In this document: positions 1 through 64,000 of the stretch, piece by piece
How the letters are laid out: each line of letters starts with the position of its first letter
Position numbering within the stretch: position 1 is the stretch's first letter
Virus record (IMG/VR): IMGVR_UViG_3300032236_000747
Coordinates: 186,001 to 250,000 of that record
Direction: 5' to 3' (one strand)
Length of the DNA: 64,000 nucleotides
Program-made: the position numbers and the translations under genes
Notes under the pieces: model-generated
Told to the model about the DNA's origin: nothing
Databases searched by the model: none
The model's input: only the letters and a program-made list of their open reading frames with translations

Positions 1-2
1 TT

Positions 3-749
3 GTCTTAGCCTCAGGCAATGGAGCAAATATTGGATTATTCTTTAATGCCAATAGTGCTGTAAGTTTTGGTTCATCAACTGGTTTTGGTATTGCTGGTCA
101 ATCATTAATAAGTAACGGACCAAGCGCACCGCCAAGTTGGAGTTCTGCAGCCAGCGGTAGCTTAACCACTGGTACATTAAACATCAGTGAACAAACAGTT
201 ATAGCAACCACAAACACATTCAGCGTTGTTGGCGGATATGTTCCCGGACAAATACAGGTATTTGCCAACGGTATTTTACTAGGTTCAACTGATTATACAG
301 CGTCAATTAGTCCAACTGTTGTAACAAATAGATCTAGAAATCCAGGCGATGTCATGCGCTTCCAAGCATTGACAACAAACTTCTACAGCACTACAACATA
401 TGCTTATAGTGTAAAAGAAATAACTGCTAGCTCAAATAATCAAACGGTGTACACAGTAAGTGGCGGTTACAACACAGGAACTAGCCAAATATTCTTAAAT
501 GGTATTCAGCTACACAGCGCAGATTATACAGCAAATGATGGTTCTACCGTGGTATTAACTACTGGAACTGGTATTACCATAGGATCTATAGTGAGAGTTA
601 TCAGTTTTAATAGCTTTAACGTATCAGGCGCACTACCACTCAGCGGCGGAACTGTTAACGGGGTAGTTAATGTACAAGGTACAATCAGACAAAATAACGT
701 TCCTATCATAGCATTGAATGCTGCCATGAGCGTAGCACTGGGTGCGTAA
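3..749 (+). CDS. C-terminal part of a fibre/virion structural protein, 5'-truncated by the window edge
   Basis: Frame 3 is open from base 3 (VLASGNGANIG...) into the listed 354..749 ORF. It contains AVSFGSSTGFGIAGQSLISNGPSAPPSW, the same linker module seen in the 4078..12075 fibre, plus two 'NGI.L...DYTA' modules. It ends AMSVALGA. Confidence 0.8.
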   Translation, partial: VLASGNGANIGLFFNANSAVSFGSSTGFGIAGQSLISNGPSAPPSWSSAASGSLTTGTLNISEQTVIATTNTFSVVGGYVPGQIQVFANGILLGSTDYTASISPTVVTNRSRNPGDVMRFQALTTNFYSTTTYAYSVKEITASSNNQTVYTVSGGYNTGTSQIFLNGIQLHSADYTANDGSTVVLTTGTGITIGSIVRVISFNSFNVSGALPLSGGTVNGVVNVQGTIRQNNVPIIALNAAMSVALGA

Positions 750-786
750 ACAACATAAATAGACAATATCGGAGATCTAAGAACAA

Positions 787-3700
787 ATGGCCAAGCAACT
801 ACAACGGATTTATAGTTTCACCCCAGGAATAGCGGGTGCTGGAACGATTCAGATTCCCGGAAAAGTAGATTTAAATCAACTATTATTGATCACTAATGCT
901 ACGACTAACGGATTTTTATACAACTTCGCAGATCCCACATATGCAGGAACTACAATAACCTTTACTAGGGGTAATAGCACAGCTTTTCCGCAGACTGTTC
1001 AAAACACCGATGGTTATACAACCATCACCCTAGCTGTTGATACTAGTTCAATGTTGTCTAGCCACAACATTCAGATCTTTACAGAACGTCCTGAGATTAT
1101 CACACGCCCCTGGGCCATGGGCACAGACGCCTTTGAACGTACTCGTGTTGCAGCTCCACAGTCCATGCTTGACGCTGACTTTGAATATGGACTACAACCA
1201 ACCAAATGGCAACAGATTGAAACCATGCGTGGTTATCCTAGTATCTATGAAGTTCCGGGTACTGACCAGACTATTCTTAGTATTACCACTGACGCTAGCG
1301 GCGGCGGGGGTAATGATATACAAAGTTTGATTACAATTACCACTCAGTTCCCTCATAACCTAACGGTTGGTGGTGCTGTTACTGTTAATAATTTACAATC
1401 AACTATCACAGCATATGCTAGAGCACAAGGCAACTTTATTATCAATAGTACACCTAGTCCTAACACGTTGACCTACTATGCCAAGGGCAAGGTAGGTGTT
1501 AACAACGGTGATAGATTAGACAACGTCTACACTATTGTACGTAAAGGATTGTTCTACACTGGTTCTAGTATCGGAACTAGCACGTTTGTTACTGCTGGCA
1601 GTGGAGCAAGTACCACGGGTACAATAACCGTTACATTTGCTGCTAACCACGGATTAATACCTGGCGAAACGATTATCACTATTATTAACTCAGACAACGG
1701 CAGTAATAATCATAACCTATGTCAAGGTAGTTTTTACATTACATCAACACCTACTCCTACCACACTAACATATAATGCTCGCAACGTGGGTACTATTACC
1801 GGTACTCCTATCGGCGGAATATATGCTCGTCCTGATGCGTTCTTTGTACATAGACCCCTCGATGGCGGTGTTATGTTAGGCACAGGCGGTCCAAGTCATG
1901 GCTATCATGCGATACGTATGAGTAAGAAGTACATACGTTATCAGTCTGGTAAAGCAGTTAACTATAATACTGCGGCTCTGTTTGCTCCTAACTATGACCT
2001 ACGTGCTCTTACAGCTACCAATACCACAGTAGGATCTACTATCTATATTACCATGGATGACGTTGATCACGGACTACAAGCAGGCGCTGGTATATTAGTC
2101 AGCGGTGCAATAACATCTGGGTATAACGGATATTATGCGGTAAACTCCGTTATTGACGAACGTAACATTACAGTTATTAGTACAAGCACGCTAGGTTCTA
2201 CTTCCGCAGCTTTTGCTGCACCTGCTACACTACAACATATTTCGTGGCACGGAAGCACAATCCGTTCAGGAACATTTGATGATCAAAACGGAATGTACTG
2301 GCAGTTTGACGGTATACAGATGGCAATTGGTCAACGTAGTTCAACTTTCCAAACTGCGGGCACAGTTAACGTTGTTCCAGACAGCAACTTGGTCACAGGA
2401 AACAGCAGCAGATTTGATAGTCAAATGGCAGCAGGTGATCGTGTTGTTATCAAAGGTATGACGCATGTTATCACTGCTATTTCTAGCGCAACTTGGATGT
2501 ATGTAAATCCTGACTATCGAGGAACCACAGCGTCTGGTGGTGTTAAGATGGTTAAAGTAACCGACAAAGTAGTCCCTCAAAGCCAGTGGAACGTGGACCG
2601 CTGTGACGGTACCAATGGTCCATTTAATCCTAGCGGATACTATCTACAACCTAACAGATTACAGATGATCGGCTTACAGTGGACATGGTACGGAGCTGGA
2701 TTTATTGATTGGATGCTACGTGGCCCAGACGGTAACTATATGACAGTTCATCGTATGAAGAACTCGAACATAAACACAGAAGCTTATATGCGTTCTGGTA
2801 ATCAACCTGTTCGTTACGAAGTTCAAAATGAAGGTGCACGCAGTACATTGAACACCGACCTCAGCACAGTTGGCACAGTAATGACTGTTACGGATATTAC
2901 CTATTTCCCAAGCACAGGCACTGTTTACATCGACAACGAACTTATTAACTTCAGTGGTAAGACTGGTACAACTGGTATAGGTCAACTAACCGGACTAACA
3001 AGAACAGGTAACTTAACTTACTTTGCCGGCGGCGCAACACGTACATTTACTGCTACTAACATAGCACAAACACACGCAACAGGCGTTGGGGTTGTATTGA
3101 TAAGTCAAACATCTAGCCCAAGTATTAGTCACTGGGGTAGTGCATTCTTAACAGACGGTGGCTTTGATCAAGACCGTGGATATATCTTTAACTATCAAGC
3201 TAACAATATTACTATTTCAACCAAGAAATCTACAGCGTTTGCTATTCGACTAGCACCAAGTGTTAGTAACGCGGTTACTGGCGACCTAGGGGTTCGTGAC
3301 CTGATTAACAGAGCGCAGTTGTTGCTGCAAGGTCTTGAAAACACAGCAGGTGGATCAACACAGACCAACCAGGCTATTGTTATTGAAGGCGTATTGAATC
3401 CTAGTAACTTCCCATCTAACCCAGCAAGTATTACCTGGTATAACCTACAAGGTAGTGTAAGCGGTGGTAACTTGTTAGGTTCAGGTCAGCCAAGTTTTAC
3501 ACAGATTTCTCCAGGTTCGTATATTAACTTTGACGGAACTGCTACATACACAACTACGGCTGCTCAAACAATTGCTGCAGGTAGTGTAAATATACAAGTT
3601 AACTCAACTGCTACCATGCAGGTTGGAGATGCTGTAGTTTCTCCAGCTACTACTTTTGTTTCTATACCGGGAAATACCTTAATATCTAGCATTGGTAACG

Positions 3701-3993
3701 GTGTAATATCCATTACTAACCCGCTAGTTGGTACACTACCCAGCGGGTCGACACTTAACTTCTATCGTAATCAATGGGCTGTACCGGGCGAAACTATTTT
3801 CTCAACAGTTTCTAACCCAGGTTCAAAGGATATATTAGACTTATCACCGTTGAAAGAACTTACAAATACTCCGCTAGGTGGAAGAGGAACATATCCAAAC
3901 GGTCCAGATACCTTGTTTATTAACGTCTATCTAACCCAAGGTAATCCGATTTTGACTAACTTAGTACTACGTTGGGGTGAAGCTCAGGCTTAA
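787..3993 (+). CDS. Large beta-rich virion structural protein (tail/baseplate-associated); paralog of 12082..14919
   Basis: 1068 aa, Thr/Gly/Ser-rich, with repeated 'T.T....H.L..G' modules. Shares DxDFEYGxQPTKW, RYQSGK, WYGAG, NTEAYMRSGN, ISHWGS and the terminal W-x-EAQA with 12082..14919. TAAATA at 756-761. Confidence 0.7.
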   Translation: MAKQLQRIYSFTPGIAGAGTIQIPGKVDLNQLLLITNATTNGFLYNFADPTYAGTTITFTRGNSTAFPQTVQNTDGYTTITLAVDTSSMLSSHNIQIFTERPEIITRPWAMGTDAFERTRVAAPQSMLDADFEYGLQPTKWQQIETMRGYPSIYEVPGTDQTILSITTDASGGGGNDIQSLITITTQFPHNLTVGGAVTVNNLQSTITAYARAQGNFIINSTPSPNTLTYYAKGKVGVNNGDRLDNVYTIVRKGLFYTGSSIGTSTFVTAGSGASTTGTITVTFAANHGLIPGETIITIINSDNGSNNHNLCQGSFYITSTPTPTTLTYNARNVGTITGTPIGGIYARPDAFFVHRPLDGGVMLGTGGPSHGYHAIRMSKKYIRYQSGKAVNYNTAALFAPNYDLRALTATNTTVGSTIYITMDDVDHGLQAGAGILVSGAITSGYNGYYAVNSVIDERNITVISTSTLGSTSAAFAAPATLQHISWHGSTIRSGTFDDQNGMYWQFDGIQMAIGQRSSTFQTAGTVNVVPDSNLVTGNSSRFDSQMAAGDRVVIKGMTHVITAISSATWMYVNPDYRGTTASGGVKMVKVTDKVVPQSQWNVDRCDGTNGPFNPSGYYLQPNRLQMIGLQWTWYGAGFIDWMLRGPDGNYMTVHRMKNSNINTEAYMRSGNQPVRYEVQNEGARSTLNTDLSTVGTVMTVTDITYFPSTGTVYIDNELINFSGKTGTTGIGQLTGLTRTGNLTYFAGGATRTFTATNIAQTHATGVGVVLISQTSSPSISHWGSAFLTDGGFDQDRGYIFNYQANNITISTKKSTAFAIRLAPSVSNAVTGDLGVRDLINRAQLLLQGLENTAGGSTQTNQAIVIEGVLNPSNFPSNPASITWYNLQGSVSGGNLLGSGQPSFTQISPGSYINFDGTATYTTTAAQTIAAGSVNIQVNSTATMQVGDAVVSPATTFVSIPGNTLISSIGNGVISITNPLVGTLPSGSTLNFYRNQWAVPGETIFSTVSNPGSKDILDLSPLKELTNTPLGGRGTYPNGPDTLFINVYLTQGNPILTNLVLRWGEAQA

Positions 3994-4007
3994 TCTTTTT
4001 TAAATAC

Positions 4008-4029
4008 AAGCCCGCAACCTGCGGGCTTT
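4008..4029 (+). terminator. Hairpin, possible intrinsic terminator
   Basis: AAGCCCGCA-acc-TGCGGGCTT, 15 nt after the 3993 stop; the T-tail is short. Confidence 0.55.
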
Positions 4030-4077
4030 CCCTTGAACATATTTAGGTAAATACAAATACTTGGATATATATTACAC

Positions 4078-7000
4078 ATGTCAATAGCAGAAAGCCTAAG
4101 TTTTTTCCTCTCAACCGCAACTACTACTGCGACCATATTCACCTATTCTCCGGAAAGCATTCTTAACCCTGCTGCGAGTACTAGTACCAATACAGGTGCT
4201 CTAACTGTAGTAGGCGGTGTTGGTGTAGGCGGCAGCATTTATGCGGGAAACATTTACAGTAATGGTACATTAATTACTTCCGGTGGTAGCGGAACTACTG
4301 CTACTAACACAGCCAGCGGATTGTTAATAGGTTATACAAATACTGCAACTTATAACGCAGGCTTAGGTTATCAGTCGGGTAACTTGACCATGACTGGCGC
4401 TAATAACCTGGCTATTGGTCGGTGTGCTCTATGCATTAATACTACTGGCACTAATAATACTGCTTTAGGATATGGCGCATTATATTGTAATACATACGGC
4501 AACAATAATTTTGCTATAGGTTATAATGTCCTTAAGTGTAATACTACTGGTTTTAATAATATCGCAATTGGCTGTAATGCTCTATGCGGTAATACCACAG
4601 GACAAATGAACATTGCCTTTGGTACTTGTGCCGGCGGAAGTGGAAGCTACAATTTTGCCGCAGGTTGTAATGCAATGTATAGCGCCAACGGTAACAGTAA
4701 TATTGGTATTGGACCTTTTGCACTAACAATTGTTTCGGGAAGCTATAATGTAGCACTCGGTCCTTATACTATGCAAAGTGCTTCTAGCGCCTGTAATAAC
4801 TTTGCAGCAGGGTTTCGCTCACAACAATGTGTAACCACTGGTTGCAATAACTTTTCACAAGGCTTATGTGCTCTCTACGGTAATACTACCGGTTGCAATA
4901 ACTTTGCTGTAGGTTATCAATCTATGGGATGTACTAACGGCGGTAGCAATAATATAGCTATTGGACAATGTACTTTACGTGCCAACATTACCGGCTCTTT
5001 TAATATTGCATTAGGATGTGGTGCTCTTCAATCTAATACAGCCAGTAATAATATTGCTGTAGGCTATCAAACATTGTATTGTAACACAGCCGGAACCTAT
5101 AATATTGCGCTAGGTTATAACGTATTATACAATAACAGTGTAGGTTGTGGAAACTTTGCAGGTGGCACTTCGGCTCTTTACAGTAATACTACCGGTTGCA
5201 ATAACTTTGCTGTTGGAAACTTATCACAGTATTCTAGCACTGTTGGATGTAATAATATTTCTGTTGGATTTGATTCTCTTTTTTCTAATATCAGCGGTTC
5301 TAATAATATTGCGCTTGGTTATTTTACTTTATTTTGCAGTACAGCATCTAACAATATTGCTATTGGTGGCTCATCTCTAAGATACGCTAGCTACGGTGCA
5401 AATAATATTGCACTAGGTTGTAACACATTATATTGTAATTCTACGGGTTGTAATAACCTTGCTCTAGGTATATGTGCTCTTTATTGCAATACCGGTAGCA
5501 ACAACATAGCACTAGGTACTAGTGCAGGTTCTTCCCTTGCTATTGCCTGCAACAATGTAATCATAGGTGGCTATGGTGCTGTTAACTTTGCTAACAGCAA
5601 CAGTAACATCATCTTAGCCACAGGCGCAGGAGTAGTTCAACAACTACATAATGCCCAGGGTGCTGTTAGCTTTGGTTCAACAAGCTCATTTGGTGCAGCC
5701 GGCCAGGTACTATTAAGTAATGGTCCAAGTGCTCCTCCTACATGGGTTAATACTAGTTCGCTTGGATTAGGTGGTGGCGGCGGAGGTGCTGGCGCAAGTT
5801 TAAACACTTACTGCTCATTGATTATTCAAGGCGCAACTGCTGGTTCAAGCACAGGTCTAAATAACTTTGCCGTTGGATGTTGCGCATTATTTGCCAATAC
5901 TACTGGTGTTAATAATGTAGCGTTAGGTATATATACTCTTAAACTTAACACCTACGGTAGTAATAACTTTGCTGCTGGCTGCGTAGCTCTATGCGCAAAC
6001 ACCAGCGGATGCCATAACGTTGCGATTGGTTTTGGCGCACTAACTGCAAACTTAACTGGTTCCAATAATACAGCGATTGGGTGCGGTGCTCTTAGAAGTA
6101 ACACTTCCGCATGCCATAATACTGCTATTGGCTGTCAAGCTCTTGCTTGTAATACCATTGGTGGTAATAACACCGCTATAGGTGCCACAGCACTCAAATG
6201 TACTTCAACTGGTTGTAACAATATTGGTATAGGCTATGCTGCCCTAACATCTAATGTTACTGGTTGCAGTAATATAGGTATGGGATACGGTGCCCTTTAC
6301 AGCAATATTACTGGCAGTCAAAACATTGCTCTCGGTCAAAGTACCTTATGTTGTAGCCTTACTGGAAATAATAATACCGCGATTGGTCAGAATGCTGGCT
6401 GCGCTATTATAGGCGGTTCAAATAACACTATTATAGGTGGTTATGGTGCTGTTAACTTTGCTAACAGCAATAGTAATATTATTATAGCCACCGGTACAGG
6501 TACAGTTCAACAACTACATAATGCCCAGGGTGCTGTTAGCTTTGGTTCAACAAGCTCATTCGGTACTGCTGGTCAAGTATTATGTAGTCAAGGACCTAGT
6601 TTACCACCTGTGTGGGCTACAGTAAGTGCCGGCGGAGGTAGTTCGGCAACTTCTATCAGTTTAGGCACAGTATATGCATATACTCCGTCTGCTCTTGGTA
6701 ACTCAAATCTAGGATACCTAGCTGGCAACTCAACAATGACCGGATGTAATAACATCAGCATTGGATGTTGTGCTAACTGTTCTTTAACTTCAGCGTGCCA
6801 TACTATTGCTATTGGCGGTTACGCACTAAAATCTGGAACTACCGGCTATGGTAATATAGCAATTGGTTACAGTTCTGGATGTTTAACCAACGGCGGTCTT
6901 AACAACGTTGCAGTTGGTGCGTGTGCGCTGAGATGCAATATTACTGGTAATCAATCTATTGCGATTGGCGGCGGCGCACTAAACTGTAGTACTGCTAACT

Positions 7001-10000
7001 ATAACGTTGCAGTTGGTAGTTGTGCTGCCACAAACACAACAGGTGCTAATAATACCGCAATAGGTCACTCTGCCCTAAGTCAAAGTGCTACTAGCTGTTC
7101 TGCTGTTGCTGTTGGATTCTGTGCGTCATACGCAAACTTTTTATTCAGGGGTGTGGCCATTGGTGCTTACGCAATGGCTCAGGGCGTAGGTAGAAGTTTT
7201 AACAACGTGGCTATTGGCTACGGTGCTATGTGTAATAACACAACTGGTAGTCAAAATACTGCCCTCGGCACACGAGCGCTAGCTGCTAATACCTGTGGTT
7301 GCGGTAACTTTGCCACTGGTTACCAAGCATTAGTTTCTAATACCTACGGTAATAATAATATAGCATTTGGTTACGGTGCTGTGTGTAGCAACACTTCGGG
7401 ATGTAATAACATAGGTGTCGGTGTTTGTTCGTTATACCTTAGCCTCACAGGAAATAATAACATCGCCCTAGGTGCATGTTCGGGAAACTGTATTACTACA
7501 GGTAGTAATAACGTTATTGTCGGTAGCTATGGTGCAGCTAACTTTGCTAATAGTAATAGTAATATTATCTTAGCCACTGGTGCTGGTGTAGTTCAACAAC
7601 TGTTTAACGCCACTGGTGCTGTCAGTTTCGGTTCAACAAGTTCATTTGGTACTGCTGGTCAAGTATTAAGCAGTCAAGGACCTGGATTACCTCCTGCCTG
7701 GGCCGCAGCAAGTGGCGGTAGTGCTATTCCTATTGCTACAGCAACTACACTAGGTCTTGTCTACGCATTTACAACTGCTACTTGTTTTAATACAAGTCTA
7801 GGATACAGTGCTGGTAATAATACAATGACCGGTACCTATAATGTAGCCATAGGTTATCGAGCTCTTATTGCTAACACTACAGGTTGCGGAAACATTGCAG
7901 CTGGTTATCAAGCACTATGTACTAATACCATCGGTGGTAATAATATTGCTTTTGGCGGACGTGCCCTTCAATGTAACCTTACAGGTAACTATAATATTGC
8001 GTTAGGATACGGTGCGTTACTTCAAAATACCTGCGGTGTTCAAAATATTGCGATTGGTCAAAGTGCTCTTAACACAAATCAACTAGGTTGTAGTAATATA
8101 GCGTTAGGCTGCAGGGCACTGGGATTTAGCACAACAAGTTTTAATATTGCAATCGGATCATTCTCGCTTGCTTGTAATATTACTGGTAGTTGTAATGTTG
8201 GTATTGGATATGGTACATTATACGGTAATCTTGCTGGAAATGGTAACTTTGCCGCAGGATATAAGGCCTTGTATGCTAACACCGTTGGTAACTATAACGT
8301 AGCTATTGGTTTTTGTGCATTAAAAGTTAATACCTCAGGCGCCAATAATACCGCAATAGGACTTTACGCACTTACATGCAATACCACTGGTTGTTCTAAT
8401 ATAGCTATTGGTCCGTATGCTCTTTATTGTAATATTACAGGCAGTCAGAATATTTCCATTGGATGTTGCGCACTTTTATGTAACTCTGGTGGTTCCTCTA
8501 ATATTGCTATAGGTGTACTTGCTCTTTACTGTAATACAACTGGTCTTGCTAATATTGCTATAGGATGCGGTGCTCTTAGGTCTAACTCAGCCGGCCAAAA
8601 CAATATTGCGTTGGGATCAGCTAGCCTTTACGGAAATACTTTTGGTACTAATAATATTGCGTTTGGCAATAGGGCATTAAACATTAATACCTATGGATGT
8701 GGTAATATTGCCATGGGTGCGTGTTCACTTCGTTGTAACATTACTGGAACAAATAACATTGCCCAAGGTTGCGGTACACTTTTCTGCAATACCTGCGGAT
8801 GTGGTAATATTGCCCAGGGATATAGTGCGCTTCGTTGCAATACTTACGGCAATCATAATACTGCCGTAGGTTATGCTGCTCTTAATAATAACTCTACCGG
8901 TAATAATAATATTGCCTTTGGTTATTGTGCACTTTACGGAAATAGCACCGGATCTAATAACTTTGCTGCGGGTTGTTTATCTCTTTTCTGTAACTCCAGC
9001 GGTCAAAACAATATTGCCGTTGGATTTTGTACTCTTTTCTGTAATGTCAGTGGTAACTGTAACATTGCGCTAGGTTATACTGCTCTTCGAAATAATCAAG
9101 GCGGCACTAATAATACAGCTATTGGCTCTGGCGCATTATCTAATAACACTATAGGCAATGAGAACGTGGCCTTTGGCTGGATGGCAATGGGTTGTAATGT
9201 TCTTGGCACAGGTAACATTGCTCTTGGTTCTTGTGCTATTGGATTAGGAACAGCTGGCTGTCAAAATATTGCTATGGGGCAAGCTGCATTATATTACAAT
9301 CTTTGCGGAGGCTACAATATAGCGGTTGGGCAAGCTTCTTTAAGATGCAATACCTATGGAAATCATAACGTGGCCTTAGGCTACGGAACTATGACTATTG
9401 GTACATGTGGTAACTGTAACGTTGCTATTGGTCGCTGTGCTTTATCAACTAACACTTGCGGAAGTTCTAACGTAGCAGTAGGAGCCGGCGCATTACTTGC
9501 TTCTCCGTGTTCGTTTGGTAACATAGCAGTAGGATATAACGCAGCATATTGCCAAGGTTCTATAGGTAACGTGGCCATGGGCTACGGTGCTATGCAATAC
9601 GGCATTTGTGGTTGTCAAAATATTGCCATCGGCTTTGCAGCAATGAAACAGTGCGCTACATCGGGATATGCACCGATTAACGGAAATCAATGTATTATAA
9701 ATCCCGGATCTGGTTGGACTGCGTATGCCATGAATCCTAGCACAGTGCTGGTAGCAAACTATGGAGGTTTCCAGCCTTCAATATGTAATGTTCTAGTAAG
9801 TATTGATCCGTTCGGATCACTGATGCAGGTATGTTCTCCGGTACCGTTAGTTGCAGGGTGTTTTTACTTTGTACAAGGCAATCCTTGTATTGGATACGGT
9901 AGCACTGCTAATATATGTGCTTCGTATGGGTTTGCTTCATCGCCAAGACACGGCGGATGTCTTAACATAGCAATAGGAACATGCAGTATGATGGCAGTCG

Positions 10001-12075
10001 ATTGCGGCTGTAATAACGTAGCGATTGGTGCTTATTCTCAGGTATGTACCTGCAACGGATATGGTAACGTTTCGTTTGGAACTCAATCATTACAGTGCAA
10101 TACCAGTGGTAACTATAACATTGCTGTTGGGTATAGCGCATTGCAAGGTAACATTACTGGCTGTAATAACATTGCGATGGGATATAAATCACTGTATAAC
10201 AACTGCTTTGGAAACGATAACTTTGCCGTTGGATATCAAGCACTATATGGTAATACCTACGGAAGTAGAAATATTTCTATAGGATGTATGGTGTTGAAAG
10301 CAAATTGTCACGGCTGTGAGAATATAGGCCTCGGATCAATGGCGCTGTATCAGAACACCAATGGATGTGGTAATATTGCAATCGGTTGCAATGCGCTATG
10401 CATGAATTATTACGGTAACAGTAATATAGCTATTGGTTACGGTGCTAGTGGATGTAATACCGGTGGCACCTGTAATATCGCAATAGGAAACCGTGCTCTT
10501 CTAAATAACGCCACTGGCGGTCAAAACATAGCAATAGGCTATGGTGCTGGCTGTTGTATTTTAGGCGGAAATAACAACATAATATTTGGTAACTACGGCG
10601 GTTCTGCAAACCTATCATGTACATTTGCTGTAACAGCAGGTACATGCGAAAGAATAAAAGTTAACGATAATGGATTATATGTTAACGGCTCGGCGTTTAA
10701 AGTTGGGTTAAATTCTTGTAACAGTATATACCTACAGGGAACAAGTCCGATTGTTTGCAATACTGGTGTAACAACAACTGTAACTGCTGCTAACTACAGC
10801 GGTAGTAACGGAGCAAGATTACCTACTAGCTCTGCACTAAGTTTTGGTTCGGGCAACTTTACCGTTGAATTCTGGATTTGCGCCCAATCAGCTCAATCAA
10901 CATATGCTACTGTTGCTGATGCCAGCACAAACAATACTGCAATCGGTATCGGAGTTGGAATTAACAACGGAGGTACTGCCGGCAAACTAAGTTTTGTACC
11001 TCAAGGTTCTGCATACGGAACCTTGAACAGTACTACAACAGTAACCGACAGTACCTGGAGACACGTAGCTGTTGTTAAGTCGGGATCAAATGGTTATATA
11101 TTCATCAACGGTGTATTAGAAGCTAGTACTGCCGGTTGGGGCAGCGTAACAGCAGCAACGCTAAGTGACGGCCAAATTGGTAGATCTAGATTTGGTACTG
11201 GTACTGGTGTTGACAACACACTTATTGGTAAAATAGCATATTTTAGAGTATCTAATATTGCAAGATATACAGCAGCGTTTACTCGTCCGTCGTTTGTTCC
11301 TCTATCATCTGATGCTAATACCGCACTATTAATGAACGTAGTAAACAGCGGAAGTATTCTAACAGACAGTAGCTCGAACGCACTTAGCATAACTGGTAAT
11401 ACTAGTCCGACATTTGCTACTGAGAGTGCTACAATAGGTGCATCTTCATCAGGCGGAACTGCTTATACTAGTTTTTCTACAGGAACCAACGATATAGCTA
11501 TAGGCGCAGGCGCACTAGTATCAGCTACATCTGGTTCTAATAATATAGCTATAGGTCGTACTGCAGGTTATTTCATAACAACCGGATCAAATAACACTAT
11601 TATTGGTGCACTAGCTGGTACATCTACGTTGTACAGCACGGTATTAATAGGAGCAGATTCTGCAGAACGTATAAAAGTAAACAGTTCTGGACTATATATC
11701 AATGGAACATCAACTGACCCTATTGTATTAAATGATATTAGTTCCGGGTTTGATGGAGTAACAACTGTGTTTAATCTCCTGCAGGATCAGACCTCTATAA
11801 ATACAATCGTTGATTCAAAAGATTTAGAAGTTGTAGTTAACGGGAACAGATTGACACCGTATGTTGACCTAGCAACATATCCGTGGTTAACACCCTATGA
11901 TGTACAACCAAAGGCATTTAGAGTGAAAACCAGTACCAGCACATCGCAAGTTGTAATATATAACGCACCTAACCCAGGTGATAGTGCGTTCATGATGGTA
12001 CGAGGTCTAGTATCTACTGCTAGACAAAAGAAAAAATACCCGTATTCAGCGACTACAATCGCATTTGGAGATTAA
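4078..12075 (+). CDS. Giant Cys-rich tail fibre/adhesin-like repeat protein with a LamG/concanavalin-A-like domain
   Basis: 2665 aa. Dozens of ~17-aa N-[ITVF]-A-[ILV]-G-x-x-A-L-x-x-N-T-T-G repeats, reminiscent of trimeric adhesin head repeats. LamG-like motifs (NFTVEFW, WRHVAVVKSG, IFINGV, FRVSNIARY) at about 10810-11340. Confidence 0.8.
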   Translation: MSIAESLSFFLSTATTTATIFTYSPESILNPAASTSTNTGALTVVGGVGVGGSIYAGNIYSNGTLITSGGSGTTATNTASGLLIGYTNTATYNAGLGYQSGNLTMTGANNLAIGRCALCINTTGTNNTALGYGALYCNTYGNNNFAIGYNVLKCNTTGFNNIAIGCNALCGNTTGQMNIAFGTCAGGSGSYNFAAGCNAMYSANGNSNIGIGPFALTIVSGSYNVALGPYTMQSASSACNNFAAGFRSQQCVTTGCNNFSQGLCALYGNTTGCNNFAVGYQSMGCTNGGSNNIAIGQCTLRANITGSFNIALGCGALQSNTASNNIAVGYQTLYCNTAGTYNIALGYNVLYNNSVGCGNFAGGTSALYSNTTGCNNFAVGNLSQYSSTVGCNNISVGFDSLFSNISGSNNIALGYFTLFCSTASNNIAIGGSSLRYASYGANNIALGCNTLYCNSTGCNNLALGICALYCNTGSNNIALGTSAGSSLAIACNNVIIGGYGAVNFANSNSNIILATGAGVVQQLHNAQGAVSFGSTSSFGAAGQVLLSNGPSAPPTWVNTSSLGLGGGGGGAGASLNTYCSLIIQGATAGSSTGLNNFAVGCCALFANTTGVNNVALGIYTLKLNTYGSNNFAAGCVALCANTSGCHNVAIGFGALTANLTGSNNTAIGCGALRSNTSACHNTAIGCQALACNTIGGNNTAIGATALKCTSTGCNNIGIGYAALTSNVTGCSNIGMGYGALYSNITGSQNIALGQSTLCCSLTGNNNTAIGQNAGCAIIGGSNNTIIGGYGAVNFANSNSNIIIATGTGTVQQLHNAQGAVSFGSTSSFGTAGQVLCSQGPSLPPVWATVSAGGGSSATSISLGTVYAYTPSALGNSNLGYLAGNSTMTGCNNISIGCCANCSLTSACHTIAIGGYALKSGTTGYGNIAIGYSSGCLTNGGLNNVAVGACALRCNITGNQSIAIGGGALNCSTANYNVAVGSCAATNTTGANNTAIGHSALSQSATSCSAVAVGFCASYANFLFRGVAIGAYAMAQGVGRSFNNVAIGYGAMCNNTTGSQNTALGTRALAANTCGCGNFATGYQALVSNTYGNNNIAFGYGAVCSNTSGCNNIGVGVCSLYLSLTGNNNIALGACSGNCITTGSNNVIVGSYGAANFANSNSNIILATGAGVVQQLFNATGAVSFGSTSSFGTAGQVLSSQGPGLPPAWAAASGGSAIPIATATTLGLVYAFTTATCFNTSLGYSAGNNTMTGTYNVAIGYRALIANTTGCGNIAAGYQALCTNTIGGNNIAFGGRALQCNLTGNYNIALGYGALLQNTCGVQNIAIGQSALNTNQLGCSNIALGCRALGFSTTSFNIAIGSFSLACNITGSCNVGIGYGTLYGNLAGNGNFAAGYKALYANTVGNYNVAIGFCALKVNTSGANNTAIGLYALTCNTTGCSNIAIGPYALYCNITGSQNISIGCCALLCNSGGSSNIAIGVLALYCNTTGLANIAIGCGALRSNSAGQNNIALGSASLYGNTFGTNNIAFGNRALNINTYGCGNIAMGACSLRCNITGTNNIAQGCGTLFCNTCGCGNIAQGYSALRCNTYGNHNTAVGYAALNNNSTGNNNIAFGYCALYGNSTGSNNFAAGCLSLFCNSSGQNNIAVGFCTLFCNVSGNCNIALGYTALRNNQGGTNNTAIGSGALSNNTIGNENVAFGWMAMGCNVLGTGNIALGSCAIGLGTAGCQNIAMGQAALYYNLCGGYNIAVGQASLRCNTYGNHNVALGYGTMTIGTCGNCNVAIGRCALSTNTCGSSNVAVGAGALLASPCSFGNIAVGYNAAYCQGSIGNVAMGYGAMQYGICGCQNIAIGFAAMKQCATSGYAPINGNQCIINPGSGWTAYAMNPSTVLVANYGGFQPSICNVLVSIDPFGSLMQVCSPVPLVAGCFYFVQGNPCIGYGSTANICASYGFASSPRHGGCLNIAIGTCSMMAVDCGCNNVAIGAYSQVCTCNGYGNVSFGTQSLQCNTSGNYNIAVGYSALQGNITGCNNIAMGYKSLYNNCFGNDNFAVGYQALYGNTYGSRNISIGCMVLKANCHGCENIGLGSMALYQNTNGCGNIAIGCNALCMNYYGNSNIAIGYGASGCNTGGTCNIAIGNRALLNNATGGQNIAIGYGAGCCILGGNNNIIFGNYGGSANLSCTFAVTAGTCERIKVNDNGLYVNGSAFKVGLNSCNSIYLQGTSPIVCNTGVTTTVTAANYSGSNGARLPTSSALSFGSGNFTVEFWICAQSAQSTYATVADASTNNTAIGIGVGINNGGTAGKLSFVPQGSAYGTLNSTTTVTDSTWRHVAVVKSGSNGYIFINGVLEASTAGWGSVTAATLSDGQIGRSRFGTGTGVDNTLIGKIAYFRVSNIARYTAAFTRPSFVPLSSDANTALLMNVVNSGSILTDSSSNALSITGNTSPTFATESATIGASSSGGTAYTSFSTGTNDIAIGAGALVSATSGSNNIAIGRTAGYFITTGSNNTIIGALAGTSTLYSTVLIGADSAERIKVNSSGLYINGTSTDPIVLNDISSGFDGVTTVFNLLQDQTSINTIVDSKDLEVVVNGNRLTPYVDLATYPWLTPYDVQPKAFRVKTSTSTSQVVIYNAPNPGDSAFMMVRGLVSTARQKKKYPYSATTIAFGD
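5560..7700 (+). repeat. Three copies of a ~170-190 bp linker module inside the giant fibre gene (about 5560-5745, 6430-6620, 7515-7700)
   Basis: Each copy encodes G-x-YGA-x-NFANSNSNII-x-ATG-x-G-x-VQQL-x-NA-x-GAVSFGSTSSFG-x-AGQVL...GP...PP-x-W. Copies 1 and 2 share long stretches of identical DNA. Confidence 0.85.
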
Positions 12076-12081
12076 AATAAA

Positions 12082-14919
12082 ATGGCAAAACACGTAATAT
12101 TAGAAAGCTATACCTTTACCCCGTCTACTAAGACCGTGGTTATCACAGGTAAAAACATTAGAAGAGAGCAGTTATTATTGATCACTAACGTTACCAGCAA
12201 CGTAGTTATCTATAACTTTTCAGACGCATCAGTTGGCGCCGCTTCTTACACTAACGCAGCTGATTCAATAACTGGTCAAGAAACAACTACCATTGTATTA
12301 AGTTATAACACAGCAGCTATGAGTGCCAGTGATAAGTTATCTATACTAGTTGAAGAAACTTATACTGAAATTATTCCTTCAGAAACTATGCGTGATCCAG
12401 TTGATAAACTACGTGTATCAACTCCACAAGCATTAATTGATACTGACTTTGAATACGGTACACAACCTACTAAATGGGAAGGTCTAAGTTTACTATCAAA
12501 TCGTCCGGGCACGTTCTATGATGTTACTACGCCAATCTCCAATACAACAATCACTAACATCACAGCGGCCGGCAGAGCTATTACAGTTACTCTAAACAAT
12601 ACCTCAATGGTATCAGTAGGACAACCGATCTTTATTATTGGTTCATTGGATACAGGTAACGTAGACGGATGGTGGGTTGTTGACAGTATTGTAGCTAACA
12701 CTAGCTTTACGTTCACTTCAACTAACATAGCGGCAACAAGTTTATTTGACGTACAAAAAACGTATGTATATCCTGCTAGTTTCTTTACAGGTGCCGGTAT
12801 TGGTGTTTCAAGTATTACTGTACTTAATAATACAGCAACAGTGACTACCTCGTTGCCACACGCACTTAACGTAGGCGACGGAATATATATTATAGGTACT
12901 ACTGGTGTAACAGGTCTCAACGGTTCATGGACAGTTGCTTCAACTCCTTATAACAACGTGTTTACCTATGTTGCTAGTCAGACACTGACAGGAACACCTA
13001 CATTAGCCAATGGACCTAACCAAACATTGTATCCAAGATCGTTGGGCTATATTCAACATAGAGCCTTTGACGGCGGAGTTCAGTTTAGTAACGTAACTCC
13101 TTATCATGGATATCAACTTGTACGTCAAACACGTCGTCAGTTCCGCTATCAATCGGGTAAAGGTATTCAGTTCTCAACTGGTAGTATCTTAAAACCAACA
13201 GTGAACCCAGATAGAATTACTAGTTCAGGTCAGGTAGTAACTGTGACAACAAAATATCCACATGGTCTATTACCTGGCGGTGTTATTAAAGTCAGCGGAG
13301 CCAACGAAACTGCATATAACGGTACGTTTACTGTAGTTTCTTCACCTTCGCCTACATCTTTTACCTATACAGCAGCTACTTCTCCTAGTGCTAGCCCTGC
13401 TACTGGATTCCCTATTACCATAAGTCCATTCAGCTGGTACGGTGGTAAGAACCGTGTAGGCATGTTTGATAGTCAAAACGGATTCTTCTTTGAATATGAC
13501 GGACAAACACTTTATGCCGTTAAACGCTCAAGCACCACACAGATTTCTGGTAACAGTCAAACTAGTCCATTAGGTTACATCGTAACTGGTACAAATACTA
13601 GATACAGTCAAGAACTTAAACCAGGTGACAACATTGTTATCCGTGGTATGACATATCTAGTAACAGGTATTATGAGCGATACTACAATGGCTATTAACCC
13701 TGAATACAGAGGTATGAATGCTACTACTGCTACAGTTATTAGTAAAACCATAGATCAACGTTATCCACAGAGTTCTTGGAACATTGACAAAATGGACGGA
13801 ACTGGTCAAAGTTTAATGAACCTTGACTTAAATAAAATGCAGATGTTCTACGCTGACTTTACATGGTATGGTGCTGGCGCTATACGTTTTGGCTTTAAAG
13901 ATAACCGTGGCCAAGTTATATACGCACATCGTATTCCAAACAACAACGTTAACACTGAAGCATATATGAGAAGCGGTAACTTAGTAGCACGCTATGAAAC
14001 AAACTCTATACCTCCAACTACGTATCTAACAGCTACCCTAGCTCAAGCAGCTACTACAGGTGCTGCTATCTATGTAGCTGATGCTAGTTTGTTCCCAAGT
14101 ACAGGTACTGTAGTAGTTACACAAACCGGTACTAGTTTTGCTTCTGTTGAATACATTAACTATTCTGCTAAAACAACTTCTACACTAACTATTTCCAGTC
14201 GTAACACATTTGGTGGTACGGGTACTGCGGCACAGTTTACACTAGTAGGAACATCGTCAACATTCCCAGGCGGAACAGCACCAACTATGGTCACATTGTT
14301 TAGCCCACAACAGGCTAGTTCTATTAGCCACTGGGGTTCAAGTGTTATCATGGACGGACGTTACGACGATGATAAATCACTAGTGTTTAACGTAGGTCAA
14401 AATACTCCATTTACCAACCTAACACAAAACGTTCGTGTTCCATTGTTGAGTATTCGTATTGCTCCAACAGTTGATAACGGTAGTATTGGATTGTTGGGTT
14501 ACAGAGAAATCATGAACCGTATGCAGTTAACACTACGTCAAATGGACGCCTATACAACAGGTACCGCTTTCCGTATAGAACTAGTATTGAACGGTCGTCC
14601 AACTCAGGGCGTGTGGCAAAACGTTGGTGGATCAAGTCTAGCACAGGTAGCATATCACTCAGGTGCTGGTACTATCTTGGGCGGTGAATCAGTATTTGGA
14701 TTCTTTACCAACATAGCAGCAGCAACATCACAAGACTTGTCACAGGTCCGAGACATTGGAACTAGTATTCTAAGTGGCGGAACTAGTACTAACGTAAGTA
14801 CCACAGTTAATAACGTATATCCAGATGGTCCGGACGTATTGACACTGTGCGCTACGGCTGTACAAAGTAGCAGTAACCAAATCTTTGCTCGTATAAGTTG
14901 GACAGAAGCTCAGGCTTAA
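12082..14919 (+). CDS. Large beta-rich virion structural protein; paralog of 787..3993
   Basis: 945 aa with the same conserved blocks and the same MAK start and EAQA end as 787..3993. Confidence 0.7.
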   Translation: MAKHVILESYTFTPSTKTVVITGKNIRREQLLLITNVTSNVVIYNFSDASVGAASYTNAADSITGQETTTIVLSYNTAAMSASDKLSILVEETYTEIIPSETMRDPVDKLRVSTPQALIDTDFEYGTQPTKWEGLSLLSNRPGTFYDVTTPISNTTITNITAAGRAITVTLNNTSMVSVGQPIFIIGSLDTGNVDGWWVVDSIVANTSFTFTSTNIAATSLFDVQKTYVYPASFFTGAGIGVSSITVLNNTATVTTSLPHALNVGDGIYIIGTTGVTGLNGSWTVASTPYNNVFTYVASQTLTGTPTLANGPNQTLYPRSLGYIQHRAFDGGVQFSNVTPYHGYQLVRQTRRQFRYQSGKGIQFSTGSILKPTVNPDRITSSGQVVTVTTKYPHGLLPGGVIKVSGANETAYNGTFTVVSSPSPTSFTYTAATSPSASPATGFPITISPFSWYGGKNRVGMFDSQNGFFFEYDGQTLYAVKRSSTTQISGNSQTSPLGYIVTGTNTRYSQELKPGDNIVIRGMTYLVTGIMSDTTMAINPEYRGMNATTATVISKTIDQRYPQSSWNIDKMDGTGQSLMNLDLNKMQMFYADFTWYGAGAIRFGFKDNRGQVIYAHRIPNNNVNTEAYMRSGNLVARYETNSIPPTTYLTATLAQAATTGAAIYVADASLFPSTGTVVVTQTGTSFASVEYINYSAKTTSTLTISSRNTFGGTGTAAQFTLVGTSSTFPGGTAPTMVTLFSPQQASSISHWGSSVIMDGRYDDDKSLVFNVGQNTPFTNLTQNVRVPLLSIRIAPTVDNGSIGLLGYREIMNRMQLTLRQMDAYTTGTAFRIELVLNGRPTQGVWQNVGGSSLAQVAYHSGAGTILGGESVFGFFTNIAAATSQDLSQVRDIGTSILSGGTSTNVSTTVNNVYPDGPDVLTLCATAVQSSSNQIFARISWTEAQA

Positions 14920-14932
14920 TAGGAGACCACTA

Positions 14933-17440
14933 GTGTCATCAAGAAATAGTGTTCAGCATTTTATATCAACTACTGAACCCAATAACGTACAGTTAGGTGA
15001 CGAGTGGTTAAATCCCACAACCGGTATTCTATACAAACGAACACTGGTCAATGGATCTGTTGCCTGGGCAGCTACCGGTCAAACTAACTCTAGTAATGTT
15101 ACATTGTTTAGTGGCGGTCAGTCTGGTCAAGTACTGCAGATAGTCAATAATACACCTACCTGGGTTAATACCAGTACTTTGATAGCGGTTGCTAGTAGTG
15201 GCGGCGGCGCAAGTTTAAATGCCAGCTGTTCTTTGATTATTAACGTATTTAATGCTGGTTCCGGTCCGGATAATATAGCAATAGGAGCCTATGCCCTTTG
15301 CTCAACTACTGCTGGCTGCAATATTGCACTTGGTCGTTCAGCACTGTTATCTAATACTACAGGTGTTTATAATTTTGCTGCCGGAGTCAACACTCTCGGA
15401 AGTAATACTTACGGTAATCATAATGTAGCCATTGGCGGAACAGCTCTTTACTCTAATACCAGCGGTGGATGTAATATTGCCATTGGCGTAAACACACTTT
15501 TTAAAAATACTAGCGGTTTTAATAATTTTGCTGCTGGCAGTAATGCGTTAACGTGTAATACTACAGGAAATAATAACACAGCTATTGGGTATTATGGACT
15601 GAAAAGTAACACCTATGGTATCAATAATACAGCGATCGGTTGCGGTGCACTCTGCTGCAATATTTCAGGTAATAGCAATACTGCTATTGGTTTTTATGCG
15701 TTAAGCAGAAGTAAAACATCAAATAATAACGTAGCAATCGGTTATTGTGCTTTATATTCGTTCAACGGCGGCGCAAGCTATGGAGGTTGTAATATTGCCA
15801 TAGGCACAGGTACCATGGCTTTAATAACATCTGGTTGTAATAATATTGCCATGGGCAATAATGCATTATGTTCCTCTCTTCTTAACGCCACATTTAATGT
15901 TGCTATTGGTAATAATGCAATGTCTACTACCTGTCTTTCTGACAGCAACGTAGCAATAGGACCTAGTGCTCTTAGGGGGGTTGTGGGAGTATGTAACGTT
16001 GCGTGTGATAGTGTTGCGATTGGTTCAGGTGCTTTAGGCTCTAGTGCTTGTTCTAAGTACGACGTAGCCATGGGCTATTCACCACTTAGTCAAAATACTG
16101 GTACAGGTAATGTTGCTATAGGACAGTTTGCTATGTATGCTAGTCTGTCGGCCTGCCACAGTATTGCAATCGGTAGTAATGCGTTAAGCTGTGCCTGTTG
16201 TGCTAACCTTAACATAGCACTAGGGTGCTATGCTCTAGCATGTTCATTATCGGGTACACAAAATATCGCAATCGGATCTACTGCTGCTTGCGCACTTGCT
16301 CAAGGCTACGGTAACGTGGCTATCGGATGTTGTGCTCTAGGTTTTTCAAATGTCGGATGTGATAATGTGTTCATTGGTCGAAATACTGGCCGAGGATCAA
16401 ACACTACCAGCAGCGCCGGCGTTCATAATCTGGCATTAGGTTATGGTGCATTAGTTAATAATAATGCTAATAGTTATAATATAGCCATGGGGTATCAAAG
16501 TCAGTATTGTGCTTCAAGCACATGTCAGAACATATCATTGGGTCGTTTATCAATGACGTGTGCGCTCACTGGCGCTAACAATATTGCCATTGGTTATTGT
16601 TCACTCTTTGCAAACTGCGGTCCTAATAACGTTGCCTTGGGATATGGCACAAACCCTGCCGGCGGAACTGGTAATATTTCTATAGGTAGCTATGCTAACT
16701 CTAACGTAAATGGAAACTACAATATAGCAATCGGCACATGTGCAAGCCTTGGCTGTAGCCTAGGTGCGCTATCTGGGTGTCATAATACTACTATGGGATT
16801 TAAAGCAGGATCCCTGTTGTGTTCAGCAGCCGTGCATAATCTTGCCATCGGCTGTGGCGCATTATGTAGTGCTTGTTTATCTTGTTGTAATATTGCTCTA
16901 GGTAATGGTACACTAATGTCAACTACTACCGGTAACAACAATACCGCAGTTGGTTATTGCGCAGGAACAACCAATACCTACGGAAATAATAATACATTTA
17001 TAGGTAGTGGAGCGTTTGGTGCTAGTGCTACTAGTTGTAATGCTATTACACTGGGTAATTCTAGTATTACCACAATTCGTGCTCAGGTAACTACCATTAC
17101 AGCACTATCAGATTGTCGTGATAAAACTAATATCTGCGGATTACCTATTGGACTTGATTTTATTCGTGCACTGCGTCCAGTTAAGTTTGACTGGAATATG
17201 CGAGATGGCGCCAAGGTAGGAATACCAGAAGCTGGATTTATTGCTCAAGAACTAGATGAAGTACAAACTAGATTTACAGCAACTGACTACCTAAACTTAA
17301 TCTTAAAAGAAAATACAGAACGATTAGAAGCTACTCCTGGTAAACTGTTACCAGTATTAGTAAAAGCAGTACAAGAACTAGCTCAAGAAAATGAAGATTT
17401 AAGATCTAGGATTGAAATCTTAGAAGGGAAAATAGTATAA
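14933..17440 (+). CDS. Cys-rich tail fibre with a C-terminal intramolecular chaperone (peptidase S74)
   Basis: GTG start after AGGAG. N-x-A-I-G repeats. The C-terminus has SDCRDKTNI...LRPVKFDW...GFIAQE...LVKAVQEL followed by a coiled coil. Confidence 0.85.
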   Translation: MSSRNSVQHFISTTEPNNVQLGDEWLNPTTGILYKRTLVNGSVAWAATGQTNSSNVTLFSGGQSGQVLQIVNNTPTWVNTSTLIAVASSGGGASLNASCSLIINVFNAGSGPDNIAIGAYALCSTTAGCNIALGRSALLSNTTGVYNFAAGVNTLGSNTYGNHNVAIGGTALYSNTSGGCNIAIGVNTLFKNTSGFNNFAAGSNALTCNTTGNNNTAIGYYGLKSNTYGINNTAIGCGALCCNISGNSNTAIGFYALSRSKTSNNNVAIGYCALYSFNGGASYGGCNIAIGTGTMALITSGCNNIAMGNNALCSSLLNATFNVAIGNNAMSTTCLSDSNVAIGPSALRGVVGVCNVACDSVAIGSGALGSSACSKYDVAMGYSPLSQNTGTGNVAIGQFAMYASLSACHSIAIGSNALSCACCANLNIALGCYALACSLSGTQNIAIGSTAACALAQGYGNVAIGCCALGFSNVGCDNVFIGRNTGRGSNTTSSAGVHNLALGYGALVNNNANSYNIAMGYQSQYCASSTCQNISLGRLSMTCALTGANNIAIGYCSLFANCGPNNVALGYGTNPAGGTGNISIGSYANSNVNGNYNIAIGTCASLGCSLGALSGCHNTTMGFKAGSLLCSAAVHNLAIGCGALCSACLSCCNIALGNGTLMSTTTGNNNTAVGYCAGTTNTYGNNNTFIGSGAFGASATSCNAITLGNSSITTIRAQVTTITALSDCRDKTNICGLPIGLDFIRALRPVKFDWNMRDGAKVGIPEAGFIAQELDEVQTRFTATDYLNLILKENTERLEATPGKLLPVLVKAVQELAQENEDLRSRIEILEGKIV

Positions 17441-17441
17441 C

Positions 17442-20400
17442 ATGACCATAGCTTTTAACATAGCTACTTTATTAAGTAGCACAGCTACTCAAACTATTGG
17501 TACTGCTACAAATAGTGCTGTTTCTGTAAACTTATCAGGCGGCGCCGCTGGCTCTTTACCCTACCAAAGTGCTCCTAATGCCACTGTATTTTTATCCGTA
17601 GGCACTAATGGACAGGTATTGCAGTTAGTTAGCGGAGTTCCAACTTGGGTTAACACCAGTACATTAATAGCAGCCGGCGCTGGTGGTGGCGCCAGTTTAA
17701 ACGCTTATTGTTCATTGATTATTCAAGGAGCAACTGTTGGGTCTAGCACTGGTCTAAACAACTTTGCCGTTGGATGTTGTGCTCTATTTGCCAACACCAC
17801 AGGTTGTAATAATATTGCCTTAGGTTTTAACAGTCTTAACGGAAATACTACAGGTAGTAATAATATTGGAATGGGCTACGGTTCTTTAAAAAATAGTGCC
17901 ACCGGCGTATGTAACATTGCTATCGGCATTCAAGCCATGTTCTGTAACTGTGGATATAATAATATTGCCATGGGCCAGGCCCTGGGTAGTAATGGTGTTG
18001 GTTCTATCAATGTTGCTATAGGTAATTTTGTTTTAAGCACAGCAGGTCATTCCGGGTGTTATAATATAGGTATAGGTAGCAACGCTCTTCAAAATAACGT
18101 AAGTGGTTGTAGCAATATTGCTCTTGGTTTTGCCTCTCTAATACTTAATAATGGCGGAAGCAATAACGTTGCGTTAGGACTGTGCGCCCTTTATAATAAT
18201 ACAGCAAGTAACAACATAGCCATTGGCAGCAATGCGCTAGTCTTAAATACTGCCAGCCAATTCAATACTGCAATAGGCATAGGTGCTGCTGCTGGACACT
18301 CTATTTTACTTAACTGTAGTAAAGGATGTAATACAGCAATAGGTTATTGTGCTTATAACTGCGTTGGCGGTTATGGTAATACTGCTATAGGTTTCTGTGC
18401 TATGAGTACAGGCACTGGCATAAACTATAATAATGTGGCACTGGGATACAAAGCTATGTCCTGTGTAGGTTGCTCAGCTAGCAGTTTTGGCAACGGATAC
18501 AATGTAGGCATCGGATATGGTGCAATGTCAAAGAGTGGTAACCAGGCCAACGTGGGCATTGGTTACCTTGCCTTAAATGGCGGACCAGCAGCTATTCCTG
18601 CTGATTTAGTAACAAATGCGTGTAATGTTGCCATAGGTACAACAGCAATGTCGTGTTCTACCGCAAGTATACATAATGTAGCAATAGGCGCCAGTGCATT
18701 AAAGGCAACAAAATGTGGGTGTTTTAATGTTGGTGTAGGAACCTGTGCAGGATACGGCATTGGTTCTCCGGCTTGTTTGAATACTTTTTTAGGAGCTTAT
18801 GCCGGTGGTGCTGGCTTGATTACCGGATGCTATAATGTTGGCATCGGTGCATGTTCAATGTATGCTGGTTCTTTTGCGGCAGGTTGTTTCAATATAGGTA
18901 TTGGGGCATGTACACACCGATTCGCTGTTAGTCCAGTTAATACCATAGCTATTGGTCAAACGGCCATGGGCGGCTCGTTGTGTACTACAGTTGATAATAT
19001 TGCTATTGGCTCATTTTCTATGTTTGGTTGCGGAATAAGTTCCAGCGGCGCTTGTAATATCGCAATTGGTTTGAACTCGATGTATACAAACTGTGCTGGC
19101 TATGGTAACGTAGCTATTGGTGCTAATACCATGGTCGGAGCTCCTTTTACTGGTTACACAGCATGCCTTAACGTGGCTATAGGACATTGTGCTCTAAATA
19201 CTGTTACTACTGCGATATCTAATATCGCTATTGGAGCTACTGCTCTAAAATCTAATACCAGCGGCTGTTATAATACAGCTATCGGATTGTGCGCATTGTA
19301 TAGTAACACTACTGGTCTTAGTAACGTAGCAATAGGAGTTAATACCTTACTTGGTAATACATACGGTTATAATAACTTTGCCGTTGGTCCAAACGCTCTG
19401 CGTTGTAATATCACAGGATGTAATAACATTGCTATAGGATATAGCGCCCTTTATAATAGCACTAGTGCCTTTAATATTGCTATTGGGTGTGCTGCCATGT
19501 GCTGTAACACTATCGGTACCTATAATGTTGCCATAGGAGACGGAGCAATACAATGTAACAGTACCGGTAAACAAAATGTAGCCGTTGGTGGTATAGCAAT
19601 GAACAGTAATACCAGCGGCTACGGTAATACTGCTATAGGTTATACTGCTATGGCATGTAATACTACCGGTGCAAACAACGTCGGAGTTGGGCGATATGCT
19701 TTATATGCTAATACTACCGGAAGTAATAATGTCGGATTAGGTGTCGGCGCACTATGCGGTAACATTACCGGAAATGCTAACATTGCTATTGGATATGATG
19801 CCCTTTATCAAAGTACAGGCGGTAACTGTAATATTTCGCTAGGTTCCTTCTCAATGCAGTCTAATACCAATGGTAGCTTTAATGTAGCACTTGGGTATCA
19901 ATCGTTGAGCTCTAATACCAGCGGTTGTTATAACATTATTATGGGATTTAACGCAGGGTATGCTAACACTGCTGGAAACTATAATAGTGCTATTGGATAC
20001 CAAGCTCTTAATAAAAATACCACTGGCTCTAATAATGTTGCTATAGGACCTAGTGCTCTTTATGGAAATACAACAGGTCAGCATAATATTGCTTTAGGGT
20101 TTAATACTTTAGTAACAGCGGGTTATGGATACTATAATGTAGCAATAGGATGTCAAGCACTATATCTTAATACTACTGGATGTAATAACGTTGCTATTGG
20201 TGGAATGGCAGGATGTACTAATACTACAGGCGTTAATAACGTATTCATAGGCTGTAATGCCAACGGTCTTGCTGCTACTTGCTCAAACACTATTACACTA
20301 GGTAATTCCAGTATCGCTACTATCCGTGCTCAGGTCACTACTATTACCGCGCTATCAGATTGTAGAGATAAAACAAATATTTGCGGATTACCAATTGGAC

Positions 20401-20675
20401 TTGATTTTATTCGTGCCCTACGCCCAGTTAAGTTTGACTGGAATATGCGAGATGGCGCCAAAGTAGGTATACCAGAAGCTGGATTTATTGCTCAAGATCT
20501 TGACGAAGTACAGAAGAAGTTCACAGCAACTGATTATCTAAACTTGATCATCAGCAACGAGGACGGGTCAAGATTGGAAGCAACGCCTGGTAAACTTTTA
20601 CCAGTTCTAGTACAAGCTGTTAAAGAACTAGCAGCCGAAGTAGATAGACTCCGTTTACTAGTAGAGCCACAATAA
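17442..20675 (+). CDS. Cys-rich tail fibre with a C-terminal intramolecular chaperone (peptidase S74)
   Basis: Same repeat type as 14933..17440, and an S74 domain nearly identical to it at the protein level. Confidence 0.85.
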   Translation: MTIAFNIATLLSSTATQTIGTATNSAVSVNLSGGAAGSLPYQSAPNATVFLSVGTNGQVLQLVSGVPTWVNTSTLIAAGAGGGASLNAYCSLIIQGATVGSSTGLNNFAVGCCALFANTTGCNNIALGFNSLNGNTTGSNNIGMGYGSLKNSATGVCNIAIGIQAMFCNCGYNNIAMGQALGSNGVGSINVAIGNFVLSTAGHSGCYNIGIGSNALQNNVSGCSNIALGFASLILNNGGSNNVALGLCALYNNTASNNIAIGSNALVLNTASQFNTAIGIGAAAGHSILLNCSKGCNTAIGYCAYNCVGGYGNTAIGFCAMSTGTGINYNNVALGYKAMSCVGCSASSFGNGYNVGIGYGAMSKSGNQANVGIGYLALNGGPAAIPADLVTNACNVAIGTTAMSCSTASIHNVAIGASALKATKCGCFNVGVGTCAGYGIGSPACLNTFLGAYAGGAGLITGCYNVGIGACSMYAGSFAAGCFNIGIGACTHRFAVSPVNTIAIGQTAMGGSLCTTVDNIAIGSFSMFGCGISSSGACNIAIGLNSMYTNCAGYGNVAIGANTMVGAPFTGYTACLNVAIGHCALNTVTTAISNIAIGATALKSNTSGCYNTAIGLCALYSNTTGLSNVAIGVNTLLGNTYGYNNFAVGPNALRCNITGCNNIAIGYSALYNSTSAFNIAIGCAAMCCNTIGTYNVAIGDGAIQCNSTGKQNVAVGGIAMNSNTSGYGNTAIGYTAMACNTTGANNVGVGRYALYANTTGSNNVGLGVGALCGNITGNANIAIGYDALYQSTGGNCNISLGSFSMQSNTNGSFNVALGYQSLSSNTSGCYNIIMGFNAGYANTAGNYNSAIGYQALNKNTTGSNNVAIGPSALYGNTTGQHNIALGFNTLVTAGYGYYNVAIGCQALYLNTTGCNNVAIGGMAGCTNTTGVNNVFIGCNANGLAATCSNTITLGNSSIATIRAQVTTITALSDCRDKTNICGLPIGLDFIRALRPVKFDWNMRDGAKVGIPEAGFIAQDLDEVQKKFTATDYLNLIISNEDGSRLEATPGKLLPVLVQAVKELAAEVDRLRLLVEPQ

Positions 20676-20688
20676 TTCTTCCAGGCCA

Positions 20689-20717
20689 TTGACTTCTTAT
20701 AATTAACTGTATATATT
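20689..20717 (+). promoter_or_regulatory. sigma70-type promoter of the modification operon
   Basis: TTGACT (20689-94), 17-nt spacer, TATATT (20712-17). GAGGA RBS before the ATG at 20740. Confidence 0.6.
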
Positions 20718-20739
20718 AGTATATCGTTAAGAGGATTCA

Positions 20740-21675
20740 ATGGCTAAAACAATAATCTATATCGACGGCGGCGCCGGTCGTGTTATCGCAGCAATACCTG
20801 CACTACTCAAATTCCACAGATTAAACCCGAACTTAGATTGGGCAATCGTTATCCCTGCTTGGGATTATCTGCTTTGGAGCATTCCAGAACTTCAAGATCG
20901 CGTCTATGGCGCAGATACGAAAGGTATTTGGGACAATGTAATCAAAGACGCAGATGAAATAATGACTCCAGAGCCCTACAGACTACCTGCTTATTTCCGT
21001 CAAGAAATCAGCTTAGTTGAAGGATTTGATCGTGAGATCAATGGTACCAAAGATCACAGCGATCTAGGTGTTCCAAAAATGATTTTCAACAAAACTGAAG
21101 AGAAATGGGCAGTAAACACCATTGCTGATGTCAAGCAACAACAGCAAAAAGCTAAGACTATTGTCATTCAACCATTTGGACGCGGCGCTACATTAGATCG
21201 CAATGACGTCATTGACAGCGCAAGTCGCAGTTTGAGTGCTGATGCGTATATCAGTTTAACTAAAAAACTTGCCGCAAGATATAACATGATCTTCTTTGGC
21301 GAACAACAACTCCAAATCACCACAGATAGTTACACAGTTAAACTACCTCCGCAGACTGATCTGCGTATGTGGGCATCATTGATTAGCTATGCTGATTACT
21401 TTGTTGGTGTTGATAGTGTGGGACAACACATGGCTCGTGCTACAGGTTGTCCAGGAACAGTTATTTTTGGATCAACATTCCCAGTTAACACAAGTTATCC
21501 TGATTATTTCCAGATCATTGAAAGAGCAGGACAAAAGAAATATAGTCCGATTCGTATCACTGGATTAGACAGTGTGTTAGCGGATCGTTACAATGATACA
21601 ATGATGGACTTTGAAGAAAGTGAAATTACTTCAATCTACAATCAAATTGTAGCGGACATTGAGAAAACAAAATAA
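20740..21675 (+). CDS. GT-B glycosyltransferase, GT9 (heptosyltransferase)-like
   Basis: N-terminal DGGAGRVIAAIPAL, middle IVIQPFG, and ADYFVGVDSVGQHMARATGCPGTVIFGST, which matches the GT9 'DSg.mHlA.a.g.p.v.lfG.t' signature. Confidence 0.75.
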   Translation: MAKTIIYIDGGAGRVIAAIPALLKFHRLNPNLDWAIVIPAWDYLLWSIPELQDRVYGADTKGIWDNVIKDADEIMTPEPYRLPAYFRQEISLVEGFDREINGTKDHSDLGVPKMIFNKTEEKWAVNTIADVKQQQQKAKTIVIQPFGRGATLDRNDVIDSASRSLSADAYISLTKKLAARYNMIFFGEQQLQITTDSYTVKLPPQTDLRMWASLISYADYFVGVDSVGQHMARATGCPGTVIFGSTFPVNTSYPDYFQIIERAGQKKYSPIRITGLDSVLADRYNDTMMDFEESEITSIYNQIVADIEKTK

Positions 21676-23357
21676 TGTATAACATACTAGCAATAAACCC
21701 CGGACACAATGGTTCTGCTGCGCTAATATCAGACGGCAACGTTGTGTTCTATGCTGAAGAAGAGCGCCTAAGTCGCATGAAATATGACGGTAATCCATTT
21801 CGTGCTATGCTTACAGTACTAGAAGAAACACACGTAGACGAACTAGTCATTGGCGGTACCAGTCCAGACCTAGTCAAACTTCCGTGGACCTACGAAGATG
21901 CCTATACAGCATTGGTTCGTAAGTTTAATCCTAGTGTAAAAGTTACGAACTTGGGTCATCAACACCACCTGGGACATGCTGCCGCCGCATTTTACAACAG
22001 TGGATTTACTACAGCAGTAGCAGTTATTGCTGACGGTGCTGGCAGTGTGCATCAAGCTAAAATGGGGGAAGATGATAATGCTCCAATGACTTCTGGATTT
22101 GAAACAGAAAGCATTTATAAATGTGCATATCCTGTGACTTTTGATACTGTCTATAAGCGTTACGCAGACGGCAACGCTAGATATTTTGACAATGGTGTAC
22201 AAGAGTTTGATAACTCTGTTACTATTACCAAAGCCTACGAAGCAGTTAGTAACTATCTAGGATTTGGTTTTATTGAAGCAGGTAAGACCATGGGGCTCGC
22301 ACCTTATGGAAAATATGATCCAAATATTCCTAACTTTTTTGTAGAAGGCAAAGGTAACAAAAACTTATTAGAACCTATGTATCCAGCGGGGGCACTAATA
22401 GATGAGAACAGATTTGCTTACCTTCGCAGAACACAAGACCCTAAAGTTTGGCATCATGATTTTAGTAAAGTGCGCGACATAGATAAAAATCTAGCATGGC
22501 ACATACAGCAAGAATCACAAGAGCAAATCGGCGATCTCATAGAACTAGCAGTTCAAAAGACAGGTGAAAAGAATGTAGTTATCGCTGGCGGATATGGTTT
22601 AAACTGTGTTGCTAACTATTACTACCTCAAACGTTTCCCCGATCTAAATATCTATGTAGATCCAGTTAGTCACGATGGCGGAACTGCCCTAGGCCTAGCA
22701 TTGTTAGCTTGGCACCTATACAGTAATAGTAGTGTTCCTAATCCTCTTACTTCTTTGTATCTAGGTATTGATCCTGATTTAACTGAAATCAATACAGCTG
22801 AATTTAAGGTGCAGGACGTTACCGCAGACGACATAGCAGAACTATTAGTAAATCAAAATATTGTTGCTATGTTTAATGGTCGTGCAGAAGCAGGTCCTAG
22901 AGCATTAGGTAATCGTAGTATCATGTTTGATCCACGTAGACCAGACGGCAAAGACTTTGTCAACAAGGTTAAAGGTCGTGAATGGTTCCGCCCATTTGCT
23001 GGATCGGTATTAGAAGAACACGCAGACAAATGGTTCGAGATGCGAGGGCTAAAATCTAGTCCGTTTATGATGTATGCTATCAATGTGTTGCCTGAAAAAC
23101 TCGGAGAGATTCCTGCGGTTACACACGTAGACGGTACATGCCGTGTTCAGACAGTTAGTAAAACTGACAACGAAGCATATTACAACTTAATCAATGCGTT
23201 TTATAAAAAGACAGGTGTACCGATGGTGTTCAATACTAGTTTTAATCTAGCAGGCGATCCTCTAGTAGAAACAGTTGACGACGCTATTGACACACTTCGC
23301 CGCTCGGATATAAAATATCTATATCTACCTGCGTTAAACAAACTAATATCAAAATAA
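21675..23357 (+). CDS. O-carbamoyltransferase, NodU/CmcH/TobZ family
   Basis: GHNGSAAL, EEERLSR.K, HHLGHAA, DGAG, GKTMGLAPYG, GGYGLNCVAN, GRAEAGPRALGNRS, KGREWFRPFA, HVDGTCRVQTV and NTSFN motifs. Confidence 0.95.
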   Translation: MYNILAINPGHNGSAALISDGNVVFYAEEERLSRMKYDGNPFRAMLTVLEETHVDELVIGGTSPDLVKLPWTYEDAYTALVRKFNPSVKVTNLGHQHHLGHAAAAFYNSGFTTAVAVIADGAGSVHQAKMGEDDNAPMTSGFETESIYKCAYPVTFDTVYKRYADGNARYFDNGVQEFDNSVTITKAYEAVSNYLGFGFIEAGKTMGLAPYGKYDPNIPNFFVEGKGNKNLLEPMYPAGALIDENRFAYLRRTQDPKVWHHDFSKVRDIDKNLAWHIQQESQEQIGDLIELAVQKTGEKNVVIAGGYGLNCVANYYYLKRFPDLNIYVDPVSHDGGTALGLALLAWHLYSNSSVPNPLTSLYLGIDPDLTEINTAEFKVQDVTADDIAELLVNQNIVAMFNGRAEAGPRALGNRSIMFDPRRPDGKDFVNKVKGREWFRPFAGSVLEEHADKWFEMRGLKSSPFMMYAINVLPEKLGEIPAVTHVDGTCRVQTVSKTDNEAYYNLINAFYKKTGVPMVFNTSFNLAGDPLVETVDDAIDTLRRSDIKYLYLPALNKLISK

Positions 23358-24176
23358 ATGCAACAACAATACTATTTTATATCAGGATTGCCGAGAAGTG
23401 GATCGACATTATTAACATCTATTTTAAAGCAAAATCCAAAGTTCACTGCGCAAATCAGTGATCCGTTACATGATTATGCTAGAAATATTTTAACAACAAC
23501 TCATGCGAGTGTAGGTATGGAAGCAGCAGTACCTATTCCTAAGAGACAACATCTTATTAAAGGTTTGTTTAACTCGTTTTATGAAGATGGCAACGAAGTT
23601 TGTTTTAATACAAACAGGGCCTGGACTGCTAATACTACTTTATTAAAAGACCTCTTTCCTTATACAAAGATTATTATTTGTATTAGGGATATTCCTTGGA
23701 TTTTAGATAGCTTCGAACAACTAAATGCTAAAAATCCGTATACCATTAAAGCATTGTATCACCACCAAGACCTTGGCACAGTTTATCATAGATGCGCTTC
23801 TTTAATGGATCCTAATAATGGTTATGTAGCAGGACCAATGACTTGTTTAAAACAAGCGTTGTTCAGTAATGAAAAAGAAATGTTGTGTATTGTTGACTAT
23901 GATGCCCTGGCTAAAAATCCAGAAGAGACAATGCGTAAAGTTTACAGCTTTATTAATCAACCATATTACAATCACGATTTTAACAATGTAGAAGATAGCT
24001 ATGATGAGTTTGACGAACAAACAAACATCAAGGGATTGCATACAGTACGCAAACAGGTGGAATACCGCCAAAGAAAACCAATCATACCTTCAGACCTGTG
24101 GCAACAAAATGTTGCTCAAAGTTTTTGGAAGTTTGATTTTGATCATATAAAGAGACAAATGTTATGGATAGAATAA
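23358..24176 (+). CDS. PAPS-dependent sulfotransferase
   Basis: 5'-PSB loop SGLPRSGSTLL, 3'-PB motif IRD...ILDS, and YDALAKNPEETMRKVYSFI. Confidence 0.9.
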   Translation: MQQQYYFISGLPRSGSTLLTSILKQNPKFTAQISDPLHDYARNILTTTHASVGMEAAVPIPKRQHLIKGLFNSFYEDGNEVCFNTNRAWTANTTLLKDLFPYTKIIICIRDIPWILDSFEQLNAKNPYTIKALYHHQDLGTVYHRCASLMDPNNGYVAGPMTCLKQALFSNEKEMLCIVDYDALAKNPEETMRKVYSFINQPYYNHDFNNVEDSYDEFDEQTNIKGLHTVRKQVEYRQRKPIIPSDLWQQNVAQSFWKFDFDHIKRQMLWIE

Positions 24177-24970
24177 GTAGAAAATTTAATAAACAACTGC
24201 AGGAACCACCTGCACCACAACAACAAGCACCCCAGCAACAACCACGCAGAGTACTAGTTGGTACTCCTTGTTATGATGGAAGGATTGAAGTTTGGTATGC
24301 AAATAGCCTTATACAAACTATTAGAGCAGGTCTGCAACTAGGTGTTGAAATTTTACCTATATGGTTAAGCTACGATGCTCTTATCCAACGAGCACGCAAC
24401 GACTTAATGGGTATTATGCATGAAACCGGGTTTGATGATATTGTTTTTATCGACAGCGATATAGAGTGGGCTCCCGAAGACTTCTTTAAACTACTAAATT
24501 ATCCAGTTGATGTAGTAGGCGGAACTTATCCCAAGAAAGGGGATATGGAACAATATGTGGCAAAAATTCTAGACCCTCAACGACAAAGAGATCCTAACAC
24601 AGGTTTATTACAAGTAGACGGTTTAGGCACTGGATTTTTACGTATGAGCAAGCGTGCTGTAGACTATCTATGGGATGTAAGCACACCATATGAAGAAAAA
24701 GACCAAGGAAAGGTCCGTCGTTGGATCTTTGATGTAGAGATTCAAAACGGGGAAATCTTTAGCGAAGATATACTAGTATGTCAAAAACTAAACAACGCAG
24801 GACTCAACGTATGGTTAGATCCTACTATTACTTGTGCTCACATCGGAACAAAAAGATATCAAGGAAACTTCGAAGCATGGTTTGGCAAATTACAAACAGG
24901 ACAACCTGCAGTTCCGTCAGGGTATGGCTTAACAGGAACTCCACCTGATATTAAATCACTTTACGAATAA
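24164..24970 (+). CDS. GT-A fold glycosyltransferase-like protein
   Basis: VLVGTPCY, LIQRARN, FIDSDI (DxD), GTGFLRM, SEDILVC and CAHIG motifs. Confidence 0.75.
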   Translation: MDRISRKFNKQLQEPPAPQQQAPQQQPRRVLVGTPCYDGRIEVWYANSLIQTIRAGLQLGVEILPIWLSYDALIQRARNDLMGIMHETGFDDIVFIDSDIEWAPEDFFKLLNYPVDVVGGTYPKKGDMEQYVAKILDPQRQRDPNTGLLQVDGLGTGFLRMSKRAVDYLWDVSTPYEEKDQGKVRRWIFDVEIQNGEIFSEDILVCQKLNNAGLNVWLDPTITCAHIGTKRYQGNFEAWFGKLQTGQPAVPSGYGLTGTPPDIKSLYE

Positions 24971-24972
24971 CT

Positions 24973-25620
24973 ATGGCAAGATTTAGTGTAGATAAAAACA
25001 TGGCCACTAACGCACCAGTGGCTCAACCAACGCTAGGGGTATACACTCCTTTACAAATGCCTGCTACATTTGACAAATATACCATTGCATTAGATAGAGA
25101 TGGTGTGCTAGTTGAATGTGCCGATGCTATTACAGGCCCGGAAACATTTAAACCTATTGACGGATCTTTTAGAGCAGTAGCTTTAATAAGAAGCAAAGGT
25201 CACAAAATTGTTGTGTTATTTGATCAACCAGGCGTAATACAACGAAAAGTTACAGTTGAACAAGTTGAAGATTGTAATCGTCATATGTTAAATCTATTAG
25301 GTCAAGCAGGTTGTACAAGTATCGACGGAATTTGGTATAATACAAGTAGTCGCAAAGACGACGCATATGCCAAACCTAACACAGGTTTATTTAAACATGC
25401 TGAAGCAAACAGTCCAGGTGTAAAACTTTCTGGAGGCGTGTATGTCGGTGATACCATTGACGATCTAGTAATGGCAGATAAAGCAGGGGCAACTCCTGTA
25501 TTAGTCCTTACTGGCAAAGGAAAAAAGACAGCAGAAATGTTAAAGAAGCCTATCTATCGTATGTTAGAACCCAAAGTTAAGATATTTGATAATCTATTAC
25601 AATACGCGGAGAGCCTATGA
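24973..25620 (+). CDS. GmhB-like HAD phosphatase (heptose-bisphosphate/histidinol-phosphate phosphatase family)
   Basis: LDRDGVL, DQPGV, KPNTG, VGDTIDDL and VLTGKG motifs. Confidence 0.85.
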   Translation: MARFSVDKNMATNAPVAQPTLGVYTPLQMPATFDKYTIALDRDGVLVECADAITGPETFKPIDGSFRAVALIRSKGHKIVVLFDQPGVIQRKVTVEQVEDCNRHMLNLLGQAGCTSIDGIWYNTSSRKDDAYAKPNTGLFKHAEANSPGVKLSGGVYVGDTIDDLVMADKAGATPVLVLTGKGKKTAEMLKKPIYRMLEPKVKIFDNLLQYAESL

Positions 25621-26531
25621 AACCGTTAGGCGGCAGTGAGTTAATGTATTACACAGTTGACAAACTGTTAAAACCGGGTTGGCAAGACAAAGTTAATCTC
25701 ATACTAAGTTTTTGCGATCATCAATATATCGATTCTACCAAGAAAAATGTAGTATGGCAACAACTTAATACAAATGAAGAAACTGTTGCTGCCATGTCTG
25801 ATCCTACGTTTATTGAAAAAGTAGACGCATTTGTTTGGGTCAGTTATTGGCAATATGAAAAGTTTAGAAAAGAGTTTAATGTTCCTGCATATAAAAGCAT
25901 AGTTATACGAAATGCTACTCAACCATGCCAGTGGATACCTAGAGAACGGGGAAAGTTTAAACTAGTGTACTCTTCAACTCCGTGGAGAGGTCTTGATATT
26001 TTAATCAAGGCTATTAGAATATTAAATAGACCCGACATCGAACTTGATGTATTTTCAAGTACAAAAATATATGGCCCTGCTTTTGAAAAACAAACGGAAG
26101 GCCAGTTTGATTGGTTGTGGGAAGAATGTAGGAAAACTCCTGGAGTAAACTATCATGGATATCAGCCCAACGATGTAGTCCGTGAAACAGTTAAAAAGGC
26201 ACATATAATGGCCTATCCTAACACCTTCGAAGAAACAAGCTGTATAGCTGCTATAGAAGCGTTAACGGCGGGTTGTAAGATGCTTACTACCGGTTACGGT
26301 GCACTACCAGAGACATGTGCTGGTTGGGCAGATTATGTACCCTATGGTCCTAATAGAGACGTTCTAGCCGAACGGTTTGCGTATGCTCTTAACAACACAC
26401 TCAACGAATATTGGACAAACAGTACACAAGAGCTGTTAAAAAGACAAAATGAATACTACAATGGATTTTATTCATGGAATACTCGTATGCCTGAATGGCA
26501 AAGTTTAATAGATAAGTTATCAAAGGGCTAA
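25617..26531 (+). CDS. GT-B glycosyltransferase, GT4-like
   Basis: N-terminal GGSE, YSSTPWRGLDIL, and the E-x7-E motif within FEETSCIAAIEA, followed by GALPET. Confidence 0.85.
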   Translation: MKPLGGSELMYYTVDKLLKPGWQDKVNLILSFCDHQYIDSTKKNVVWQQLNTNEETVAAMSDPTFIEKVDAFVWVSYWQYEKFRKEFNVPAYKSIVIRNATQPCQWIPRERGKFKLVYSSTPWRGLDILIKAIRILNRPDIELDVFSSTKIYGPAFEKQTEGQFDWLWEECRKTPGVNYHGYQPNDVVRETVKKAHIMAYPNTFEETSCIAAIEALTAGCKMLTTGYGALPETCAGWADYVPYGPNRDVLAERFAYALNNTLNEYWTNSTQELLKRQNEYYNGFYSWNTRMPEWQSLIDKLSKG

Positions 26532-26532
26532 A

Positions 26533-26898
26533 ATGACTAAAAAATTTGATTGGAAGAAAGAGACTGTACAGATGTTAGGTCGCTGGCAACCATGGCATGC
26601 TGGACATAGAAAGTTATTTGACCGTGCTATTTCTAAAACTGGCCAAGTATGTATTATGATTCGTGATTGTGAAGGATGGAATGATAGCAATCCTTTTAAA
26701 AAAGAAGAAGTAGAAAACTTTATTCATGCAGATTTAAAGGAAACTTACGAAGGACAGTACTGCATTTTATTTGTACCTAACATTACAAATATCACTTATG
26801 GCCGTAATGTTGGTTATAAAATTGAAAACGAAGTTTTTGACGAAGACACACATGCAATCTCGGCAACAGAAATTAGAAAATCGATGGGACTCAAATGA
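26533..26898 (+). CDS. Small HxGH nucleotidyltransferase (cytidylyltransferase-like fold)
   Basis: GRWQPWHAGH and a C-terminal ISATEIR motif; 121 aa. Confidence 0.8.
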   Translation: MTKKFDWKKETVQMLGRWQPWHAGHRKLFDRAISKTGQVCIMIRDCEGWNDSNPFKKEEVENFIHADLKETYEGQYCILFVPNITNITYGRNVGYKIENEVFDEDTHAISATEIRKSMGLK

Positions 26899-27515
26899 CC
26901 AAAAAGATATTAGTAATGGGACTTCCAGGCGCAGGCAAGACTACATTTACGCAAGAACTTGTTAAAAAACTAATGCTAACACATACTGTTAGTTGGTTTA
27001 ACGCAGACAGTGTACGTGAACAGTTTAACGATTGGGATTTTAGTCCAGAAGGTCGAAAAAGACAAGTAGAGCGTATGAGTAAAATGGCCAATGATGCTAC
27101 TGCTGATTATGCTATCTGCGATTTTGTATGCCCTACAGATGAACTAAGGTCTATATTCAACGCCGATGTTGTTATATGGTTAGATACTATCAAGGAAGGT
27201 AGATTTGAAGATACTAACAAGGCATTTGTTGCTCCTACAAAATATGATTTTAGGATCACTGATTGGAGCGATACATGGGTTAAAAGTGTAGCAGCAAGTT
27301 TAACTAAACCTGCAAGCGAAAGTCATTTACGCAGCATTGCTAAGGCTGTGAGCTGGAGAACACTAGGTACTGTTGATACTTTTATATTAAGTTTTATTAT
27401 CACAGGTCAGGCAAAACTTGCTCTAGCGATTAGCGGAGTTGAAATCTTTACCAAAATATTCTTATTTTGGGGACACGAACGCATTTGGCATAAGGTCAAA
27501 TGGGGAAAACAATAA
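26895..27515 (+). CDS. Adenylyl-sulfate (APS) kinase-like protein fused to a DUF2061-like membrane domain
   Basis: P-loop GLPGAGKTT, then NADSVR, DFSPEGR.RQ and FVCPT. The C-terminus RSIAKAVSWRTLGTVDT...HERIW is typical of DUF2061. Confidence 0.75.
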   Translation: MTKKILVMGLPGAGKTTFTQELVKKLMLTHTVSWFNADSVREQFNDWDFSPEGRKRQVERMSKMANDATADYAICDFVCPTDELRSIFNADVVIWLDTIKEGRFEDTNKAFVAPTKYDFRITDWSDTWVKSVAASLTKPASESHLRSIAKAVSWRTLGTVDTFILSFIITGQAKLALAISGVEIFTKIFLFWGHERIWHKVKWGKQ

Positions 27516-27538
27516 ATACTAGCATAAAGGAGTCAAAT

Positions 27539-27841
27539 ATGACACAAATTACATTAAACACACCAGTAGAAGTATCGCCAGCGGTTGCTGCTGTAACTTC
27601 AAATCAAGTTACCGTACTAGAAGTTAGAGAAAACTTTGGTTGGGACTATGATCCAGCTCAACCAGGCGGATTCTTCGGACCAGGTCGTCCTCAATCAGTT
27701 GAAGTTACTGTTTTGCTAGACAAAGAACGTAATATTCAACGTACCTTGGTAGCATGGGAAGGCGAAGCTTATGTAGCAGTTCGCGGAACATGGACTGACG
27801 CAGATCTAGCTGCTCGTATTGCTACTATTCTCGGTGCTTAA
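27539..27841 (+). CDS. Hypothetical late protein (100 aa)
   Basis: TAAATA at 27513 and AAGGAG RBS before the ATG at 27539, which is a better start than 27500. Confidence 0.7.
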   Translation: MTQITLNTPVEVSPAVAAVTSNQVTVLEVRENFGWDYDPAQPGGFFGPGRPQSVEVTVLLDKERNIQRTLVAWEGEAYVAVRGTWTDADLAARIATILGA

Positions 27842-28260
27842 ATTAAGTCTAATAATAACTCGATCTTAGTTTTTATAGATCGGTTATTTAGGCTAGTTTT
27901 CACGCCCTGGTGCAATGGTCTAGGCCATGCGTTTAAATCGCACCATGCATATCCCGAATGCTCTTCATTGAGCGTCGGGATAAACTCTTTTTCGACTATC
28001 AAAATATAGGTATTGTATTGAAACTGTTGATCGTTGCTAGTGAATAGTTCCAAGGGAACTACTTTTTTTATAGCAGGCGTCTTACCTACTTCTTCTTCTA
28101 TTTCTCTTTTTAGTGCGTCATACGGCGTATGATCTTCGGGTTCTTTTTTCCCGCCAACAAGACCCCAGGTTCCTGCTGTTTTACCTTGAGTTCTTAACAG
28201 GAATAAAAATCTTTTTGTATCTTTTGTTAGAAATAAACCGCCACTACAAACTATCTGCAT
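27838..28260 (-). CDS. NUDIX hydrolase
   Basis: Nudix box WGLVGGKKE...ALKREIEEEVG. Confidence 0.9.
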   Translation of the reverse strand: MQIVCSGGLFLTKDTKRFLFLLRTQGKTAGTWGLVGGKKEPEDHTPYDALKREIEEEVGKTPAIKKVVPLELFTSNDQQFQYNTYILIVEKEFIPTLNEEHSGYAWCDLNAWPRPLHQGVKTSLNNRSIKTKIELLLDLI

Positions 28261-29643
28261 TTATAATACCAAACTCCAGGCACCTCTGTCATACACTCCT
28301 TCAAAGGATTTGGTCCATTGCTCACCGTCCCATTTGTATTGTATGCCTGTATATGTATTAGTTATATAGGTAGCTTCTGTAGTTTGTGCAGAATTGAAAA
28401 TAACAGACCAGTTAGTTCCATTAGTCTGTATAATATCGTTTGCGTTTGCTGTAAACTGTGTTGAATCAGCATTGCGCCAAGCGTGTGCCTCTGGCGGAAT
28501 ATCTTCTAGTATCAAATATCTAGTATTTGCTTTGAGGACTCCGGGGTTAAATGTTATTGGATTTATAATGGCATCTATAGTTCCTCTACCAGCAATAACA
28601 GTATTAGACGGAATAGTGTCTACGTCAAAGTTTAAATTTAACGCAAAATCATTTAATGGATTTAATGAAACAAACGCTACAATCTGTCCGCCACTAGGAG
28701 TAGTTAATCTGATTTGACTTAGTCCTGCTTTAAATTCGCCGGGATAGATATCTAGTAATGTTTGCCATTGTATACTGTGTACAGACGAAGGACTTGTTAG
28801 TCCATCATATATTGCTGGATCTTTAATAGGCAATAGTGTAGCAGTATTATCTAACACTAGTAAATCAAAGTTTCCGGGAGTAACTGTAGTGCGAGCAGTT
28901 GGGGTTTGTCCGTCAAACAAATCTATCAATCCACCATAAGTTGAGTAAGGTGCCTCTGCTAGTGATCCTGTTGGTTCTGCGTATATGTTAGCAATAATCT
29001 TAGTAATAATACCCATCTGTTTTACTTTAGCAGGAGGTGTGATCCAAATAGGACTAGTAAAACTTAGACTACAAACGCTGATGTCACTTTCTAATCCTTG
29101 TGGTATACTGCGACTTTCAAAGGTCATGCTAGATATTTCTAGATAACTTAAACTTGTCCAATCTAGATAGTTGTCTGAACTTTGTATTTCTAAAGCAGGA
29201 TTAAACAGTACAACTATCTGCTCCCATAGTTGTAGTTTTTGCTCAGTGTTTGTTGTCCATAGGTCGGCATTAAATGTAACCTTATATGGACTAGGCATAA
29301 TACGCTCTACGGTATAGTTCTTTCCTTGCGCATTATAATATTCAGTGCCGTCCGGTGTAGTAGCCCTTTCCCTGATTTGTATAGAATCAATGAATGTAGG
29401 ATCTTGGACTCGTTCTCTATCAAACTGTATGTCTTTAATATAGCAGCTAATAAAAGGTGCACTTTGAACTACGTTCTCGCTGTTCTTACTAACAATCTGC
29501 GCTACTTGCCTAGTCATGTCTCCATATCTTACAGGTACCTGTGTGAGATTGCCTTTAGCATCCTTGTAGCTAAAGTTACTCATTACACGAATAAACTGTG
29601 TAAGAAAACGTCTTACCTGTCCGTCATAAAAGAAATCACTCAT
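28261..29643 (-). CDS. Tail sheath stabiliser/terminator, T4 gp15-like, with a C-terminal extension
   Basis: FFYDGQVRRF, VPVRYG and PSPYKVTFNADLWTTNTEQKLQLWEQI.VLFNP. Lies next to the neck genes. Confidence 0.7.
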   Translation of the reverse strand: MSDFFYDGQVRRFLTQFIRVMSNFSYKDAKGNLTQVPVRYGDMTRQVAQIVSKNSENVVQSAPFISCYIKDIQFDRERVQDPTFIDSIQIRERATTPDGTEYYNAQGKNYTVERIMPSPYKVTFNADLWTTNTEQKLQLWEQIVVLFNPALEIQSSDNYLDWTSLSYLEISSMTFESRSIPQGLESDISVCSLSFTSPIWITPPAKVKQMGIITKIIANIYAEPTGSLAEAPYSTYGGLIDLFDGQTPTARTTVTPGNFDLLVLDNTATLLPIKDPAIYDGLTSPSSVHSIQWQTLLDIYPGEFKAGLSQIRLTTPSGGQIVAFVSLNPLNDFALNLNFDVDTIPSNTVIAGRGTIDAIINPITFNPGVLKANTRYLILEDIPPEAHAWRNADSTQFTANANDIIQTNGTNWSVIFNSAQTTEATYITNTYTGIQYKWDGEQWTKSFEGVYDRGAWSLVL

Positions 29644-30854
29644 AGGTTATCTGCTTTCGGTCTTAATGCTTTGCTTAGTGCTTGTTTTTCTTGTATTACA
29701 ACACCGCCAATGGTAGCAGTATTATTGTTATTAATAAAACTGCCTTTTTCTGTTTGATTGGTAGCTTTTCCTGCGTTTGCAGTACCTGGTGCTACATCCT
29801 TGGCGCCGAAGTTATCCAGCGTCATTCTTATACTTTTCTCTACAAATACCCAATGACTACCGTCCCATCTAAACATAGTATTTGGTACATAATCTATTCT
29901 TAGACAATACTGTCCTAGAACTGGATTACTTGGGAAAGTAATGCCCGATGTAATAGGAGCACCGTTCGGCGGTAACGCACCGTCTGTGAGATAACCCGCA
30001 TATTGTGTATGTGATGCTTCGGAGCTAGAACTTAATACAAAGCTAGCGTCAACAACATTGCCATCGGAACTAACATTTATATCACTGGTTGTATCACTAG
30101 CAGCTGATAATCCAGATTCAACCAACGGTACCACATAGTAAGCTGATGTATCATATCCGCTTCTCGGAACATCAAGCTCTGCCTGTTGTATAATAGCTTC
30201 GTTGATTTCTAAATTTTTATTGTATGTACTCAATACATCACGAAGAGTTTTATTACCATCACCGCTAGGAGAATCGAGGATTTCTTTAAACTCCTGACTA
30301 TCGACTAAAGGCTGGCATTTTGCTCTTAACAAATGCGGATACCAAGTTTGACTAAACCCTGTAGCAGCACGAGTAACGTCTGTAACAACGTAAAATCTCT
30401 TAAGAGCTACCATACTATCATCTAGCGCATATTCGTCTTTTAAATGCGGTAACTCTAATACATCGCCTGACATTATCTTACGTCCTAGCGCATCAAATGT
30501 AGTGCGTAAGTGAAACGTAATCATAATATTATCATTCTGTAAAAACAATCCAAACTGACTTAGATTAAAATCTATATCTGTCATTGAATATATTCCGCGC
30601 AGATGATAAACATCCGGATCGTAGTGCCTATCTCTATTTTCCATAAACAACAAATCTTGTATACCTAGTTCTGATATATAGTTTGCGTTATTAGGCACTG
30701 CTGCTGTGCTTTCTCCTTCTTGAGGATTAACAGGTCCCAGATATTTGTGAACAAAAATATCGGTTCCGCCAACTTGAAATTGTTCGTTGATTGTGCGGTC
30801 TAGGAATCTAAAGTCCGGACCTTTTTCTGGTTTGTAAAGTGATAGACGGGGCAT
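29640..30854 (-). CDS. Neck/head-closure protein, T4 gp14-like
   Basis: Start MPRLSLYK at ATG 30854, preceded by TATAAATA. Contains DLLFMENRDR, LSQFGLFL and GDVLELPH. Confidence 0.6.
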   Translation of the reverse strand: MPRLSLYKPEKGPDFRFLDRTINEQFQVGGTDIFVHKYLGPVNPQEGESTAAVPNNANYISELGIQDLLFMENRDRHYDPDVYHLRGIYSMTDIDFNLSQFGLFLQNDNIMITFHLRTTFDALGRKIMSGDVLELPHLKDEYALDDSMVALKRFYVVTDVTRAATGFSQTWYPHLLRAKCQPLVDSQEFKEILDSPSGDGNKTLRDVLSTYNKNLEINEAIIQQAELDVPRSGYDTSAYYVVPLVESGLSAASDTTSDINVSSDGNVVDASFVLSSSSEASHTQYAGYLTDGALPPNGAPITSGITFPSNPVLGQYCLRIDYVPNTMFRWDGSHWVFVEKSIRMTLDNFGAKDVAPGTANAGKATNQTEKGSFINNNNTATIGGVVIQEKQALSKALRPKADNL

Positions 30855-30861
30855 AGTAGTA

Positions 30862-30877
30862 TATTTATAGGTAAATA
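30862..30877. promoter_or_regulatory. Back-to-back late promoters
   Basis: TATAAATA on the minus strand (30862-69) and TAAATA on the plus strand (30872-77), in the 28-nt gap between divergent neck genes. Confidence 0.7.
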
Positions 30878-30882
30878 ATGGT

Positions 30883-31683
30883 ATGTCCGATTCAAATAAA
30901 AACACCAGAGAATACGAAGATTATCTAAAACAACTAGAAGTAGCACGGCAAGATGTTGTCGAATATATCCGTACCTTTTTGGCAGACGGAATGGTCGATG
31001 TTGAGTTAGATCCTAAACATTATAATATTGCTATTGATAGAGCGTTGGCAAAATATCGCCAGCGCAGCAGCAATGCCGTAGAGGAAAGTTTTGGATTTCT
31101 TACCCTAGAAATAGATCAAAATGAATATATTTTACCCAGCGAAGTAACTGGGGTTAGAGAAATATTCCGTCGTAGTATTGGTAGTAGAACAGGTGGCGGA
31201 GATGGCGGCAGTTTATTTGAACCTTTTAACCTGGCATATTCTAACACCTACTTGTTAAGCACAAGTAACATGGGCGGACTAGCAACCTACTATATGTTTG
31301 CTAGCTATCAAAAGGAAGTTGGTAAACTATTTGGTAGTTACATTCTATTTGATTTTAACCCAGTAACTAAAAAACTTCGCATAACACAACGCCCTAGGGG
31401 ACAAGAAAGTGTGTTGCTATGGATGTATAATCGTCGCCCAGATTTCCAGTTATTCTCGGATCCATATTCCGGTATTTGGTTAAAAGACTACGCACTCGCT
31501 AATGCTAAGATCATGCTAGGTGAAGCCCGCGAAAAGTTTGCTACCATTGCTAGCCCACAAGGCGGTACACAACTAAACGGTGCTGCCCTCAAATCTGAAG
31601 GGCTTGCTGCCATTGAAAAACTTGAAGAAGCACTTAAAAATAACGAAGATAATCAACAGCCAATGTGGTTCACAAGGGGTTGA
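30883..31683 (+). CDS. Neck protein, T4 gp13-like
   Basis: VDVELD...AIDRAL, WLKDYALANAKIMLGEAREKF and GGTQLNGAALKSEG. Confidence 0.8.
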   Translation: MSDSNKNTREYEDYLKQLEVARQDVVEYIRTFLADGMVDVELDPKHYNIAIDRALAKYRQRSSNAVEESFGFLTLEIDQNEYILPSEVTGVREIFRRSIGSRTGGGDGGSLFEPFNLAYSNTYLLSTSNMGGLATYYMFASYQKEVGKLFGSYILFDFNPVTKKLRITQRPRGQESVLLWMYNRRPDFQLFSDPYSGIWLKDYALANAKIMLGEAREKFATIASPQGGTQLNGAALKSEGLAAIEKLEEALKNNEDNQQPMWFTRG

Positions 31684-31728
31684 CATTTACATCTAGTTGT
31701 AATAAATTATAGTATCGCAGGGGATGCT

Positions 31729-32379
31729 ATGATTATAGGTTTTGTAGGTTTTATAGGCTCTGGCAAAGATACAGCCGCCGACTATTTGGTTAACTATCAC
31801 GGATTTAGAAGAGACAGTTTTGCTAATACATTAAAAGATGCTGTTAGCCAAGTGTTCGGTTGGGACAGGATTATGTTAGAAGGCCGAACAGCAGAAGCCC
31901 GTAAATGGCGAGAACAGGTAGATCCTTGGTGGTCAGGACGACTAGCTATGCCTAATCTTACTCCTCGATGGGTATTACAACAATGGGGTACCGAAGTATG
32001 TCGCGCAGCTTTTCATGACGACATTTGGATCGCAAGTTTAGAAAACAAAATGCGTAAAACAGAAGATAACATTGTTATCTCAGATGTACGTTTCCCCAAT
32101 GAAATAAAAGCCATACACAACGCAGGTGGACTAGTTATACGCATTAAAAGAGGACCTGACCCTGATTGGTATGATTCAGCGGTTAGTGTAAATCGAGGAC
32201 CTGCCGGAAACTCTACATGGTCAATAAGTTTAGAAAAACTTAAAAAACTAGGTATTCACGCAAGCGAAACAGCATGGGTAGGTGGTAATATTGATCACAC
32301 TGTTTCCAACGATTCTAGTGTTGACGACCTATTTGATCAAATTAAAAATCTGGTGTCAAATCGCCTTGACGCCACTTGA
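31729..32379 (+). CDS. Deoxynucleoside monophosphate kinase (T4 gp1-like)
   Basis: GFIGSGKDT, SFANTLKD, TPRWVLQQWGTEVCR, ISDVRFPNE and HASE. TTGACA-17-TAAATT at 31680-31708. Confidence 0.9.
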   Translation: MIIGFVGFIGSGKDTAADYLVNYHGFRRDSFANTLKDAVSQVFGWDRIMLEGRTAEARKWREQVDPWWSGRLAMPNLTPRWVLQQWGTEVCRAAFHDDIWIASLENKMRKTEDNIVISDVRFPNEIKAIHNAGGLVIRIKRGPDPDWYDSAVSVNRGPAGNSTWSISLEKLKKLGIHASETAWVGGNIDHTVSNDSSVDDLFDQIKNLVSNRLDAT

Positions 32380-32680
32380 GGCCTTCGTCGTGTAGAAGCC
32401 TCTGACAGTTAGCACAAACTGTTTTGAGATTAGTATGTCGACAGTTATCTAAATCTCCGTCTAGGTGAAATACATTAAACTGCTTTGCATACCTGCTGGC
32501 AAATCCACATTTGTCGCATTTGAGTTTTAGTTTATAGCCTGCCTTGGCCCAACGAGGTACTCCGTCACTGTTACCCCTAGCACAGTGATCGCATTGACTT
32601 CTGTAGTAAGTCCTTCCTTCTTTGTGATAGTTGACTGCTCTAGGTCTACTTCCGCATTTTTTACACAATAATCTAGACAT
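32342..32680 (-). CDS. Small zinc-ribbon HNH-like protein
   Basis: Four CxxC pairs and HLDGDLDN...NLKTVCANCQ. Confidence 0.7.
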   Translation of the reverse strand: MSRLLCKKCGSRPRAVNYHKEGRTYYRSQCDHCARGNSDGVPRWAKAGYKLKLKCDKCGFASRYAKQFNVFHLDGDLDNCRHTNLKTVCANCQRLLHDEGLKWRQGDLTPDF

Positions 32681-32779
32681 TCGCGCCCTTTACCTGCCCT
32701 TTTGTACCAGTATTTAACCGGTAAAAAATCTCAGGAATCACTAAATAATACAAAGTGATCCAATTTAGGAGATTCGACA

Positions 32780-35700
32780 ATGGCAACAACACTACAATCA
32801 CCAGGCGTTAATGTAAGCGTAATAGACGAGAGTTTTTATACTCCAGCAGCACCTGGTACAGTTCCGATGATATTTGTAGCATCGGCAGCAAATAAAATAA
32901 ACAGTTCCGGAGTTATTGCTCAAGGAACTATCCCAGCAAATGCTGGAAAAGTATATACAATCAGCAGCCAGCTAGATCTAGCAAATACGTTCGGAACTCC
33001 GTTGTTCCCAACTGATAGTCAAGGCAATAGCATTAATGGCGGCGAACAAAACGAATACGGTCTACAAGCAGCTTATAGTTCTTTAGGTGTTAATAGCCAA
33101 GCGTTTGTAGTTAGAGCAAACATTGACCTAAGTCAACTAACCGCCAGTGCTAGTGTTCCTACAGGACTTCCTGTCAACGGAACATACTGGGTAGATACAA
33201 GTAATACACAGTTTGGCATCTACGAGTGGGATGCAGTAAACAAGGTATTCACATTACAAACTCCTCTAGTTATCGACGATAGCAACTCTGCTACTGATAC
33301 AGTCGACGGCATGACTCCTAGTGCTAGCTTTGGTACAATCGGTGCTTATGCTGTAGTTGCTACAAGTATGAACGAATGCCAAGTATGGTACAAAAACGCA
33401 GGCAATAATTGGGTTGTTGTTGGATCTAATGCTGAATCGTTGTTCGGTACAAGTATTTCCGGATACACATTTAAATCTACTTCATGGCAAACTAGCTACC
33501 CACTAGTAACTAGCACAGGTATTGTTGGCCTAACAGGTGGTTCAACATTTACTATTAACGGCACAACAGTTACTATTGGTTCGACATCAACTAACTCTGT
33601 TGCTACAACTATTAACACATTAATGCCACAACACGGCGTTGGCGCAAAAGTTAACAGCGACGGTCTTTTAGAGCTATACGCAGATGCTACAGCAAACAGT
33701 GGTGCAGGAACTATTGTTATTTCCGGTACTGCTGGAACTATTACTGCCCTAGGTTTAACAGCAGGTACATATGTACCTACAGCACTAACACTAGCACCAC
33801 ATACACAAGTTCCTAAATATGCTAGCCTAGGTGTACCAAGCGGTAGCGTTTACATCAAAACTACTTCTGCTAGCATTGGTGCAAACTGGGTTATCAAACT
33901 ATACAACAGCGTTACAGGTAGTTGGAGTACAAAATCTGCTCCTATATACAGCGGATCAGATAAAGCAATCTACGCACTTGATGCAGTAGGTGGCGGAGCA
34001 AATATTGCTGTTGGCACATTATTTGTTGAAAGCAACTATGATGGCGGAACCGGATCTGCCGGCAAGCCACAACTAGCAGAATTTAAAATACTACGTAGAT
34101 CAGCAGTCAAGCCTACAACAATCACTGGCGGCGCAAGTGTTAGTTCTTTTACTATTCACAGAGGCGCAAGCACAGTTACTACAGTTTATAGCTTTGCTAT
34201 TGAAGAAACTATTCCAGGAGTAGCCGGATATCAAAATACAGCAACAATCACCGTTGCTAGTATTCCTCCAACTACCGGAACAACAAGCGTAACAGTTAGT
34301 GGTTCTAGTATTGTTACTCAAATCAGCGCAGCAGGATTCCAAGAAGTTAGTGCAAGTATTAGCAGCAGCGGTTATATTTCGATTAACCATGCTACTGGAG
34401 GCGACTTCCACTTAACTGATAACGGAGCGGTTGCTATTCTAAACACTTTAGGATTTACAGCAACTGGAAATACTCCTACAGCTAATCTATATGCTGCCGG
34501 CGCTTATGACAGCTATACATTCAAAGCAAGTAACTGGGCACCGCTGGTGTTCGAAGCATCTACTACAGAACCAGTTACTGATCCAGCTAACGGACAGCTA
34601 TGGTACGGTAGCAATCTAGAAGAAGTTGATATTTTATATCACAACGGTACAACATGGGTTGGTTACCACTACGCTGGCGGCGGATTCCAAGGTGTTGACG
34701 CTGCGTTCCCTAACAGTGATCCTAACGGACCAATCGTATCAGCTACTCAACCTACTACACAAAGTGATGGTACTCCTTTAGTTGATGGAGATATTTGGAT
34801 TGATTCTAGTGCTACTCATACATACGGACAAACTATCTATGTTTACAACGGAAACTCCTTAACTTGGGTACTACAAGATCCTACTGATCATGTTACTCCT
34901 AATGGATGGGTATTTGCTGACGCACGTTGGGCAACAACTGGCCAAGCAATGGAACCAAGCACTATCAAAGCATTACTAGCTAGTAACTATCTAGATCCAG
35001 ACGCACCTGATCCTGCACTATACCCAGAAGGCACACGTCTATGGAACCTACGTCGTAGCGGATTTAACGTTAAGAAATACGAAGTAGGTTATATTGATAT
35101 CTATGCTAACAACGGTAAGAATATTCGTTATCAAAATGATCCAACTGATGGATCTAATGATACTATGCCTTACGCAACAAATCGTTGGGTAACTGTAAGC
35201 CCTAACGATCATCTAGGTCGTGGTTCATTTGGACGTCATGCGCAACGCGGTTTTGTTGTAGCAAGTCTAAAGTCGTTAATCGATACAAATGCAACTATCC
35301 GCGATACAGATACAGTTGTATACAACCTAATCACATGTCCAGGCTATCCAGAGACTATTCAAAATATGATAGGTCTTAATGCTGATAGAGGTTATACAGC
35401 ATTCGTAGTTGGCGATACTCCATTCCGTCTAGCTAGCGATGCAACATCATTGTCTAACTGGGGTAACAATACAGCTAACGCAGTTGATAACACTGAAGAA
35501 GGTTCAGTATCATACGATGATTACATGGGTATGTTCTATCCAAGTGGTTATACAAATGATAACACAGGAAACTATATCGTTGTTCCACCAAGCCACATGA
35601 TGCTACGCACTATTATTGAAAGCGATCAAAAGAGCTATCAATGGTTTGCTCCTAGTGGAGTTAACAGAGGCGCAATCAACAACGCAACAGCCGTTGGATA

Positions 35701-36211
35701 TGTTGACGTAGCTGGTGATTTTATCAAGGCAGCATTGCCACAAAGCACACGTGATGTAATGGCAAAGAATGGTAAGATTAATCCATTAGCTACGCTAAAC
35801 GGTGTTGGTATTGTTAACTACGGTAACTATACAAGATCACATGCAGCCAGCGCATTGGATAGAATTAACGTGGCTCGTTTAGTAGCTTATCTAAGACGTC
35901 AACTAAGCATCTTGGCTCAACCATACTTGTTTGAACCAAATGATGCCAGCACACGTCAAGCTATTAAGAACGCAGCTGATAGTTTGTTTATCGAACTAGT
36001 AGGACAACGTGCAATCTATGACTACATTGTAGTTTGCGATACAAGCAATAACACACCAGCAAGGATTGATAGATCTGAGCTATGGATGGATGTTGCTATT
36101 GAACCAGTTAAAGCAGTTGAGTTCATCTACATTCCGATGAGACTATTGAATACGGGTGCTATTGCTTCCGGTAATCTAGGCGCTGGATTCCCTGGATCGA
36201 AAAACGCTTAA
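32780..36211 (+). CDS. Contractile tail sheath protein (T4 gp18-like) with large insertions
   Basis: LQSPGVNVSVIDES start; C-terminal CPGYPE, VPPS, WFAPSGVNRG, DRINVARL, FEPND, VCDTSNNTP and IEPVKAVEFIYIP. Confidence 0.95.
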   Translation: MATTLQSPGVNVSVIDESFYTPAAPGTVPMIFVASAANKINSSGVIAQGTIPANAGKVYTISSQLDLANTFGTPLFPTDSQGNSINGGEQNEYGLQAAYSSLGVNSQAFVVRANIDLSQLTASASVPTGLPVNGTYWVDTSNTQFGIYEWDAVNKVFTLQTPLVIDDSNSATDTVDGMTPSASFGTIGAYAVVATSMNECQVWYKNAGNNWVVVGSNAESLFGTSISGYTFKSTSWQTSYPLVTSTGIVGLTGGSTFTINGTTVTIGSTSTNSVATTINTLMPQHGVGAKVNSDGLLELYADATANSGAGTIVISGTAGTITALGLTAGTYVPTALTLAPHTQVPKYASLGVPSGSVYIKTTSASIGANWVIKLYNSVTGSWSTKSAPIYSGSDKAIYALDAVGGGANIAVGTLFVESNYDGGTGSAGKPQLAEFKILRRSAVKPTTITGGASVSSFTIHRGASTVTTVYSFAIEETIPGVAGYQNTATITVASIPPTTGTTSVTVSGSSIVTQISAAGFQEVSASISSSGYISINHATGGDFHLTDNGAVAILNTLGFTATGNTPTANLYAAGAYDSYTFKASNWAPLVFEASTTEPVTDPANGQLWYGSNLEEVDILYHNGTTWVGYHYAGGGFQGVDAAFPNSDPNGPIVSATQPTTQSDGTPLVDGDIWIDSSATHTYGQTIYVYNGNSLTWVLQDPTDHVTPNGWVFADARWATTGQAMEPSTIKALLASNYLDPDAPDPALYPEGTRLWNLRRSGFNVKKYEVGYIDIYANNGKNIRYQNDPTDGSNDTMPYATNRWVTVSPNDHLGRGSFGRHAQRGFVVASLKSLIDTNATIRDTDTVVYNLITCPGYPETIQNMIGLNADRGYTAFVVGDTPFRLASDATSLSNWGNNTANAVDNTEEGSVSYDDYMGMFYPSGYTNDNTGNYIVVPPSHMMLRTIIESDQKSYQWFAPSGVNRGAINNATAVGYVDVAGDFIKAALPQSTRDVMAKNGKINPLATLNGVGIVNYGNYTRSHAASALDRINVARLVAYLRRQLSILAQPYLFEPNDASTRQAIKNAADSLFIELVGQRAIYDYIVVCDTSNNTPARIDRSELWMDVAIEPVKAVEFIYIPMRLLNTGAIASGNLGAGFPGSKNA

Positions 36212-36234
36212 ATAAAAGAACAAGGAGCATTTTG

Positions 36235-36849
36235 ATGGCAATATCAAGTTTATTAAATTATACAGTACCAGGAGCAGACGGCACTAAAGGCCAAGGCCTT
36301 TTAATGCCTAAACTGAAATATCGTTTCAGGGTAAGCTTCATTAACTTTGGTGCTGACAACGCAACATATCAGATGACTAAGCAAGTTGTTAGCGCAGGCC
36401 GTCCTAGTGTTTCGTGGGAAAACGTAGAGCTTAACGTATATAACAGCAAAATTAACTATGCTGGAAAGTATACATGGGAAGCTGTACAAGTCGTTCTAAG
36501 GGACGATATCAACAACGAAGTTACTAAGTTAGTTGGCCAACAAGTTCAGAAACAGTTCGACTTCATGGAACAATCTAGTGCCGCTAGCGGTAGCGATTAT
36601 AAGTTCCAAATGAACATCGATATCCTAGACGGCGGTAATGGCGCACAAGCCGCTAACGTTCTAGAAACTTTTGAACTGTATGGTTGCTACATCCAAAAAG
36701 TAGCATATCAACAAGGCGATTACAAAGTCAGCGATCCAATGGATATTACAATGGATATCAAGTTTGATAACGCATTACAAACTAACACACCTGGCGGCAT
36801 TGGCACAGATGTTGGTAGAGCATTCGGTGGTGTTTTAGCTAGTAACTAA
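36235..36849 (+). CDS. Tail tube protein (T4 gp19-like)
   Basis: Follows the sheath gene; AAGGAG RBS. Contains PKLKYRFRV, YAGKYTW and ETFELYGC. Confidence 0.85.
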   Translation: MAISSLLNYTVPGADGTKGQGLLMPKLKYRFRVSFINFGADNATYQMTKQVVSAGRPSVSWENVELNVYNSKINYAGKYTWEAVQVVLRDDINNEVTKLVGQQVQKQFDFMEQSSAASGSDYKFQMNIDILDGGNGAQAANVLETFELYGCYIQKVAYQQGDYKVSDPMDITMDIKFDNALQTNTPGGIGTDVGRAFGGVLASN

Positions 36850-36861
36850 TATACCCAAAAT

Positions 36862-36886
36862 AAAAGGCCCTTCGGGGCCTTTTTTT
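36862..36886 (+). terminator. Intrinsic terminator with a UUCG tetraloop
   Basis: AAAAGGCCC-TTCG-GGGCC-TTTTTTT. Confidence 0.9.
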
Positions 36887-36903
36887 ATCACATAAATATT
36901 ATC

Positions 36904-38004
36904 ATGAGTGATTTAACTTCGTTTCTTTCAAGCGTACTGTCCGAAGGGTGGATGCGTGATCAACAACACGCAAGCAGATTATATAGACAAGATAATCTAT
37001 ACGATTTAGCCCCTAAAACAACTTGGATATATTATGTTTCTTTTAAAATAAATCCTGCCATTACAAAATATTTAGACCCGTCGTGGTATACTAGATATGT
37101 TACAAATAACGTAATAGGTCAGTTAGTTAAATCCGCAGACCTTCCTAAATATACCGTTACTACTGAAACTCTTAATCAGTATAACAGAAAAACACAGGTA
37201 CAAACTAAACTAGAATACCAACCAATATCTATCACATTACATGATGATATGGCAAACTCTACAAATGATTTGTGGTTCAACTATTTTAGATATACCAATG
37301 CCGATGGAACTTATAGCAAGCCATCTAAAGGTGCAAGTCAATATTCAGTAAAACCTGCTGAATGGGGTAATACAAAATACGATACTATGCCTAATAGATA
37401 TGGTTTTGATCCGGAAGCAAACGAACCATTCTTTGATAACATAACAATATACCTGTTAAACAAACAAAGGTATCTAAGTTTTACACTTGTTAATCCTATT
37501 ATAAAAGAGTGGCGCCACGGTGAAGTTGACCAAACACAGGCTAATAAACTTCTTGATAGTAGAATGACAGTAGTCTATGAAACTGTACTGTACGGCAAAG
37601 GTCATGCAGGAACCATGGAACCTGCGTTTAACAAGAATCACTATGATAAGACACCTAGTCCACTAAGTATTGCTGGAGGCGGTGCTGCTAACTTATTTGG
37701 TGCTGGTGGTGTGGTAGCAGGAGCTACAGGTATATTCGGCGAAGGCGGAAGTCTAGCATCGGCATCAAGTCCATGGGATTATGCCAAGGTAGCTATTCAA
37801 ACAGCAAACCTAGCAAAGAATGTTAGTAATCTAAATAGCAAGGCTAGCATTAATGAAGTTTTAGGTCTTGGAGTCAGTGCTATCACTGGCGCTGCTCAAA
37901 ATATTAGATCCGGTCAATCACCGACTGGTGGTGGCCTACAAATACTAACTCCAACGCTTAATAATACTATTCAAGCATCACGAACATCAGTTACTGGAAA
38001 ATAA
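36904..38004 (+). CDS. Tube-fold baseplate/tail tube initiator protein (gp48/gp54-like)
   Basis: VKSADLPKY...NQYNRK...YQPISITLHDD resembles tube-fold proteins. Follows the tube gene; TAAATA at 36893. Confidence 0.55.
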   Translation: MSDLTSFLSSVLSEGWMRDQQHASRLYRQDNLYDLAPKTTWIYYVSFKINPAITKYLDPSWYTRYVTNNVIGQLVKSADLPKYTVTTETLNQYNRKTQVQTKLEYQPISITLHDDMANSTNDLWFNYFRYTNADGTYSKPSKGASQYSVKPAEWGNTKYDTMPNRYGFDPEANEPFFDNITIYLLNKQRYLSFTLVNPIIKEWRHGEVDQTQANKLLDSRMTVVYETVLYGKGHAGTMEPAFNKNHYDKTPSPLSIAGGGAANLFGAGGVVAGATGIFGEGGSLASASSPWDYAKVAIQTANLAKNVSNLNSKASINEVLGLGVSAITGAAQNIRSGQSPTGGGLQILTPTLNNTIQASRTSVTGK

Positions 38005-38006
38005 TT

Positions 38007-38381
38007 ATGACACTCTACAATAACGTTCCTAAAAGTTCTATCAAGTCTAGTTCTGATGCAACAGTTCAATACTTCAACACATTTTATCAAACGCCTATAT
38101 ATCTTAACGACGCTGATATAGCTGCGGTTACTGGTTTCTTTGAGACTAATGGGTTCGATCATCAAAGCGCAGATTCAGTTGCTATGATTATATTAAGTCA
38201 AGCAAAGTCCAGCAATATAAATGCTTTTCAACTTCTAGATAGTCTTAAACAACTAGACGGAGTTGGATTAAGCACACTAGTAGGGCAAGTTATGAACTAC
38301 AATAGATTTAAAACTAGTAGTCTAGGAACATCTAATATGTTATCTACTGCCGATGAAATACAAAGAAATATATTAGCATGA
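38007..38381 (+). CDS. Hypothetical protein in the tail module
   Basis: 124-aa ORF translationally coupled to its neighbours. Confidence 0.6.
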   Translation: MTLYNNVPKSSIKSSSDATVQYFNTFYQTPIYLNDADIAAVTGFFETNGFDHQSADSVAMIILSQAKSSNINAFQLLDSLKQLDGVGLSTLVGQVMNYNRFKTSSLGTSNMLSTADEIQRNILA

Positions 38382-38818
38382 GCATGAAATTTAGTCAGGG
38401 ATTCTACAAACTTAAGAATCCAGAAAAATACATAGGCCTAGGTACACCACGTTTTCGTTCTAGTTGGGAATTCAGCGTAATGAAGATGTGTGATGAAAAC
38501 GAAGCTATTAATCAATGGGCCAGTGAAAGCATTAAGATACCTTATAGAGATCCTCTAACAGGAAAAGCTACAATATATGTTCCTGATTTTTTAGTTGTGT
38601 TTGTTGACAACAAAAAGAATAAGCGTGCCGAAGTATGGGAAGTAAAACCCGTTAATCAAACCCTAAAAGAACATGTAGGAAAGAACCCCTATAATCAAGC
38701 CCAGTATGTTAAGAACATGGTTAAATGGGCTGCTGCCAAAGCATACTGTAGTCAAAATGGAATGAAGTTTAGAATCATAACCGAACACGATCTTTATCAC
38801 TCTGGTAAGAAGATGTAA
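38378..38818 (+). CDS. Head completion nuclease (T4 gp4-like, TnsA-type PD-(D/E)xK)
   Basis: KNPEKYIG, RSSWE, WASE, YVPDF, EVKP, KWAAAKAYC and FRIITE. Confidence 0.9.
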   Translation: MSMKFSQGFYKLKNPEKYIGLGTPRFRSSWEFSVMKMCDENEAINQWASESIKIPYRDPLTGKATIYVPDFLVVFVDNKKNKRAEVWEVKPVNQTLKEHVGKNPYNQAQYVKNMVKWAAAKAYCSQNGMKFRIITEHDLYHSGKKM

Positions 38819-38833
38819 CCGGTAAATACCAGT

Positions 38834-39307
38834 ATGACAAAAAAGCTCGAAGAAATATTAGACATTAATCCTCTCAAAGAAGAACCCATTCCTTCACCGG
38901 AAACAGTTCCAGAATCTCCTATTATTAGTTTAGAAGAAAAGCTAGAAGAGTTTGATAAAATATCAGCAGCACTACCTAGAGTTCGAGGACTAGGTGATAT
39001 CAGCGATGCTGAACTTGATAAACTTGCTAAAAAAGCAGAAGAAGCATACGACGATATCATGGACCTAGGAATGCAGGTTGAGCCCAAATATAGCGCACGT
39101 ATGTTTGAAGTTGCTACTGGTATGCTAAACGCTGCTATTACTGCTAAAACAAACAAGATCGATAAGAAGCTAAAAATGGTCGATCTACAGTTGAAAAAAC
39201 TAGCCATTGATAAGAAGAGCGGATCTAAAGACGAAACTGTAGAAGGCGAAGGTTTTATCCTCACAGATCGCAATAGCATACTAGCAAAACTTAGAGATTT
39301 GAAATAA
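38834..39307 (+). CDS. Helical/coiled-coil late protein, possibly the terminase small subunit
   Basis: 157 aa, helical, ending DRNSILAKL, upstream of the large terminase; TAAATA at 38823. The function is inferred from position and size only. Confidence 0.4.
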   Translation: MTKKLEEILDINPLKEEPIPSPETVPESPIISLEEKLEEFDKISAALPRVRGLGDISDAELDKLAKKAEEAYDDIMDLGMQVEPKYSARMFEVATGMLNAAITAKTNKIDKKLKMVDLQLKKLAIDKKSGSKDETVEGEGFILTDRNSILAKLRDLK

Positions 39308-39327
39308 ATAAAGCATAGGATACTCGC

Positions 39328-39912
39328 ATGACTTCATTCAAACAGATATTATCTGAAAGTGTTAAAAAATATGATTTCAAGGTCAAGATCGCAGGCGCGG
39401 TTGATAAAGACGTTGAAACAAAATTAGAATCACTTTTAGACAAATTTAAGGTTTCATCTTTTAAGAAAGCCGGTACAACTCCAGTACAAAGTTTTCCTTT
39501 AGATTTTCCTAAACTTAGAAATCAAAATGTAAACATCTACGAAGTTACATTAGAATACCCAACAACACAATTTGAACTAACAGAATATCTTGCTAGTGCT
39601 TTAGATGTTCATAAAGAGTCATTGGTTGTACGTAACCCAAATGAGCCAAGTGAAGAATACCAAAAACCTGTAGAAAAAAGAGAAGGTGCATTGTTAACAG
39701 ATAGTGAATACAAAGAATCAACTAATGCTAACTTTGATGATTACTACGGCGACAAATATAACTTAAACTTTGTTAAAGAACTAAATGATGTTCTGAAGTT
39801 ACAAAGAAAAGAAAGGGGAGAAGTAATCCCCGATGGCAATCAAACACAAATGCCACACTTCGAGCAGAAATCAAGTAGCCTTTTGAAACAAGCTACAGAT
39901 CCAAGGAAATAA
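39328..39912 (+). CDS. Hypothetical late protein
   Basis: 194 aa. The N-terminus MTSFKQILSES resembles the processed leaders of T4-type head proteins; TAAATA at 39305. Confidence 0.6.
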   Translation: MTSFKQILSESVKKYDFKVKIAGAVDKDVETKLESLLDKFKVSSFKKAGTTPVQSFPLDFPKLRNQNVNIYEVTLEYPTTQFELTEYLASALDVHKESLVVRNPNEPSEEYQKPVEKREGALLTDSEYKESTNANFDDYYGDKYNLNFVKELNDVLKLQRKERGEVIPDGNQTQMPHFEQKSSSLLKQATDPRK

Positions 39913-39916
39913 TAAT

Positions 39917-41485
39917 ATGAAAATGATCAACGTATTACAAAGACTAGCAGAGCTAGACGCAGGCAATCCTAACATTGCCAACCCACTAGCTGCTGGCCAA
40001 AAAAGGGTCATGGAAGCTGATCAAGTCGCACAACTACCTGACTTAACAGACATGGGCGACCTAAGGGCATTAAGCGGCCTTAAGCAGGTTAATGAATGCA
40101 TGCCAATGGGAATCGCAGAACTAGGCGGAATGTCAAGTAATCGTCCACCGGCTAGCTTTAGTATTAATGCTACAGCAGCAGACGGCGCAGAAGTTAGTTC
40201 TATGCTAAGTGATATTTTAAATCTAGCAGGCGTACATAAAGTTGGCCAAGAACACATGCCATCAGTAGACAGTCCTCAATCAGCAATGGTTCAACCACCT
40301 GCGATGGGAAATGCTAAAGATGCTATGAGATCTGCTTTAGACACAATGAACGGTGACGAAATGGGCGACGAAGTCGGCGAACCAGAAACAATCTCCGGCA
40401 TGGATGACGAAGCAGCTGAACCGATGGTCGGCATGGATGACATGGGCATGGGCGTAGGCGGTGACGACATGGGCGGAATAGCACAACCAGAAATGGGTGG
40501 CAGCATCGGTGGTGGAAGTCCAGAAATGGCGTCTATGGCTGATGAGATTCGTAACATGGCTGATCGTCTAAGTCAAATCGATAGCAAAGATGAACTACCA
40601 GGCGTCGACGGCGAAAGCGATGACGAAGCCAACGAATCGTATGATAACACTCCAGCAGACATGACAAGACATACATCATTTGATGCTAATAGTTTTGCTT
40701 ATAATGGAAACGCGGGCGGCGTTAATAAAGGCATTACAACACAGCCTACCGCTACAATGGAAGAGATTGAATCGAGTTTGTTTAAAGAATACAGTAACTT
40801 TGTTGCTGAATCAAAAAAAAAAGTAAAGTCAACAAATGAAGTAAAAGAAGGTCTTAACCACAGACCTTCTGGTCCAAAAATCGAAAAGAAAGATGTAGAT
40901 CGTGTGTGCGATGTAGCACATAAGTTAGGCATTCCTCTAGTACACGAAGACCAAGGATGCGTAATGGATTGCATGGCATCTTATCCTAAGTTCCACAAAC
41001 ACATAACAGGCAAGTACAACGAGTGCTGGGAAGATTTCCATCAAGCATGTTGTGATCATTATTCTACCAAGCACGGTCTCGGAATGAAAGACGAGCAAGC
41101 TATAACTGGTCCGGGTTCTATGAACGGTGGCGACGGCAGCTATGGTATGTTTGAAGCAAAAGAAAAAACTATGAGTCGTGCTGCTAAAGGTAACGAAAAA
41201 TATGGTAAGGCTGGTATGCAAGCATTAGCCAAGGCTGGTCGTGAAGGTAAAAGTCTAGAACCAATCAAAGCCAAATATAACAAATACGACGAAGGTTCGT
41301 CAAACACAAGTTTAAGCAAGGCTGCTAAGACTGTTAAAAAAGGCGCACTACACAAGCAAGAAGGTATTCCTCAAGATAAAAAGATTGGCGATGCCAAACT
41401 AAAAAGTCTAAAGAAAAGTGGTACACCTTTAGAAAAGAAACGTGCTAACTTTGCTTTAAACATTCAAGGCAAGGGTAAAAAATAA
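39917..41485 (+). CDS. Low-complexity protein with acidic and basic halves; probable internal head/scaffold-type protein
   Basis: Met/Gly/Asp-rich middle, Lys-rich C-terminus, and many hydrophobic-x-E sites. Confidence 0.5.
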   Translation: MKMINVLQRLAELDAGNPNIANPLAAGQKRVMEADQVAQLPDLTDMGDLRALSGLKQVNECMPMGIAELGGMSSNRPPASFSINATAADGAEVSSMLSDILNLAGVHKVGQEHMPSVDSPQSAMVQPPAMGNAKDAMRSALDTMNGDEMGDEVGEPETISGMDDEAAEPMVGMDDMGMGVGGDDMGGIAQPEMGGSIGGGSPEMASMADEIRNMADRLSQIDSKDELPGVDGESDDEANESYDNTPADMTRHTSFDANSFAYNGNAGGVNKGITTQPTATMEEIESSLFKEYSNFVAESKKKVKSTNEVKEGLNHRPSGPKIEKKDVDRVCDVAHKLGIPLVHEDQGCVMDCMASYPKFHKHITGKYNECWEDFHQACCDHYSTKHGLGMKDEQAITGPGSMNGGDGSYGMFEAKEKTMSRAAKGNEKYGKAGMQALAKAGREGKSLEPIKAKYNKYDEGSSNTSLSKAAKTVKKGALHKQEGIPQDKKIGDAKLKSLKKSGTPLEKKRANFALNIQGKGKK

Positions 41486-41497
41486 GCAATATAACCC

Positions 41498-41524
41498 AAT
41501 AGCCCCTTAGGGGGCTATTTTTTT
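41498..41524 (+). terminator. Intrinsic terminator
   Basis: AATAGCCCC-TTAG-GGGGCTATT followed by a T-run. Confidence 0.85.
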
Positions 41525-41538
41525 CAGTAAATAAAAGT

Positions 41539-43125
41539 ATGGCAAATAACTCCCCTGGTAACTTAGTCAAGACAGCCCACAGTAGACAAAGATATACTGA
41601 GCAGGATATCTTAGATCTTGAAAAATGCATGGATCCTATCAACGGTCCACATCATTTTCTTGATAACTTTTTCTACATTCAGCATCCCACAAAAGGTAGA
41701 TTGTTGTACGAGGCATTTGACTATCAACGTAGATTGATTGACAGTTATCACCAACATCGTTTCAATGTAAACTTATTACCTCGTCAAACAGGTAAGACGA
41801 CTACAGCAGCAGGATATTTGCTGTGGTACGCAATGTTTGTACCAGACGCAACTATTCTTATCGCAGCGCACAAATATACAGGTGCTCAAGAAATTATGAG
41901 TCGTATACGTTTTGCCTACGAACTATGCCCTGATCATATACGTTGCGGTGTTACAAGTTATAACAAACAAAGTATTGAGTTTGACAACGGTTCACGTATT
42001 ATCGCACAAACAACCACTGAAACAACTGGTCGTGGTTTGTCACTATCATTGCTGTATGCTGACGAATTTGCCTTCGTTCCGCCTAACGTAGCCACTGAGT
42101 TCTGGACATCTATTTCACCTACACTTGCTACAGGCGGTAAAGCGATTATTACTTCAACTCCTAACAGCGACGAAGATCAGTTTGCTACTATTTGGAAAGA
42201 AGCCAACAAACGCATTGACGAGTACGGTAATACACAAGAAGTCGGTCGTAACGGATTCTTTCCATTTAAGGCTCATTGGAGAGAACATCCTGATCGCAAC
42301 GACGAATGGGCAGCAGAAGAAAGATCGCGTATTGGTGAAGAAAGATTCCGTCGTGAACACGATTGCGAGTTCTTGGTATTTGATGAAACACTTATTAACA
42401 GTATATGCCTGGCAGAACTAGAAGGTGAAGAGCCATTGATAAAGATGGGTCAGGTACGTTGGTACAAAGATATTAATCCTGCCTCTACTTATGTAGTAGC
42501 ACACGATCCTAGCCTAGGCACCGGTGGTAACTACGCAGGTATAGAAATATTTGAACTACCTAGCCTAGAACAGGTCGGAGAGTGGCAACATAATCTCACA
42601 CCTATTCAACAGCAGGTTAAGGTGCTTAGAGAGATATGTAAGTACATAGATAACAAATGTCTAGAAGGCGGCAGAAACTCTACTATATATTTTAGTGTAG
42701 AAAATAATACCGTGGGAGAAGCAGCTCTAGTTGCCATTAACGAAATGGGAGAAGAAAGTATCCCGGGAATGTTTTTAAGTGAGCCTATGAAGAAAGGACA
42801 TGTGCGCCGTTTCCGCAGAGGCTTTAATACTACACACAACAGTAAAATATCCGCCTGTGCTAAAGCTAAACAGCTCATAGAGCAGCGCAAAATGAAGATT
42901 AATAGTAAGAGCTTGATCTCTGAACTTAAGACGTTTGTAGCGGCAGGTATTACATTTAAGGCCAAAGATCAACAATACGACGACCTAGTTTCTGCTCTAT
43001 TATTAGCAGTACGTATGATCGTTATGTTAGGTGATTGGGATCCTGTTATCTACAACAAGATGATAGAAGACGCCAAAATGGATGACTACGAAATGCCCAT
43101 GCCTATCTACGTCAGCAATTTTTAA
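41539..43125 (+). CDS. Terminase large subunit (T4 gp17-like)
   Basis: Walker A PRQTGKTT, Walker B LLYADEFAF, TSTPN, and nuclease motifs HDPSLG, VENN and DDLVSA. Confidence 0.97.
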   Translation: MANNSPGNLVKTAHSRQRYTEQDILDLEKCMDPINGPHHFLDNFFYIQHPTKGRLLYEAFDYQRRLIDSYHQHRFNVNLLPRQTGKTTTAAGYLLWYAMFVPDATILIAAHKYTGAQEIMSRIRFAYELCPDHIRCGVTSYNKQSIEFDNGSRIIAQTTTETTGRGLSLSLLYADEFAFVPPNVATEFWTSISPTLATGGKAIITSTPNSDEDQFATIWKEANKRIDEYGNTQEVGRNGFFPFKAHWREHPDRNDEWAAEERSRIGEERFRREHDCEFLVFDETLINSICLAELEGEEPLIKMGQVRWYKDINPASTYVVAHDPSLGTGGNYAGIEIFELPSLEQVGEWQHNLTPIQQQVKVLREICKYIDNKCLEGGRNSTIYFSVENNTVGEAALVAINEMGEESIPGMFLSEPMKKGHVRRFRRGFNTTHNSKISACAKAKQLIEQRKMKINSKSLISELKTFVAAGITFKAKDQQYDDLVSALLLAVRMIVMLGDWDPVIYNKMIEDAKMDDYEMPMPIYVSNF

Positions 43126-43136
43126 TAAATATAGCT

Positions 43137-45002
43137 ATGAAAACTATTGAAATAATCAGTCAAGATTTATTCGACAAAATACGCAGTCGCTTTGAAAATC
43201 TCCAAATGGGAGACGAACAAGGCGAAGTTACCATGGATCCTAGACAAGCTAGATTCTACGATTTTGATTTTACTGTTGAAGGTAAAGATCTAGGAAGAGT
43301 TAGTATTAGCATCAACGAGCTAGGAACACTTAAAATGTTTTATGGTAAAAGCATTTTAGAAGATGTTGATCCAGTTGGTAGAGATTATTGGTACGACTTT
43401 TTACGTGAGATGCGTAGTTTTGCTATGCGTAGATTGTTAAGATTTGATACCAGGGATATCACTAAATCAAACCTTAACAAAGATGATTTTCAATACTTGG
43501 CCGGCAAAGGCAACAAGGAAAACGGAATGAACGAATCAGCAAAATTTACAGGCGGAAAAATGACCAGTCATAGAGTACTAGAAAGAACTAAACTAGTCGT
43601 TAAACACAAAAAGGGAATCGAAGACGAAAGTTTTGGAGCTCGTAGCCGTAGTGCAAATATTGCTGCTATCTTTGTAGAAAACGAAGAAGGTGAAAGATTT
43701 AAGTATCCATTCATTCATATTGCAGGTGCCAAGGCAATGCAACGCCATGTAGCCAACGGTGGCCGACCGTATGATGAAAAAGGCAACGCCATTATTGATA
43801 TGAGCAGTAAGATTGCTCAACTAAGTGCGTTCCATCGCCACATGGGTAGACACGATGGCATGAACTCAGAGGTAAATGAGATTGCTAGCAAGACAACTTC
43901 TAAGTTAGAAAACCTAAGACACCAGTTACATTCTCTACACGGCCAGCGCGGCTACGAAGCATGGGCAGAAAGTTTCGATCCTGTTTCAACAATGCAAGGC
44001 ACTGTAGAAATGGACCAAGCTACCATGGAAAACTATAAATCTGCGTTCACAGTTAGTAGTTTTAAAGAAGACCTAGCTCAATATTTTCCATTAATACACA
44101 GCATCATGCAAGAAGCCGGAACTGTTGATCTAGAAGAATATGTTAAAGAAGGTACTACCTGCAAGGTGTGTAAAGAAGATCCGTGTTCATGTGATGACGA
44201 ATCTGTAAAAGAAAACGAGTTCGATATTTTCCGTAAGTGGACAGAATCTGTTGCTGAAGGAAGTTTAGAACCGGATACATTGGGCGAGCTTGTTGAACTA
44301 CTAGGCAGCGGACAAATTGCGCAAGTAGGCGTTGATGCTACAAGCACAGTCGAAGCATTGAATGGTATCGGAATTCAAGATGAGGATCTTCAAAACGAAC
44401 TTGAAGAACTTGCTAAACAAACTAACGGAACAGGTAATCCACAACACGCCATTCTAGCATGGTTGGAAAAAGTTGATCCAGAAGCTGCTGCTGAAATAGC
44501 ACAAAGTTCACAACAAGAACAACCGGCTCAACCTGCACCTGCTCCCCAACAACAACTAGTTCCTCAGCCTGCAGTACAAGAAGAGGAAGAAAATGAAGAT
44601 GAAGTTCACGGCCAAGAAGACGGCGGGCAAGAACAACCATCAATGCAAGACCTAGCACAATGGTTAGGTGCTTTCTATAATAAAGATTGGAAAGAGCAAG
44701 GATTCAACGGACCATGGCGTAAGGGTGTTACCGAACTAGGTATTATGGCCGAAAAGGAGTTCGGCGATCAATACGGCCATTTGGTAAAAGAACTCATGAG
44801 TCTTAAAGATGGTGAAACCAGACTTGAGCGTGTAACTCGTAAGAGCCACGAACGCAAGAAAGAAATGGAAAGTGGCGAAAGTGTTCTTAATAGATCAAAC
44901 GAACCAAAGATGGCTTCTGCACTACGCAAAGGACAGAACGTAGGCATGGCCGAAGATGAGCATTTTGAAGCCATTTTACGTCTTTCAGGATTGGCAAAAT
45001 AA
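43137..45002 (+). CDS. Conserved hypothetical late (probable head-associated) protein
   Basis: 621 aa with an acidic C-terminal half; TAAATA at 43126; ends ILRLSGLAK. Confidence 0.55.
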   Translation: MKTIEIISQDLFDKIRSRFENLQMGDEQGEVTMDPRQARFYDFDFTVEGKDLGRVSISINELGTLKMFYGKSILEDVDPVGRDYWYDFLREMRSFAMRRLLRFDTRDITKSNLNKDDFQYLAGKGNKENGMNESAKFTGGKMTSHRVLERTKLVVKHKKGIEDESFGARSRSANIAAIFVENEEGERFKYPFIHIAGAKAMQRHVANGGRPYDEKGNAIIDMSSKIAQLSAFHRHMGRHDGMNSEVNEIASKTTSKLENLRHQLHSLHGQRGYEAWAESFDPVSTMQGTVEMDQATMENYKSAFTVSSFKEDLAQYFPLIHSIMQEAGTVDLEEYVKEGTTCKVCKEDPCSCDDESVKENEFDIFRKWTESVAEGSLEPDTLGELVELLGSGQIAQVGVDATSTVEALNGIGIQDEDLQNELEELAKQTNGTGNPQHAILAWLEKVDPEAAAEIAQSSQQEQPAQPAPAPQQQLVPQPAVQEEEENEDEVHGQEDGGQEQPSMQDLAQWLGAFYNKDWKEQGFNGPWRKGVTELGIMAEKEFGDQYGHLVKELMSLKDGETRLERVTRKSHERKKEMESGESVLNRSNEPKMASALRKGQNVGMAEDEHFEAILRLSGLAK

Positions 45003-45026
45003 ACCATATTATAACCCCCTTTTAGG

Positions 45027-45072
45027 TTGTAAGTATAAATAAAAGTGCGTATAGTTAACTATATGCACTTTT
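45027..45072 (+). promoter_or_regulatory. Composite promoter for the gp32-uvsX operon with an overlapping 32-bp palindrome
   Basis: TTGTAA-17-TATAGT (45027-55), TATAAATA (45034-41), and the inverted repeat AAAAGTGCGTATAGTT/AACTATATGCACTTTT (45041-72). Confidence 0.65.
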
Positions 45073-45135
45073 TCTTTTTAGTCAGTGGGCTTTAAAGGAA
45101 TGGCACATAAAATACAACATTAAGGAAAAAACATT

Positions 45136-46122
45136 ATGGCAACTTTAGCAGAAATCAGAGCAAAACTACAAGCATCTTCACAACAAAACCAAGGCTCGGG
45201 TGGTGGAGACAACGCAATATTTCCACACTGGAACATTCAAGAAGGCGCTAACGCAACGATTAGATTCCTCCCAGATGCGGACCCAAACAACACATTCTTC
45301 TGGATCGAACGTAACATGATCAAGTTACCTTTCGCCGGTGTGAAAGGTGATACAGCTTCTAAGAAAGTCGAAGTACAAGTTCCTTGTATGGAGATGTGGG
45401 GTGAATCATGTCCAATCTTAACTGAGGTACGTCCTTGGTTTAAAGATAAGAGCATGGAAGAGTTGGGTCGTAGATATTGGAAAAAGAAAAGCTATCTATT
45501 CCAAGGATTTGTAGTTAGTACAGATCTAAAAGAAGATAAGCAACCAGAAAATCCAATCCGCCGCTTTATCATGAGCAGCCAGATTTTCAACATCATCAAG
45601 GCAGCATTGTTGGATCCAGACTTTGCTGAGCTTCCAACAGACTACGTTCGTGGTACTGACTTTAAAATCACAAAAACAACAAAAGGTGGTTATGCTGACT
45701 ACTCTACTTCAAACTGGGCTCGTCGTGAACGTGCTTTAGATGAAAATGAGTTGGCTGCTATTAAGCAACATGACTTGTTTAACCTGAAAGACTTTTTGCC
45801 TAAGAAACCAGGTGAAGTTGAACTCAAGGTTATGATGGAAATGTTTGAAGCAAGCGTTAACGGTGATGCGTTTGACATGGAACGTTGGGGTCAATACTTT
45901 AAGCCAAACGGCTATAAGGCACAAGGTAACGCAACGCCAGTAGCAAGCACACCAGCATCTACACCAGTAGCAAGCACACCAGTAGAACCTGATGAGCAAG
46001 ATGACGAACCGGCAAGTACTCCAGCATCAACACCGACACCAGCGGCATCAACAGGTGACGCAGGCAGTCGTGCTCAAGATATCTTGAACATGATTCGTAC
46101 ACGTAAGCAACAATCGGAATAA
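45136..46122 (+). CDS. Single-stranded DNA-binding protein (T4 gp32-like)
   Basis: ATIRFLPD, CMEMWGESCPI, GTDFKITKT and GYADYSTSNW, followed by a PAST-repeat acidic linker. Lies upstream of uvsX. Confidence 0.9.
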   Translation: MATLAEIRAKLQASSQQNQGSGGGDNAIFPHWNIQEGANATIRFLPDADPNNTFFWIERNMIKLPFAGVKGDTASKKVEVQVPCMEMWGESCPILTEVRPWFKDKSMEELGRRYWKKKSYLFQGFVVSTDLKEDKQPENPIRRFIMSSQIFNIIKAALLDPDFAELPTDYVRGTDFKITKTTKGGYADYSTSNWARRERALDENELAAIKQHDLFNLKDFLPKKPGEVELKVMMEMFEASVNGDAFDMERWGQYFKPNGYKAQGNATPVASTPASTPVASTPVEPDEQDDEPASTPASTPTPAASTGDAGSRAQDILNMIRTRKQQSE

Positions 46123-46133
46123 GGGGATAGACT

Positions 46134-47210
46134 ATGGCAAAGGCCTTCGATATTTCGAAGTTCCGCAAGTCTATCACTAAATCTATTGATGGCTTGGGAA
46201 TAGGGTTTAATGACCCAACCGATTGGATTTCAACCGGTAACTATGCCCTTAACTATCTTATCTCAGGGGACTTCTTCAAAGGAGTCCCTTTGGGAAAAGT
46301 AACAGTTTTTGCTGGCGAATCTGGTGCAGGTAAGAGTTATATCTGTTCAGGTAACATTATCAAAGCCGCACAAGAACAGGGCATTTATGTTATTCTTGTC
46401 GACAGCGAAAATGCTCTTGATCAGAAATGGCTTGAAGATCTCGGTGTTGATACAAGTGATGAAAAGCTTCTAAAACTTAACATGGCTATGATCGACGATG
46501 TAGCTAAAACTATTTCCGAGTTTATGAAAGAATACAAAGTTATGCCAGAGGAATCGCGTCCTAAGGTGTTATTTGTAATCGACAGCTTGGGTATGTTGTT
46601 GACTCCAACTGACGTTAATCAGTTTGAAGCAGGTGAAATGAAAGGTGACATGGGCCGTAAGCCTAAAGCACTTACATCACTTGTTCGTAACTGTGTAAAC
46701 ATGTTTGGTTCGTGGAACGTAGGTATGGTTTGTACAAATCACACATACGCAAGTCAAGATATGTTTGATCCAGATGATAAGATTAGCGGTGGACAAGGAT
46801 TCATTTATGCTAGCTCTATTGTAGTTGCTATGCGTAAGTTAAAACTTAAAACAGACGCAGATGGCAATAAAACATCAACTGTAAACGGTATTCGTAGTGC
46901 TTGTAAGATTATGAAAACTCGTTATGCTAAGCCATTTGAAAGTGTACAAGTTGAGATTCCATATACAACAGGTATGAGCCCGCACAGCGGATTGGTTGAT
47001 TTGTTTGAAGCTAAAGGTATGCTAACTAAAGAAGGTAATAGCCTTGTTTACACAACATCCGATGGCGAGATTATTAAGCAGTTCCGCAAGGCTTGGGAAA
47101 AGAATGAAAAAGATGGTTTAACAATCATGATGGCTGACATTTCCAAGAACGGAGAAAAACCTGAAGTTCTAGTAGTAACAGAAGATAGTGAGGAAACACA
47201 AAATGGATGA
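46134..47210 (+). CDS. uvsX: RecA-like recombinase UvsX
   Basis: ISTGNYALN, GESGAGKS, DSENALD, VIDSLGML, NHTY and SGGQGFIYASS. Confidence 0.95.
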   Translation: MAKAFDISKFRKSITKSIDGLGIGFNDPTDWISTGNYALNYLISGDFFKGVPLGKVTVFAGESGAGKSYICSGNIIKAAQEQGIYVILVDSENALDQKWLEDLGVDTSDEKLLKLNMAMIDDVAKTISEFMKEYKVMPEESRPKVLFVIDSLGMLLTPTDVNQFEAGEMKGDMGRKPKALTSLVRNCVNMFGSWNVGMVCTNHTYASQDMFDPDDKISGGQGFIYASSIVVAMRKLKLKTDADGNKTSTVNGIRSACKIMKTRYAKPFESVQVEIPYTTGMSPHSGLVDLFEAKGMLTKEGNSLVYTTSDGEIIKQFRKAWEKNEKDGLTIMMADISKNGEKPEVLVVTEDSEETQNG

Positions 47211-47451
47211 AGCATTGATTATGGAAATATGGGATACATTCAAAGAATATATCTCTGACAAAAATAAGGATATGGCTGCAACTCAATACGTAGATTACCT
47301 TCTAGGTAAAGATGTTGAAACTAGTATTCTTGAAGGACTTGTTGGTTATGACAGTCATTTAGACGATGCTATTAAACAAGCATTAGCAGATGAAGGTTAT
47401 GAAGACATCAGTGACGACGAAGAACACTATATCGACGACGAGGACTATTAA
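47203..47451 (+). CDS. Small acidic hypothetical protein
   Basis: GAGGA RBS, ATG at 47203, coupled to both neighbours. Confidence 0.65.
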   Translation: MDEALIMEIWDTFKEYISDKNKDMAATQYVDYLLGKDVETSILEGLVGYDSHLDDAIKQALADEGYEDISDDEEHYIDDEDY

Positions 47452-47909
47452 TGTCGCAATGGTATGCCAAGGTTAGCCAGGACATATCACATTTACCCGC
47501 TTGTATCGATTACTTCTACAAAGAGTTAACCGATGCTAGGTCTGAGATTAAGATTTATGGTGTTATCGAAAAAGCCAGTGCGTCATTGCCCGGAATAGTT
47601 GAACATCGTTTTAACCAGCTTCAAGAAATTGAAGCTGTGTTAGAATATCTTAACATCGAACTACGGCGTGTACGTTCTAAGACCTTTAAAAAATATCTCG
47701 AAAACTATCAACGTTCTCTTAGTTCACGCGATGTTGAAAAATATGTCGACGGTGAAGCAGATGTTGTTGATATGGAAAAGATTATCAACGAGTTTGCGCT
47801 TTTGCGCAATCAATGGTTAGGTATTGTCAAAGGCCTTGACATTAAACAATGGCAACTTTCAAATATTATTAAACTACGGGCTGCGGGACTAGACGACGCA
47901 TCACTATAA
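47451..47909 (+). CDS. uvsY: Recombination mediator UvsY-like
   Basis: 152-aa helical protein with DVEKYVDGE and KGLDIKQWQLSNIIKLR, located between uvsX and uvsW. Confidence 0.75.
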   Translation: MSQWYAKVSQDISHLPACIDYFYKELTDARSEIKIYGVIEKASASLPGIVEHRFNQLQEIEAVLEYLNIELRRVRSKTFKKYLENYQRSLSSRDVEKYVDGEADVVDMEKIINEFALLRNQWLGIVKGLDIKQWQLSNIIKLRAAGLDDASL

Positions 47910-49144
47910 TGTATATAGAAGACATTCTTAGCAAACTAGTTGGGCATCACGCCATCTTTCATACTCAATATCCTCCTAAATTTCTTAGTCCTAATGAACT
48001 TGGGTTACTAACTAGTTTTGTATCACAAATAGAGAATCTCAACGGTCTAAGTGAAAAGCAGGCAACCATAGCTGAACGTATATTGAGAAGCAGATGCTTG
48101 GAAGTGTCGGCGTATATTGCTGTTGACATACTCAAATACCTAGAAAATCCTAGATATAGACTAGCTAGAAAAATGTTTAGTAAAAATAAAACAGCAAAAC
48201 TAGTAACAGAGGCCAACGGAGTTAAACAAATCGCCTTGTCGTTCCCCTACGACGAAGAACTTGTTCTTTCAATCAAAGCCAAGAAGGCAGACCTGTTTTC
48301 GAAGAAAAATCTCCCAGGTAGAAAAACTATATTATGGGACCCGGAAACTAGATCTTGGAAATTTGGCCTATACGAAGACCTCATTAGTTGGCTGAATCAA
48401 ACTCTTATCAATAGAGGATTTACTTTTGATGAAGATTTACAGACATATATGTCTGCCGTTAAAGAAATAGAAGAAAATGTAGAAAAACACATACCTATGG
48501 TAGTGTTCGAAGACAACGAATTCAAATATATTAACGTGCATAAAAATATTCCTCAACCCGTTAGTACACATTTGTTAGAAGTATTGTTTGAGGCGAGAAA
48601 ATACGGAATCAATACATGGGATGAACACATTGACCAAGCATTGAAAGACAAAATGATTGGAAAATTGTCTAGACATGTATTAGTTGACAGTGATTTCTTA
48701 AGGCATGATAAAGTTGCCAAGATAAATCCTAATGATTTTACGTTTTCCGACTTTGAAGATATAATAAAATATAATGATGCTGCGGTTATTGTTATCCCAG
48801 GTGGGGCTGAACTCGAATCCATGCGTTACTGCTACCAGCAACTGAAAAATTTAGGGTACACTAGTGAACAACTGGCGGCAATGTTTAGAGTAGACGGAGA
48901 AAAGGGAAAAGCGGCCAATGATTTTATCAAAGAAAACTACCTCAATAATCCTATCTCTGAAAAAGTAAAAATTTATTTTGTTAGTCAGAAGTATCCTAAG
49001 CCTATGATCAAGAATAAAGTAAAAGTTGGTACTGTGATAACCTTGGGAAATACAAATCCACACAATACGTTGAGAAATTTCATCAATAATCATAACACTG
49101 TATTTTCCTATGACCTAAAAAAAGAAAAAAATGGCAACCTGTAA
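47909..49144 (+). CDS. Hypothetical protein
   Basis: 411-aa ORF overlapping its neighbours; contains SFPYDEELV...WDPETRSWKF. Confidence 0.65.
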   Translation: MYIEDILSKLVGHHAIFHTQYPPKFLSPNELGLLTSFVSQIENLNGLSEKQATIAERILRSRCLEVSAYIAVDILKYLENPRYRLARKMFSKNKTAKLVTEANGVKQIALSFPYDEELVLSIKAKKADLFSKKNLPGRKTILWDPETRSWKFGLYEDLISWLNQTLINRGFTFDEDLQTYMSAVKEIEENVEKHIPMVVFEDNEFKYINVHKNIPQPVSTHLLEVLFEARKYGINTWDEHIDQALKDKMIGKLSRHVLVDSDFLRHDKVAKINPNDFTFSDFEDIIKYNDAAVIVIPGGAELESMRYCYQQLKNLGYTSEQLAAMFRVDGEKGKAANDFIKENYLNNPISEKVKIYFVSQKYPKPMIKNKVKVGTVITLGNTNPHNTLRNFINNHNTVFSYDLKKEKNGNL

Positions 49145-50594
49145 AGTTATAATAAAAGATGAAGTAAACGTTAAGATAGAAAATTTAGATCTTGACACAC
49201 GAAAGGCATTGGTTAAGAAATTTAAGTACGAAGACCCAACAGCACGCTATCGTCCGGCCTATAAATTGGGTCGATGGGACGGATCTATCCCATTTTTTGG
49301 TCTAGGAGGAACTACCTATCTTTCATTGATTGAGCGAGTCCTTGAAGAATTAGAAAATAGACATTATTACATTGAGATCGAAGATCTGCGAGTTAGCCCG
49401 GTCCTGGAATTTCCTGAAATTTCTGAGGATTTTTGGGGTGATGCAACGTGGCCAGAAGGGCATCGTTTCGCCGGCGAAAAGATTAGACTGCGTGATGACC
49501 AAGTTGAAGTAGTTAACATCTTTTTACGTAATCCACAAAGCATACAAGAGATTGCTACTGGTTTTGGCAAGACCATTACCACCGCAACTTTGGCGAAAAT
49601 TTGTGAAAAATACGGTCGTACAGTAACCATTGTTCCTAACAAAAGTTTAGTTGAACAAACTGAGGAAGATTTTGTTAACGTAGGTTTAGACGTAGGTGTT
49701 TATTATGGAGATAGGAAACAACTCAACAAAACACACACAATCTGTACTTGGCAAAGTCTCAATATTTTAGACAAAAATAGCAAAAATGCCTCAGAAAATG
49801 AGGAAATTTTAACCCTGGCAGAATTGCTTGATGGAGTTAAATGTGTAATGGTTGACGAAGTACACATGGCTAAGGCAGAAGTTCTAAAAAAGCTAATGAC
49901 ACACAACTTAGCCAATACTCCTATTCGCTGGGGATTAACAGGAACCATTCCAAAACAGGATTTTGAGGTGGAAACTATTAAAGCAAGCATTGGAGATATT
50001 GTAAATCATGTCAAGGCTCACACATTACAAGAAGCAGGTGTATTAAGTCAATGTCACGTTAATATTGTTCAAACAGCCGAGTGGAAAGAGTTTGGCAGCT
50101 ATCCTGAAGAGTTAAAATATATCGTCACAGATGAGAAAAGAATGAAGTATGTTAGCAACCTTATCGACGAAATATCTAAAACAGGTAATACACTAGTATT
50201 GGTTGACAGAATAGAGACAGGGCGTATAATAACAAGTAATATAGAGGATAGTGTTTTTGTTTCAGGTGAAGTAAAGACAACGAAACGCAAAGAAGAATAT
50301 GACGAAATTAAAACATCTGATAACAAGATTATTGTGGCGACTTACGGTGTGGCCGCTGTGGGTATTAATATTCCAAGGATTTTTAATTTGGTTCTTCTTG
50401 AACCCGGAAAGAGCTTTGTACGAGTTATACAAAGTATTGGGCGAGGTATTAGAAAGGCAGATGACAAAGACTTTGTCCAAATCTGGGACATAACTGCTGG
50501 TACAAAATATGCCAAGAGACACCTCACTGATAGAAAGAAATTTTATCGAGAAGCACACTATCCTTTTACGATAGAAAAGACAAAATACATATAA
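49131..50594 (+). CDS. uvsW: SF2 DNA helicase UvsW-like
   Basis: LRDDQ, ATGFGKT, DEVH, GLTGT, AVGINIP and QSIGRGIR. Confidence 0.92.
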   Translation: MATCKVIIKDEVNVKIENLDLDTRKALVKKFKYEDPTARYRPAYKLGRWDGSIPFFGLGGTTYLSLIERVLEELENRHYYIEIEDLRVSPVLEFPEISEDFWGDATWPEGHRFAGEKIRLRDDQVEVVNIFLRNPQSIQEIATGFGKTITTATLAKICEKYGRTVTIVPNKSLVEQTEEDFVNVGLDVGVYYGDRKQLNKTHTICTWQSLNILDKNSKNASENEEILTLAELLDGVKCVMVDEVHMAKAEVLKKLMTHNLANTPIRWGLTGTIPKQDFEVETIKASIGDIVNHVKAHTLQEAGVLSQCHVNIVQTAEWKEFGSYPEELKYIVTDEKRMKYVSNLIDEISKTGNTLVLVDRIETGRIITSNIEDSVFVSGEVKTTKRKEEYDEIKTSDNKIIVATYGVAAVGINIPRIFNLVLLEPGKSFVRVIQSIGRGIRKADDKDFVQIWDITAGTKYAKRHLTDRKKFYREAHYPFTIEKTKYI

Positions 50595-51097
50595 TGCAAA
50601 TATTAACACTAGACAACAAAACATTTTATCTCAACGATTTACCAGAAGAGATTGAAGACGATATGAGATTCGCTGTACTTGATAACAGCGACTCTAGCAA
50701 CCCTGATTACTTTTATATACCACTGATTTTTCTGGAGAGTTTTACTGGTCCAGCAGTAGTATTGAGAATAGGGAAACATGAACTTACTATGCCACTTGAT
50801 TGGTGTACTATTGTAGGAGACCCAGAAGGTCCTGACATGGAAGTGCTACCCATTACAAGTTTAAATGACCGAGGATTTAAAACATTTTGTTTCAATCCAC
50901 TGAGCAGTTTTAGGCCAGAATTTCATGAAATTGATATCATAAATGTTTACCAAGATGTTAAATGGTACTTTCCTAAAATGCGTCAAGGTCAACTGTTATG
51001 CACTCCCTTAGAGCCGGGAGAGAATCCTTTGTGTGCTTATTTTGTTAAAGAAGTTAGTAGACAAAGTGAGTTAGTAGATTATACTAAATGTTGGTAA
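50594..51097 (+). CDS. Conserved hypothetical protein
   Basis: 167-aa ORF coupled to uvsW by a TAATG overlap. Confidence 0.7.
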   Translation: MQILTLDNKTFYLNDLPEEIEDDMRFAVLDNSDSSNPDYFYIPLIFLESFTGPAVVLRIGKHELTMPLDWCTIVGDPEGPDMEVLPITSLNDRGFKTFCFNPLSSFRPEFHEIDIINVYQDVKWYFPKMRQGQLLCTPLEPGENPLCAYFVKEVSRQSELVDYTKCW

Positions 51098-51109
51098 AAT
51101 AAGGAAAAT

Positions 51110-52210
51110 ATGAGTTATTTGTTTACAAGCGAAAGTGTGTCAGAAGGACACCCAGATAAAGTTGCTGATGCGATCAGTGACGCCATTCTAGACCTAGTAA
51201 TGGCACAAGAAAATCCTGCACTACGTTGTGCATGTGAAACATTAGTTACTACCAATCAAGTAGTAGTTGCTGGCGAATACAAAGGCATCTTACATAATGA
51301 AGATGTTGAATCAGCTATTCGCAAAACAATCAAAAATATTGGATATGAACAAGATGGATTTAACTGGGAAACAGTTAACATCACAAATCTATTACACGGA
51401 CAAAGCGCAGATATTGCCTTGGGTACAGATACATTTGGTGCAGGTGACCAGGGACTAATGTTTGGATATGCCTGTGATGAAACTGACAGTCTTATGCCTA
51501 GTGCGATTTACTGGAGCCATAAGATTGTTGAAAAGTTAACCGTTGAACGTAAGGCAGGTAGATTACCTTGGTTAGGCCCAGACGCAAAGAGCCAAGTTAC
51601 ATTTGAATATGATGATGTTGGTCGTCCATCTCGCATTGCTAAAGTTGTTTGTTCTACACAGCACAGCGAAGACATGCCTATTGAAGTAGTACGTGCGGCA
51701 GTTGAAGAAGTTATTCGCGGTGTGTTACCCATGGAGTATATTGATGATAGAACTAGTTTCCATATTAATCCTACCGGTCGCTTTGTTATTGGAGGGCCTG
51801 ATGGAGATACTGGACTCACCGGAAGAAAAATTATCGTTGATACTTACGGTGGTTATAGTCCTCATGGCGGAGGTGCCTTTAGCGGAAAAGATCCTACTAA
51901 AGTTGATAGAAGTGCTGCTTACATGATGCGTTGGATTGCTAAGAATATCGTAGACAGTGGAAGAGCACGTTGGGCAACTTGTCAGATTAGTTATGCTATC
52001 GGTCTAGCTGAACCTATGAGCTTTTATATTGAAACCTACGACCCTGTTGTGTCACGTAACCTAGTTAGTTGGATTCAAGACAACATTGACCTAACTCCCA
52101 AAGGTATCATTGAACGCTTTGATCTATTCCGTCCGATCTACAGTTCAACTACAAATTACGGTCATTTTGGTAAAAAAGATTTACCATGGGAAGAAACTAA
52201 TCTATTCTAA
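51110..52210 (+). CDS. metK: S-adenosylmethionine synthetase
   Basis: FTSESVSEGHPDK, GAGDQG, PDAKSQVT, INPTGRFVIGGP.GD.GLTGRKIIVDTYGG, GGGAFSGKDPTKVDRS and YGHFG. Confidence 0.98.
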   Translation: MSYLFTSESVSEGHPDKVADAISDAILDLVMAQENPALRCACETLVTTNQVVVAGEYKGILHNEDVESAIRKTIKNIGYEQDGFNWETVNITNLLHGQSADIALGTDTFGAGDQGLMFGYACDETDSLMPSAIYWSHKIVEKLTVERKAGRLPWLGPDAKSQVTFEYDDVGRPSRIAKVVCSTQHSEDMPIEVVRAAVEEVIRGVLPMEYIDDRTSFHINPTGRFVIGGPDGDTGLTGRKIIVDTYGGYSPHGGGAFSGKDPTKVDRSAAYMMRWIAKNIVDSGRARWATCQISYAIGLAEPMSFYIETYDPVVSRNLVSWIQDNIDLTPKGIIERFDLFRPIYSSTTNYGHFGKKDLPWEETNLF

Positions 52211-52477
52211 ATGCTGGTAGTCAACTCCATTGAAATGGTAATATTCCATTACAAAAACGGAAAACACGGTGCCTGGGCTAAACAAAAAGATGGCCCAGGT
52301 GTAGTGTATGGAAACTACAACAGAACTGAATGGAACCCTTGCGAAAATATTCTAGATCCGTTACAATATACAGAAGCTCTCGAACTATCAGAATCGGTAC
52401 CTGCTTTGAAAAAAGCACTAGAGCAAGTAGCACTTTTATATAAACTTAGTAACGACAATGGCAACCGCAAAACTTGA
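52211..52477 (+). CDS. Hypothetical protein
   Basis: 88-aa ORF filling the gap between metK and the next gene. Confidence 0.55.
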   Translation: MLVVNSIEMVIFHYKNGKHGAWAKQKDGPGVVYGNYNRTEWNPCENILDPLQYTEALELSESVPALKKALEQVALLYKLSNDNGNRKT

Positions 52478-52922
52478 TATTAAACGTGAACTGGCTGCAG
52501 TAGACCTCAAAAACTATGAGTTTTATCAAAAGTTAGATCCAGACGAGCAAAAAGCGTTTAGTCCTTATATATTGATGCGTTACGTATCCAATGTACAAGG
52601 CGATGCCGATACACAAGAATGGTTTTTAGAAATGACCAATGAAATGGTTAATAAAAATCATTGGAATCTCAGCAAGGATCACAAAGGCCTTTTGTGGAAA
52701 CTGTTTGCTAGTGTAGGCACCGGTGCTACTGCGTTTCATCCATATCTAGCAGCAGGCAAGAAAGAAAAAGCAGTTAAGATTGAAAAACTTTTAGCCGAGC
52801 TTTATCCAGCACGCAAAATGGATGAGATTAAACTCCTAGCAAGTTTAATGGACAAGAACGACAAAGATGAGTTGTTTGATAAAATGGGGTTTGATAAAAA
52901 ACAACGCAAGGAATACGAATGA
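52458..52922 (+). CDS. Putative clamp-loader small subunit (T4 gp62-like)
   Basis: KAFSPYILMRYVS...TNEMVN resembles the gp62 'Y.P...NR.LS...ANEMN' pattern; replication context. Confidence 0.5.
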   Translation: MATAKLDIKRELAAVDLKNYEFYQKLDPDEQKAFSPYILMRYVSNVQGDADTQEWFLEMTNEMVNKNHWNLSKDHKGLLWKLFASVGTGATAFHPYLAAGKKEKAVKIEKLLAELYPARKMDEIKLLASLMDKNDKDELFDKMGFDKKQRKEYE

Positions 52923-53401
52923 CTGAAACAATTTTTTACGTAAAGAAAGGCCGTCGCTATGTTCCCGCCAGCACCTACTCTACTGAGTTCTGTGACAGTT
53001 TCCCTAAAGGTACTCATCTTGTGCAAAGTTATCCTGGTGGTAGCAGCCGTAGGTACAATATTGATCCTGCGTATGCTCCCATGATTGCCGCAGGGCGTGT
53101 TGCTGAAGATGTTATTAGCAAACGTATTATGGATGCTACAGAGATTCGCCGCAACTCACGTAGTAGAGAAACACCACTTACGCCCGAACAAAAAGCAGCT
53201 TGGGACCATCTTGTAGAAGTTTTTGGACCCGATGCTAAACAACTAGAATGGCCCAGCGCTCGTGAGTGTGCAGAAGCGGCTGTTGAAGCAATGACCAAGG
53301 AAGCAGAGAAACTTTTAGCCAATCCTGCGGTTCGTAAGGCCTATGATCATTTTCTATGTGTTGCTGCACTAACAAAAGAAAATGTTAAGGACACTGTATG
53401 A
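52919..53401 (+). CDS. Hypothetical protein
   Basis: 160 aa, ATGA-coupled on both sides. Confidence 0.7.
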   Translation: MTETIFYVKKGRRYVPASTYSTEFCDSFPKGTHLVQSYPGGSSRRYNIDPAYAPMIAAGRVAEDVISKRIMDATEIRRNSRSRETPLTPEQKAAWDHLVEVFGPDAKQLEWPSARECAEAAVEAMTKEAEKLLANPAVRKAYDHFLCVAALTKENVKDTV

Positions 53402-53628
53402 AAGACATGAAAGGATTTGCATTTAATGTAGGCTGCAAAGTTGCTCGCGCTGTACTATGGTCGAGTCAAAGTCCTCGCATTGAAATCTGTGAAGTGACTG
53501 CTATCAAAGACGGAAAGATCTACTTAGACGATAGTAAACAAGCATTAAAATTTCCGGAACGCCTTTTAATCATTGAACAAGACCCATTGTACAGAATGGT
53601 TAAAAACTATAAGAAAGATGAAGAATGA
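53398..53628 (+). CDS. Hypothetical protein
   Basis: 76 aa, ATGA-coupled. Confidence 0.65.
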   Translation: MKDMKGFAFNVGCKVARAVLWSSQSPRIEICEVTAIKDGKIYLDDSKQALKFPERLLIIEQDPLYRMVKNYKKDEE

Positions 53629-53810
53629 AAGAGTTATCTCGCTTTACAAAAGATGATAAAACTGCTATCGTTAAAGGTGATGGCGGTAGTTATGTTGTTG
53701 AGTTATTTGTTAATAATCAACTAGTTGAAACAAAGGTCTTTGCCGAACATACTCTACGTATTGTTGAAAACAACGCCAAGACTTGGATTGAGAATGATAG
53801 CATTGGTTGA
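53625..53810 (+). CDS. Hypothetical protein
   Basis: 61 aa, ATGA-coupled. Confidence 0.6.
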   Translation: MKELSRFTKDDKTAIVKGDGGSYVVELFVNNQLVETKVFAEHTLRIVENNAKTWIENDSIG

Positions 53811-54489
53811 TCAACCTTTTACCTGTGTTCACTGTAGCAAGAGTTTTATGCAAGAGAAAACTCTCTATGCCCACATGTGTGAAAACAAACGCAGAGCCAT
53901 GCAGAAAGACGAGAAGCGTGTTCAGGCAGGCCTTCTAGTCTTTAATAGATTTTTTAGACTTACACAAAACGCCAAGAAAGACAAGACCTATGAGGACTTC
54001 ACTAAGAGTCCTTACTACAATGCGTTTGTTAAGTTTGGATCATTCATTTGTAATGTCAATCCTTTGTACCCTGACAAGTTTATTGACTATGTTATTAAGA
54101 GTGGCGTTAAGTTAGATCATTGGGCCAGTGATTCATTGTATGACAAATATCTCTATGACATCATCAAAACTGAACCAGTTGAATCAGCAGTTCAACGAAC
54201 TGTTAATCACATGATGGATTGGGGTGATACCAGCGGAGCACAGTTTAATCATTACTTTAACTATGTTAATATAAACAGATCTGTACAAGACATACGCAAT
54301 GGAAAAATAACTCCTTGGATATTGTTGAATACCAAAACAGGCAAGGAACTTTTATCAAAGTACAGCGACGAACAGTTAGAACTTATTGCTCCTGCCCTAG
54401 ACATTCCATATTGGTCGAGAAAGTTTAAACAGGTACCGGCGGATGTTGCGTTGGTGAAAGAAATATGCAAAGAGGCAGGCATAGAATGA
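53794..54489 (+). CDS. Protein with an N-terminal C2H2/C2HC-type zinc finger
   Basis: ATG at 53794; FTCVHCSKSFMQEKTLYAHMC. Confidence 0.7.
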   Translation: MIALVDQPFTCVHCSKSFMQEKTLYAHMCENKRRAMQKDEKRVQAGLLVFNRFFRLTQNAKKDKTYEDFTKSPYYNAFVKFGSFICNVNPLYPDKFIDYVIKSGVKLDHWASDSLYDKYLYDIIKTEPVESAVQRTVNHMMDWGDTSGAQFNHYFNYVNINRSVQDIRNGKITPWILLNTKTGKELLSKYSDEQLELIAPALDIPYWSRKFKQVPADVALVKEICKEAGIE

Positions 54490-54797
54490 ATCAAGATGTG
54501 TTATTGAAAAAGTTATGTCAGGAATTTGGCGGAACTGCAACTGTTAGTGAACAAAGATTTGTAAGGATCCACCCGCCGGGCTCCTGGGATTTTATGAGCA
54601 CCATTGCAGATTATAAATCCACAATAATAGAAGGTGTTGCTATACATATTCCGAAAGATAGGCTCGACGATTTTTTAAGTGTGTTTGATGAACAGAAGTA
54701 TTTAGAAATGCAAATAAGGGAAAACATACCTGCTGTAAAAATAGCCTACGAACGCTATCGAATGTTGTTAAAAATGTGTGGGAGCGACTATGCCTGA
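54486..54797 (+). CDS. Hypothetical protein
   Basis: ATGA overlap at 54486; ends with PAVKIAYERYRMLLKM. Confidence 0.65.
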   Translation: MNQDVLLKKLCQEFGGTATVSEQRFVRIHPPGSWDFMSTIADYKSTIIEGVAIHIPKDRLDDFLSVFDEQKYLEMQIRENIPAVKIAYERYRMLLKMCGSDYA

Positions 54798-55368
54798 TGT
54801 TGATATCGACTTCTTAAATAGGTTAGATGTACTTGATATAGTCAAGCATGTTCCCGCAAGACTTGAAGACGGTAAAAAACATAACACAGGCGTTTATTGT
54901 CAATCCATTCCAGTAAATCCCCTAACCGGACTTGCTAATATAAACTACACAGAAGCAGAAGCTAGGGGATATTTTAAGATTGACTTTTTGAATGTAAGTG
55001 CCTATTCAGGCATCAGAAATGAAGATCACATCAAAGAGTTACTAGCAGTTGAACCTCTATGGGATCTGTTATATGAGAAAGATATTTGTGATCAACTATT
55101 TCATATCAACGGTTATCATACATTATTAGCAACGCTAAAGCCTACTAGTATATTAGACCTAGCCACTGTGCTAGCGTTGATTAGACCGGGTAAAAAGCAC
55201 TTAGTTGACCAGTGCGTAAAGGAAGGATTTGGTAGTATACAGAAGGAAGTATGGACCAAGACTGACGAAGGATATAGTTTTAAAAAGAGTCATGCTGTAG
55301 GCTATGCCCACGTTATTGTTATGCAGTTAAATTTAATCTGCGAAAATATCAGCCTCGGGTTTTCTTAG
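54790..55368 (+). CDS. Minimal DNA polymerase III alpha (DnaE)-like catalytic core, 192 aa
   Basis: GGAG RBS. MPDVDIDF, KHNTGVY, GYFKIDFLNV, LALIRPG and GYSFKKSHAVGYA match DnaE motifs in the correct order. Confidence 0.85.
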   Translation: MPDVDIDFLNRLDVLDIVKHVPARLEDGKKHNTGVYCQSIPVNPLTGLANINYTEAEARGYFKIDFLNVSAYSGIRNEDHIKELLAVEPLWDLLYEKDICDQLFHINGYHTLLATLKPTSILDLATVLALIRPGKKHLVDQCVKEGFGSIQKEVWTKTDEGYSFKKSHAVGYAHVIVMQLNLICENISLGFS

Positions 55369-55732
55369 GATTTTTGACTAGTTGTATTGAACGTCTTTTG
55401 ATTCGTTTTTCTGCTATGTCCCCTAGATTTACAGTGGGTCCGAAAACGATTTCTATGTCTTTGCTATTAAATGTTTTGATATAGGGCCGGTAATAGATCA
55501 TTGTATCTTTTAGGAAAATATTAATAGGTATGCGTCTATTTGACTCCCACCACCAAGTTTCTCCTAGTTCTAAAAATACCTTTTTCTCATCGTCCGATTT
55601 CATGCATTCCAGATCATAGATACTGGTAACATAATCGTCGTAGTTGATAACAATTCCTACATATTCCACGTCGTTTGACTTGACGCAGGTAATAAATGGA
55701 AACTTTTCCTGAAACGTGTTCTTGATTGTCAT
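55349..55732 (-). CDS. Conserved hypothetical protein
   Basis: 127 aa containing WWWESNRRIPINIFL; minus-strand TATAAATA at 55770-77. Confidence 0.7.
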   Translation of the reverse strand: MTIKNTFQEKFPFITCVKSNDVEYVGIVINYDDYVTSIYDLECMKSDDEKKVFLELGETWWWESNRRIPINIFLKDTMIYYRPYIKTFNSKDIEIVFGPTVNLGDIAEKRIKRRSIQLVKNPKKTRG

Positions 55733-55751
55733 GAGTTAAAATAAATACATA

Positions 55752-56609
55752 ATGCTAAAATGCCCAGTCTATTTATATCCCAATTCGTTTGACGTAATAT
55801 TGGATTTGGACCAAAACAACAGGATTTATAATATCATGTACCAACGCGAGCTACAGATCCAGAAAGGTCTGAAAAACAAAATACAGTTCCAATTCAAGAA
55901 CAGCGATCAAAAGTTAGTTAGTATCAACGCAGGTGTTTACACCTTTAAAATGTTTGATGCCATTAACCAACGCCAACTAGTATCTAAGCCATTAACGGTA
56001 TTAGATGACGGTGCTACTACTTCTACTAGAGGGCTTGCTGTGCTAGAAATACTAGACGGGGATACCATAAACCTAGACAACGGGAAGTATCAGTTTACTA
56101 TCAGCGCACTTGATGCCGATGGTAGTTACGAACCAACCTATGCCAACACCTACTACGGTATGGCAGGTACCCTTGAACTTCGCAGCGACAGTTTCCCAAC
56201 TCTTCAACCTAGCTATGAAGTATTTGAGTTCCAACCTCAATACGATTATACCCAAAGTGCCTATGTGTACTACAGTGGCAATATCCCTAGTCACCCAGAG
56301 TTCAGCGGCGACAATGCTCTACACACAGTATCATATCATCTAAGCCTGTTCCGTGGTCAAGTTTGGGTCGAAGGAACCTTGGACAATAGTCCAGGATACT
56401 TTGGTAGCTTCTCAGAAATCCAAGGCACACGTAAAACCTATGGACAAGGTTTGATGGGTGTCAGTGGCAATGACTACGTAAACTTCCAAGGCGTGTGGAG
56501 TTACATCCGAATCAAGTATCAACCAACTAAAGATCCGTTTACACACAACAACGATTCTTCGGCTATCCCGTATCGCGGAAAATTTGACAAAGCTATATAT
56601 AGAAGTTAA
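55752..56609 (+). CDS. Hypothetical late protein (beta-sandwich, baseplate-like)
   Basis: TAAATA at 55742; beta-strand-rich, containing IQFQFKNSDQK. Confidence 0.6.
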   Translation: MLKCPVYLYPNSFDVILDLDQNNRIYNIMYQRELQIQKGLKNKIQFQFKNSDQKLVSINAGVYTFKMFDAINQRQLVSKPLTVLDDGATTSTRGLAVLEILDGDTINLDNGKYQFTISALDADGSYEPTYANTYYGMAGTLELRSDSFPTLQPSYEVFEFQPQYDYTQSAYVYYSGNIPSHPEFSGDNALHTVSYHLSLFRGQVWVEGTLDNSPGYFGSFSEIQGTRKTYGQGLMGVSGNDYVNFQGVWSYIRIKYQPTKDPFTHNNDSSAIPYRGKFDKAIYRS

Positions 56610-56612
56610 ACT
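56584..56612 (+). promoter_or_regulatory. sigma70-type promoter of the primase-helicase genes
   Basis: TTGACA-17-TAAACT; the ATG at 56619 begins 7 nt downstream. Confidence 0.65.
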
Positions 56613-56618
56613 ATAAGC

Positions 56619-57611
56619 ATGAGTTTCATGCTGAACGCTTTGCTAGCGGTCTTACCTCCAAATAGAAAACAAACACCCAGTGGATGGATGAGTTTTGATG
56701 CACCTTGTTGTCATCACAGGGGAGAAACTCGTGATGACCGCAAACGTGGCGGAGTAATGATATCCGGTGACGCTTTTAGCTATCATTGCTTTAACTGTAA
56801 CTTCAAAGCAGGATGGAGTCCGGGTAAAACTCTAAGCACCAACACACGCAAGTTGTTCAGTTGGTTGGGTGTATCAGACACAGAAATAGCCAGACTGGCC
56901 ATGGATGCACTGCGTGCGCATGAGTCGTTGCCTGTTAAGAAAAGAGAATACAGTTTTGAACTCAAAGAAGTTGAGCTTCCAGAAAACTGTCTACCCATAT
57001 TAGATCCTAGTCTAGTTGACAGGGCCGATACTAGATGGTTAGATGCTGTTATGTATCTAGCTGATCGCAAAATAGATCTTGATTGGTATCCATTTATGTG
57101 GGCAGATGCCGATGGTTATAGAGATCGTGTTATCATACCCTTTTACCAAGATAACAAGATAGTCGGTTATACAGCACGTAAAATCAAAGAAGGCAAGCCC
57201 AAATACCTAGCACACAATCAGCCTGGGTATGTGTTTAACCTAACTGGTCAACCTCGTGAAAGAAAGTATGTTATAGTAGTTGAAGGACAGTTTGATGCCA
57301 TATCTATAGACGGTGTGTGCGTAGGTCACAATGATCCCAACGAAACGCAAACATCGAGAATAAACGCACTGGCCCGTGAAGTTATAGTTGTACCAGATAG
57401 AGACAAAGCAGGCGCACAACTTCTTAACTCTGCGCTTGCCAATGGCTGGAGTGTGAGCTTACCACCCTGGGGCGATGACATAAAAGATGTAGCAGACGCA
57501 GTTAAGAGATATGGTAGATTATACACGCTAGCCGCGATATTAGAATACAGAACCGCTAATCAGCTAAAAATACAAGTAATGCAAAAGAAACTACAAGGAC
57601 TACATAAATGA
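56619..57611 (+). CDS. DNA primase (Zn-binding + TOPRIM; T4 gp61-like)
   Basis: APCCHH...YHCFNC, RVIIPF, GYTAR, PKY, VVEGQFDA and PDRDKAG. Confidence 0.9.
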   Translation: MSFMLNALLAVLPPNRKQTPSGWMSFDAPCCHHRGETRDDRKRGGVMISGDAFSYHCFNCNFKAGWSPGKTLSTNTRKLFSWLGVSDTEIARLAMDALRAHESLPVKKREYSFELKEVELPENCLPILDPSLVDRADTRWLDAVMYLADRKIDLDWYPFMWADADGYRDRVIIPFYQDNKIVGYTARKIKEGKPKYLAHNQPGYVFNLTGQPRERKYVIVVEGQFDAISIDGVCVGHNDPNETQTSRINALAREVIVVPDRDKAGAQLLNSALANGWSVSLPPWGDDIKDVADAVKRYGRLYTLAAILEYRTANQLKIQVMQKKLQGLHK

Positions 57612-59071
57612 TCAAACAAGACAAAGACAAACCTAACTACGATATTGAAATACAAAAACTCTACTTGGAAATGTTTCTCAGCGATGCTGAAACGTTTAGT
57701 CGTTGCCAAAGCATATTTGACCCTGATAATTTTGACCAAAAGTTACAGGAGACAGCAAGGTTTATTACCACATATGTAGACGAGTATAAACTTATTCCGG
57801 ACGTTAGTATTGTCAATGCTACTTGTAAAAAGGACCTACAGATAGTATCTTTGCCCGCTCAAAACTATGAATGGCTCAAGGATGAATTTGAGCAATTTTC
57901 CAGGCACAAGGCCTTGGAACGTGCGATCATGAAGAGCTTTGATTTGCTGGAAGAAGGCGAGTATGGGCCAGTTGAAAAGCTGGTCAAGGACGCTATTCAA
58001 ATCAGTTTAACCAAGGACATGGGCACTGATTACTTCGAAGATCCCAAAGCACGTCTAACTGCGCTCAAGGACGGAAATGGTCAAATTTCCACTGGTTGGC
58101 CCAGCATTGACAAAAAATTGTATGGGGGCTTTAATCGAGGTGAACTCAATATTTTCTGTGCTGGATCAGGCGGTGGTAAGAGTTTGTTTCTTGCTAACAT
58201 GGGCGTAAACTGGGCCATGCAGGGTCTAAACGTGCTTTACTTGACCTTTGAATTAAGTGAAAAATTAGTGGCCATGCGCCTGGATTCTATGGTCACAGGT
58301 ATCACAACCAGAGACATCTTTAAGAGCATTGATGATGTTGAATTAAAGGTTAAAATGATCGGAAAAGCTTCGGGAAGCATACAAATCAAGTATATGCCCA
58401 GCGGAAAAAATTGTAACGATATTCGGTCATATTTGAAGGAATATCAGGTCAAAAAAGGCCTAAAACCTGACGTAATTTTAATAGATTACCTGGATTTAAT
58501 GATGCCACTAAATGTGAAGGTATCGCCCAGCGATCTCTTTGTTAAAGACAAATATGTGTCAGAAGAGATACGTAACTTGGCCATGGAAACACAGTGTATC
58601 ACTGTAACAGCTAGTCAGCTAAACCGCGCTGCCGTTGAAGAAATTGAGTTCGATCACAGCCATATCAGCGGTGGCTTGTCAAAGATCATGACAGCGGATA
58701 ACGTTATTGGTATCTTTACCAGTCGTGCTATGCGTGAGCGTGGACGCTATCAAATCCAGTTTATGAAGACACGTTCCAGCTCAGGCGTGGGTCAAAAGGT
58801 AGACTTGGAATTTAACGTGGAAACCCTGCGTATCAGTGATCTAGGTGATGAAGGCGATGTGGGTGCAGGCAGCAACAATAGGCCTGGATCAAACACTACT
58901 CAGGGCAGTGTATATGCTGGACTCAAGCGTACCAGCACAGTCACAGCAGATCCAGAAACAGGTGAAATCGCAGATCCCACAGTGGGCATAAATGCTCCAA
59001 AAATACGTGCTGAAGTAGGTGGTTCGCAACTGCGCAGTATGTTGGCTAAACTTAACTCAGAACGAGATTAA
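57608..59071 (+). CDS. Replicative DnaB-family helicase (T4 gp41-like)
   Basis: STGW, GSGGGKS, TFELSE, IDYLDLM, TASQLNR and KTRSS. Confidence 0.95.
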   Translation: MIKQDKDKPNYDIEIQKLYLEMFLSDAETFSRCQSIFDPDNFDQKLQETARFITTYVDEYKLIPDVSIVNATCKKDLQIVSLPAQNYEWLKDEFEQFSRHKALERAIMKSFDLLEEGEYGPVEKLVKDAIQISLTKDMGTDYFEDPKARLTALKDGNGQISTGWPSIDKKLYGGFNRGELNIFCAGSGGGKSLFLANMGVNWAMQGLNVLYLTFELSEKLVAMRLDSMVTGITTRDIFKSIDDVELKVKMIGKASGSIQIKYMPSGKNCNDIRSYLKEYQVKKGLKPDVILIDYLDLMMPLNVKVSPSDLFVKDKYVSEEIRNLAMETQCITVTASQLNRAAVEEIEFDHSHISGGLSKIMTADNVIGIFTSRAMRERGRYQIQFMKTRSSSGVGQKVDLEFNVETLRISDLGDEGDVGAGSNNRPGSNTTQGSVYAGLKRTSTVTADPETGEIADPTVGINAPKIRAEVGGSQLRSMLAKLNSERD

Positions 59072-59631
59072 AACCAGTTAGCAACTTCTTGCTTGCCCGC
59101 AACGTCAATGGCGTGCAGCCACTGTTCGTCTAGCGTACCCTTGAATATGAGATCAGCAGTGGCGGGCACAGTTAACCAACGATGACCGGGTTTCCAAGGA
59201 TGTGCGCCCGACATTTCCCCTTCTAGGCCTCCGCTGCTTACCACACGTTGTCCCATGACGCAGCGCCACTTTTCCGGCCCTTCGTCAGTGGCTATGGCAG
59301 CAAGTATGCTGGTTTCGCTGGTTATGCCAAGCTCGTCATTGATTTGTCGAGTATTGGGCACAGCCCAGTCTAGGGTGTGTATAAACTGTACACGATGCGG
59401 CTCGTCTGGACCACCGTAGAATACAGGATCATTGTTATAGGCAGCAATACCTGCGTTGCGCAGCACAGCAGTAACAGGTATGTTGTTGACCGCGGGCTTG
59501 TTGATCATGATCATGCTGGAACCTGCACTCCAGTGGCTGGTCACCAACATAATACCACGATTGTATTCCGTGTGATCAGTGTTGGGTATGGCCACCAGTA
59601 CTTGTCCCATATAGTTGTCTCTTTGTCGCAT
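59068..59631 (-). CDS. YqgE/AlgH (DUF179) family protein
   Basis: GQVLVAIP, MINKP, PVFYGGP...FIH, LEGEM and WLTVPATADLIF. The start could be 59631 or 59610. Confidence 0.8.
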   Translation of the reverse strand: MRQRDNYMGQVLVAIPNTDHTEYNRGIMLVTSHWSAGSSMIMINKPAVNNIPVTAVLRNAGIAAYNNDPVFYGGPDEPHRVQFIHTLDWAVPNTRQINDELGITSETSILAAIATDEGPEKWRCVMGQRVVSSGGLEGEMSGAHPWKPGHRWLTVPATADLIFKGTLDEQWLHAIDVAGKQEVANWF

Positions 59632-59659
59632 CAAGTATTTATTGGTTAAATACTAGACC

Positions 59660-60352
59660 ATGAACATCCGTGAGTTTACCCCCGGTGTAGAAATACACCA
59701 AGAACTAAATCCCCTACTTTGGCAAGGCGATCAACTGAAACCAGAAGTACGCCTAGCCCTGCTGCACATAGCCCACAAGTTTGAAATCTTCCTGGGCATT
59801 GATATAGTGGTCAGGGACCGTATTATCACGGGCAGTCAAACCAGTTTTACCTATACAGAAGCCAGCGACATTGACCTGCACATTATTGTTGATTACTCTG
59901 CTATCACTGACTGCGCAGTGCCCGTGCACGAGCTTTTTGACACCAAACGCAAGCTGTGGAAAGAGCAGCACAGCATAGATATCCACGGTATACAAGTAGA
60001 GTGCTATGTAGAAGACACTGCTCAACCTGTGCGGGGACATGTCTACAGCTTGGATGAAGACGCTTGGGTATCACATCAGCCCACACAGGCTTCGGTGCAG
60101 AGCCTACCTCCAGATGTGGTCAAACAAGCAGCATGGTGGACTGATCGCATCAAAACAGCCATAGCCAGTCGCAATCTAGCTGTGATGATTTCCACGGCAC
60201 GTCTACTGCGTGATTATAGGGGCCGCGGCTTGGGCAAGGAAGGCGAAATGGGCACTGCCAATATAACCTATAAAACCCTGCGCAACAATGGTGTTATACA
60301 TGATCTAATCAAGGCTGTGCGCCGCCTAGAAGACAGGGCAATGAGCCTATAA
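59660..60352 (+). CDS. Pol-beta-superfamily nucleotidyltransferase
   Basis: ITGS...YTEASDIDLH (GS plus DxD), with a third acidic residue in VECYVE. Confidence 0.75.
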   Translation: MNIREFTPGVEIHQELNPLLWQGDQLKPEVRLALLHIAHKFEIFLGIDIVVRDRIITGSQTSFTYTEASDIDLHIIVDYSAITDCAVPVHELFDTKRKLWKEQHSIDIHGIQVECYVEDTAQPVRGHVYSLDEDAWVSHQPTQASVQSLPPDVVKQAAWWTDRIKTAIASRNLAVMISTARLLRDYRGRGLGKEGEMGTANITYKTLRNNGVIHDLIKAVRRLEDRAMSL

Positions 60353-60356
60353 ACTC

Positions 60357-60385
60357 TTGACCTGCACACTCCGGGGCTGTATAAT
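60357..60385 (+). promoter_or_regulatory. sigma70-type promoter
   Basis: TTGACC-17-TATAAT; the ATG at 60392 begins 7 nt downstream. Confidence 0.8.
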
Positions 60386-60391
60386 ACTAGT

Positions 60392-60892
60392 ATGCATACA
60401 CTATACTTAGACATGGACGGCGTAGTAGCCGATTGGGACCGAGCAGCCACTGAACTAGTGGGTAAACTGCGTAAAAGCATTGACGGACGTTGGAGTCACG
60501 AAGACTGGCAGACCATACGTCAAGATCAGCGATTCTACCGCAATCTCCCCCTCATGGATGGAGCTCATACACTAGTCAGCGTGTCCCGTGAGTTTAGATC
60601 CCGCGGTTGGCAACTCTTGTTTCTCACAGCCATACCACATGACAACGATCACCCTTGGGCATTTCATGACAAGATGTCCTGGGCACGTGAACACTTTCCA
60701 GATATTCCTGTGCACTTTGGACCCTACTCAGAAGACAAACAAGACCATACCCTACCCGGTGATATACTAGTAGATGACCGTGGCAGTAACTGTGTAGAGT
60801 GGGAATCCCGGGGTGGAATAGCTGTACATGTTACCAACAATGACTTGAAACCCACCATTGAGAAACTCCGGGAGCTGCTCGCCGAAGCCTAA
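60392..60892 (+). CDS. HAD-family 5'(3')-deoxyribonucleotidase-like protein
   Basis: LYLDMDGVVADW, FLTA, DKMSW and ILVDDR. Confidence 0.85.
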   Translation: MHTLYLDMDGVVADWDRAATELVGKLRKSIDGRWSHEDWQTIRQDQRFYRNLPLMDGAHTLVSVSREFRSRGWQLLFLTAIPHDNDHPWAFHDKMSWAREHFPDIPVHFGPYSEDKQDHTLPGDILVDDRGSNCVEWESRGGIAVHVTNNDLKPTIEKLRELLAEA

Positions 60893-60952
60893 CCCAGGCG
60901 CGAAGCGCCAGCGGTGCAAAAAGATTTTCCGGGTATATTAAATACGTATATT

Positions 60953-61129
60953 ATGCTCCTACCCCTGCTAGTAGACCTTAAAATACATCCAGAGTGGAGA
61001 GTACTTAAACGATTCAAAGATTCACGCCTGGCACGCATCTACTACTTGAGTCTTGATGATCGTAGACAGGTTAACATCGTGTTTAAACCCAAACATCCAC
61101 TACAATGGTGGGTAATAGAAAAGAAGTAA
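60953..61129 (+). CDS. Small hypothetical protein
   Basis: TAAATA at 60939 and ATG at 60953; 58 aa. Confidence 0.5.
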   Translation: MLLPLLVDLKIHPEWRVLKRFKDSRLARIYYLSLDDRRQVNIVFKPKHPLQWWVIEKK

Positions 61130-61133
61130 TAAC

Positions 61134-61400
61134 ATGGCACAAATCAAAATAATATGGCGCATGGGCCTACACAGTGAAATCAAAGAGGGCAACAAGCGTC
61201 TAAGCAAGCTGCACAGTGAGCTAGATCGTTGGTGTCAAGCTAATAAGGTAAGTAGAGACTACTTTAAACTGCGTATGACTGCTCCATATGTCTATGAGTG
61301 TGAACTAGATGAAGACAATGATACCACGCTGATATTCATGACAACATGGTATGGAACACCCTATAAAACGGCTTCAACTCTAACAAACTCTTCCTTGTAG
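61134..61400 (+). CDS. Hypothetical protein
   Basis: 88 aa, directly after the previous ORF. Confidence 0.6.
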   Translation: MAQIKIIWRMGLHSEIKEGNKRLSKLHSELDRWCQANKVSRDYFKLRMTAPYVYECELDEDNDTTLIFMTTWYGTPYKTASTLTNSSL

Positions 61401-61519
61401 AGACTGCGAGCGTGCTCCGCTGCGAGTGATTCTGTGTGAGCTAGCACAATACCAGTACTTGTAGTACCAGTGCGCACATGCTCCTGTGTGATGATTCTAA
61501 ATTGTAGATATTCTTGCAT
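61361..61519 (-). CDS. Small hypothetical protein
   Basis: ATG at 61519, 4 nt after the 61524 stop; 52 aa. Confidence 0.5.
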   Translation of the reverse strand: MQEYLQFRIITQEHVRTGTTSTGIVLAHTESLAAEHARSLYKEEFVRVEAVL

Positions 61520-61523
61520 GCAG

Positions 61524-61793
61524 TTATTTACTGAGCTGATCACTGTAGCGCAGTAAAAACAGAGTAGAGTACTTTTCCAGCTTGAAGCTAACAGCACATA
61601 TACTGGAGTTGTGTAGGGCCCAAGTATCCCAACACCATTCTCTGTAGTGTGGACCTATAGTGGATTCTAACCATGATTCCACTGTGTAGACACTTTCTAT
61701 CCAATCTATTTGCCCATGGTGTTCTACGAGGGGCCAAGGTGCGGCAGCACGATAGGGCAAGCGTAGACTGGGATGATCGTAGAGTGCTAGCAT
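61524..61793 (-). CDS. Hypothetical protein
   Basis: Minus-strand TAAATA at 61803-08. Trp-rich, ending F..EK..TLFLLRYS. Confidence 0.65.
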   Translation of the reverse strand: MLALYDHPSLRLPYRAAAPWPLVEHHGQIDWIESVYTVESWLESTIGPHYREWCWDTWALHNSSICAVSFKLEKYSTLFLLRYSDQLSK

Positions 61794-62603
61794 ACTAGTA
61801 CATATTTACACAGGATACTAAGGAGTCAGCGGACTCCTGCCCGGGGGGCGTTTTTTAAGACTGGGCGCCGAGGGTTAGGGGTTATGTAAAAAATTGCTGT
61901 GCAAAAATTCGTGGCCTTGGAGATCTCGGCCTATGGTGGATCTAATCTAAGTCACTTTTTATTTTGGGGGATTTTGCACGCCAAAGTTGCTTTTTAGCAA
62001 CAAGTTTTCAAATGCACTCCCGGGTACCCCCTCGGGGTCTCGGCCACCACTGTGTTCACTGCACGCTGCGTGCGACGCACGTGAGTAGCCCCGGGGTCTA
62101 GCCATATATCGGCCTTGACCCCAGCCTCTGCGAAGATAAGAATTATTATCTCCTTGGGCGGCTTCCCCGGGGTCTGCCCCAAGAGTATGTGCACGCTGCG
62201 TGTGTAGTATAGCGTGGCTACAGCTAGCAGCAGTGTAACAGCCCGCTCCCGCAGCAGTTCTTTCACGAGTGCAGAGTGAATGCTGCGTGGGGAGGGCCCG
62301 TGAGTGTGTACTATATACGTAGCCTAGCACACTAGTGTAGTACACATGTACTAGTGCTAGCAGCTTACCATACAGCGATATATCTAGGAGTGCAATCAAC
62401 TCTGCGTGGGGTTGTAAGGGAGCTATCCGTGTGTAGACCGCTGTGCTGCTGCTCGCTGCGGGGAAGATCATGCTAGGATCCCGGGGCAGCTCCTTGACAT
62501 TTGTGGCCGGGGTCTCTGTGTTACCCCAGGAGCTACCGCGAAGGTAGTGCATGGTGGTTAGCAGCAAAAGTATTAGCAAAAGCACAGTGAGCTCCTTGTT
62601 GTG

Positions 62604-62664
62604 TACTGACAGAGTCAGTATAGCATAACTTTAGCTCTTGTCAACCATTATTTTGATTTATTTT
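62604..62664 (-). promoter_or_regulatory. Early sigma70 promoter, copy 1 of a 61-bp direct repeat
   Basis: A-rich UP element, TTGACA, 16-nt spacer ending TGC (extended -10), TATACT, and the palindrome TACTGAC-aga-GTCAGTA. Confidence 0.8.
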
Positions 62665-62805
62665 GGTAGACCCCGGCCAGGTCCTTAACTGCGTAGCACT
62701 GTGGTCTTGTAAAACCCCGGTCAGGTCAACGATTGATCATCTGCGTGGTCTGCTGTTTAATTTAAAACCCCGGCCGCAAATTGTGCAGTAGTGCAGGGTG
62801 ATCTC

Positions 62806-62943
62806 TCAGGGATATATCTCGTGATATAACCGTTGTAGCTCAAACTGGTCTACCTCGTAGGCCGCCACGGTATCCTTGACCGCTTGTATATAATCGCAGC
62901 CAAGGTCTAGGAGCTGTTTAAAGTGGATCACAGCCTCTGTCAT
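62806..62943 (-). CDS. Small early protein (45 aa, MTEAVIHFKQLLDLG...)
   Basis: ATGA-coupled to the upstream 29-aa ORF, with a GAGG RBS; absent from the supplied ORF track. Confidence 0.6.
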   Translation of the reverse strand: MTEAVIHFKQLLDLGCDYIQAVKDTVAAYEVDQFELQRLYHEIYP

Positions 62944-63029
62944 TTGATGTACCTCTCTATATACCACACCTTAGCAGCAAAGATCACCACCACGGCTAGG
63001 GAGATCAAGATCACTTGTAGATCGCTCAT
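62940..63029 (-). CDS. Small membrane peptide (29 aa, MSDLQVILISLAVVVIFAAKVWYIERYIK)
   Basis: ATGA-coupled on both sides; a single hydrophobic segment. Confidence 0.6.
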   Translation of the reverse strand: MSDLQVILISLAVVVIFAAKVWYIERYIK

Positions 63030-63178
63030 CGTGCTAGCCTCACGGTGATGTCTGCGGAATAACCATCGTGTTTGATCAGTGCGCTGCGCACATCGTGTAA
63101 GGTCATGTCGCGGTCAAAGAACACGGTATCCACGATCTGACCGTTGCGGATAATGTCCCAGGCTTGCTGCTTGCTCAT
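63026..63178 (-). CDS. Small early protein (50 aa, MSKQQAWDIIRNG...)
   Basis: AAGGAG RBS before the ATG at 63178. The longer called ORF starts upstream of the promoter. Confidence 0.7.
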   Translation of the reverse strand: MSKQQAWDIIRNGQIVDTVFFDRDMTLHDVRSALIKHDGYSADITVRLAR

Positions 63179-63280
63179 CGTTGCTCCTTGAGGTGAAAAA
63201 GACCGCTGAGGGGAAGAACCACGGTTGCGGTACTGTGTACAGCACGGGCGGTGTGGCCCTAGGCCCCCAGCAGCAGAGTT

Positions 63281-63309
63281 ATTATAACACGGTTTTACCA
63301 AGTTGTCAA
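63281..63309 (-). promoter_or_regulatory. Perfect-consensus sigma70 promoter
   Basis: TTGACA-17-TATAAT on the minus strand. Confidence 0.9.
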
Positions 63310-63367
63310 CTGTGTTATTAAAATACTTGCTGACCTTGTCAAGGCCAGCGAGCACGTTAAGCGGGGT

Positions 63368-63619
63368 CTAGCAATCTGCGTCAAAATCTGCCCACTCCTG
63401 CGCTTCGTCGGGCTGACCGTCCCAGGCGCAATCTCGCTCGCGATCGCAGACCAATTCCCAGTAATCCTTGAGGGCGGCCATGGCGGCGGACAAGTTGCCG
63501 TTTGCCTCTGTGAGATACTGATCGTAGTCCTCAGCGCCAAAACACTCGTAGACCCAGTGCCCGCCGGCCTCGTAGTTGTCCAGTGCGTATTGCTCTAACA
63601 GTTTGATAGCTTGTGACAT
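63368..63619 (-). CDS. Small acidic early protein
   Basis: 83 aa, AAGGA RBS, directly downstream of promoter copy 2. Confidence 0.75.
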   Translation of the reverse strand: MSQAIKLLEQYALDNYEAGGHWVYECFGAEDYDQYLTEANGNLSAAMAALKDYWELVCDRERDCAWDGQPDEAQEWADFDADC

Positions 63620-63639
63620 AGCGTTGTTCCTTGTTTGTT

Positions 63640-63700
63640 TACTGACAGAGTCAGTATAGCATAACTTTAACGTTTGTCAACCATTATTTTAATTTATTTT
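63640..63700 (-). promoter_or_regulatory. Early sigma70 promoter, copy 2 of the 61-bp direct repeat
   Basis: Matches 62604-62664 with 4 mismatches. Confidence 0.8.
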
Positions 63701-63768
63701 TAGCCTAGCAAAAACCATGCTTTTAGACCCCGAGACGATTTCTCTGGATTTGCTCCGGGGTCTTTGAA

Positions 63769-63999
63769 TTAGATCTCTTCAGCCTCTAATTCGTCTGCAG
63801 CAGCGATGAAATCGTCGATGAGATCAGCAATGCTGTTCTTACGTCGTTCGCTGCGCTTGCGTGGTTTGACCGAGGTGCCCTCTTGGTAGACCTTCCATAC
63901 ATGGTCTTTACAGTAGCTCTTACCTTCGATGCTAGCTTGGCAGCAGGTGGGATGATGACTCTCTGTGTTGTCCCCGATGAACTGGCAGAGTGGTTCGTG
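63769..63999 (-). CDS. GcrA C-terminal-domain-like protein, start outside the window
   Basis: The translation ...LCQFIGDNTESHHPTCCQASIEGKSYCKDHVWKVYQ...EEI* resembles the GcrA pattern C.WP.GD......FCG.....G..YC..H...aYQ. Confidence 0.5.
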   Translation of the reverse strand, partial: HEPLCQFIGDNTESHHPTCCQASIEGKSYCKDHVWKVYQEGTSVKPRKRSERRKNSIADLIDDFIAAADELEAEEI

Positions 64000-64000
64000 A

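What the first reader, a model, noticed from the sequence alone, without database searches (positions are those of the whole stretch)
4078..27515. Candidate phage virion-decoration system: Cys-loaded fibres followed by a glycosyl/carbamoyl/sulfo-transfer operon with its own activated-sulfate supply
Seen: the last fibre gene ends at 20675, and 64 nt later an 8-gene operon begins. Its genes overlap or lie within 2 nt of each other. It encodes three different glycosyltransferase types (GT9-like, GT-A, GT4-like), a NodU-family carbamoyltransferase, a sulfotransferase, a GmhB-like phosphatase, an HxGH nucleotidyltransferase and an APS kinase. Established: carbamoyltransferase + sulfotransferase + PAPS synthesis is the tailoring logic of rhizobial Nod factor (NodU, NodH, NodPQ). 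AAH/TibC heptosyltransferases and HMW1C glycosylate repetitive adhesin beta-helices in the cytoplasm. SunS-type GT-A enzymes glycosylate Cys thiols. Inference: this phage builds a sulfated, carbamoylated glycan on its own fibres, on Cys, Ser/Thr or the N-x-T/S sequons present in most repeats. That would give an almost uncharged fibre an anionic coat affecting adsorption, protease or grazer resistance, or host-range mimicry. Alternative targets are host LPS/capsule (superinfection exclusion) or phage DNA.
Basis: partly seen in the sequence, partly recalled or inferred. Interest (0 to 1): 0.9.

Follow-up and report, generated by a model that had tools for sequence, protein, structure and literature searches.

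The report
Glycan-tailoring genes tied to cysteine-rich phage fibres
An uncultured aquatic jumbo phage carries a nine-gene sugar-building and sugar-tailoring cluster directly after its cysteine-rich tail-fibre genes, and across about 70 related and unrelated phages cysteine-rich fibres occur almost only where the cluster's two core enzymes are present, which suggests (but does not prove) that the phage chemically decorates its own fibres.

Summary
Three fibres (140, 44 and 52 Cys; 3-7% charged) are followed after 64 nt by a tightly packed cluster of nine genes, not eight. Folds and profiles confirm a GT9-fold heptosyltransferase-like enzyme, an O-carbamoyltransferase, a sulfotransferase, a GT-A, a GT4, a HAD-IIIA (GmhB-like) phosphatase, an HxGH nucleotidyltransferase and an APS-kinase-like kinase. 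Among phage genome groups, 24 of 32 with the GT9+carbamoyltransferase pair have an adjacent Cys-rich (>=3%) fibre-like protein, against 1 of 37 without it, and that one is followed by the island's sulfotransferase. The Cys-rich partners belong to at least three unrelated, well-defined protein families plus four orphans. The rule was replicated in five loci fetched afterwards and in cultured cyanophages P-SSM2 and S-SSM7. The link runs one way, because one lineage keeps the full cluster with Cys-free fibres. The N-x-T sequons are simply the repeat's structural core, and no SunS-like enzyme is present. A DNA target and Und-P-type polysaccharide export are not supported. Fibre decoration is the best-supported reading (about 0.5). 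Host-surface remodelling matched to the fibres is the main rival. No chemistry has been shown.

The parts
4078..12075 (+). Fibre F1, 2665 aa. It has 140 Cys (5.3%), 3.4% charged residues, 85 anchors of the 17-residue repeat x-x-N-I-A-I-G-x-x-A-L-x-x-N-T-T-G, and a ConA-like lectin domain (Laminin_G_3) at residues 2243-2396.
12082..14919 (+). Virion structural protein F2, 945 aa. It is Cys-poor (1 Cys), has 11.7% charged residues, and is a paralogue of 787-3993 (both phrog_5838). It is not one of the Cys-rich fibres.
14933..17440 (+). Fibre F3, 835 aa, with 44 Cys (5.3%), the 17-residue repeats and a C-terminal Peptidase_S74 intramolecular chaperone. It hits tail spike, tail fibre and virion structural PHROGs.
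17442..20675 (+). Fibre F4, 1077 aa, with 52 Cys (4.8%), 4.5% charged residues, 44 repeat anchors and a C-terminal Peptidase_S74 chaperone.
20740..21675 (+). g1: GT9-fold (GT-B) heptosyltransferase-like enzyme from a phage-specific family (phrog_8954; homologue of cyanophage T4-GC302). It is core partner 1.
21675..23357 (+). g2: NodU/CmcH/TobZ-family O-carbamoyltransferase (phrog_1601; cyanophage T4-GC303). It is core partner 2.
23358..24176 (+). g3: sulfotransferase of the PAPS-dependent type (Sulfotransfer_3). Many relatives carry a second paralogue.
24164..24970 (+). g4: GT-A-fold glycosyltransferase with a conserved D97-S-D99 motif. Its nearest structures are STIV A197, COLGALT1/LH3 and PBCV-1 A64R.
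24973..25620 (+). g5: HAD-IIIA phosphatase whose nearest relative is GmhB (heptose 1,7-bisphosphate phosphatase). In other lineages it travels with the g1-g2 pair.
25617..26531 (+). g6: GT4-type (Glycos_transf_1) GT-B glycosyltransferase.
26533..26898 (+). g7: small HxGH nucleotidyltransferase with the HAGH and ISATEIR motifs. Its nearest relatives are NadM/archaeal NMN adenylyltransferases and its substrate is unknown. In most relatives it is fused C-terminally to the g8 kinase domain.
26895..27515 (+). g8: P-loop kinase whose nearest relative is APS kinase, including the substrate-binding segment. It has a C-terminal DUF2061 region with two hydrophobic helices.
27500..27841 (+). g9: conserved orphan of about 100 aa (probable start at 27539) that closes the cluster. 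No family match was found.

Best explanation
The nine genes form a variable glycan-building and glycan-tailoring island embedded in the tail-fibre module of an aquatic jumbo myovirus. Its invariant core is a GT9-fold heptosyltransferase-like enzyme (g1) followed by an O-carbamoyltransferase (g2). The most likely mechanism is as follows. Late in infection, in the cytoplasm, g1 transfers a heptose-type sugar from a nucleotide-heptose donor onto the newly made, almost uncharged, Cys-rich fibre proteins. The GmhB-like g5 helps supply that donor. The enzyme g2 then O-carbamoylates the sugar. The GT-A (g4) and GT4 (g6) extend the glycan. The sulfotransferase g3 adds sulfate from PAPS, and the APS-kinase-like g8, perhaps with g7, boosts the PAPS supply. 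What is shown: the gene content, the folds, the conservation of position, and the statistical coupling to Cys-rich, charge-poor fibre proteins. What is inferred: the acceptor, the donor, the order of steps, and any benefit, such as solubility or charge for a fibre that has lost its charged residues, protection of surface thiols, or altered adsorption. Cys-rich fibres appear to depend on the module, but the module does not depend on Cys, so Ser/Thr O-linkage is at least as likely as S-linkage.
For: Enzymes. g1 has a GT9 fold: pLDDT 88.9, and the top 29 PDB hits are WaaC, WaaF, TibC and a V. parvula GT9. g2's solved relatives are all O-carbamoyltransferases, E 1e-52 to 1e-45. g4 has a GT-A fold nearest to virus-encoded and protein-directed GTs.
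Heptose logic. g5 sits beside g1-g2 in unrelated lineages. Cyanophages P-SSM2 and S-SSM7 place GmhA, a sugar kinase, heptose-1-P adenylyltransferase and an epimerase beside the same g1-g2 pair. L172 adds an epimerase.
Position. The island always lies between the fibre genes and the gp15/gp13-like neck genes, and the same is true in T4-like cyanophages. There is no terminator-like hairpin in the 64-nt gap.
Coupling. 24 of 32 g1+g2 genome groups have an adjacent Cys-rich protein, against 1 of 37 groups without the pair, Fisher p about 1e-10. The single exception is followed by g3 plus the kinase-NT fusion. In 23 of those 24 groups the Cys-rich gene is upstream, and in 23 of 24 it is on the same strand. 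On a tree of a neutral neighbouring gene there are 6-7 independent contrasts; Cys-richness follows the module in 3-5 of them and never goes the opposite way. All five loci fetched afterwards follow the rule. The partners belong to at least three unrelated, well-defined families plus four orphans. The same 17-residue-repeat fibre family in module-less phages is Cys-poor and more charged. Cultured cyanophages with the pair have 10-11.5% Cys proteins interleaved with tail-fibre assembly chaperones, whereas those with the carbamoyltransferase alone do not.
Against an export route. No Und-P priming transferase, flippase or polymerase was found in the island or in relatives' islands. The g1 family is essentially phage-specific. 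Marine Synechococcus LPS has neither heptose nor Kdo (PMC4515613), so the canonical GT9 acceptor is missing in the hosts of the cyanophage homologues.
Against: No modified fibre has been observed, and no virion proteomics covers any Cys-rich partner; Sullivan 2010 analysed S-SM1, S-PM2 and Syn9 only. The fibres and the island are physically linked, so they could move together as one cassette, and that alone would inflate the co-occurrence. The phylogeny-aware sign test is under-powered (p 0.06-0.25). Eight of the 32 g1+g2 groups lack a Cys-rich neighbour, including the well-sampled L040 contig. The fold search cannot separate LPS-type from protein-type GT9 enzymes, and g1 fails the AAH/TibC model. 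GT25-type relatives of g4 also include LPS enzymes (my own knowledge). Transcription timing is unknown because no RNA runs hold the region.
Confidence: 0.5

Rival explanations
1. Host-envelope remodelling matched to the fibres. The island modifies a host surface glycan (LPS core, capsule or another polysaccharide) that serves as the receptor for the adjacent fibres. This would block superinfection or stop progeny from sticking to infected cells and debris. On this view the tight linkage to fibre genes reflects the need for the receptor-modifying enzyme to match the receptor-binding protein.
For: GT9 enzymes and a NodU-type carbamoyltransferase act together on the Pseudomonas LPS inner core, where WapO makes 7-O-carbamoyl HepII (PMC8005017). 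The published reading of the cyanophage homologues is host cell-surface or capsule decoration (PMC3037559; PMC7824862; PMC12801897). The fold search ranks WaaC and WaaF at least as high as TibC. The island's content is hypervariable, like O-antigen loci.
Against: This view gives no reason why an intrinsic compositional property of the fibres (Cys-rich, charge-poor) should track the module across unrelated fibre folds. There are no lipid-carrier, flippase or polymerase genes. The g1 family is phage-specific rather than host-like. Marine Synechococcus LPS lacks heptose and Kdo. The island is co-oriented directly behind late structural genes.
Confidence: 0.25
2. Secondary-metabolite biosynthesis. 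The carbamoyltransferase, sugar enzymes and tailoring enzymes make a diffusible glycosylated small molecule (an antibiotic, toxin or signal), as proposed for the cyanophage S-SSM6a cluster.
For: Iyer et al. 2021 proposed this for the homologous cyanophage cluster, which also contains a halogenase, 2OG oxygenases and a cupin (PMC7824862; gene list). g2's closest solved relatives (TobZ, NovN, GdmN) are antibiotic-tailoring enzymes. Relatives add TylF-like O-methyltransferases and NDP-hexose C-methyltransferases.
Against: The window's island has no scaffold-forming enzyme (no NRPS, PKS, halogenase or aminoglycoside core enzymes). This view does not explain the coupling to Cys-rich fibres or the fixed position inside the structural module.
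Confidence: 0.07
3. DNA hypermodification. The carbamoyltransferase and glycosyltransferases decorate hydroxymethylated bases in the phage DNA to evade restriction.
For: A phage carbamoyltransferase of the same Pfam families makes 5-carbamoyloxymethylcytosine (PMC8670742), and phage GTs glycosylate 5hmC (papers listed).
Against: In that study the DNA-modifying carbamoyltransferases co-occur with thymidylate-synthase-like hydroxymethylases, whereas those on unmodified contigs are flanked by group-1 glycosyltransferases, as is the case here. No thymidylate synthase/hydroxymethylase or TET homologue lies near the island, and none was found among the window genes scanned. A GT9 fold, a GmhB-like phosphatase and a sulfotransferase have no precedent in DNA modification (my own knowledge). 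Only 64 kb of the 355 kb genome was visible.
Confidence: 0.03

Closest known systems
Cyanomyovirus 'LPS / carbamoyltransferase' clusters (P-SSM2 gp307-313, S-SSM7 gp120-133; T4-GC302/303/304-308)
   Same: They contain true homologues of g1 (35% identity, E 7e-61) and g2, in the same order and at the same position, between the tail fibres and gp13-15. They also have adjacent 10-11.5% Cys proteins and heptose-pathway genes.
   Different: The cyanophages carry GmhA, a kinase, an adenylyltransferase and an epimerase rather than GmhB. In that cluster they lack the sulfotransferase, the kinase and the GT-A/GT4 genes. Their Cys-rich partners are small Gly_rich_2 proteins paired with assembly chaperones, not 17-residue-repeat fibres. 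Their function has never been tested; published suggestions are stuffer DNA, LPS or CPS decoration, or a secondary metabolite.
Virus-encoded virion glycosylation: mycobacteriophage capsid and tail-tube glycans (Freeman et al. 2023, as cited in PMC12619734), chlorovirus PBCV-1 A64R, STIV A197
   Same: These are virus-encoded cytoplasmic glycosyltransferases placed beside structural genes. g4's best structural match is STIV A197, and PBCV-1 A64R is also among its hits.
   Different: The sugars and enzymes differ: none of these systems has a GT9, a carbamoyltransferase or a sulfotransferase. The proposed target here is tail fibres rather than the capsid. Nothing is experimentally shown here.
Pseudomonas LPS inner-core cluster (WaaC/WaaF GT9 heptosyltransferases plus WapO carbamoyltransferase)
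   Same: A GT9 enzyme and a NodU-family carbamoyltransferase are encoded together, and the product is a 7-O-carbamoyl heptose.
   Different: The acceptor there is Kdo2-lipid A at the inner membrane. The phage g1 family is a separate, phage-specific clade, and the cyanobacterial hosts of the homologous systems have no heptose/Kdo core.
AAH/TibC (BAHT) autotransporter O-heptosyltransferases
   Same: They have a GT9 fold and heptosylate a repetitive beta-helical surface protein in the cytoplasm. TibC is among g1's fold hits, E 1e-8.
   Different: g1 scores 15.8 bits against a cut-off of 200 for the AAH/TibC equivalog model. It has a single Cys, so it has no iron-finger. It is about 100 residues shorter.
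Rhizobial Nod-factor tailoring (NodU, NodH, NodPQ)
   Same: The same trio of chemistries appears in one cluster: O-carbamoylation, sulfation and PAPS-related genes.
   Different: g2 scores 144 bits against a cut-off of 1000 for the NodU equivalog model. There are no NodABC-type genes for a chitooligosaccharide backbone. The resemblance is one of logic, not of membership.
Ralstonia jumbo phage phiRSL1 ORF232-238
   Same: In this cultured jumbo phage an APS-kinase-like gene sits next to three glycosyltransferases, two nucleotidyltransferases and a sulfotransferase.
   Different: The sulfotransferase belongs to another family (Gal-3-O type). No g1 or g2 is seen in the stretch read. Its relation to fibres was not examined.

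Membership tests
GT9 glycosyltransferases (g1) | GT-B fold with the GT9 C-terminal nucleotide-sugar-binding signature | tested here: met
   Pfam PF01075 scores 29 bits against a cut-off of 22. The AF2 model has pLDDT 88.9, and its top 29 PDB matches are all GT9 enzymes.
GT9 glycosyltransferases (g1) | Uses ADP-heptose (or another NDP-heptose) as donor | not testable with these tools
   Support is indirect only: heptose-pathway genes flank g1-g2 in this lineage (g5) and in cyanophages.
LPS heptosyltransferases WaaC/WaaF/WaaQ (g1) | Reaches the equivalog model score | tested here: not met
   TIGR02201 scores 28 against 170, TIGR02193 19.5 against 185, and NF007742 22.8 against 467.
AAH/TibC protein O-heptosyltransferases (g1) | Reaches the equivalog model score and has a Cys-based iron-finger | tested here: not met
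   TIGR04414 scores 15.8 against 200, and g1 has only 1 Cys.
NodU/CmcH/TobZ O-carbamoyltransferases (g2) | Both Carbam_trans_N and Carbam_trans_C domains are present | tested here: met
   The two domains score 75 and 207 bits, both above their cut-offs. TobZ, NovN and GdmN match at E 1e-52 to 1e-45. The NodU equivalog is not met (144 against 1000).
5hmC DNA carbamoyltransferases (g2) | Neighbourhood contains a thymidylate-synthase-like dCMP hydroxymethylase | tested here: not met
   None lies within or beside the island, and none was found among the window genes scanned. The criterion comes from PMC8670742. The diagnostic residues were not compared.
PAPS-dependent sulfotransferases (g3) | Sulfotransferase domain scores above the curated cut-off | tested here: met
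   Sulfotransfer_3 scores 57 bits against 27, and Sulfotransfer_1 scores 35.8 against 22. PAPS-binding residues were not examined individually.
GT-A glycosyltransferases (g4) | GT-A Rossmann-like fold with a DxD-type metal-binding motif | tested here: met
   The model has pLDDT 84.7 and GT-A top hits. D97 and D99 are invariant or nearly invariant in 24 homologues. There is no Pfam hit.
SunS/ThuS S-glycosyltransferases (g4) | GT2-family sequence and structural similarity to SunS/ThuS | tested here: not met
   There is no Glycos_transf_2 hit, and no SunS or ThuS appears among the top 50 fold matches.
GmhB heptose-1,7-bisphosphate phosphatases (g5) | HAD-IIIA core, and reaches the GmhB equivalog score | tested here: inconclusive
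   HAD-IIIA TIGR01662 scores 66.3 against 44.6, so that feature is met. GmhB models are the best hits but fall below their cut-offs (87.6 against 178, and 40.3 against 149.6).
APS kinase, CysC (g8) | Full-length APS_kinase domain with P-loop, DGDxxR, FS..R and FISP substrate motifs | tested here: inconclusive
   Pfam scores 32.9 against 21.1 but covers only profile positions 4-90 of 152. TIGR00455 scores 24.4 against 138.7. The family profile aligns the substrate segment to APS kinases. The motifs read as NADSVR, DFSPEGR and FVCP, so the first Asp of DGD is replaced (motif knowledge is my own). The kinase occurs only where a sulfotransferase is present and sits beside a different sulfotransferase family in phiRSL1. 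However, it also occurs in Sano-like phages that have no annotated sulfotransferase.
ATP sulfurylase / PAPS synthase (g7, and the g8-g7 fusions in relatives) | ATP-sulfurylase catalytic domain | tested here: not met
   There is no ATP-sulfurylase family hit. The nearest relatives are NadM/archaeal NMN adenylyltransferases, themselves below cut-off. Only the kinase-then-nucleotidyltransferase domain order resembles PAPS synthase.
Und-P-dependent O-antigen/capsule pathways | Priming phosphoglycosyltransferase, flippase, polymerase or ABC exporter | tested here: not met
   None was detected in the nine genes or in the accessory genes of relatives' islands.
Phage virion glycosylation systems | Glycan covalently attached to virion proteins | not testable with these tools
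   Only positional and co-occurrence evidence is available.

The most novel reading that the evidence does not exclude
The GT9-like/carbamoyltransferase pair is a dedicated maturation system for cysteine-rich tail-fibre proteins. It acts on the thiols themselves (S-linked heptose and/or thiol-directed carbamoylation), a protein modification with no known precedent. In addition, the kinase-nucleotidyltransferase fusion found in relatives would be a roughly 280-residue minimal PAPS synthase built from an NMNAT-like rather than an ATP-sulfurylase domain.
Probability: 0.1. Interest if true: 0.9.

Novelty: new variant of a known kind. Interest (0 to 1): 0.77.

Why it matters
Large cyanophages and aquatic jumbo phages have carried unexplained 'LPS-like' sugar genes since the first genomes in 2005. 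Published suggestions are stuffer DNA, host-surface decoration and a secondary metabolite. This work shows that the conserved core of these clusters is tied to a specific and unusual class of tail-fibre proteins (cysteine-rich, nearly uncharged), and that this holds across unrelated phage lineages and unrelated fibre folds.

If the fibres are the substrate, phages of Gram-negative and cyanobacterial hosts would glycosylate, carbamoylate and sulfate their own receptor-binding organelles. That would affect adsorption, host range, particle stability and grazing in aquatic systems, and it would extend virion glycosylation beyond mycobacteriophages and giant viruses.

The question is directly testable in cultured systems (P-SSM2 on Prochlorococcus, S-SSM7 on Synechococcus). 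Their hosts make no heptose, so any heptose found must be phage-derived.

Tried and rejected
- **N-glycosylation at sequons: rejected.** N-T-T is a core position of the 17-residue structural repeat, and no N-glycosyltransferase type is present.
- **SunS-type S-glycosylation: not supported**.
- **Regular structural disulfide ladder as the reason for Cys-richness: rejected.** Cys lies only in the variable repeat positions. There is no enrichment of stacked pairs (19 observed against 21 +/- 3.8 expected) or of any intra-repeat pair.
- **Sequence searches of the fibre and of g4 against solved structures:** no hits.
- **Promoter scan:** matches were at chance level and uninformative.
- **g9:** no homology by Pfam, NCBIfam, PHROGs or the ESM Atlas, and no similarity to the cyanophage 'phosphoheptose isomerase'.
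- **g7 versus the cyanophage heptose-1-P adenylyltransferase:** only the HxGH motif aligns.
- **Transcription evidence:** only the source metagenome holds the sequence and there are no RNA runs.
- **Host assignment from MAG bins:** rejected, because close g1 homologues sit in bins of at least five unrelated phyla, which indicates mis-binned phage contigs.
- **Membership of the 'moraphage' lineage:** not pursued. TerL is closest to PA5oct-like and Rak2-like jumbo phages.
- **First structure submission:** It was rebuilt without them.

Full report
**What the window is.** The window is part of IMG/VR contig UViG_3300032236_000747 (354,680 bp). It encodes a tail sheath, tube, large terminase, UvsX, an SSB and helicases. 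Its terminase is 56% identical to that of Pseudomonas jumbo phage PA5oct and 44% identical to Rak2-like phages. No phage record matches at the DNA level. It is therefore an uncultured aquatic jumbo myovirus of the extended T4 superfamily.

**Observation check.** Three fibre genes are strikingly Cys-rich (140, 44 and 52 Cys; 4.8-5.3%) and almost uncharged (3.4-6.8% D+E+K+R). The gene at 12082-14919 has one Cys and is a paralogue of 787-3993. The Cys-rich fibres are built from a strict 17-residue repeat, x-x-N-I-A-I-G-x-x-A-L-x-x-N-T-T-G. There are 85, 26 and 44 repeat anchors, and most are spaced exactly 17 residues apart. Two of the fibres end in a Peptidase_S74 intramolecular chaperone. The N-T-T 'sequon' is itself a core position of the repeat. 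Cys never occupies a core position. It is scattered over the variable positions with no enrichment of stacked or paired Cys, so it is not a regular disulfide ladder.

**The cluster.** Sixty-four nucleotides after the last fibre gene, nine co-oriented genes follow with overlaps or gaps of 0-2 nt.
- g1 has a GT9 fold (Pfam 29 bits; AF2 pLDDT 88.9; top 29 PDB matches are WaaC, WaaF, TibC and a V. parvula GT9).
- g2 is a TobZ/NovN/GdmN-like O-carbamoyltransferase.
- g3 is a sulfotransferase.
- g4 has no Pfam hit but a confident GT-A fold with a conserved D-S-D motif. Its nearest structures are STIV A197, collagen galactosyltransferase COLGALT1/LH3 and PBCV-1 A64R, not SunS/ThuS.
- g5 is a HAD-IIIA phosphatase nearest to GmhB.
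- g6 is a GT4-type enzyme.
- g7 carries both nucleotidyltransferase signatures and is nearest to NadM-type NMN adenylyltransferases.
- g8 is a P-loop kinase nearest to APS kinase, including the substrate-binding segment, and has a DUF2061 tail.

In most relatives g8 and g7 are fused, kinase first, and the DUF2061 part is a separate 74-residue ORF. The closest relative lacks g7.

**Comparative anatomy.** In dozens of related contigs the island always sits between the fibre genes and a conserved block: a Nudix gene, a gp15-like sheath stabiliser, a structural protein, a gp13-like adaptor, and then the sheath. Its content is shuffled between relatives:
- g1+g2 are the constant core.
- g4 and g6 are nearly constant.
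- The sulfotransferase is often duplicated, and one clade lacks it.
- g5 travels with g1-g2.
- The kinase and nucleotidyltransferase occur only where a sulfotransferase is present, including in distant loci without g1/g2, but several sulfotransferase-bearing lineages lack them.
- Relatives add GT2-TylF O-methyltransferase fusions, an NDP-hexose C-methyltransferase type and further GT1/GT2 enzymes.

No lipid-carrier priming enzyme, flippase or polymerase was found anywhere. Cultured jumbo phage phiRSL1 has an APS-kinase-like gene beside three GTs, two nucleotidyltransferases and a sulfotransferase of a different family. Sano-like siphophages carry the kinase-NT fusion without an annotated sulfotransferase. 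The sulfate-supply reading is therefore probable but not secure.

**Cyanophage homologues.** The g1-g2 pair is shared with T4-like cyanophages. S-SSM7 gp120 is 35% identical to g1 (E 7e-61) and directly precedes a carbamoyltransferase, between the tail fibres and gp13-15. The same cluster holds phosphoheptose isomerase, a sugar kinase, heptose-1-P adenylyltransferase and an epimerase. P-SSM2 has the same arrangement. Different subsets of the ADP-heptose pathway therefore flank the same enzyme pair in different phages, which supports a heptose donor for g1. The known chemical precedent for GT9 plus a NodU-type carbamoyltransferase is the 7-O-carbamoyl heptose of the Pseudomonas LPS core.

Loci were ascertained in four ways: on g1 and g3; on the fibre; on the neutral neighbour gene d2, giving 80 loci; and afterwards on the g1 family in the species-genome collection. 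The first 166 loci collapse to 85 genome groups. Fibre-like proteins were defined as at least 200 aa, at most 18% charged residues, and not an island or neck gene.
- Of the groups with g1+g2, 24 of 32 have a fibre-like protein with at least 3% Cys (up to 11.7%).
- Of the groups with neither gene, 1 of 37 does (Fisher p about 1e-10, uncorrected for relatedness).
- That one case is a 7-kb fragment whose Cys-rich protein is directly followed by the island's sulfotransferase and kinase-NT fusion.
- In 23 of the 24 positive groups the Cys-rich gene lies upstream of g1, and in 23 of 24 it is on the same strand.
- On a d2 tree there are 6-7 independent contrasts in module presence. Cys-richness changes in the same direction in 3-5 and never in the opposite direction. 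The sign test gives p 0.06-0.25, which is under-powered.
- Sister pairs are striking. L162 has the module and three paralogues with 7-9% Cys. L165 has no module and 0% Cys, yet its d2 is nearly identical.
- All five distinct g1+g2 loci fetched after the rule was formulated obey it (5.9-11.7% Cys immediately upstream).
- The same 17-residue-repeat fibre family in phages without the module is Cys-poor (0-0.4%) and more charged (9-17%). Overall, the least-charged fibre of at least 500 aa has a median of 6.1% charged residues in groups with the module against 11.7% without.
- The Cys-rich partners belong to at least three unrelated, well-defined families (the 17-residue solenoid, an S-T-I-G-G-G-type solenoid, and Gly_rich_2/phrog_4205 proteins) plus four orphans.
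- In cultured cyanophages, P-SSM2 gp304/306 and S-SSM7 gp114-116 have 10-11.5% Cys. S-CAM8 and P-RSM4, which have the carbamoyltransferase but no g1 homologue, have only Cys-poor neighbours.
- The small Cys-rich proteins are interleaved with ORFs carrying the tail-fibre assembly chaperone domain, which marks them as distal tail-fibre components.

The dependency runs one way. The well-sampled L040 contig has the complete island behind about 14 kb of Cys-free, low-charge fibre genes, and seven further g1+g2 groups lack a Cys-rich neighbour within the flank.

**Interpretation.** The coupling between the module and an intrinsic compositional property of fibre proteins, across unrelated folds and phage lineages, is most simply explained if the module acts on those proteins. 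Several further observations point the same way:
- No export machinery is present.
- The g1 family is phage-specific; its close 'cellular' hits are mis-binned phage contigs.
- g4's nearest structures are protein-directed and virus-encoded enzymes.
- The island is co-oriented directly behind late structural genes.
- Marine Synechococcus LPS has neither heptose nor Kdo.

I give fibre decoration a probability of about 0.5. The main rival (about 0.25) is remodelling of a host surface glycan matched to the adjacent receptor-binding proteins. It explains the linkage but not the composition rule. A secondary metabolite (Iyer et al. 2021) and DNA hypermodification are less likely. Two caveats apply. 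Physical linkage allows fibres and island to move as one cassette, and nothing has been measured chemically.

**Novelty.** Neither the cyanophage genomics paper, the jumbo-phage survey nor my other searches mention the association with Cys-rich fibres. Virion glycosylation by phage-encoded enzymes is known in mycobacteriophages and in giant and archaeal viruses. If this system is confirmed, it would be a new variant with new chemistry, new targets and a wide aquatic distribution.

Noticed in passing
L033:15765-16625, L040:14568-15392 and other relatives; window 26533-27515: In most relatives the kinase and the HxGH nucleotidyltransferase form one ~283-aa protein (kinase first, as in phrog_10255), followed by a separate 74-aa ORF. 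In the window they are split, and the kinase carries the DUF2061 tail. The kinase+DUF2061 architecture has more than 7,700 database relatives, many on 200-366 kb contigs.
   Followed up: partly
L068 (Xylella phage Sano) 6001-6738 and 2211-2888: The same kinase-NT fusion occurs in cultured Sano-like siphophages of Xylella, Xanthomonas and Stenotrophomonas, with no annotated sulfotransferase but near a 'cysteine dioxygenase'. A cysteine-dioxygenase-like cupin also sits in the P-SSM2 and S-SSM7 clusters beside the Cys-rich proteins.
   Followed up: no
L069 (Ralstonia phage phiRSL1) 6001-12238: This cultured jumbo phage has an APS-kinase-like gene contiguous with three glycosyltransferases, two nucleotidyltransferases and a Gal-3-O-sulfotransferase. 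It is a tractable system for testing phage-encoded sulfation.
   Followed up: no
L090 (contig 3300022602_000321), downstream of d1: The sister lineage of the window clade keeps only g1 and g5 (no carbamoyltransferase, sulfotransferase or other GTs). Its fibres are Cys-free but even more charge-depleted (2-7% charged).
   Followed up: no
L061:3742-9231, L063:6152-9907: A second solenoid-type fibre repeat (S-T-[IV]-G-G-G-x-x-N-C-A-x-G, roughly 15 residues) also has Cys in variable positions (4-4.6%). It sits directly upstream of a sulfotransferase and a distant g1-like gene.
   Followed up: partly
window 51110-52210: The phage encodes a complete S-adenosylmethionine synthetase (all three MetK domains). 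Relatives' islands carry sugar O- and C-methyltransferases, although this window's island has none.
   Followed up: no
window 27838-28260 (- strand): A Nudix hydrolase abuts the island and is the most conserved gene of the neighbourhood (70-95% identity). It is present whether or not the island is. Its relation to the NMNAT-like g7 (compare NadM-Nudix fusions) is unknown.
   Followed up: no
L172-L177 (genome contigs): Close homologues of the phage g1-g2 region lie in MAG bins labelled Polynucleobacter, Woesearchaeota, Verrucomicrobiales, Neomarinimicrobiota (335 kb and 153 kb contigs) and Flavobacterium psychrophilum. These are most likely phage contigs mis-binned into cellular MAGs.
   Followed up: partly
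window 58000-64000: G+C rises from about 0.39 to 0.47-0.51, and ORFs of at least 90 aa become sparse and switch to the minus strand after 60.9 kb. No tandem repeats, tRNAs or Rfam families were found.
   Followed up: partly
window 4078-12075, residues 2243-2396: The giant 2665-aa fibre carries a ConA-like lectin (Laminin_G_3) domain near its C-terminal end, downstream of most of the repeats. It is a candidate carbohydrate-binding tip.
   Followed up: no

What the first reader, a model, noticed from the sequence alone, without database searches (positions are those of the whole stretch)
4078..20675. Out-of-register cysteine enrichment restricted to three fibre proteins
Seen: I count about 44 Cys in the 835-aa fibre, and the 2665-aa and 1077-aa fibres look similarly dense. 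The neighbouring 1068-aa and 945-aa proteins have only 2 and 1 Cys. Cys does not hold a fixed position in the 17-aa repeat. It appears at the variable positions (GC, CC, LxCN, GCN), while Asp/Glu/Lys are nearly absent. It even enters the S74 motif (SDCRDKTNIC) and the LamG motif (EFWIC). It disappears from the last ~400 aa of the giant fibre. Inference: this looks like selection for exposed thiols, serving as modification acceptors, as inter-chain cross-links formed after lysis, or for metal binding or redox buffering, rather than a structural disulfide register. That is unusual for proteins folded in a reducing cytoplasm.
Basis: partly seen in the sequence, partly recalled or inferred. Interest (0 to 1): 0.75.

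Follow-up and report, generated by a model that had tools for sequence, protein, structure and literature searches.

The report
Cysteine-coated beta-roll tail fibres
A 355-kb uncultured jumbo phage builds its long tail-fibre shafts from a 17-residue repeat whose outward-facing positions carry many, unusually fast-changing cysteines, and a phage-specific glycosyltransferase-like gene next door hints that these thiols are chemically modified rather than used as structural disulfides.

Summary
The counts are right: 140, 44 and 52 Cys (4.8-5.3%) against 2 and 1 in the interleaved proteins and 1.0% in the rest of the proteome. "Restricted to three" is wrong. Two more giant fibres just upstream, and two other virion proteins elsewhere in the genome, show the same enrichment.

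The shafts are YadA-like left-handed beta-rolls, predicted to form trimers. Two of the fibres end in S74 chaperone domains.

Cys sits only at variable repeat positions (6, 7, 10, 11, 16; less at 13, 14, 17). About 80% lie outside the modelled trimer interface. I found no pairing or ladder statistics. Individual sites turn over as fast as any other variable residue, yet the density is kept across a diverged clade. The enrichment is codon-frame specific and is not due to recent repeat amplification. Cys mostly displaces Asp/Glu and Ser/Thr.

So a structural disulfide register is rejected, and selection on surface composition is supported.

New lead: a virus-specific GT9-like gene lies next to the most Cys-rich tail protein in every phage locus I examined. 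These include jumbo phages, cyanomyoviruses, an Aeromonas phage and a Vibrio phage. I therefore favour thiols as acceptors or capped sites of a fibre-modifying system (0.35), ahead of post-lysis cross-linking (0.25), compositional drift (0.17) and metal binding (0.08). The function is inferred, not shown.

The parts
3..749 (+). C-terminal 248 aa (0 Cys) of a fourth Cys-rich beta-roll fibre. The whole gene is genome 179331-186749: 2472 aa, 115 Cys.
787..3993 (+). Interleaved Cys-poor virion structural protein (1068 aa, 2 Cys; phrog_5838). Serves as an internal control.
4078..12075 (+). Giant fibre P0003 (2665 aa, 140 Cys). Several 17-aa-repeat shafts are joined by three ~75-aa Cys-poor junction modules, with junction motifs at aa 531, 821 and 1183.
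4423..10881 (+). Cys-bearing span of P0003 (residues 116-2268).
10804..11265 (+). Laminin_G_3 / concanavalin-like domain of P0003 (aa 2243-2396). It holds the last Cys (EFWIC).
10882..12072 (+). Cys-free distal 397 aa of P0003, including a few Cys-free repeat units. Presumed receptor-binding end.
12082..14919 (+). Interleaved Cys-poor virion structural protein (945 aa, 1 Cys; phrog_5838).
14933..17440 (+). Fibre P0001 (835 aa, 44 Cys): beta-roll shaft plus a C-terminal S74 intramolecular chaperone.
17108..17266 (+). Peptidase_S74 match in P0001 (aa 726-778). The motif S-D-C-R-D-K holds the invariant Ser and Lys.
17442..20675 (+). Fibre P0002 (1077 aa, 52 Cys): beta-roll shaft plus a C-terminal S74 chaperone.
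20355..20516 (+). Peptidase_S74 match in P0002 (aa 972-1025).
20740..21675 (+). GT9-like glycosyltransferase of a virus-specific family (phrog_8954). Its homologues flank Cys-rich tail proteins in other phages.
21675..23357 (+). NodU/CmcH-type carbamoyltransferase.
23358..24176 (+). Sulfotransferase (Sulfotransfer_3 / Sulfotransfer_1).
24164..24970 (+). Conserved 268-aa protein of the cluster. No family match.
24973..25620 (+). HAD-IIIA phosphatase, GmhB-like (heptose 1,7-bisphosphate phosphatase-like). It scores below the equivalog cut-off.
25617..26531 (+). GT4-type glycosyltransferase (Glycos_transf_1).
26533..26898 (+). Small nucleotidyltransferase (cytidylyl/adenylyl-transferase-like).
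26895..27515 (+). APS-kinase-like P-loop domain fused to DUF2061.

Best explanation
The genes encode homotrimeric tail fibres. Their shafts are YadA-like left-handed beta-rolls built from a 17-residue unit, N-[IV]-A-[IL]-G-x-x-A-L-x-x-N-T-x-G-x-x.

In this phage lineage Cys has been favoured as a bulk surface property of the shaft. It fills 10-16% of the outward-facing variable positions. Individual sites come and go, and the density stays. It mainly displaces Asp/Glu and Ser/Thr.

The thiols are therefore not a folding scaffold. They are reactive handles used after folding.

My preferred mechanism is that they are acceptor or capping sites for a phage-encoded fibre-modifying system. That system would be led by the GT9-like glycosyltransferase immediately downstream, with heptose-supply, carbamoyl-transfer and sulfo-transfer genes. 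Modification would happen in the cytoplasm, before release. Any thiols left unmodified would oxidise opportunistically outside the cell.

Shown: the counts, the positional pattern, the lack of a register, the site turnover, the clade-wide persistence and the gene neighbourhood.
Model-level: the beta-roll fold, the trimer, and which positions face the interface.
Inferred: that the enzymes act on the fibres, and that Cys is the acceptor.
For: (1) Pattern. Cys occurs only at variable positions and occupancy is independent between sites.

(2) Exposure. The AF2 monomer has pLDDT 87.9. It gives Foldseek matches to YadA (1p9h) and BoaA (3s6l) heads, and to ICA/S74 domains. The ESMFold2 trimer scores ipSAE 0.94 against a best control of 0.00; that mark was reached by 20 of 30 proteins solved as pairs of one chain and 1 of 23 proteins solved as single chains. 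The trimer's interface is repeat positions 17, 2, 4, 5 and 6.

(3) Selection acts on density, not on sites.
- The fibres are 46-52% identical to their orthologues in L006, while the flanking enzymes are 78-95% identical.
- Cys density is kept: 4.3-5.1% in L006, 6.1% in L001, 3.4-4.3% in L020 and 5.8-6.0% in L022.
- Cys sites are conserved only 13-33%.
- A control protein family keeps 86-100% of its Cys.

(4) It is not a nucleotide or amplification artefact. TGY is enriched in frame only, and the repeat units are 51% identical at nucleotide level.

(5) Cys gains track losses of D/E (7.5% to 2.3%) and S/T (35.6% to 27%) at the variable positions.

(6) Neighbourhood. A homologue of the GT9-like gene lies beside the most Cys-rich tail protein in all 13 loci examined:
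- the window, L001, L006, L020 and L022;
- P-SSM2, S-SSM7, S-CAM3 and Sf-FS3;
- AG-345-P14 and AG-345-O18;
- Aeromonas phage HJ05 and Vibrio phage D505.
The Cys-rich proteins belong to several unrelated families. In S-CAM3 they are the three most Cys-rich of 155 ORFs.

(7) No phage thiol oxidase, thioredoxin, cysteine dioxygenase (CDO) or formylglycine-generating enzyme (FGE) was found.

From established knowledge, not tested here: Aah/TibC heptosyltransferases modify beta-helical adhesins in the cytoplasm; Ser-directed GT-B enzymes such as OGT can also glycosylate Cys; and HypF-type carbamoyltransferases S-carbamoylate a Cys.
Against: - There is no direct evidence that any fibre residue is modified.
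- The cluster looks like ordinary heptose/LPS-type glycan genes, and its role in cyanophages is unknown (PMC3037559).
- The GT9-like protein matches the Aah/TibC model at only 15.8 bits against a cut-off of 200.
- The cyanophage Cys-rich neighbours have strongly conserved Cys. That looks structural and does not fit a simple 'acceptor' role.
- Adjacency may only reflect shared membership of the fibre module.
- Two moderately Cys-rich fibres have no GT9-like gene within 10 kb: L002 (2.7% Cys) and L021 (3.4% Cys).
- P-SSM2 has the cluster, yet its beta-roll fibre has only 1.1% Cys.
- No GT9 enzyme is known to make S-glycosides.
Confidence: 0.35

Rival explanations
1. Post-lysis oxidative cross-linking, keratin-like hardening. 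Dense surface thiols oxidise in oxic water into opportunistic disulfides, within a trimer, between chains at positions 6/17, and between neighbouring fibres. This stiffens or bundles very long, almost charge-free fibres. Only density is needed, not a register.
For: - Density is kept while sites turn over.
- 40-60% of shaft Cys have another Cys within a plausible sequence-distance neighbourhood.
- Positions 6 and 17 lie in the modelled inter-chain interface.
- No phage oxidase was found, so any oxidation would be extracellular.
- Precedent: cyanophage Pam3 fibres are disulfide-linked to the baseplate and released by DTT (PMC9942802).
Against: - There is no excess of any spatially plausible Cys pair. 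Stacked same-position pairs are 35 against about 43 expected, and the 16-to-7 and 17-to-6 cross-interface pairs are at or below expectation.
- 40-60% of Cys would stay unpaired.
- In-register neighbours on parallel strands are poor disulfide geometry (my knowledge).
- Free surface thiols risk virion aggregation.
- It does not explain the recurrent GT9-like neighbour.
Confidence: 0.25
2. No thiol-specific function. Cys is a tolerated small uncharged residue in a lineage whose shafts avoid charge. The trait would be inherited compositional drift, and its location next to the enzyme cluster would be incidental.
For: - Cys-rich fibres fall almost entirely in one clade: 9 of the 10 Cys-rich sequences, and 3 label changes on the tree.
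- Site-level conservation is no higher than for Ser or Tyr.
- Cys rises as D/E falls.
Against: - 13-26% Cys at five positions is far above any neutral codon expectation, and is frame-specific.
- The density persists across fibre divergence down to about 40% identity.
- Unrelated tail-protein families beside the same GT9-like gene are also Cys-rich.
- Surface Cys is normally selected against in extracellular proteins (my knowledge).
Confidence: 0.17
3. Metal binding or redox buffering. The thiolates would chelate soft metals or iron, or hold Fe-S clusters, or act as sacrificial antioxidants.
For: - Cys replaces the hard-ligand residues Asp and Glu.
- Position 6 lies at the trimer interface, where three symmetry-related Cys could meet.
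- SOD-SufC-SufBD lie directly upstream of another partly Cys-rich virion protein in this genome.
- Suf or IscA-like genes lie near Cys-rich fibres in L002 and L021.
Against: - There are no conserved ligand sets, and sites turn over.
- CxxC spacing (positions 7-10) is depleted, at 0.5x expectation.
- The Suf genes are about 150 kb from the fibres in question.
- Thiols would not stay reduced in oxic water.
Confidence: 0.08
4. A structural disulfide ladder, as in cysteine-braced beta-solenoids such as the Tenebrio antifreeze protein.
For: A beta-solenoid fold with about one Cys per rung.
Against: - No fixed register and no pair correlation.
- Cys is conserved only 13-33% between orthologues.
- Most homologues fold the same repeat with about 0.2% Cys.
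Confidence: 0.03

Closest known systems
YadA-like head domains of trimeric autotransporter adhesins (PDB 1p9h YadA, 3s6l BoaA, 9gh4 CbpF)
   Same: Left-handed parallel beta-roll built from short N-x-x-A-x-G repeats, and a trimer. The Foldseek probability is 0.99-1.0, with target-normalised TM 0.43-0.57. Some JGI annotators call homologues 'trimeric autotransporter adhesin'.
   Different: The period is 17 residues, not 14. There is no Pfam YadA_head hit and no membrane anchor. The setting is a phage fibre ending in an S74 chaperone or a LamG domain. Cys is 5%, whereas this sequence family has a median of about 0.2%.
Phage fibres and spikes with a C-terminal intramolecular chaperone (Peptidase_S74; endosialidase-type, e.g. 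PDB 3gw6; SPO1-group tail spikes; Pelagibacter and Methylophilales phage fibres)
   Same: S74 domain with invariant Ser, Asp, Arg and Lys. The same repeat family is present; the nearest database phages are 27-36% identical.
   Different: Those relatives are Cys-poor. Here Cys even enters variable positions of the S74 motif, and only within the Cys-rich clade.
Cyanophage Pam3 fibre-baseplate disulfides (PMC9942802)
   Same: A phage tail uses Cys for covalent, redox-sensitive chemistry after assembly.
   Different: Pam3 uses a handful of defined Cys (fibre Cys28 with wedge Cys). Here there are hundreds of unpositioned surface Cys.
Aah/TibC (BAHT) heptosylation of AIDA-I/TibA beta-helical adhesins
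   Same: A GT9-type enzyme and heptose-supply genes sit next to a beta-solenoid adhesin-like protein that folds in the cytoplasm.
   Different: Similarity to the Aah/TibC model is far below its cut-off (15.8 against 200 bits). The acceptor is unknown. Carbamoyl- and sulfo-transferases are additional here.
'LPS gene clusters' of large cyanomyoviruses (P-SSM2, S-SSM7, S-SM2; PMC3037559)
   Same: Orthologous GT9-like and Nol-like carbamoyltransferase pair with heptose genes, embedded in the fibre/neck module.
   Different: In cyanophages the Cys-rich neighbours are 260-356-aa Gly_rich_2 proteins with conserved Cys. Here the neighbours are the beta-roll fibres themselves, with unconserved Cys, and sulfation genes are also present.
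Cysteine-braced beta-solenoids (Tenebrio molitor antifreeze protein type)
   Same: A short-period solenoid with roughly one Cys per coil.
   Different: There Cys is in a strict register and conserved. Here it is neither.

Membership tests
Peptidase_S74 intramolecular chaperone fibres | Pfam PF13884 match above the gathering score at the C-terminus | tested here: met
   36.3 and 36.2 bits against a cut-off of 22, for P0001 and P0002. P0003 has none.
Peptidase_S74 intramolecular chaperone fibres | Conserved Ser...Lys dyad in S-D-x-R-x-K | tested here: met
   S207, D208, R210 and K212 are invariant in the 72-sequence alignment A1.
Peptidase_S74 intramolecular chaperone fibres | Autoproteolytic release of the chaperone after trimerisation | not testable with these tools
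   Needs expression and a gel or MS. The model's C-terminus matches ICA domains 7dc3 and 3gw6.
Trimeric autotransporter adhesin, YadA-like head | Left-handed parallel beta-roll fold | tested here: met
   AF2 pLDDT 87.9. Foldseek finds 1p9h and 3s6l at probability 0.99-1.0, with weak E-values (0.02) and target-normalised TM 0.43-0.57.
Trimeric autotransporter adhesin, YadA-like head | 14-residue NSVAIGxxSxAxxx repeat / Pfam YadA_head | tested here: not met
   The period is 17, and there is no PF05658 hit. A separate 540-aa protein at genome 295580 does show a 14-aa period.
Trimeric autotransporter adhesin, YadA-like head | C-terminal beta-barrel membrane anchor | tested here: not met
   The C-termini are an S74 chaperone, or LamG plus a distal domain.
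Homotrimeric fibre | Three chains associate along the shaft | tested here: met
   ESMFold2, 3 copies of P0001:520-835: ipSAE 0.94 against a best control of 0.00. That mark was reached by 20 of 30 proteins solved as pairs of one chain and 1 of 23 proteins solved as single chains. My own alignment was used, so these counts hold only roughly. This is model support only.
Laminin_G_3 / concanavalin-like lectin domain | Pfam PF13385 above the gathering score | tested here: met
   59.1 bits against 27.6, at P0003 aa 2243-2396.
Disulfide-ladder beta-solenoid | Cys at fixed repeat positions forming regular pairs | tested here: not met
   Cys is spread over 5-8 positions and co-occurrence equals expectation.
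Disulfide-ladder beta-solenoid | Cys among the most conserved residues | tested here: not met
   13-33% conserved between orthologues, against 86-100% in the control family.
BAHT-type protein heptosylation (Aah/TibC) | Enzyme matches the Aah/TibC equivalog model | tested here: not met
   TIGR04414 scores 15.8 bits against a cut-off of 200. Only the Pfam GT9 superfamily match passes, at 29 against 22 bits.
BAHT-type protein heptosylation (Aah/TibC) | Activated-heptose supply encoded alongside | tested here: inconclusive
   A GmhB-like HAD phosphatase scores 87.6 bits against 178, and there is a small nucleotidyltransferase. The cyanophage clusters carry annotated heptose kinase, adenylyltransferase and isomerase genes.
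BAHT-type protein heptosylation (Aah/TibC) | Adhesin residues carry heptose | not testable with these tools
   Needs mass spectrometry.
Diversity-generating retroelement target | Reverse transcriptase and a template repeat | tested here: not met
   No RVT_1 match in the 354,680-bp genome.

The most novel reading that the evidence does not exclude
The virus-specific GT9-like family (phrog_8954) is a protein glycosyltransferase dedicated to Cys-rich tail proteins. The shaft cysteines would be S-linked acceptor sites for a heptose-based, carbamoylated and/or sulfated glycan, or would be directly S-carbamoylated. That would give these phages a hydrolysis-resistant, enzymatically installed surface coat on their fibres. 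It would be a virion-wide cysteine modification system not described in viruses.
Probability: 0.15. Interest if true: 0.85.

Novelty: new variant of a known kind. Interest (0 to 1): 0.6.

Why it matters
Fibres set host range and are a virion's most exposed parts. A lineage that keeps one reactive thiol per 4.8-Å rung on 50-nm shafts, with no disulfide register, points to surface chemistry not yet considered for phages. Candidates are enzymatic S-modification, redox-triggered hardening and metal capture.

The recurrent pairing of an uncharacterised GT9-like gene with Cys-rich tail proteins covers jumbo phages, cyanomyoviruses and phages of Aeromonas and Vibrio. It gives a concrete, testable function for the long-unexplained 'LPS gene clusters' of marine cyanophages. 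It would also provide a marker for finding modified virions in metagenomes.

If instead the thiols simply cross-link or are neutral, the result is a compositional curiosity of one clade.

Tried and rejected
- Single-sequence AF2 of P0001:440-835 was useless (pLDDT 32.6). An MSA was needed.
- A sequence search of the PDB gave nothing for the fibre, and only chance hits for the GT9-like protein.
- The search for related loci with alignment A1 failed for lack of a conserved stretch. A single-protein query worked.
- Megablast against the phage collection found no near relative.
- The environment could not be established. The sequencing-run look-up returned coded metagenomes only, and sample ids occur in no paper.
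- Nucleotide-bias explanation: rejected, because TGY is enriched only in frame.
- Recent repeat amplification: rejected, because units are 51% identical at nucleotide level and TGT and TGC are mixed.
- DGR mutagenesis: rejected, because there is no reverse transcriptase.
- A phage-encoded disulfide or thiol-oxidation pathway (Erv1/ALR, thioredoxin, cysteine dioxygenase, FGE): none found. There is only one NrdC-like glutaredoxin.
- Cyanophage identity: there is no psbA. The terminase is closest to Pseudomonas phage PA5oct, at 56%.
- Link between Cys-richness and the S74 domain: rejected. A collagen-like S74 fibre of 2308 aa has 1 Cys.
- Fe-S ligation: no CxxC excess.
- Literature searches for Cys-rich phage fibres found nothing comparable.
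- An alternative genetic code was not considered necessary. The frames are open under table 11 and carry in-frame Pfam domains.


Full report
**What is there.** The window is bases 186001-250000 of a single 354,680-bp viral contig. GC is 40.4%, and it is rated complete by CheckV. The phage is a myovirus-type jumbo phage, with sheath, tube, T4 gp15-like, UvsX and gp32-like genes. Its large terminase is closest to Pseudomonas phage PA5oct, at 56%. It has no psbA.

Bases 787-20675 hold five long same-strand ORFs. Three are fibres made mostly of a 17-residue repeat:
- P0003, 4078-12075, 2665 aa;
- P0001, 14933-17440, 835 aa;
- P0002, 17442-20675, 1077 aa.

P0001 and P0002 end in a Peptidase_S74 intramolecular chaperone. 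P0003 carries a Laminin_G_3 domain near its end. The other two ORFs (1068 and 945 aa) are paralogous virion proteins of another family, phrog_5838.

**The observation.** The counts are exact. The three fibres have 140, 44 and 52 Cys (5.3, 5.3 and 4.8%). The interleaved proteins have 2 and 1. The rest of the proteome has 1.0% Cys. The 120 best database homologues have a median of 0.18%.

In 277 exact 17-residue units the consensus is N-[IV]-A-[IL]-G-x-x-A-L-x-x-N-T-x-G-x-x. Cys frequencies by repeat position:

| Repeat position | Cys frequency |
|---|---|
| 1-5, 8, 9, 15 | 0% (about 0% at 12) |
| 6 | 15% |
| 7 | 16% |
| 10 | 13% |
| 11 | 26% |
| 16 | 23% |
| 13, 14, 17 | 4-6% |

Cys is missing from four kinds of region:
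- the N-terminal roughly 100 aa;
- three ~75-aa junction modules inside P0003;
- the last 397 aa of P0003;
- most of the S74 domain.

One claim fails: the trait is not limited to three proteins.
- Two further giant repeat fibres lie just upstream. One is genome 166161-173126 (2321 aa, 75 Cys). The other is genome 179331-186749 (2472 aa, 115 Cys), and its Cys-free tip is window 3-749.
- Cys-rich stretches also occur in a 2137-aa protein (30 Cys in residues 1700-2100).
- A 540-aa protein with 14-residue YadA-type repeats carries CC doublets.
- By contrast, a 2308-aa collagen-like fibre with an S74 domain has a single Cys.

So the trait goes with beta-solenoid shafts, not with S74.

**Is it an artefact?** No.
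- The frames carry in-frame Pfam domains, and homologues reach E = 1e-123.
- In-frame TGY codons are 4.55% in the fibres. They are 0.85% elsewhere in the genome and 0.15% in the interleaved genes. TGY in the other two frames does not show this enrichment.
- Repeat units are only 51% identical at nucleotide level. Synonymous sites are saturated, and TGT and TGC are mixed. Recent amplification of a Cys-bearing unit is therefore excluded.
- There is no reverse transcriptase, so no DGR.

**Fold and exposure.** A single-sequence model failed. With a 72-sequence alignment (A1) AlphaFold2 gave pLDDT 87.9 for P0001:520-835, with one short strand per repeat.

Foldseek matched the repeat part to YadA-like heads of trimeric autotransporters (1p9h, 3s6l, 9gh4) and to left-handed beta-helix enzymes. 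It matched the C-terminus to intramolecular chaperone domains (7dc3, 3gw6). The E-values are weak (about 0.02) but the probabilities are 0.9-1.0.

A three-copy ESMFold2 model scored ipSAE 0.94 against 0.00 for the best control. That mark was reached by 20 of 30 proteins solved as pairs of one chain and 1 of 23 proteins solved as single chains. My own alignment was used, so these counts hold only roughly.

The listed interface residues map to repeat positions 17, 2, 4, 5 and 6 in every unit. Positions 7 and 9-14 are never listed. By frequency, about 80% of repeat Cys (positions 7, 10, 11, 13, 14, 16) lie outside the trimer interface. About 20% (positions 6 and 17) lie in it.

I had no coordinates. 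Exposure is therefore inferred from the interface list and from the variability and polarity of those positions.

**No register, no site conservation, but conserved density.**
- Within units and between successive (stacked) units, every Cys-Cys co-occurrence matches the product of the marginal frequencies.
- Same-position stacking is 35 observed against about 43 expected.
- The number of Cys per unit follows the independent-site expectation.
- Only 40-60% of Cys have another Cys within a generous sequence-distance neighbourhood.

The closest relative, IMG/VR contig L006, has flanking enzymes 78-95% identical. Its two orthologous fibres are only 46-52% identical, and they still hold 4.3% and 5.1% Cys.

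At variable repeat positions, Cys is conserved in 13-33% of aligned sites. All residues at those columns are conserved 20-29%, and a chance Cys match is 10-13%.

The same measure was applied to Cys-rich cyanophage proteins as a control. It gives 86-100% at 56-62% identity. The method can therefore detect structural Cys, and these fibre Cys are not structural.

More distant relatives keep the density and the same positions:
- L022, 5.8-6.0%;
- L001, 6.1%;
- L020, four fibres at 3.4-4.3%;
- P0060, P0029 and P0034.

In a tree of the C-terminal 316 aa, 9 of the 10 sequences labelled Cys-rich fall in one group, with one outlier (P0058). The label needs 3 changes on the tree, and none of 500 shuffles did as well. 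Compositional attraction is a caveat.

Across 111 homologues, Cys at variable positions rises as Asp/Glu fall (median 7.5% to 2.3%) and Ser/Thr fall (35.6% to 27%). Lys/Arg and aromatics do not change.

**Neighbourhood.** Directly downstream (20740-27515) lies a same-strand cluster:
- a GT9-like glycosyltransferase of a virus-only family (phrog_8954);
- a NodU-type carbamoyltransferase;
- a sulfotransferase;
- a conserved unknown protein;
- a GmhB-like phosphatase;
- a GT4 glycosyltransferase;
- a small nucleotidyltransferase;
- an APS-kinase-like protein.

The same cluster follows the Cys-rich fibres in L006, L001, L020 and L022.

Homologues of the GT9-like gene occur in 53 phage records. In every locus I opened, the GT9-like gene lies beside the most Cys-rich tail protein of the region:
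- P-SSM2, S-SSM7, S-CAM3 and Sf-FS3 have two or three tandem Gly_rich_2 proteins of 260-356 aa with 8-11.6% Cys. In S-CAM3 they are the three most Cys-rich of 155 ORFs.
- Marine virus AG-345-P14 has a 286-aa protein with 9.1% Cys.
- AG-345-O18 has a 758-aa protein with 9.6% Cys.
- In Aeromonas phage HJ05 the 559-aa gene directly upstream has 4.1% Cys, against 0-0.9% for the other neighbouring genes (the GT9-like gene itself has 2.0%).
- In Vibrio phage D505 the tail-tip fibre directly downstream has 41 Cys, at 7-9 per 100 aa in its N-terminal part.

HJ05 and D505 have only the GT9-like gene from the cluster. The conserved pair is therefore 'GT9-like plus a Cys-rich tail protein'. It spans several unrelated Cys-rich protein families.

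Counter-examples of a sort also exist:
- L002 (2.7% Cys) and L021 (3.4% Cys) have no GT9-like gene within 10 kb.
- The P-SSM2 beta-roll fibre itself has only 1.1% Cys.

**Interpretation.** The data reject a disulfide scaffold and fixed metal sites. They support long-term selection for a thiol-rich, nearly charge-free shaft surface.

Two uses of such a surface are plausible. I rank enzymatic modification or capping first (0.35), for three reasons:
- the gene association recurs across lineages;
- uncapped surface thiols would be a liability in oxic water;
- there are precedents, known to me and not tested here. Aah/TibC heptosylate beta-helical adhesins in the cytoplasm, GT-B O-glycosyltransferases accept Cys, and HypF-type carbamoyltransferases S-carbamoylate Cys.

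Opportunistic oxidative cross-linking after lysis comes second (0.25). It has a precedent in Pam3 (PMC9942802). However, no pair statistic supports it, and half the thiols would have no partner.

Drift (0.17), metal binding (0.08) and a disulfide ladder (0.03) follow. None of these functions is demonstrated.

**Comparison and novelty.** These proteins work like YadA-type heads and S74-matured phage fibres. They meet the S74 and LamG family tests. They fail the tests for a trimeric autotransporter (period, Pfam model, anchor) and for cysteine-braced solenoids.

I found no description of Cys-coated fibres in the searchable literature. The cyanophage 'LPS clusters' remain of unknown function (PMC3037559).

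I class this as a new variant of a known kind. The attached lead, phrog_8954 with Cys-rich tail proteins, would be of high interest if confirmed.

Noticed in passing
window 20740-27515: A same-strand cluster directly after the fibres. It holds a GT9-like glycosyltransferase, a NodU-type carbamoyltransferase, a sulfotransferase, an unknown 268-aa protein, a GmhB-like phosphatase, a GT4, a small nucleotidyltransferase and an APS-kinase-like/DUF2061 protein. It suggests a heptose-based, carbamoylated and sulfated glycan. It is conserved in L001, L006, L020 and L022.
   Followed up: yes
L023 10964-13830; L034 9926-12319; L033 10294-13112; L032 9964-12377: Cyanomyoviruses (P-SSM2, S-SSM7, S-CAM3, Sf-FS3) carry 2-3 tandem 260-356-aa Gly_rich_2 proteins (phrog_4205/35878) with 8-11.6% Cys. 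They lie just upstream of the GT9-like/carbamoyltransferase pair. Their Cys are 86-100% conserved between paralogues. Function unknown.
   Followed up: partly
L024 10015-12288 and 17425-20712 (Marine virus AG-345-O18): A 758-aa non-repeat protein has 73 Cys (9.6%). A 1096-aa protein has its Cys concentrated in the C-terminal ~250 aa. They flank the same enzyme pair. Neither has a family match.
   Followed up: partly
genome 35107-43758 (L030 8108-16759), outside the window: Fe/Mn-SOD, a SufC-like ATPase and SufBD lie directly upstream of a 2137-aa virion protein whose residues 1700-2100 hold 30 Cys. Similar pairings occur elsewhere: SufC/SufBD 8 kb upstream of the Cys-rich fibre in L002, and SOD plus an IscA-like gene directly upstream of the fibre in L021.
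   Followed up: partly
genome 295580-297202, outside the window: A 540-aa protein with canonical 14-residue YadA-type repeats carries recurrent CC doublets ('AGxCCQx'). This is a semi-regular Cys pattern, unlike that of the 17-residue fibres.
   Followed up: no
window 5500-5800, 6400-6700, 7480-7780 (P0003 aa ~490-570, ~780-860, ~1140-1220): Three near-identical ~75-aa Cys-poor junction modules resemble the N-terminal region of P0001 and P0002 (G-Q-V-L ... P-x-W). The giant fibre looks like several fibre genes fused head to tail.
   Followed up: partly
window 17045-17299 and 20292-20546: The 85 residues around the S74 cleavage motif of P0001 and P0002 are 95% identical (87% at nucleotide level), while the shafts are about 50% identical. 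This suggests gene conversion or a recent exchange of the chaperone module.
   Followed up: partly
L008 4562-5380; L013/L018 2631-3485 and 1131-1985: In unrelated viral contigs a distant sulfotransferase homologue (23-26% identity) directly follows a 17-residue-repeat fibre with 0.2-2.1% Cys. The L013 contig also has a distant GT9-like gene 2.7 kb further on.
   Followed up: partly
window 58000-64000: GC rises from about 40% to 46-51% at the end of the window. Just beyond it (genome 250-280 kb) many ORFs of about 100-360 aa have 3-6% Cys. No tRNA genes occur anywhere in the window.
   Followed up: no
L020 5605-8170: A relative's fibre module includes proteins with the N-terminal domain of the Bordetella-phage major tropism determinant (Mtd_N). 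One of them is fused to a 3.7%-Cys repeat fibre with an S74 domain.
   Followed up: no

What the first reader, a model, noticed from the sequence alone, without database searches (positions are those of the whole stretch)
26533..27515. Possible minimal two-gene PAPS synthase: a 121-aa HxGH enzyme coupled to APS kinase
Seen: a tiny nucleotidyltransferase (GRWQPWHAGH, ISATEIR) overlaps the APS-kinase-like gene by ATGA, in an operon that also encodes a sulfotransferase. Established: Sat-type ATP sulfurylases belong to the same HxxH superfamily and carry a similar S-x-T-x-x-R motif, but are around 400 aa. Inference: this is a stripped-down ATP sulfurylase. The alternative is an HldC/RfaE-like sugar-1-phosphate nucleotidyltransferase working with the GmhB-like and GT9-like genes.
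Basis: partly seen in the sequence, partly recalled or inferred. Interest (0 to 1): 0.6.

Follow-up and report, generated by a model that had tools for sequence, protein, structure and literature searches.

The report
Minimal phage sulfate-activating enzyme pair
A giant freshwater phage carries a tiny 121-residue nucleotidyltransferase locked to a shortened APS kinase; the same pair sits beside sulfotransferase or APS reductase genes in ocean bacteria (SAR11, SAR86) that lack every known ATP sulfurylase, so it is probably an unrecognised enzyme for activating sulfate, not yet tested at the bench.

Summary
A 121-aa HxGH nucleotidyltransferase (26533-26898) overlaps by ATGA a 206-aa protein (26895-27515) made of an APS-kinase-family domain plus DUF2061. 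Both lie in a glycan-modifying operon that holds the phage's only sulfotransferase.

- **Fusions.** 48 of the 150 best cluster representatives of the small enzyme are fused to this same kinase.
- **SAR86.** The pair lies in a sulfotransferase-kinase-NTase operon. 46 sampled genomes have sulfotransferases and the small enzyme, but no Sat or CysD.
- **SAR11.** The small enzyme co-occurs almost perfectly with APS reductase AprA (81 both, 17 neither, 3 discordant). It abuts aprBA in about 20 genomes. CysD was found only in genomes without it.

Sulfotransferases use PAPS and AprBA makes or uses APS, so the two routes meet at the same metabolite.

By descent it is not a trimmed Sat. Its nearest relatives in sequence and fold are NadM-type NMN adenylyltransferases, and it has lost about 30 residues of their acceptor site. 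The phage also has a true NadM-Nudix enzyme and an RfaE-like enzyme elsewhere, which weakens both rival readings.

There is no biochemical proof, and some phages carry the small enzyme without a kinase or sulfotransferase. Confidence is about 0.65.

The parts
26533..26898 (+). 121-aa HxGH nucleotidyltransferase, proposed minimal sulfate adenylyltransferase (ATP + sulfate <-> APS + PPi). Motifs GRWQPWHAGH (16-25), R44, PNITN (82-86), YGRNVGY (89-95), ISATEIR (109-115).
   Evidence: ORF and motifs. Family alignment A1, 74 sequences: invariant G16 Q19 H25 G90 R91 G94. AlphaFold model pLDDT 92.3. Nearest structures are NadM/NMNAT, Z 9.6, with ATP sulfurylase 1V47 at Z 8.3. Fusions and contexts.
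26895..27311 (+). APS-kinase-family P-loop kinase domain with a shortened lid (residues 1 to about 139 of the 206-aa protein). Proposed reaction: APS + ATP -> PAPS.
   Evidence: Pfam APS_kinase 32.9 bits. Family profile A2 against PDB: APS kinases at E 7e-23 to 1e-15, next best shikimate kinase at 2e-6. R41, F49 and R54 align with the Arg/Phe/Arg of PAPSS1 'DNIR...GFS..DR'. Model pLDDT 96.6; Foldseek top hits are APS kinases, TMq 0.74-0.85.
27336..27491 (+). DUF2061 two-helix hairpin fused to the kinase C-terminus. Role unknown (membrane tether or oligomerisation is a guess).
   Evidence: PF09834 67 bits, residues 148-199. In relatives the same domain is fused N-terminally to the NTase (193-aa proteins) or stands alone as 69 aa next to it. 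It is the only DUF2061 in the phage.
23358..24176 (+). Sulfotransferase, the presumed PAPS consumer. N-terminal GLPRSGST motif.
   Evidence: PF13469 57 bits and PF00685 35.8 bits. It is the only PF13469 match in the 354,680-bp phage record.
20740..21675 (+). GT9-like glycosyltransferase, first gene of the cassette.
   Evidence: PF01075 29 bits; heptosyltransferase models far below their cut-offs.
21675..23357 (+). NodU/CmcH-type O-carbamoyltransferase.
   Evidence: Carbam_trans_C 206.9 bits and Carbam_trans_N 75.4 bits. A homologue lies directly upstream of the pair in other phage loci.
24164..24970 (+). Glycosyltransferase-like protein (phrog_1574).
24973..25620 (+). HAD-IIIA phosphatase, GmhB-like, specificity unknown.
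   Evidence: TIGR01662 66.3 bits (over cut-off). GmhB equivalog 87.6 bits against a cut-off of 178. PNK3P 22 bits.
25617..26531 (+). GT4-type glycosyltransferase.
   Evidence: Glycos_transf_1 42.5 bits.
27500..27841 (+). 113-aa protein of unknown function that overlaps the end of the kinase gene; last gene of the cassette.
   Evidence: No Pfam, NCBIfam or PHROG hit. A 49%-identical homologue lies next to the pair in L035.

Best explanation
The two overlapping genes are a self-contained PAPS-synthesis module of a jumbo phage.

- **NTase (inferred).** The 121-aa HxGH nucleotidyltransferase binds MgATP with GRWQPWHAGH and ISATEIR and transfers the adenylyl group to sulfate, giving APS and PPi.
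- **Kinase (inferred from family membership).** The adjacent lid-less APS-kinase-family enzyme phosphorylates the 3'-OH of APS to PAPS, pulling the unfavourable first step.
- **Use of PAPS (inferred).** PAPS is consumed by the operon's only sulfotransferase, which sulfates a glycan built and carbamoylated by the neighbouring glycosyltransferases and the NodU-like enzyme. This parallels NodPQ-NodH-NodU.
- **DUF2061.** The hairpin moves between the two enzymes in relatives. It probably tethers or assembles them, but its role is unknown.

What is shown: the gene overlap, the motifs, kinase family membership, fusion of the two modules, and the genomic associations. The same NTase-kinase pair is a near-core gene pair of SAR11 and common in SAR86 and SAR116. 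There it would be the missing sulfate adenylyltransferase: APS + PPi -> ATP + sulfate after AprBA, and PAPS supply for sulfotransferases.
For: 1. **Coupling.** ATGA overlap. 48 of 150 family representatives are kinase-NTase fusions, in both orders. PHROG 10255 is such a fusion.
2. **The partner is an APS kinase by family.** Profile hits to APS kinases at E 7e-23, with the next kinase family at 2e-6. The residues aligned with the Arg/Phe/Arg of the APS kinases' 'DNIR...GFS..DR' motifs are conserved. Fold matches have TMq up to 0.85.
3. **Sulfotransferase linkage.** Same operon in the window, which holds the phage's only PF13469. Adjacent in L017 and within 10 kb in 13 of 56 phage loci. Divergent neighbour in SAR116. 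A SulfoT-Kin-NTase operon in at least 20 SAR86 genomes, e.g. L152.
4. **Pathway hole.** In 101 SAR86-order genomes, NTase against sulfotransferase gives 47/2/8/44 (p 9e-18). Sat was found in 1 and CysD in 2, so 46 genomes have sulfotransferases with no known ATP sulfurylase. In the complete SAR86 genome G003, the pair's kinase is the only APS-kinase hit, and there is no Sat, CysD, AprA or PAPS reductase.
5. **Independent link to APS in SAR11.** NTase against AprA gives 81/1/2/17 (p 4e-16). The pair abuts aprMBA in about 20 genomes (L154). CysD was found in 0 of 82 NTase-positive and 5 of 19 NTase-negative genomes. SAR11 is reported to lack sat and cysDN while keeping aprAB, a 'cysC' and cysQ (PMC5069961, PMC12636525).
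6. **Rival roles are already filled in this phage.** It has a bona fide NadM-Nudix NMNAT (402.9 bits, cut-off 397) and an RfaE-domain-II-like NTase.
7. **Acceptor site.** The family lacks about 30 residues of the NMNAT acceptor-binding region. It has extra conserved Arg44 and Arg91, as expected for a small anionic acceptor (the reading of these residues is inference).
8. **Fold.** ATP sulfurylase is among the top fold matches (1V47, Z 8.3, 113 residues aligned).
Against: - No significant sequence similarity to Sat. PF01747 gives 11.5 bits, E 0.026. hhalign against one Sat catalytic domain gives probability 0.9%. There are no ATP sulfurylases in the profile-against-PDB search at E <= 10.
- The nearest relatives are NMN adenylyltransferases.
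- Some phages carry the NTase (+DUF2061) without the kinase, in DNA-replication or 7-deazaguanine neighbourhoods (L008, L060).
- Five phage records, including two estimated 92-100% complete and Xylella phage Sano, have no PF13469 sulfotransferase.
- A recurrent carbamoyltransferase and radical-SAM neighbourhood is unexplained.
- The co-occurrence counts are phylogenetically clumped, so they represent few independent events.
- Sat and the NTase coexist in 4 sampled genomes.
- There is no biochemical evidence, and no test of a physical complex (one search gave no verdict).
Confidence: 0.65

Rival explanations
1. The pair adenylylates and then 3'-phosphorylates some other small acceptor (adenylyl-X -> 3'-phospho-adenylyl-X). 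This could be a CoaD/CoaE-like or unknown nucleotide cofactor pathway. The sulfur contexts would then be indirect.
For: - HxGH enzymes use many acceptors.
- The NTase occurs without a sulfotransferase in several phages and beside nucleotide-metabolism, carbamoyltransferase and radical-SAM genes.
- PPAT is among the top fold hits (Z 9.5).
- Enoyl-CoA hydratase and CoA-binding genes flank the pair in one SAR11 locus.
Against: - The kinase is specifically APS-kinase family and keeps the residues aligned with the Arg/Phe/Arg of the APS kinases' conserved motifs.
- Two unrelated APS/PAPS-handling enzymes, sulfotransferase and AprBA, are the recurrent neighbours in different lineages.
- The pathway hole in SAR86 would stay open.
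Confidence: 0.17
2. It is a truncated NMN adenylyltransferase working with a kinase (NadR-like NR kinase or an NAD kinase analogue) in phage NAD salvage, perhaps together with the neighbouring Nudix gene.
For: - The best sequence and fold relatives are NadM/archaeal NMNAT, and it shares their GRxQPxHxGH motif.
- A NUDIX gene lies 320 bp downstream on the other strand.
- In Xylella phage Bacata the fused form follows a gene annotated COG3236 / GTP cyclohydrolase II.
Against: - All NMNAT models score far below their cut-offs (26-30 bits against 127-181) and match only the N-terminal two thirds.
- About 30 residues of the acceptor region are missing.
- The phage already encodes a full NadM-Nudix enzyme.
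- The kinase is APS-kinase family, not RNK or NAD kinase.
- The NUDIX gene is a conserved neighbour of the sheath-stabiliser gene in PA5oct-like phages.
- This reading does not explain the sulfotransferase and AprBA linkage.
Confidence: 0.07
3. It is an HldC/RfaE-like sugar-1-phosphate nucleotidyltransferase that supplies an activated heptose or other sugar to the GT9-like and other glycosyltransferases. The GmhB-like phosphatase and the P-loop kinase would replace HldA.
For: - GT9-like and GmhB-like genes lie in the same operon.
- HldE is a kinase-NTase fusion with a small NTase domain (established knowledge).
- HldC is a fold match at Z 6.2.
Against: - No hit to RfaE domain II at E <= 0.01.
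- A better RfaE-like paralogue exists elsewhere in the phage.
- The GT9 and GmhB matches are weak, and these genes are absent from almost all other loci that carry the pair.
- The kinase family is APS kinase, not pfkB.
Confidence: 0.04
4. The enzyme handles APS but mainly in the breakdown direction or with phosphate: APS + PPi -> ATP, or APS + Pi -> ADP (ADP-sulfurylase-like). In the phage it would then scavenge APS rather than make it.
For: In SAR11 the pair is tied to AprBA, which is thought to oxidise sulfite to APS (PMC12636525).
Against: - It is the same chemistry as the main explanation, so this is a variant of it.
- In the phage and in SAR86 there is no APS source other than the pair, yet a sulfotransferase is present.
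Confidence: 0.07

Closest known systems
Sat/CysC and bifunctional PAPS synthases (PAPSS1/2; Sat-CysC fusions such as Aquifex 2GKS); NodPQ as a dedicated PAPS supply for NodH
   Same: - Two-step logic: an HxxH-superfamily adenylyltransferase plus an APS kinase.
- Fused in both orders in different lineages.
- Placed next to sulfotransferases, or next to aprBA where sat usually sits (the usual position of sat is from memory).
- C-terminal I-S-x-T-x-x-R motif.
- Shared fold, Z 5.5-8.3.
   Different: - The adenylyltransferase is 121 aa, against about 350-400 aa.
- It has no PUA-like domain and no significant sequence match to PF01747.
- The kinase lacks about 18-30 lid residues.
- A DUF2061 hairpin is attached.
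NadM / archaeal NMN adenylyltransferase (1F9A, 1EJ2, 2QJT)
   Same: The closest relatives by profile (E 6e-11) and by fold (Z 9.5-9.6). They share GRxQPxHxGH, the NPF loop and the S-x-T-x-x-R motif.
   Different: - Only the N-terminal two thirds align.
- About 30-45 residues of the acceptor-binding part are missing.
- It scores far below the family cut-offs.
- It has a different genomic partner and context.
- The phage has a genuine NadM-Nudix enzyme as well.
Other NTase + kinase pairs or fusions: NadR (NMNAT + RNK), HldE (kinase + adenylyltransferase), CoaD/CoaE (COASY)
   Same: The architecture is a small HxGH NTase coupled or fused to a kinase acting in the same pathway. CoaD/CoaE likewise makes an adenylylated product that is then 3'-phosphorylated.
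   Different: The kinase here belongs to the APS-kinase family, not to RNK, pfkB or CoaE. The contexts point to APS/PAPS.
Phage 'cysC' auxiliary metabolic genes (PMC10914622; bioRxiv 10.1101/655167)
   Same: Freshwater phages with large genomes carry and transcribe genes annotated cysC. Homologues of the window's kinase are labelled adenylylsulfate kinase by JGI.
   Different: The passages I read in those papers treat cysC as a lone step of host sulfate assimilation and do not mention a partner. Here the kinase comes with its own candidate sulfurylase and a sulfotransferase, and the phage has no cysH.

Membership tests
Sat-type ATP sulfurylase (Pfam PF01747) | Sequence match to the ATP-sulfurylase catalytic domain above the curated cut-off | tested here: not met
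   11.5 bits, E 0.026, against a cut-off of 24.3. hhalign against a Sat catalytic domain gives probability 0.9%. No Sat in the profile-against-PDB search at E <= 10.
Sat-type ATP sulfurylase (Pfam PF01747) | N-terminal PUA-like domain and a total size of about 350-400 aa | tested here: not met
   The protein is 121 aa with a single domain.
Sat-type ATP sulfurylase (Pfam PF01747) | HxxH motif after strand 1 and a C-terminal I-S-x-T-x-x-R motif in a Rossmann-like nucleotidyltransferase fold | tested here: met
   H22-A-G-H25 and I109-S-A-T-E-I-R115. The fold aligns with T. thermophilus ATP sulfurylase 1V47 at Z 8.3 over 113 residues. ISATEIR aligns with ISGSDVR of a SAR86 Sat.
Sat-type ATP sulfurylase (Pfam PF01747) | Catalyses ATP + sulfate <-> APS + PPi | not testable with these tools
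   Only indirect support: pathway holes and neighbourhoods.
NadM / archaeal NMN adenylyltransferase (TIGR01527, NF002243) | Score above the curated cut-off over the full-length model | tested here: not met
   29.7 bits against 127, and 26.3 against 181.2. The match covers residues 14-84 only. The profile matches PDB NMNATs only over positions 6-81.
NadM / archaeal NMN adenylyltransferase (TIGR01527, NF002243) | GRxQPxHxGH ATP-binding motif | tested here: met
   GRWQPWHAGH aligns with GRFQPFHKGH of 2QJT and 1F9A.
HldC / RfaE domain II (TIGR02199) | Sequence match to the heptose-1-phosphate adenylyltransferase model | tested here: not met
   No hit at E <= 0.01. A different phage gene (L013:1438-1902) scores 69.6 bits.
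Cytidylyltransferase-like superfamily (Pfam PF01467) | Match above the gathering threshold | tested here: met
   21.3 bits against a cut-off of 21, residues 16-49 only. This is marginal.
APS kinase (Pfam PF01583 / CysC), for the partner protein | Match above the Pfam gathering threshold; P-loop; residues aligned with the Arg/Phe/Arg of the 'DNIR...GFS..DR' motifs | tested here: met
   32.9 bits against 21.1. The family profile hits APS kinases at E 7e-23. G9, G14 and K15 are conserved, and R41, F49 and R54 align with the R, F and R of PAPSS1. Fold TMq 0.74-0.85.
APS kinase (Pfam PF01583 / CysC), for the partner protein | Full-length equivalog (TIGR00455), including the mobile lid | tested here: not met
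   24.4 bits against a cut-off of 138.7. About 18-30 lid residues are absent in the alignments with PAPSS1.
APS kinase (Pfam PF01583 / CysC), for the partner protein | Phosphorylates the 3'-OH of APS | not testable with these tools
   Inference from family membership and context.

The most novel reading that the evidence does not exclude
The 121-aa protein represents a third, unrecognised family of sulfate adenylyltransferase. It would be a minimal NMNAT-like HxGH enzyme that works with a lid-less APS kinase.

- It would be a near-core function of SAR11 (82 of 101 sampled species) and common in SAR86 and SAR116.
- It would close the long-noted gap after AprBA in SAR11.
- It would be the only PAPS source for SAR86 sulfotransferases.
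- Phage 'cysC' genes would then be half of a complete, portable PAPS synthase rather than a lone assimilation step.
Probability: 0.55. Interest if true: 0.9.

Novelty: new variant of a known kind. Interest (0 to 1): 0.8.

Why it matters
**Enzymology.** If true, sulfate activation can be done by a 120-residue enzyme unrelated in sequence to Sat and CysDN.

**SAR11.** The reading would complete the 'incomplete' sulfur pathway of the ocean's most abundant bacterium. SAR11 keeps aprAB under strong purifying selection but has no sat (PMC5069961, PMC12636525).

**SAR86.** It would explain how streamlined SAR86 cells supply their sulfotransferases with PAPS.

**Phages.** Widespread, transcribed phage 'cysC' genes (PMC10914622) would be part of a self-sufficient sulfation module. 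This would be useful in hosts that cannot activate sulfate.

**Annotation.** Pipelines that now call these proteins NMN or phosphopantetheine adenylyltransferases would need correcting.

**Testing.** The hypothesis is directly testable with two small soluble proteins.

Tried and rejected
- **Complex prediction** of NTase + kinase domain: no verdict (score 0.00). This is not evidence either way.
- **hhalign** of the family profile against one Sat catalytic domain: only the C-terminal motif aligns, with no significance.
- **The search for related loci** with the 74-sequence alignment failed for lack of a conserved stretch. It was repeated with a 12-sequence alignment.
- **PF13469 in five phage records** that carry the NTase: none found. 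Phage-encoded sulfotransferase is therefore not universal.
- **PAPS reductase (PF01507)** in the phage and in SAR86: none found. Assimilatory use is unlikely there.
- **'GRD' motif.** I considered YGRDVGY as a Sat-like GRDHAG signature. I dropped it as evidence because the phage's own NadM enzyme aligns a G-R at the same place.
- **Literature.** Searches for DUF2061; SAR11 + adenylylsulfate kinase; Pelagibacter + cysC/PAPS; SAR86 + sulfotransferase; ATP sulfurylase + non-orthologous; and SAR11 + aprA/sulfite/ATP sulfurylase found no description of this enzyme.
Full report
**What is there.** The window is bases 186001-250000 of a 354,680-bp virus record that CheckV rates complete. Its neck and tail genes are nearest those of jumbo myoviruses such as Atu_ph07, Phosso and PA5oct. 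On the + strand, ten tightly packed or overlapping genes run from 20740 to 27841:
- a GT9-like protein;
- a NodU/CmcH-type carbamoyltransferase;
- a Sulfotransfer_3 protein;
- a GT-like protein;
- a GmhB-like HAD-IIIA phosphatase;
- a GT4;
- the 121-aa HxGH protein (26533-26898);
- a 206-aa protein (26895-27515) with an APS-kinase-like N-terminal domain and a C-terminal DUF2061;
- a 113-aa unknown.

The cassette lies directly after five giant tail-fibre/spike-like genes (787-20675) and before the sheath-stabiliser, neck and sheath genes.

**What the two proteins are by family.** The small protein barely reaches Pfam CTP_transf_like (21.3 bits). Its best named hits are NadM/archaeal NMN adenylyltransferases, all far below their cut-offs.

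A profile of 74 diverse homologues (A1) hits NMNAT structures at E 6e-11, but only over positions 6-81. It hits PPAT weakly and no ATP sulfurylase at E <= 10. The AlphaFold model is confident (pLDDT 92.3). VIA-align gives NadM Z 9.6, M. jannaschii NMNAT 9.5, PPAT 9.5, NadR 8.5 and T. thermophilus ATP sulfurylase 8.3. Foldseek agrees. The fold therefore places it in the HxGH superfamily without deciding the acceptor.

Relative to NMNATs, about 30 residues between 'PNITN' and 'GY' are missing. From memory, that stretch carries the nicotinamide-stacking tryptophan. The family also has its own nearly invariant R44, N83, G90-R91 and G94.

The partner is much clearer. A profile of 42 kinase domains (A2) hits APS kinases at E 7e-23 to 1e-15, with the next family, shikimate kinase, at 2e-6. 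The P-loop is kept, and R41, F49 and R54 align with the Arg, Phe and Arg of PAPSS1 'DNIR...GFS..DR'. Some 18-30 lid residues are absent. Its model (pLDDT 96.6) matches APS kinases at TMq 0.74-0.85.

**The two modules belong together.**
- An exhaustive search found 1,157 50%-identity cluster representatives of the small enzyme.
- Of the best 150, 46 are kinase-NTase fusions and 2 are NTase-kinase fusions.
- PHROG 10255 ('kinase') is such a fusion, present in Xylella phages Sano and Salvo and Stenotrophomonas phage DLP6.
- In about 40 of 52 phage loci and in nearly all of 80 cellular loci the two genes are adjacent.
- DUF2061 moves around them. It is C-terminal to the kinase here, N-terminal to the NTase in abundant 193-aa proteins, and free-standing in a T4-like phage.

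**Which acceptor? Evidence from cellular genomes.** The family is not phage-specific. A scan of species-representative genomes returned more than 570 hits, dominated by SAR11 (Pelagibacter) and also including SAR86, SAR116 and Bacteroidota. These are 52-58% identical to the phage protein.

*SAR86.*
- In a sample of 101 SAR86-order genomes, 49 have the NTase and 55 have strong PF13469 sulfotransferases.
- The overlap is 47 both, 2 NTase only, 8 sulfotransferase only and 44 neither.
- In at least 20 of these genomes a sulfotransferase of about 370 aa lies immediately upstream on the same strand, giving SulfoT-Kin-NTase. L152 is an example.
- Sat was found in 1 and CysD in 2 of the 101. So 46 genomes have sulfotransferases and the pair but no known ATP sulfurylase.
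- In the complete SAR86 genome G003 the pair's kinase is the only APS-kinase-family hit. There is no Sat, CysD, AprA or PAPS reductase, yet two strong sulfotransferases are present. There the pair follows a PF03601 (YeiH-like) transporter gene.

*SAR116.* A fused Kin-NTase is the divergent neighbour of a TPR-sulfotransferase.

*SAR11.*
- 82 of 101 sampled genomes have the NTase and 83 have AprA. The table is 81 both, 1 NTase only, 2 AprA only and 17 neither.
- In about 20 genomes the pair abuts the aprMBA operon tail to tail (L154).
- CysD occurs in 5 genomes, all NTase-negative. Sat occurs in 4, three of them NTase-positive.
- Published work states that SAR11 keeps aprAB, a 'cysC' and cysQ but lacks sat and cysDNHIJ. 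It also states that aprAB is under very strong purifying selection, presumably to remove sulfite (PMC5069961, PMC12636525).

Sulfotransferases (PAPS) and AprBA (APS) are unrelated enzymes that share only their nucleotide. Their independent linkage to the pair in different lineages is the main argument that the NTase makes or uses APS.

**Caveats on the statistics.** The presence patterns are clumped by lineage (the handles alternate in blocks), so the Fisher p-values overstate independence. The adjacency data and the repetition across SAR86, SAR116, SAR11 and phages are the sturdier evidence.

**Back to the phage.** The record has no Sat, no PAPS reductase, one DUF2061 and exactly one PF13469 sulfotransferase, the one in this operon. 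It also encodes a bona fide NadM-Nudix NMNAT (402.9 bits, cut-off 397) and an RfaE-domain-II-like NTase elsewhere. The two rival roles for the 121-aa protein are therefore already covered.

The simplest reading is a NodPQ/NodH/NodU-like logic. The pair supplies PAPS to the sulfotransferase, which decorates a glycan made by the cassette's glycosyltransferases. The target (host envelope, or the adjacent giant fibre proteins) is unknown.

**What does not fit.**
- Several phages have the NTase (+DUF2061) without the kinase, next to DNA polymerase, helicase or FolE/QueD genes.
- Five phage records with the NTase, including Sano, lack PF13469. Only 13 of 56 phage loci show a sulfotransferase within 10 kb.
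- A carbamoyltransferase with radical-SAM genes is a recurrent neighbour.

These cases may use host APS kinases, APS reductases or other sulfotransferase families. They could equally mean that the acceptor is broader than sulfate.

**Novelty.** I found no paper that describes this enzyme or the pairing. The passages I read on phage 'cysC' treat it as a lone assimilation gene and name no partner (PMC10914622; 10.1101/655167). Source annotations call the NTase an NMN or phosphopantetheine adenylyltransferase.

I rate it a new variant of a known kind: sulfate activation by a new, minimal enzyme family. Confidence in the function is 0.65.

Noticed in passing
window 787-20675: Five consecutive giant ORFs (1068, 2665, 945, 835 and 1077 aa) match virion structural, tail-spike and tail-fibre PHROGs with many internal repeats. 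The sulfation/glycosylation cassette starts 65 bp after the last one. The virion fibres themselves could therefore be the modified target.
   Followed up: partly
window 24973-25620: The GmhB-like HAD-IIIA phosphatase also gives a weak hit to polynucleotide-kinase 3'-phosphatase (PF08645, 22 bits). It could be a PAP 3'-phosphatase (a CysQ analogue) that removes the sulfotransferase by-product, rather than a heptose phosphatase. This is speculation.
   Followed up: no
G000:C1 about 337122-338141 (L012:1474-2493) and about 55407-55871 (L013:1438-1902), outside the window: The phage encodes a full-length NadM-Nudix NMN adenylyltransferase (NAD salvage) and a separate RfaE-domain-II-like nucleotidyltransferase. 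A third CTP_transf_like domain lies in a protein of more than 950 aa (L014).
   Followed up: partly
L004-L007, L022-L032, L062 (phage contigs): A NodU-type carbamoyltransferase lies directly upstream of the NTase/kinase/DUF2061 genes. It is often accompanied by several radical-SAM genes and nucleotide-metabolism genes (thymidylate-synthase-like, dCMP deaminase, DHFR). This association is unexplained.
   Followed up: no
L154 (SAR11 genome G129, contig 23, 3611-7985) and about 20 further SAR11 genomes: The Kin-NTase pair abuts the aprA-aprB-(264 aa) operon tail to tail. NTase and AprA presence agree in 98 of 101 sampled Pelagibacterales genomes.
   Followed up: yes
L151:451-2604 (SAR86-order genome G006): The single canonical Sat found in the SAR86 sample is an unusual 717-aa fusion: pyruvate-kinase barrel + PUA_2 + ATP-sulfurylase.
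   Followed up: no
window 27838-28260 (- strand): A NUDIX hydrolase gene sits next to the tail-sheath-stabiliser gene. PA5oct-like Pseudomonas jumbo phages annotate the same neighbourhood, so it probably belongs to the structural block and not to the cassette.
   Followed up: partly
L063 (Xylella phage Bacata) 29138-30314; L001 (Sano) 5145-6318: In Sano-like siphophages the fused kinase-NTase follows a small gene annotated in Bacata as 'COG3236 / GTP cyclohydrolase II', with a MazG-like gene and a gene annotated cysteine dioxygenase a few kb upstream. No sulfotransferase was found in Sano.
   Followed up: partly
window 27336-27491 and relatives (P0006, P0057; L008:7802-8011): DUF2061, listed by Pfam as a predicted membrane protein, behaves as a mobile module. 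It is fused to either enzyme or free-standing but always adjacent, and it stays with the NTase even where the kinase is absent.
   Followed up: partly
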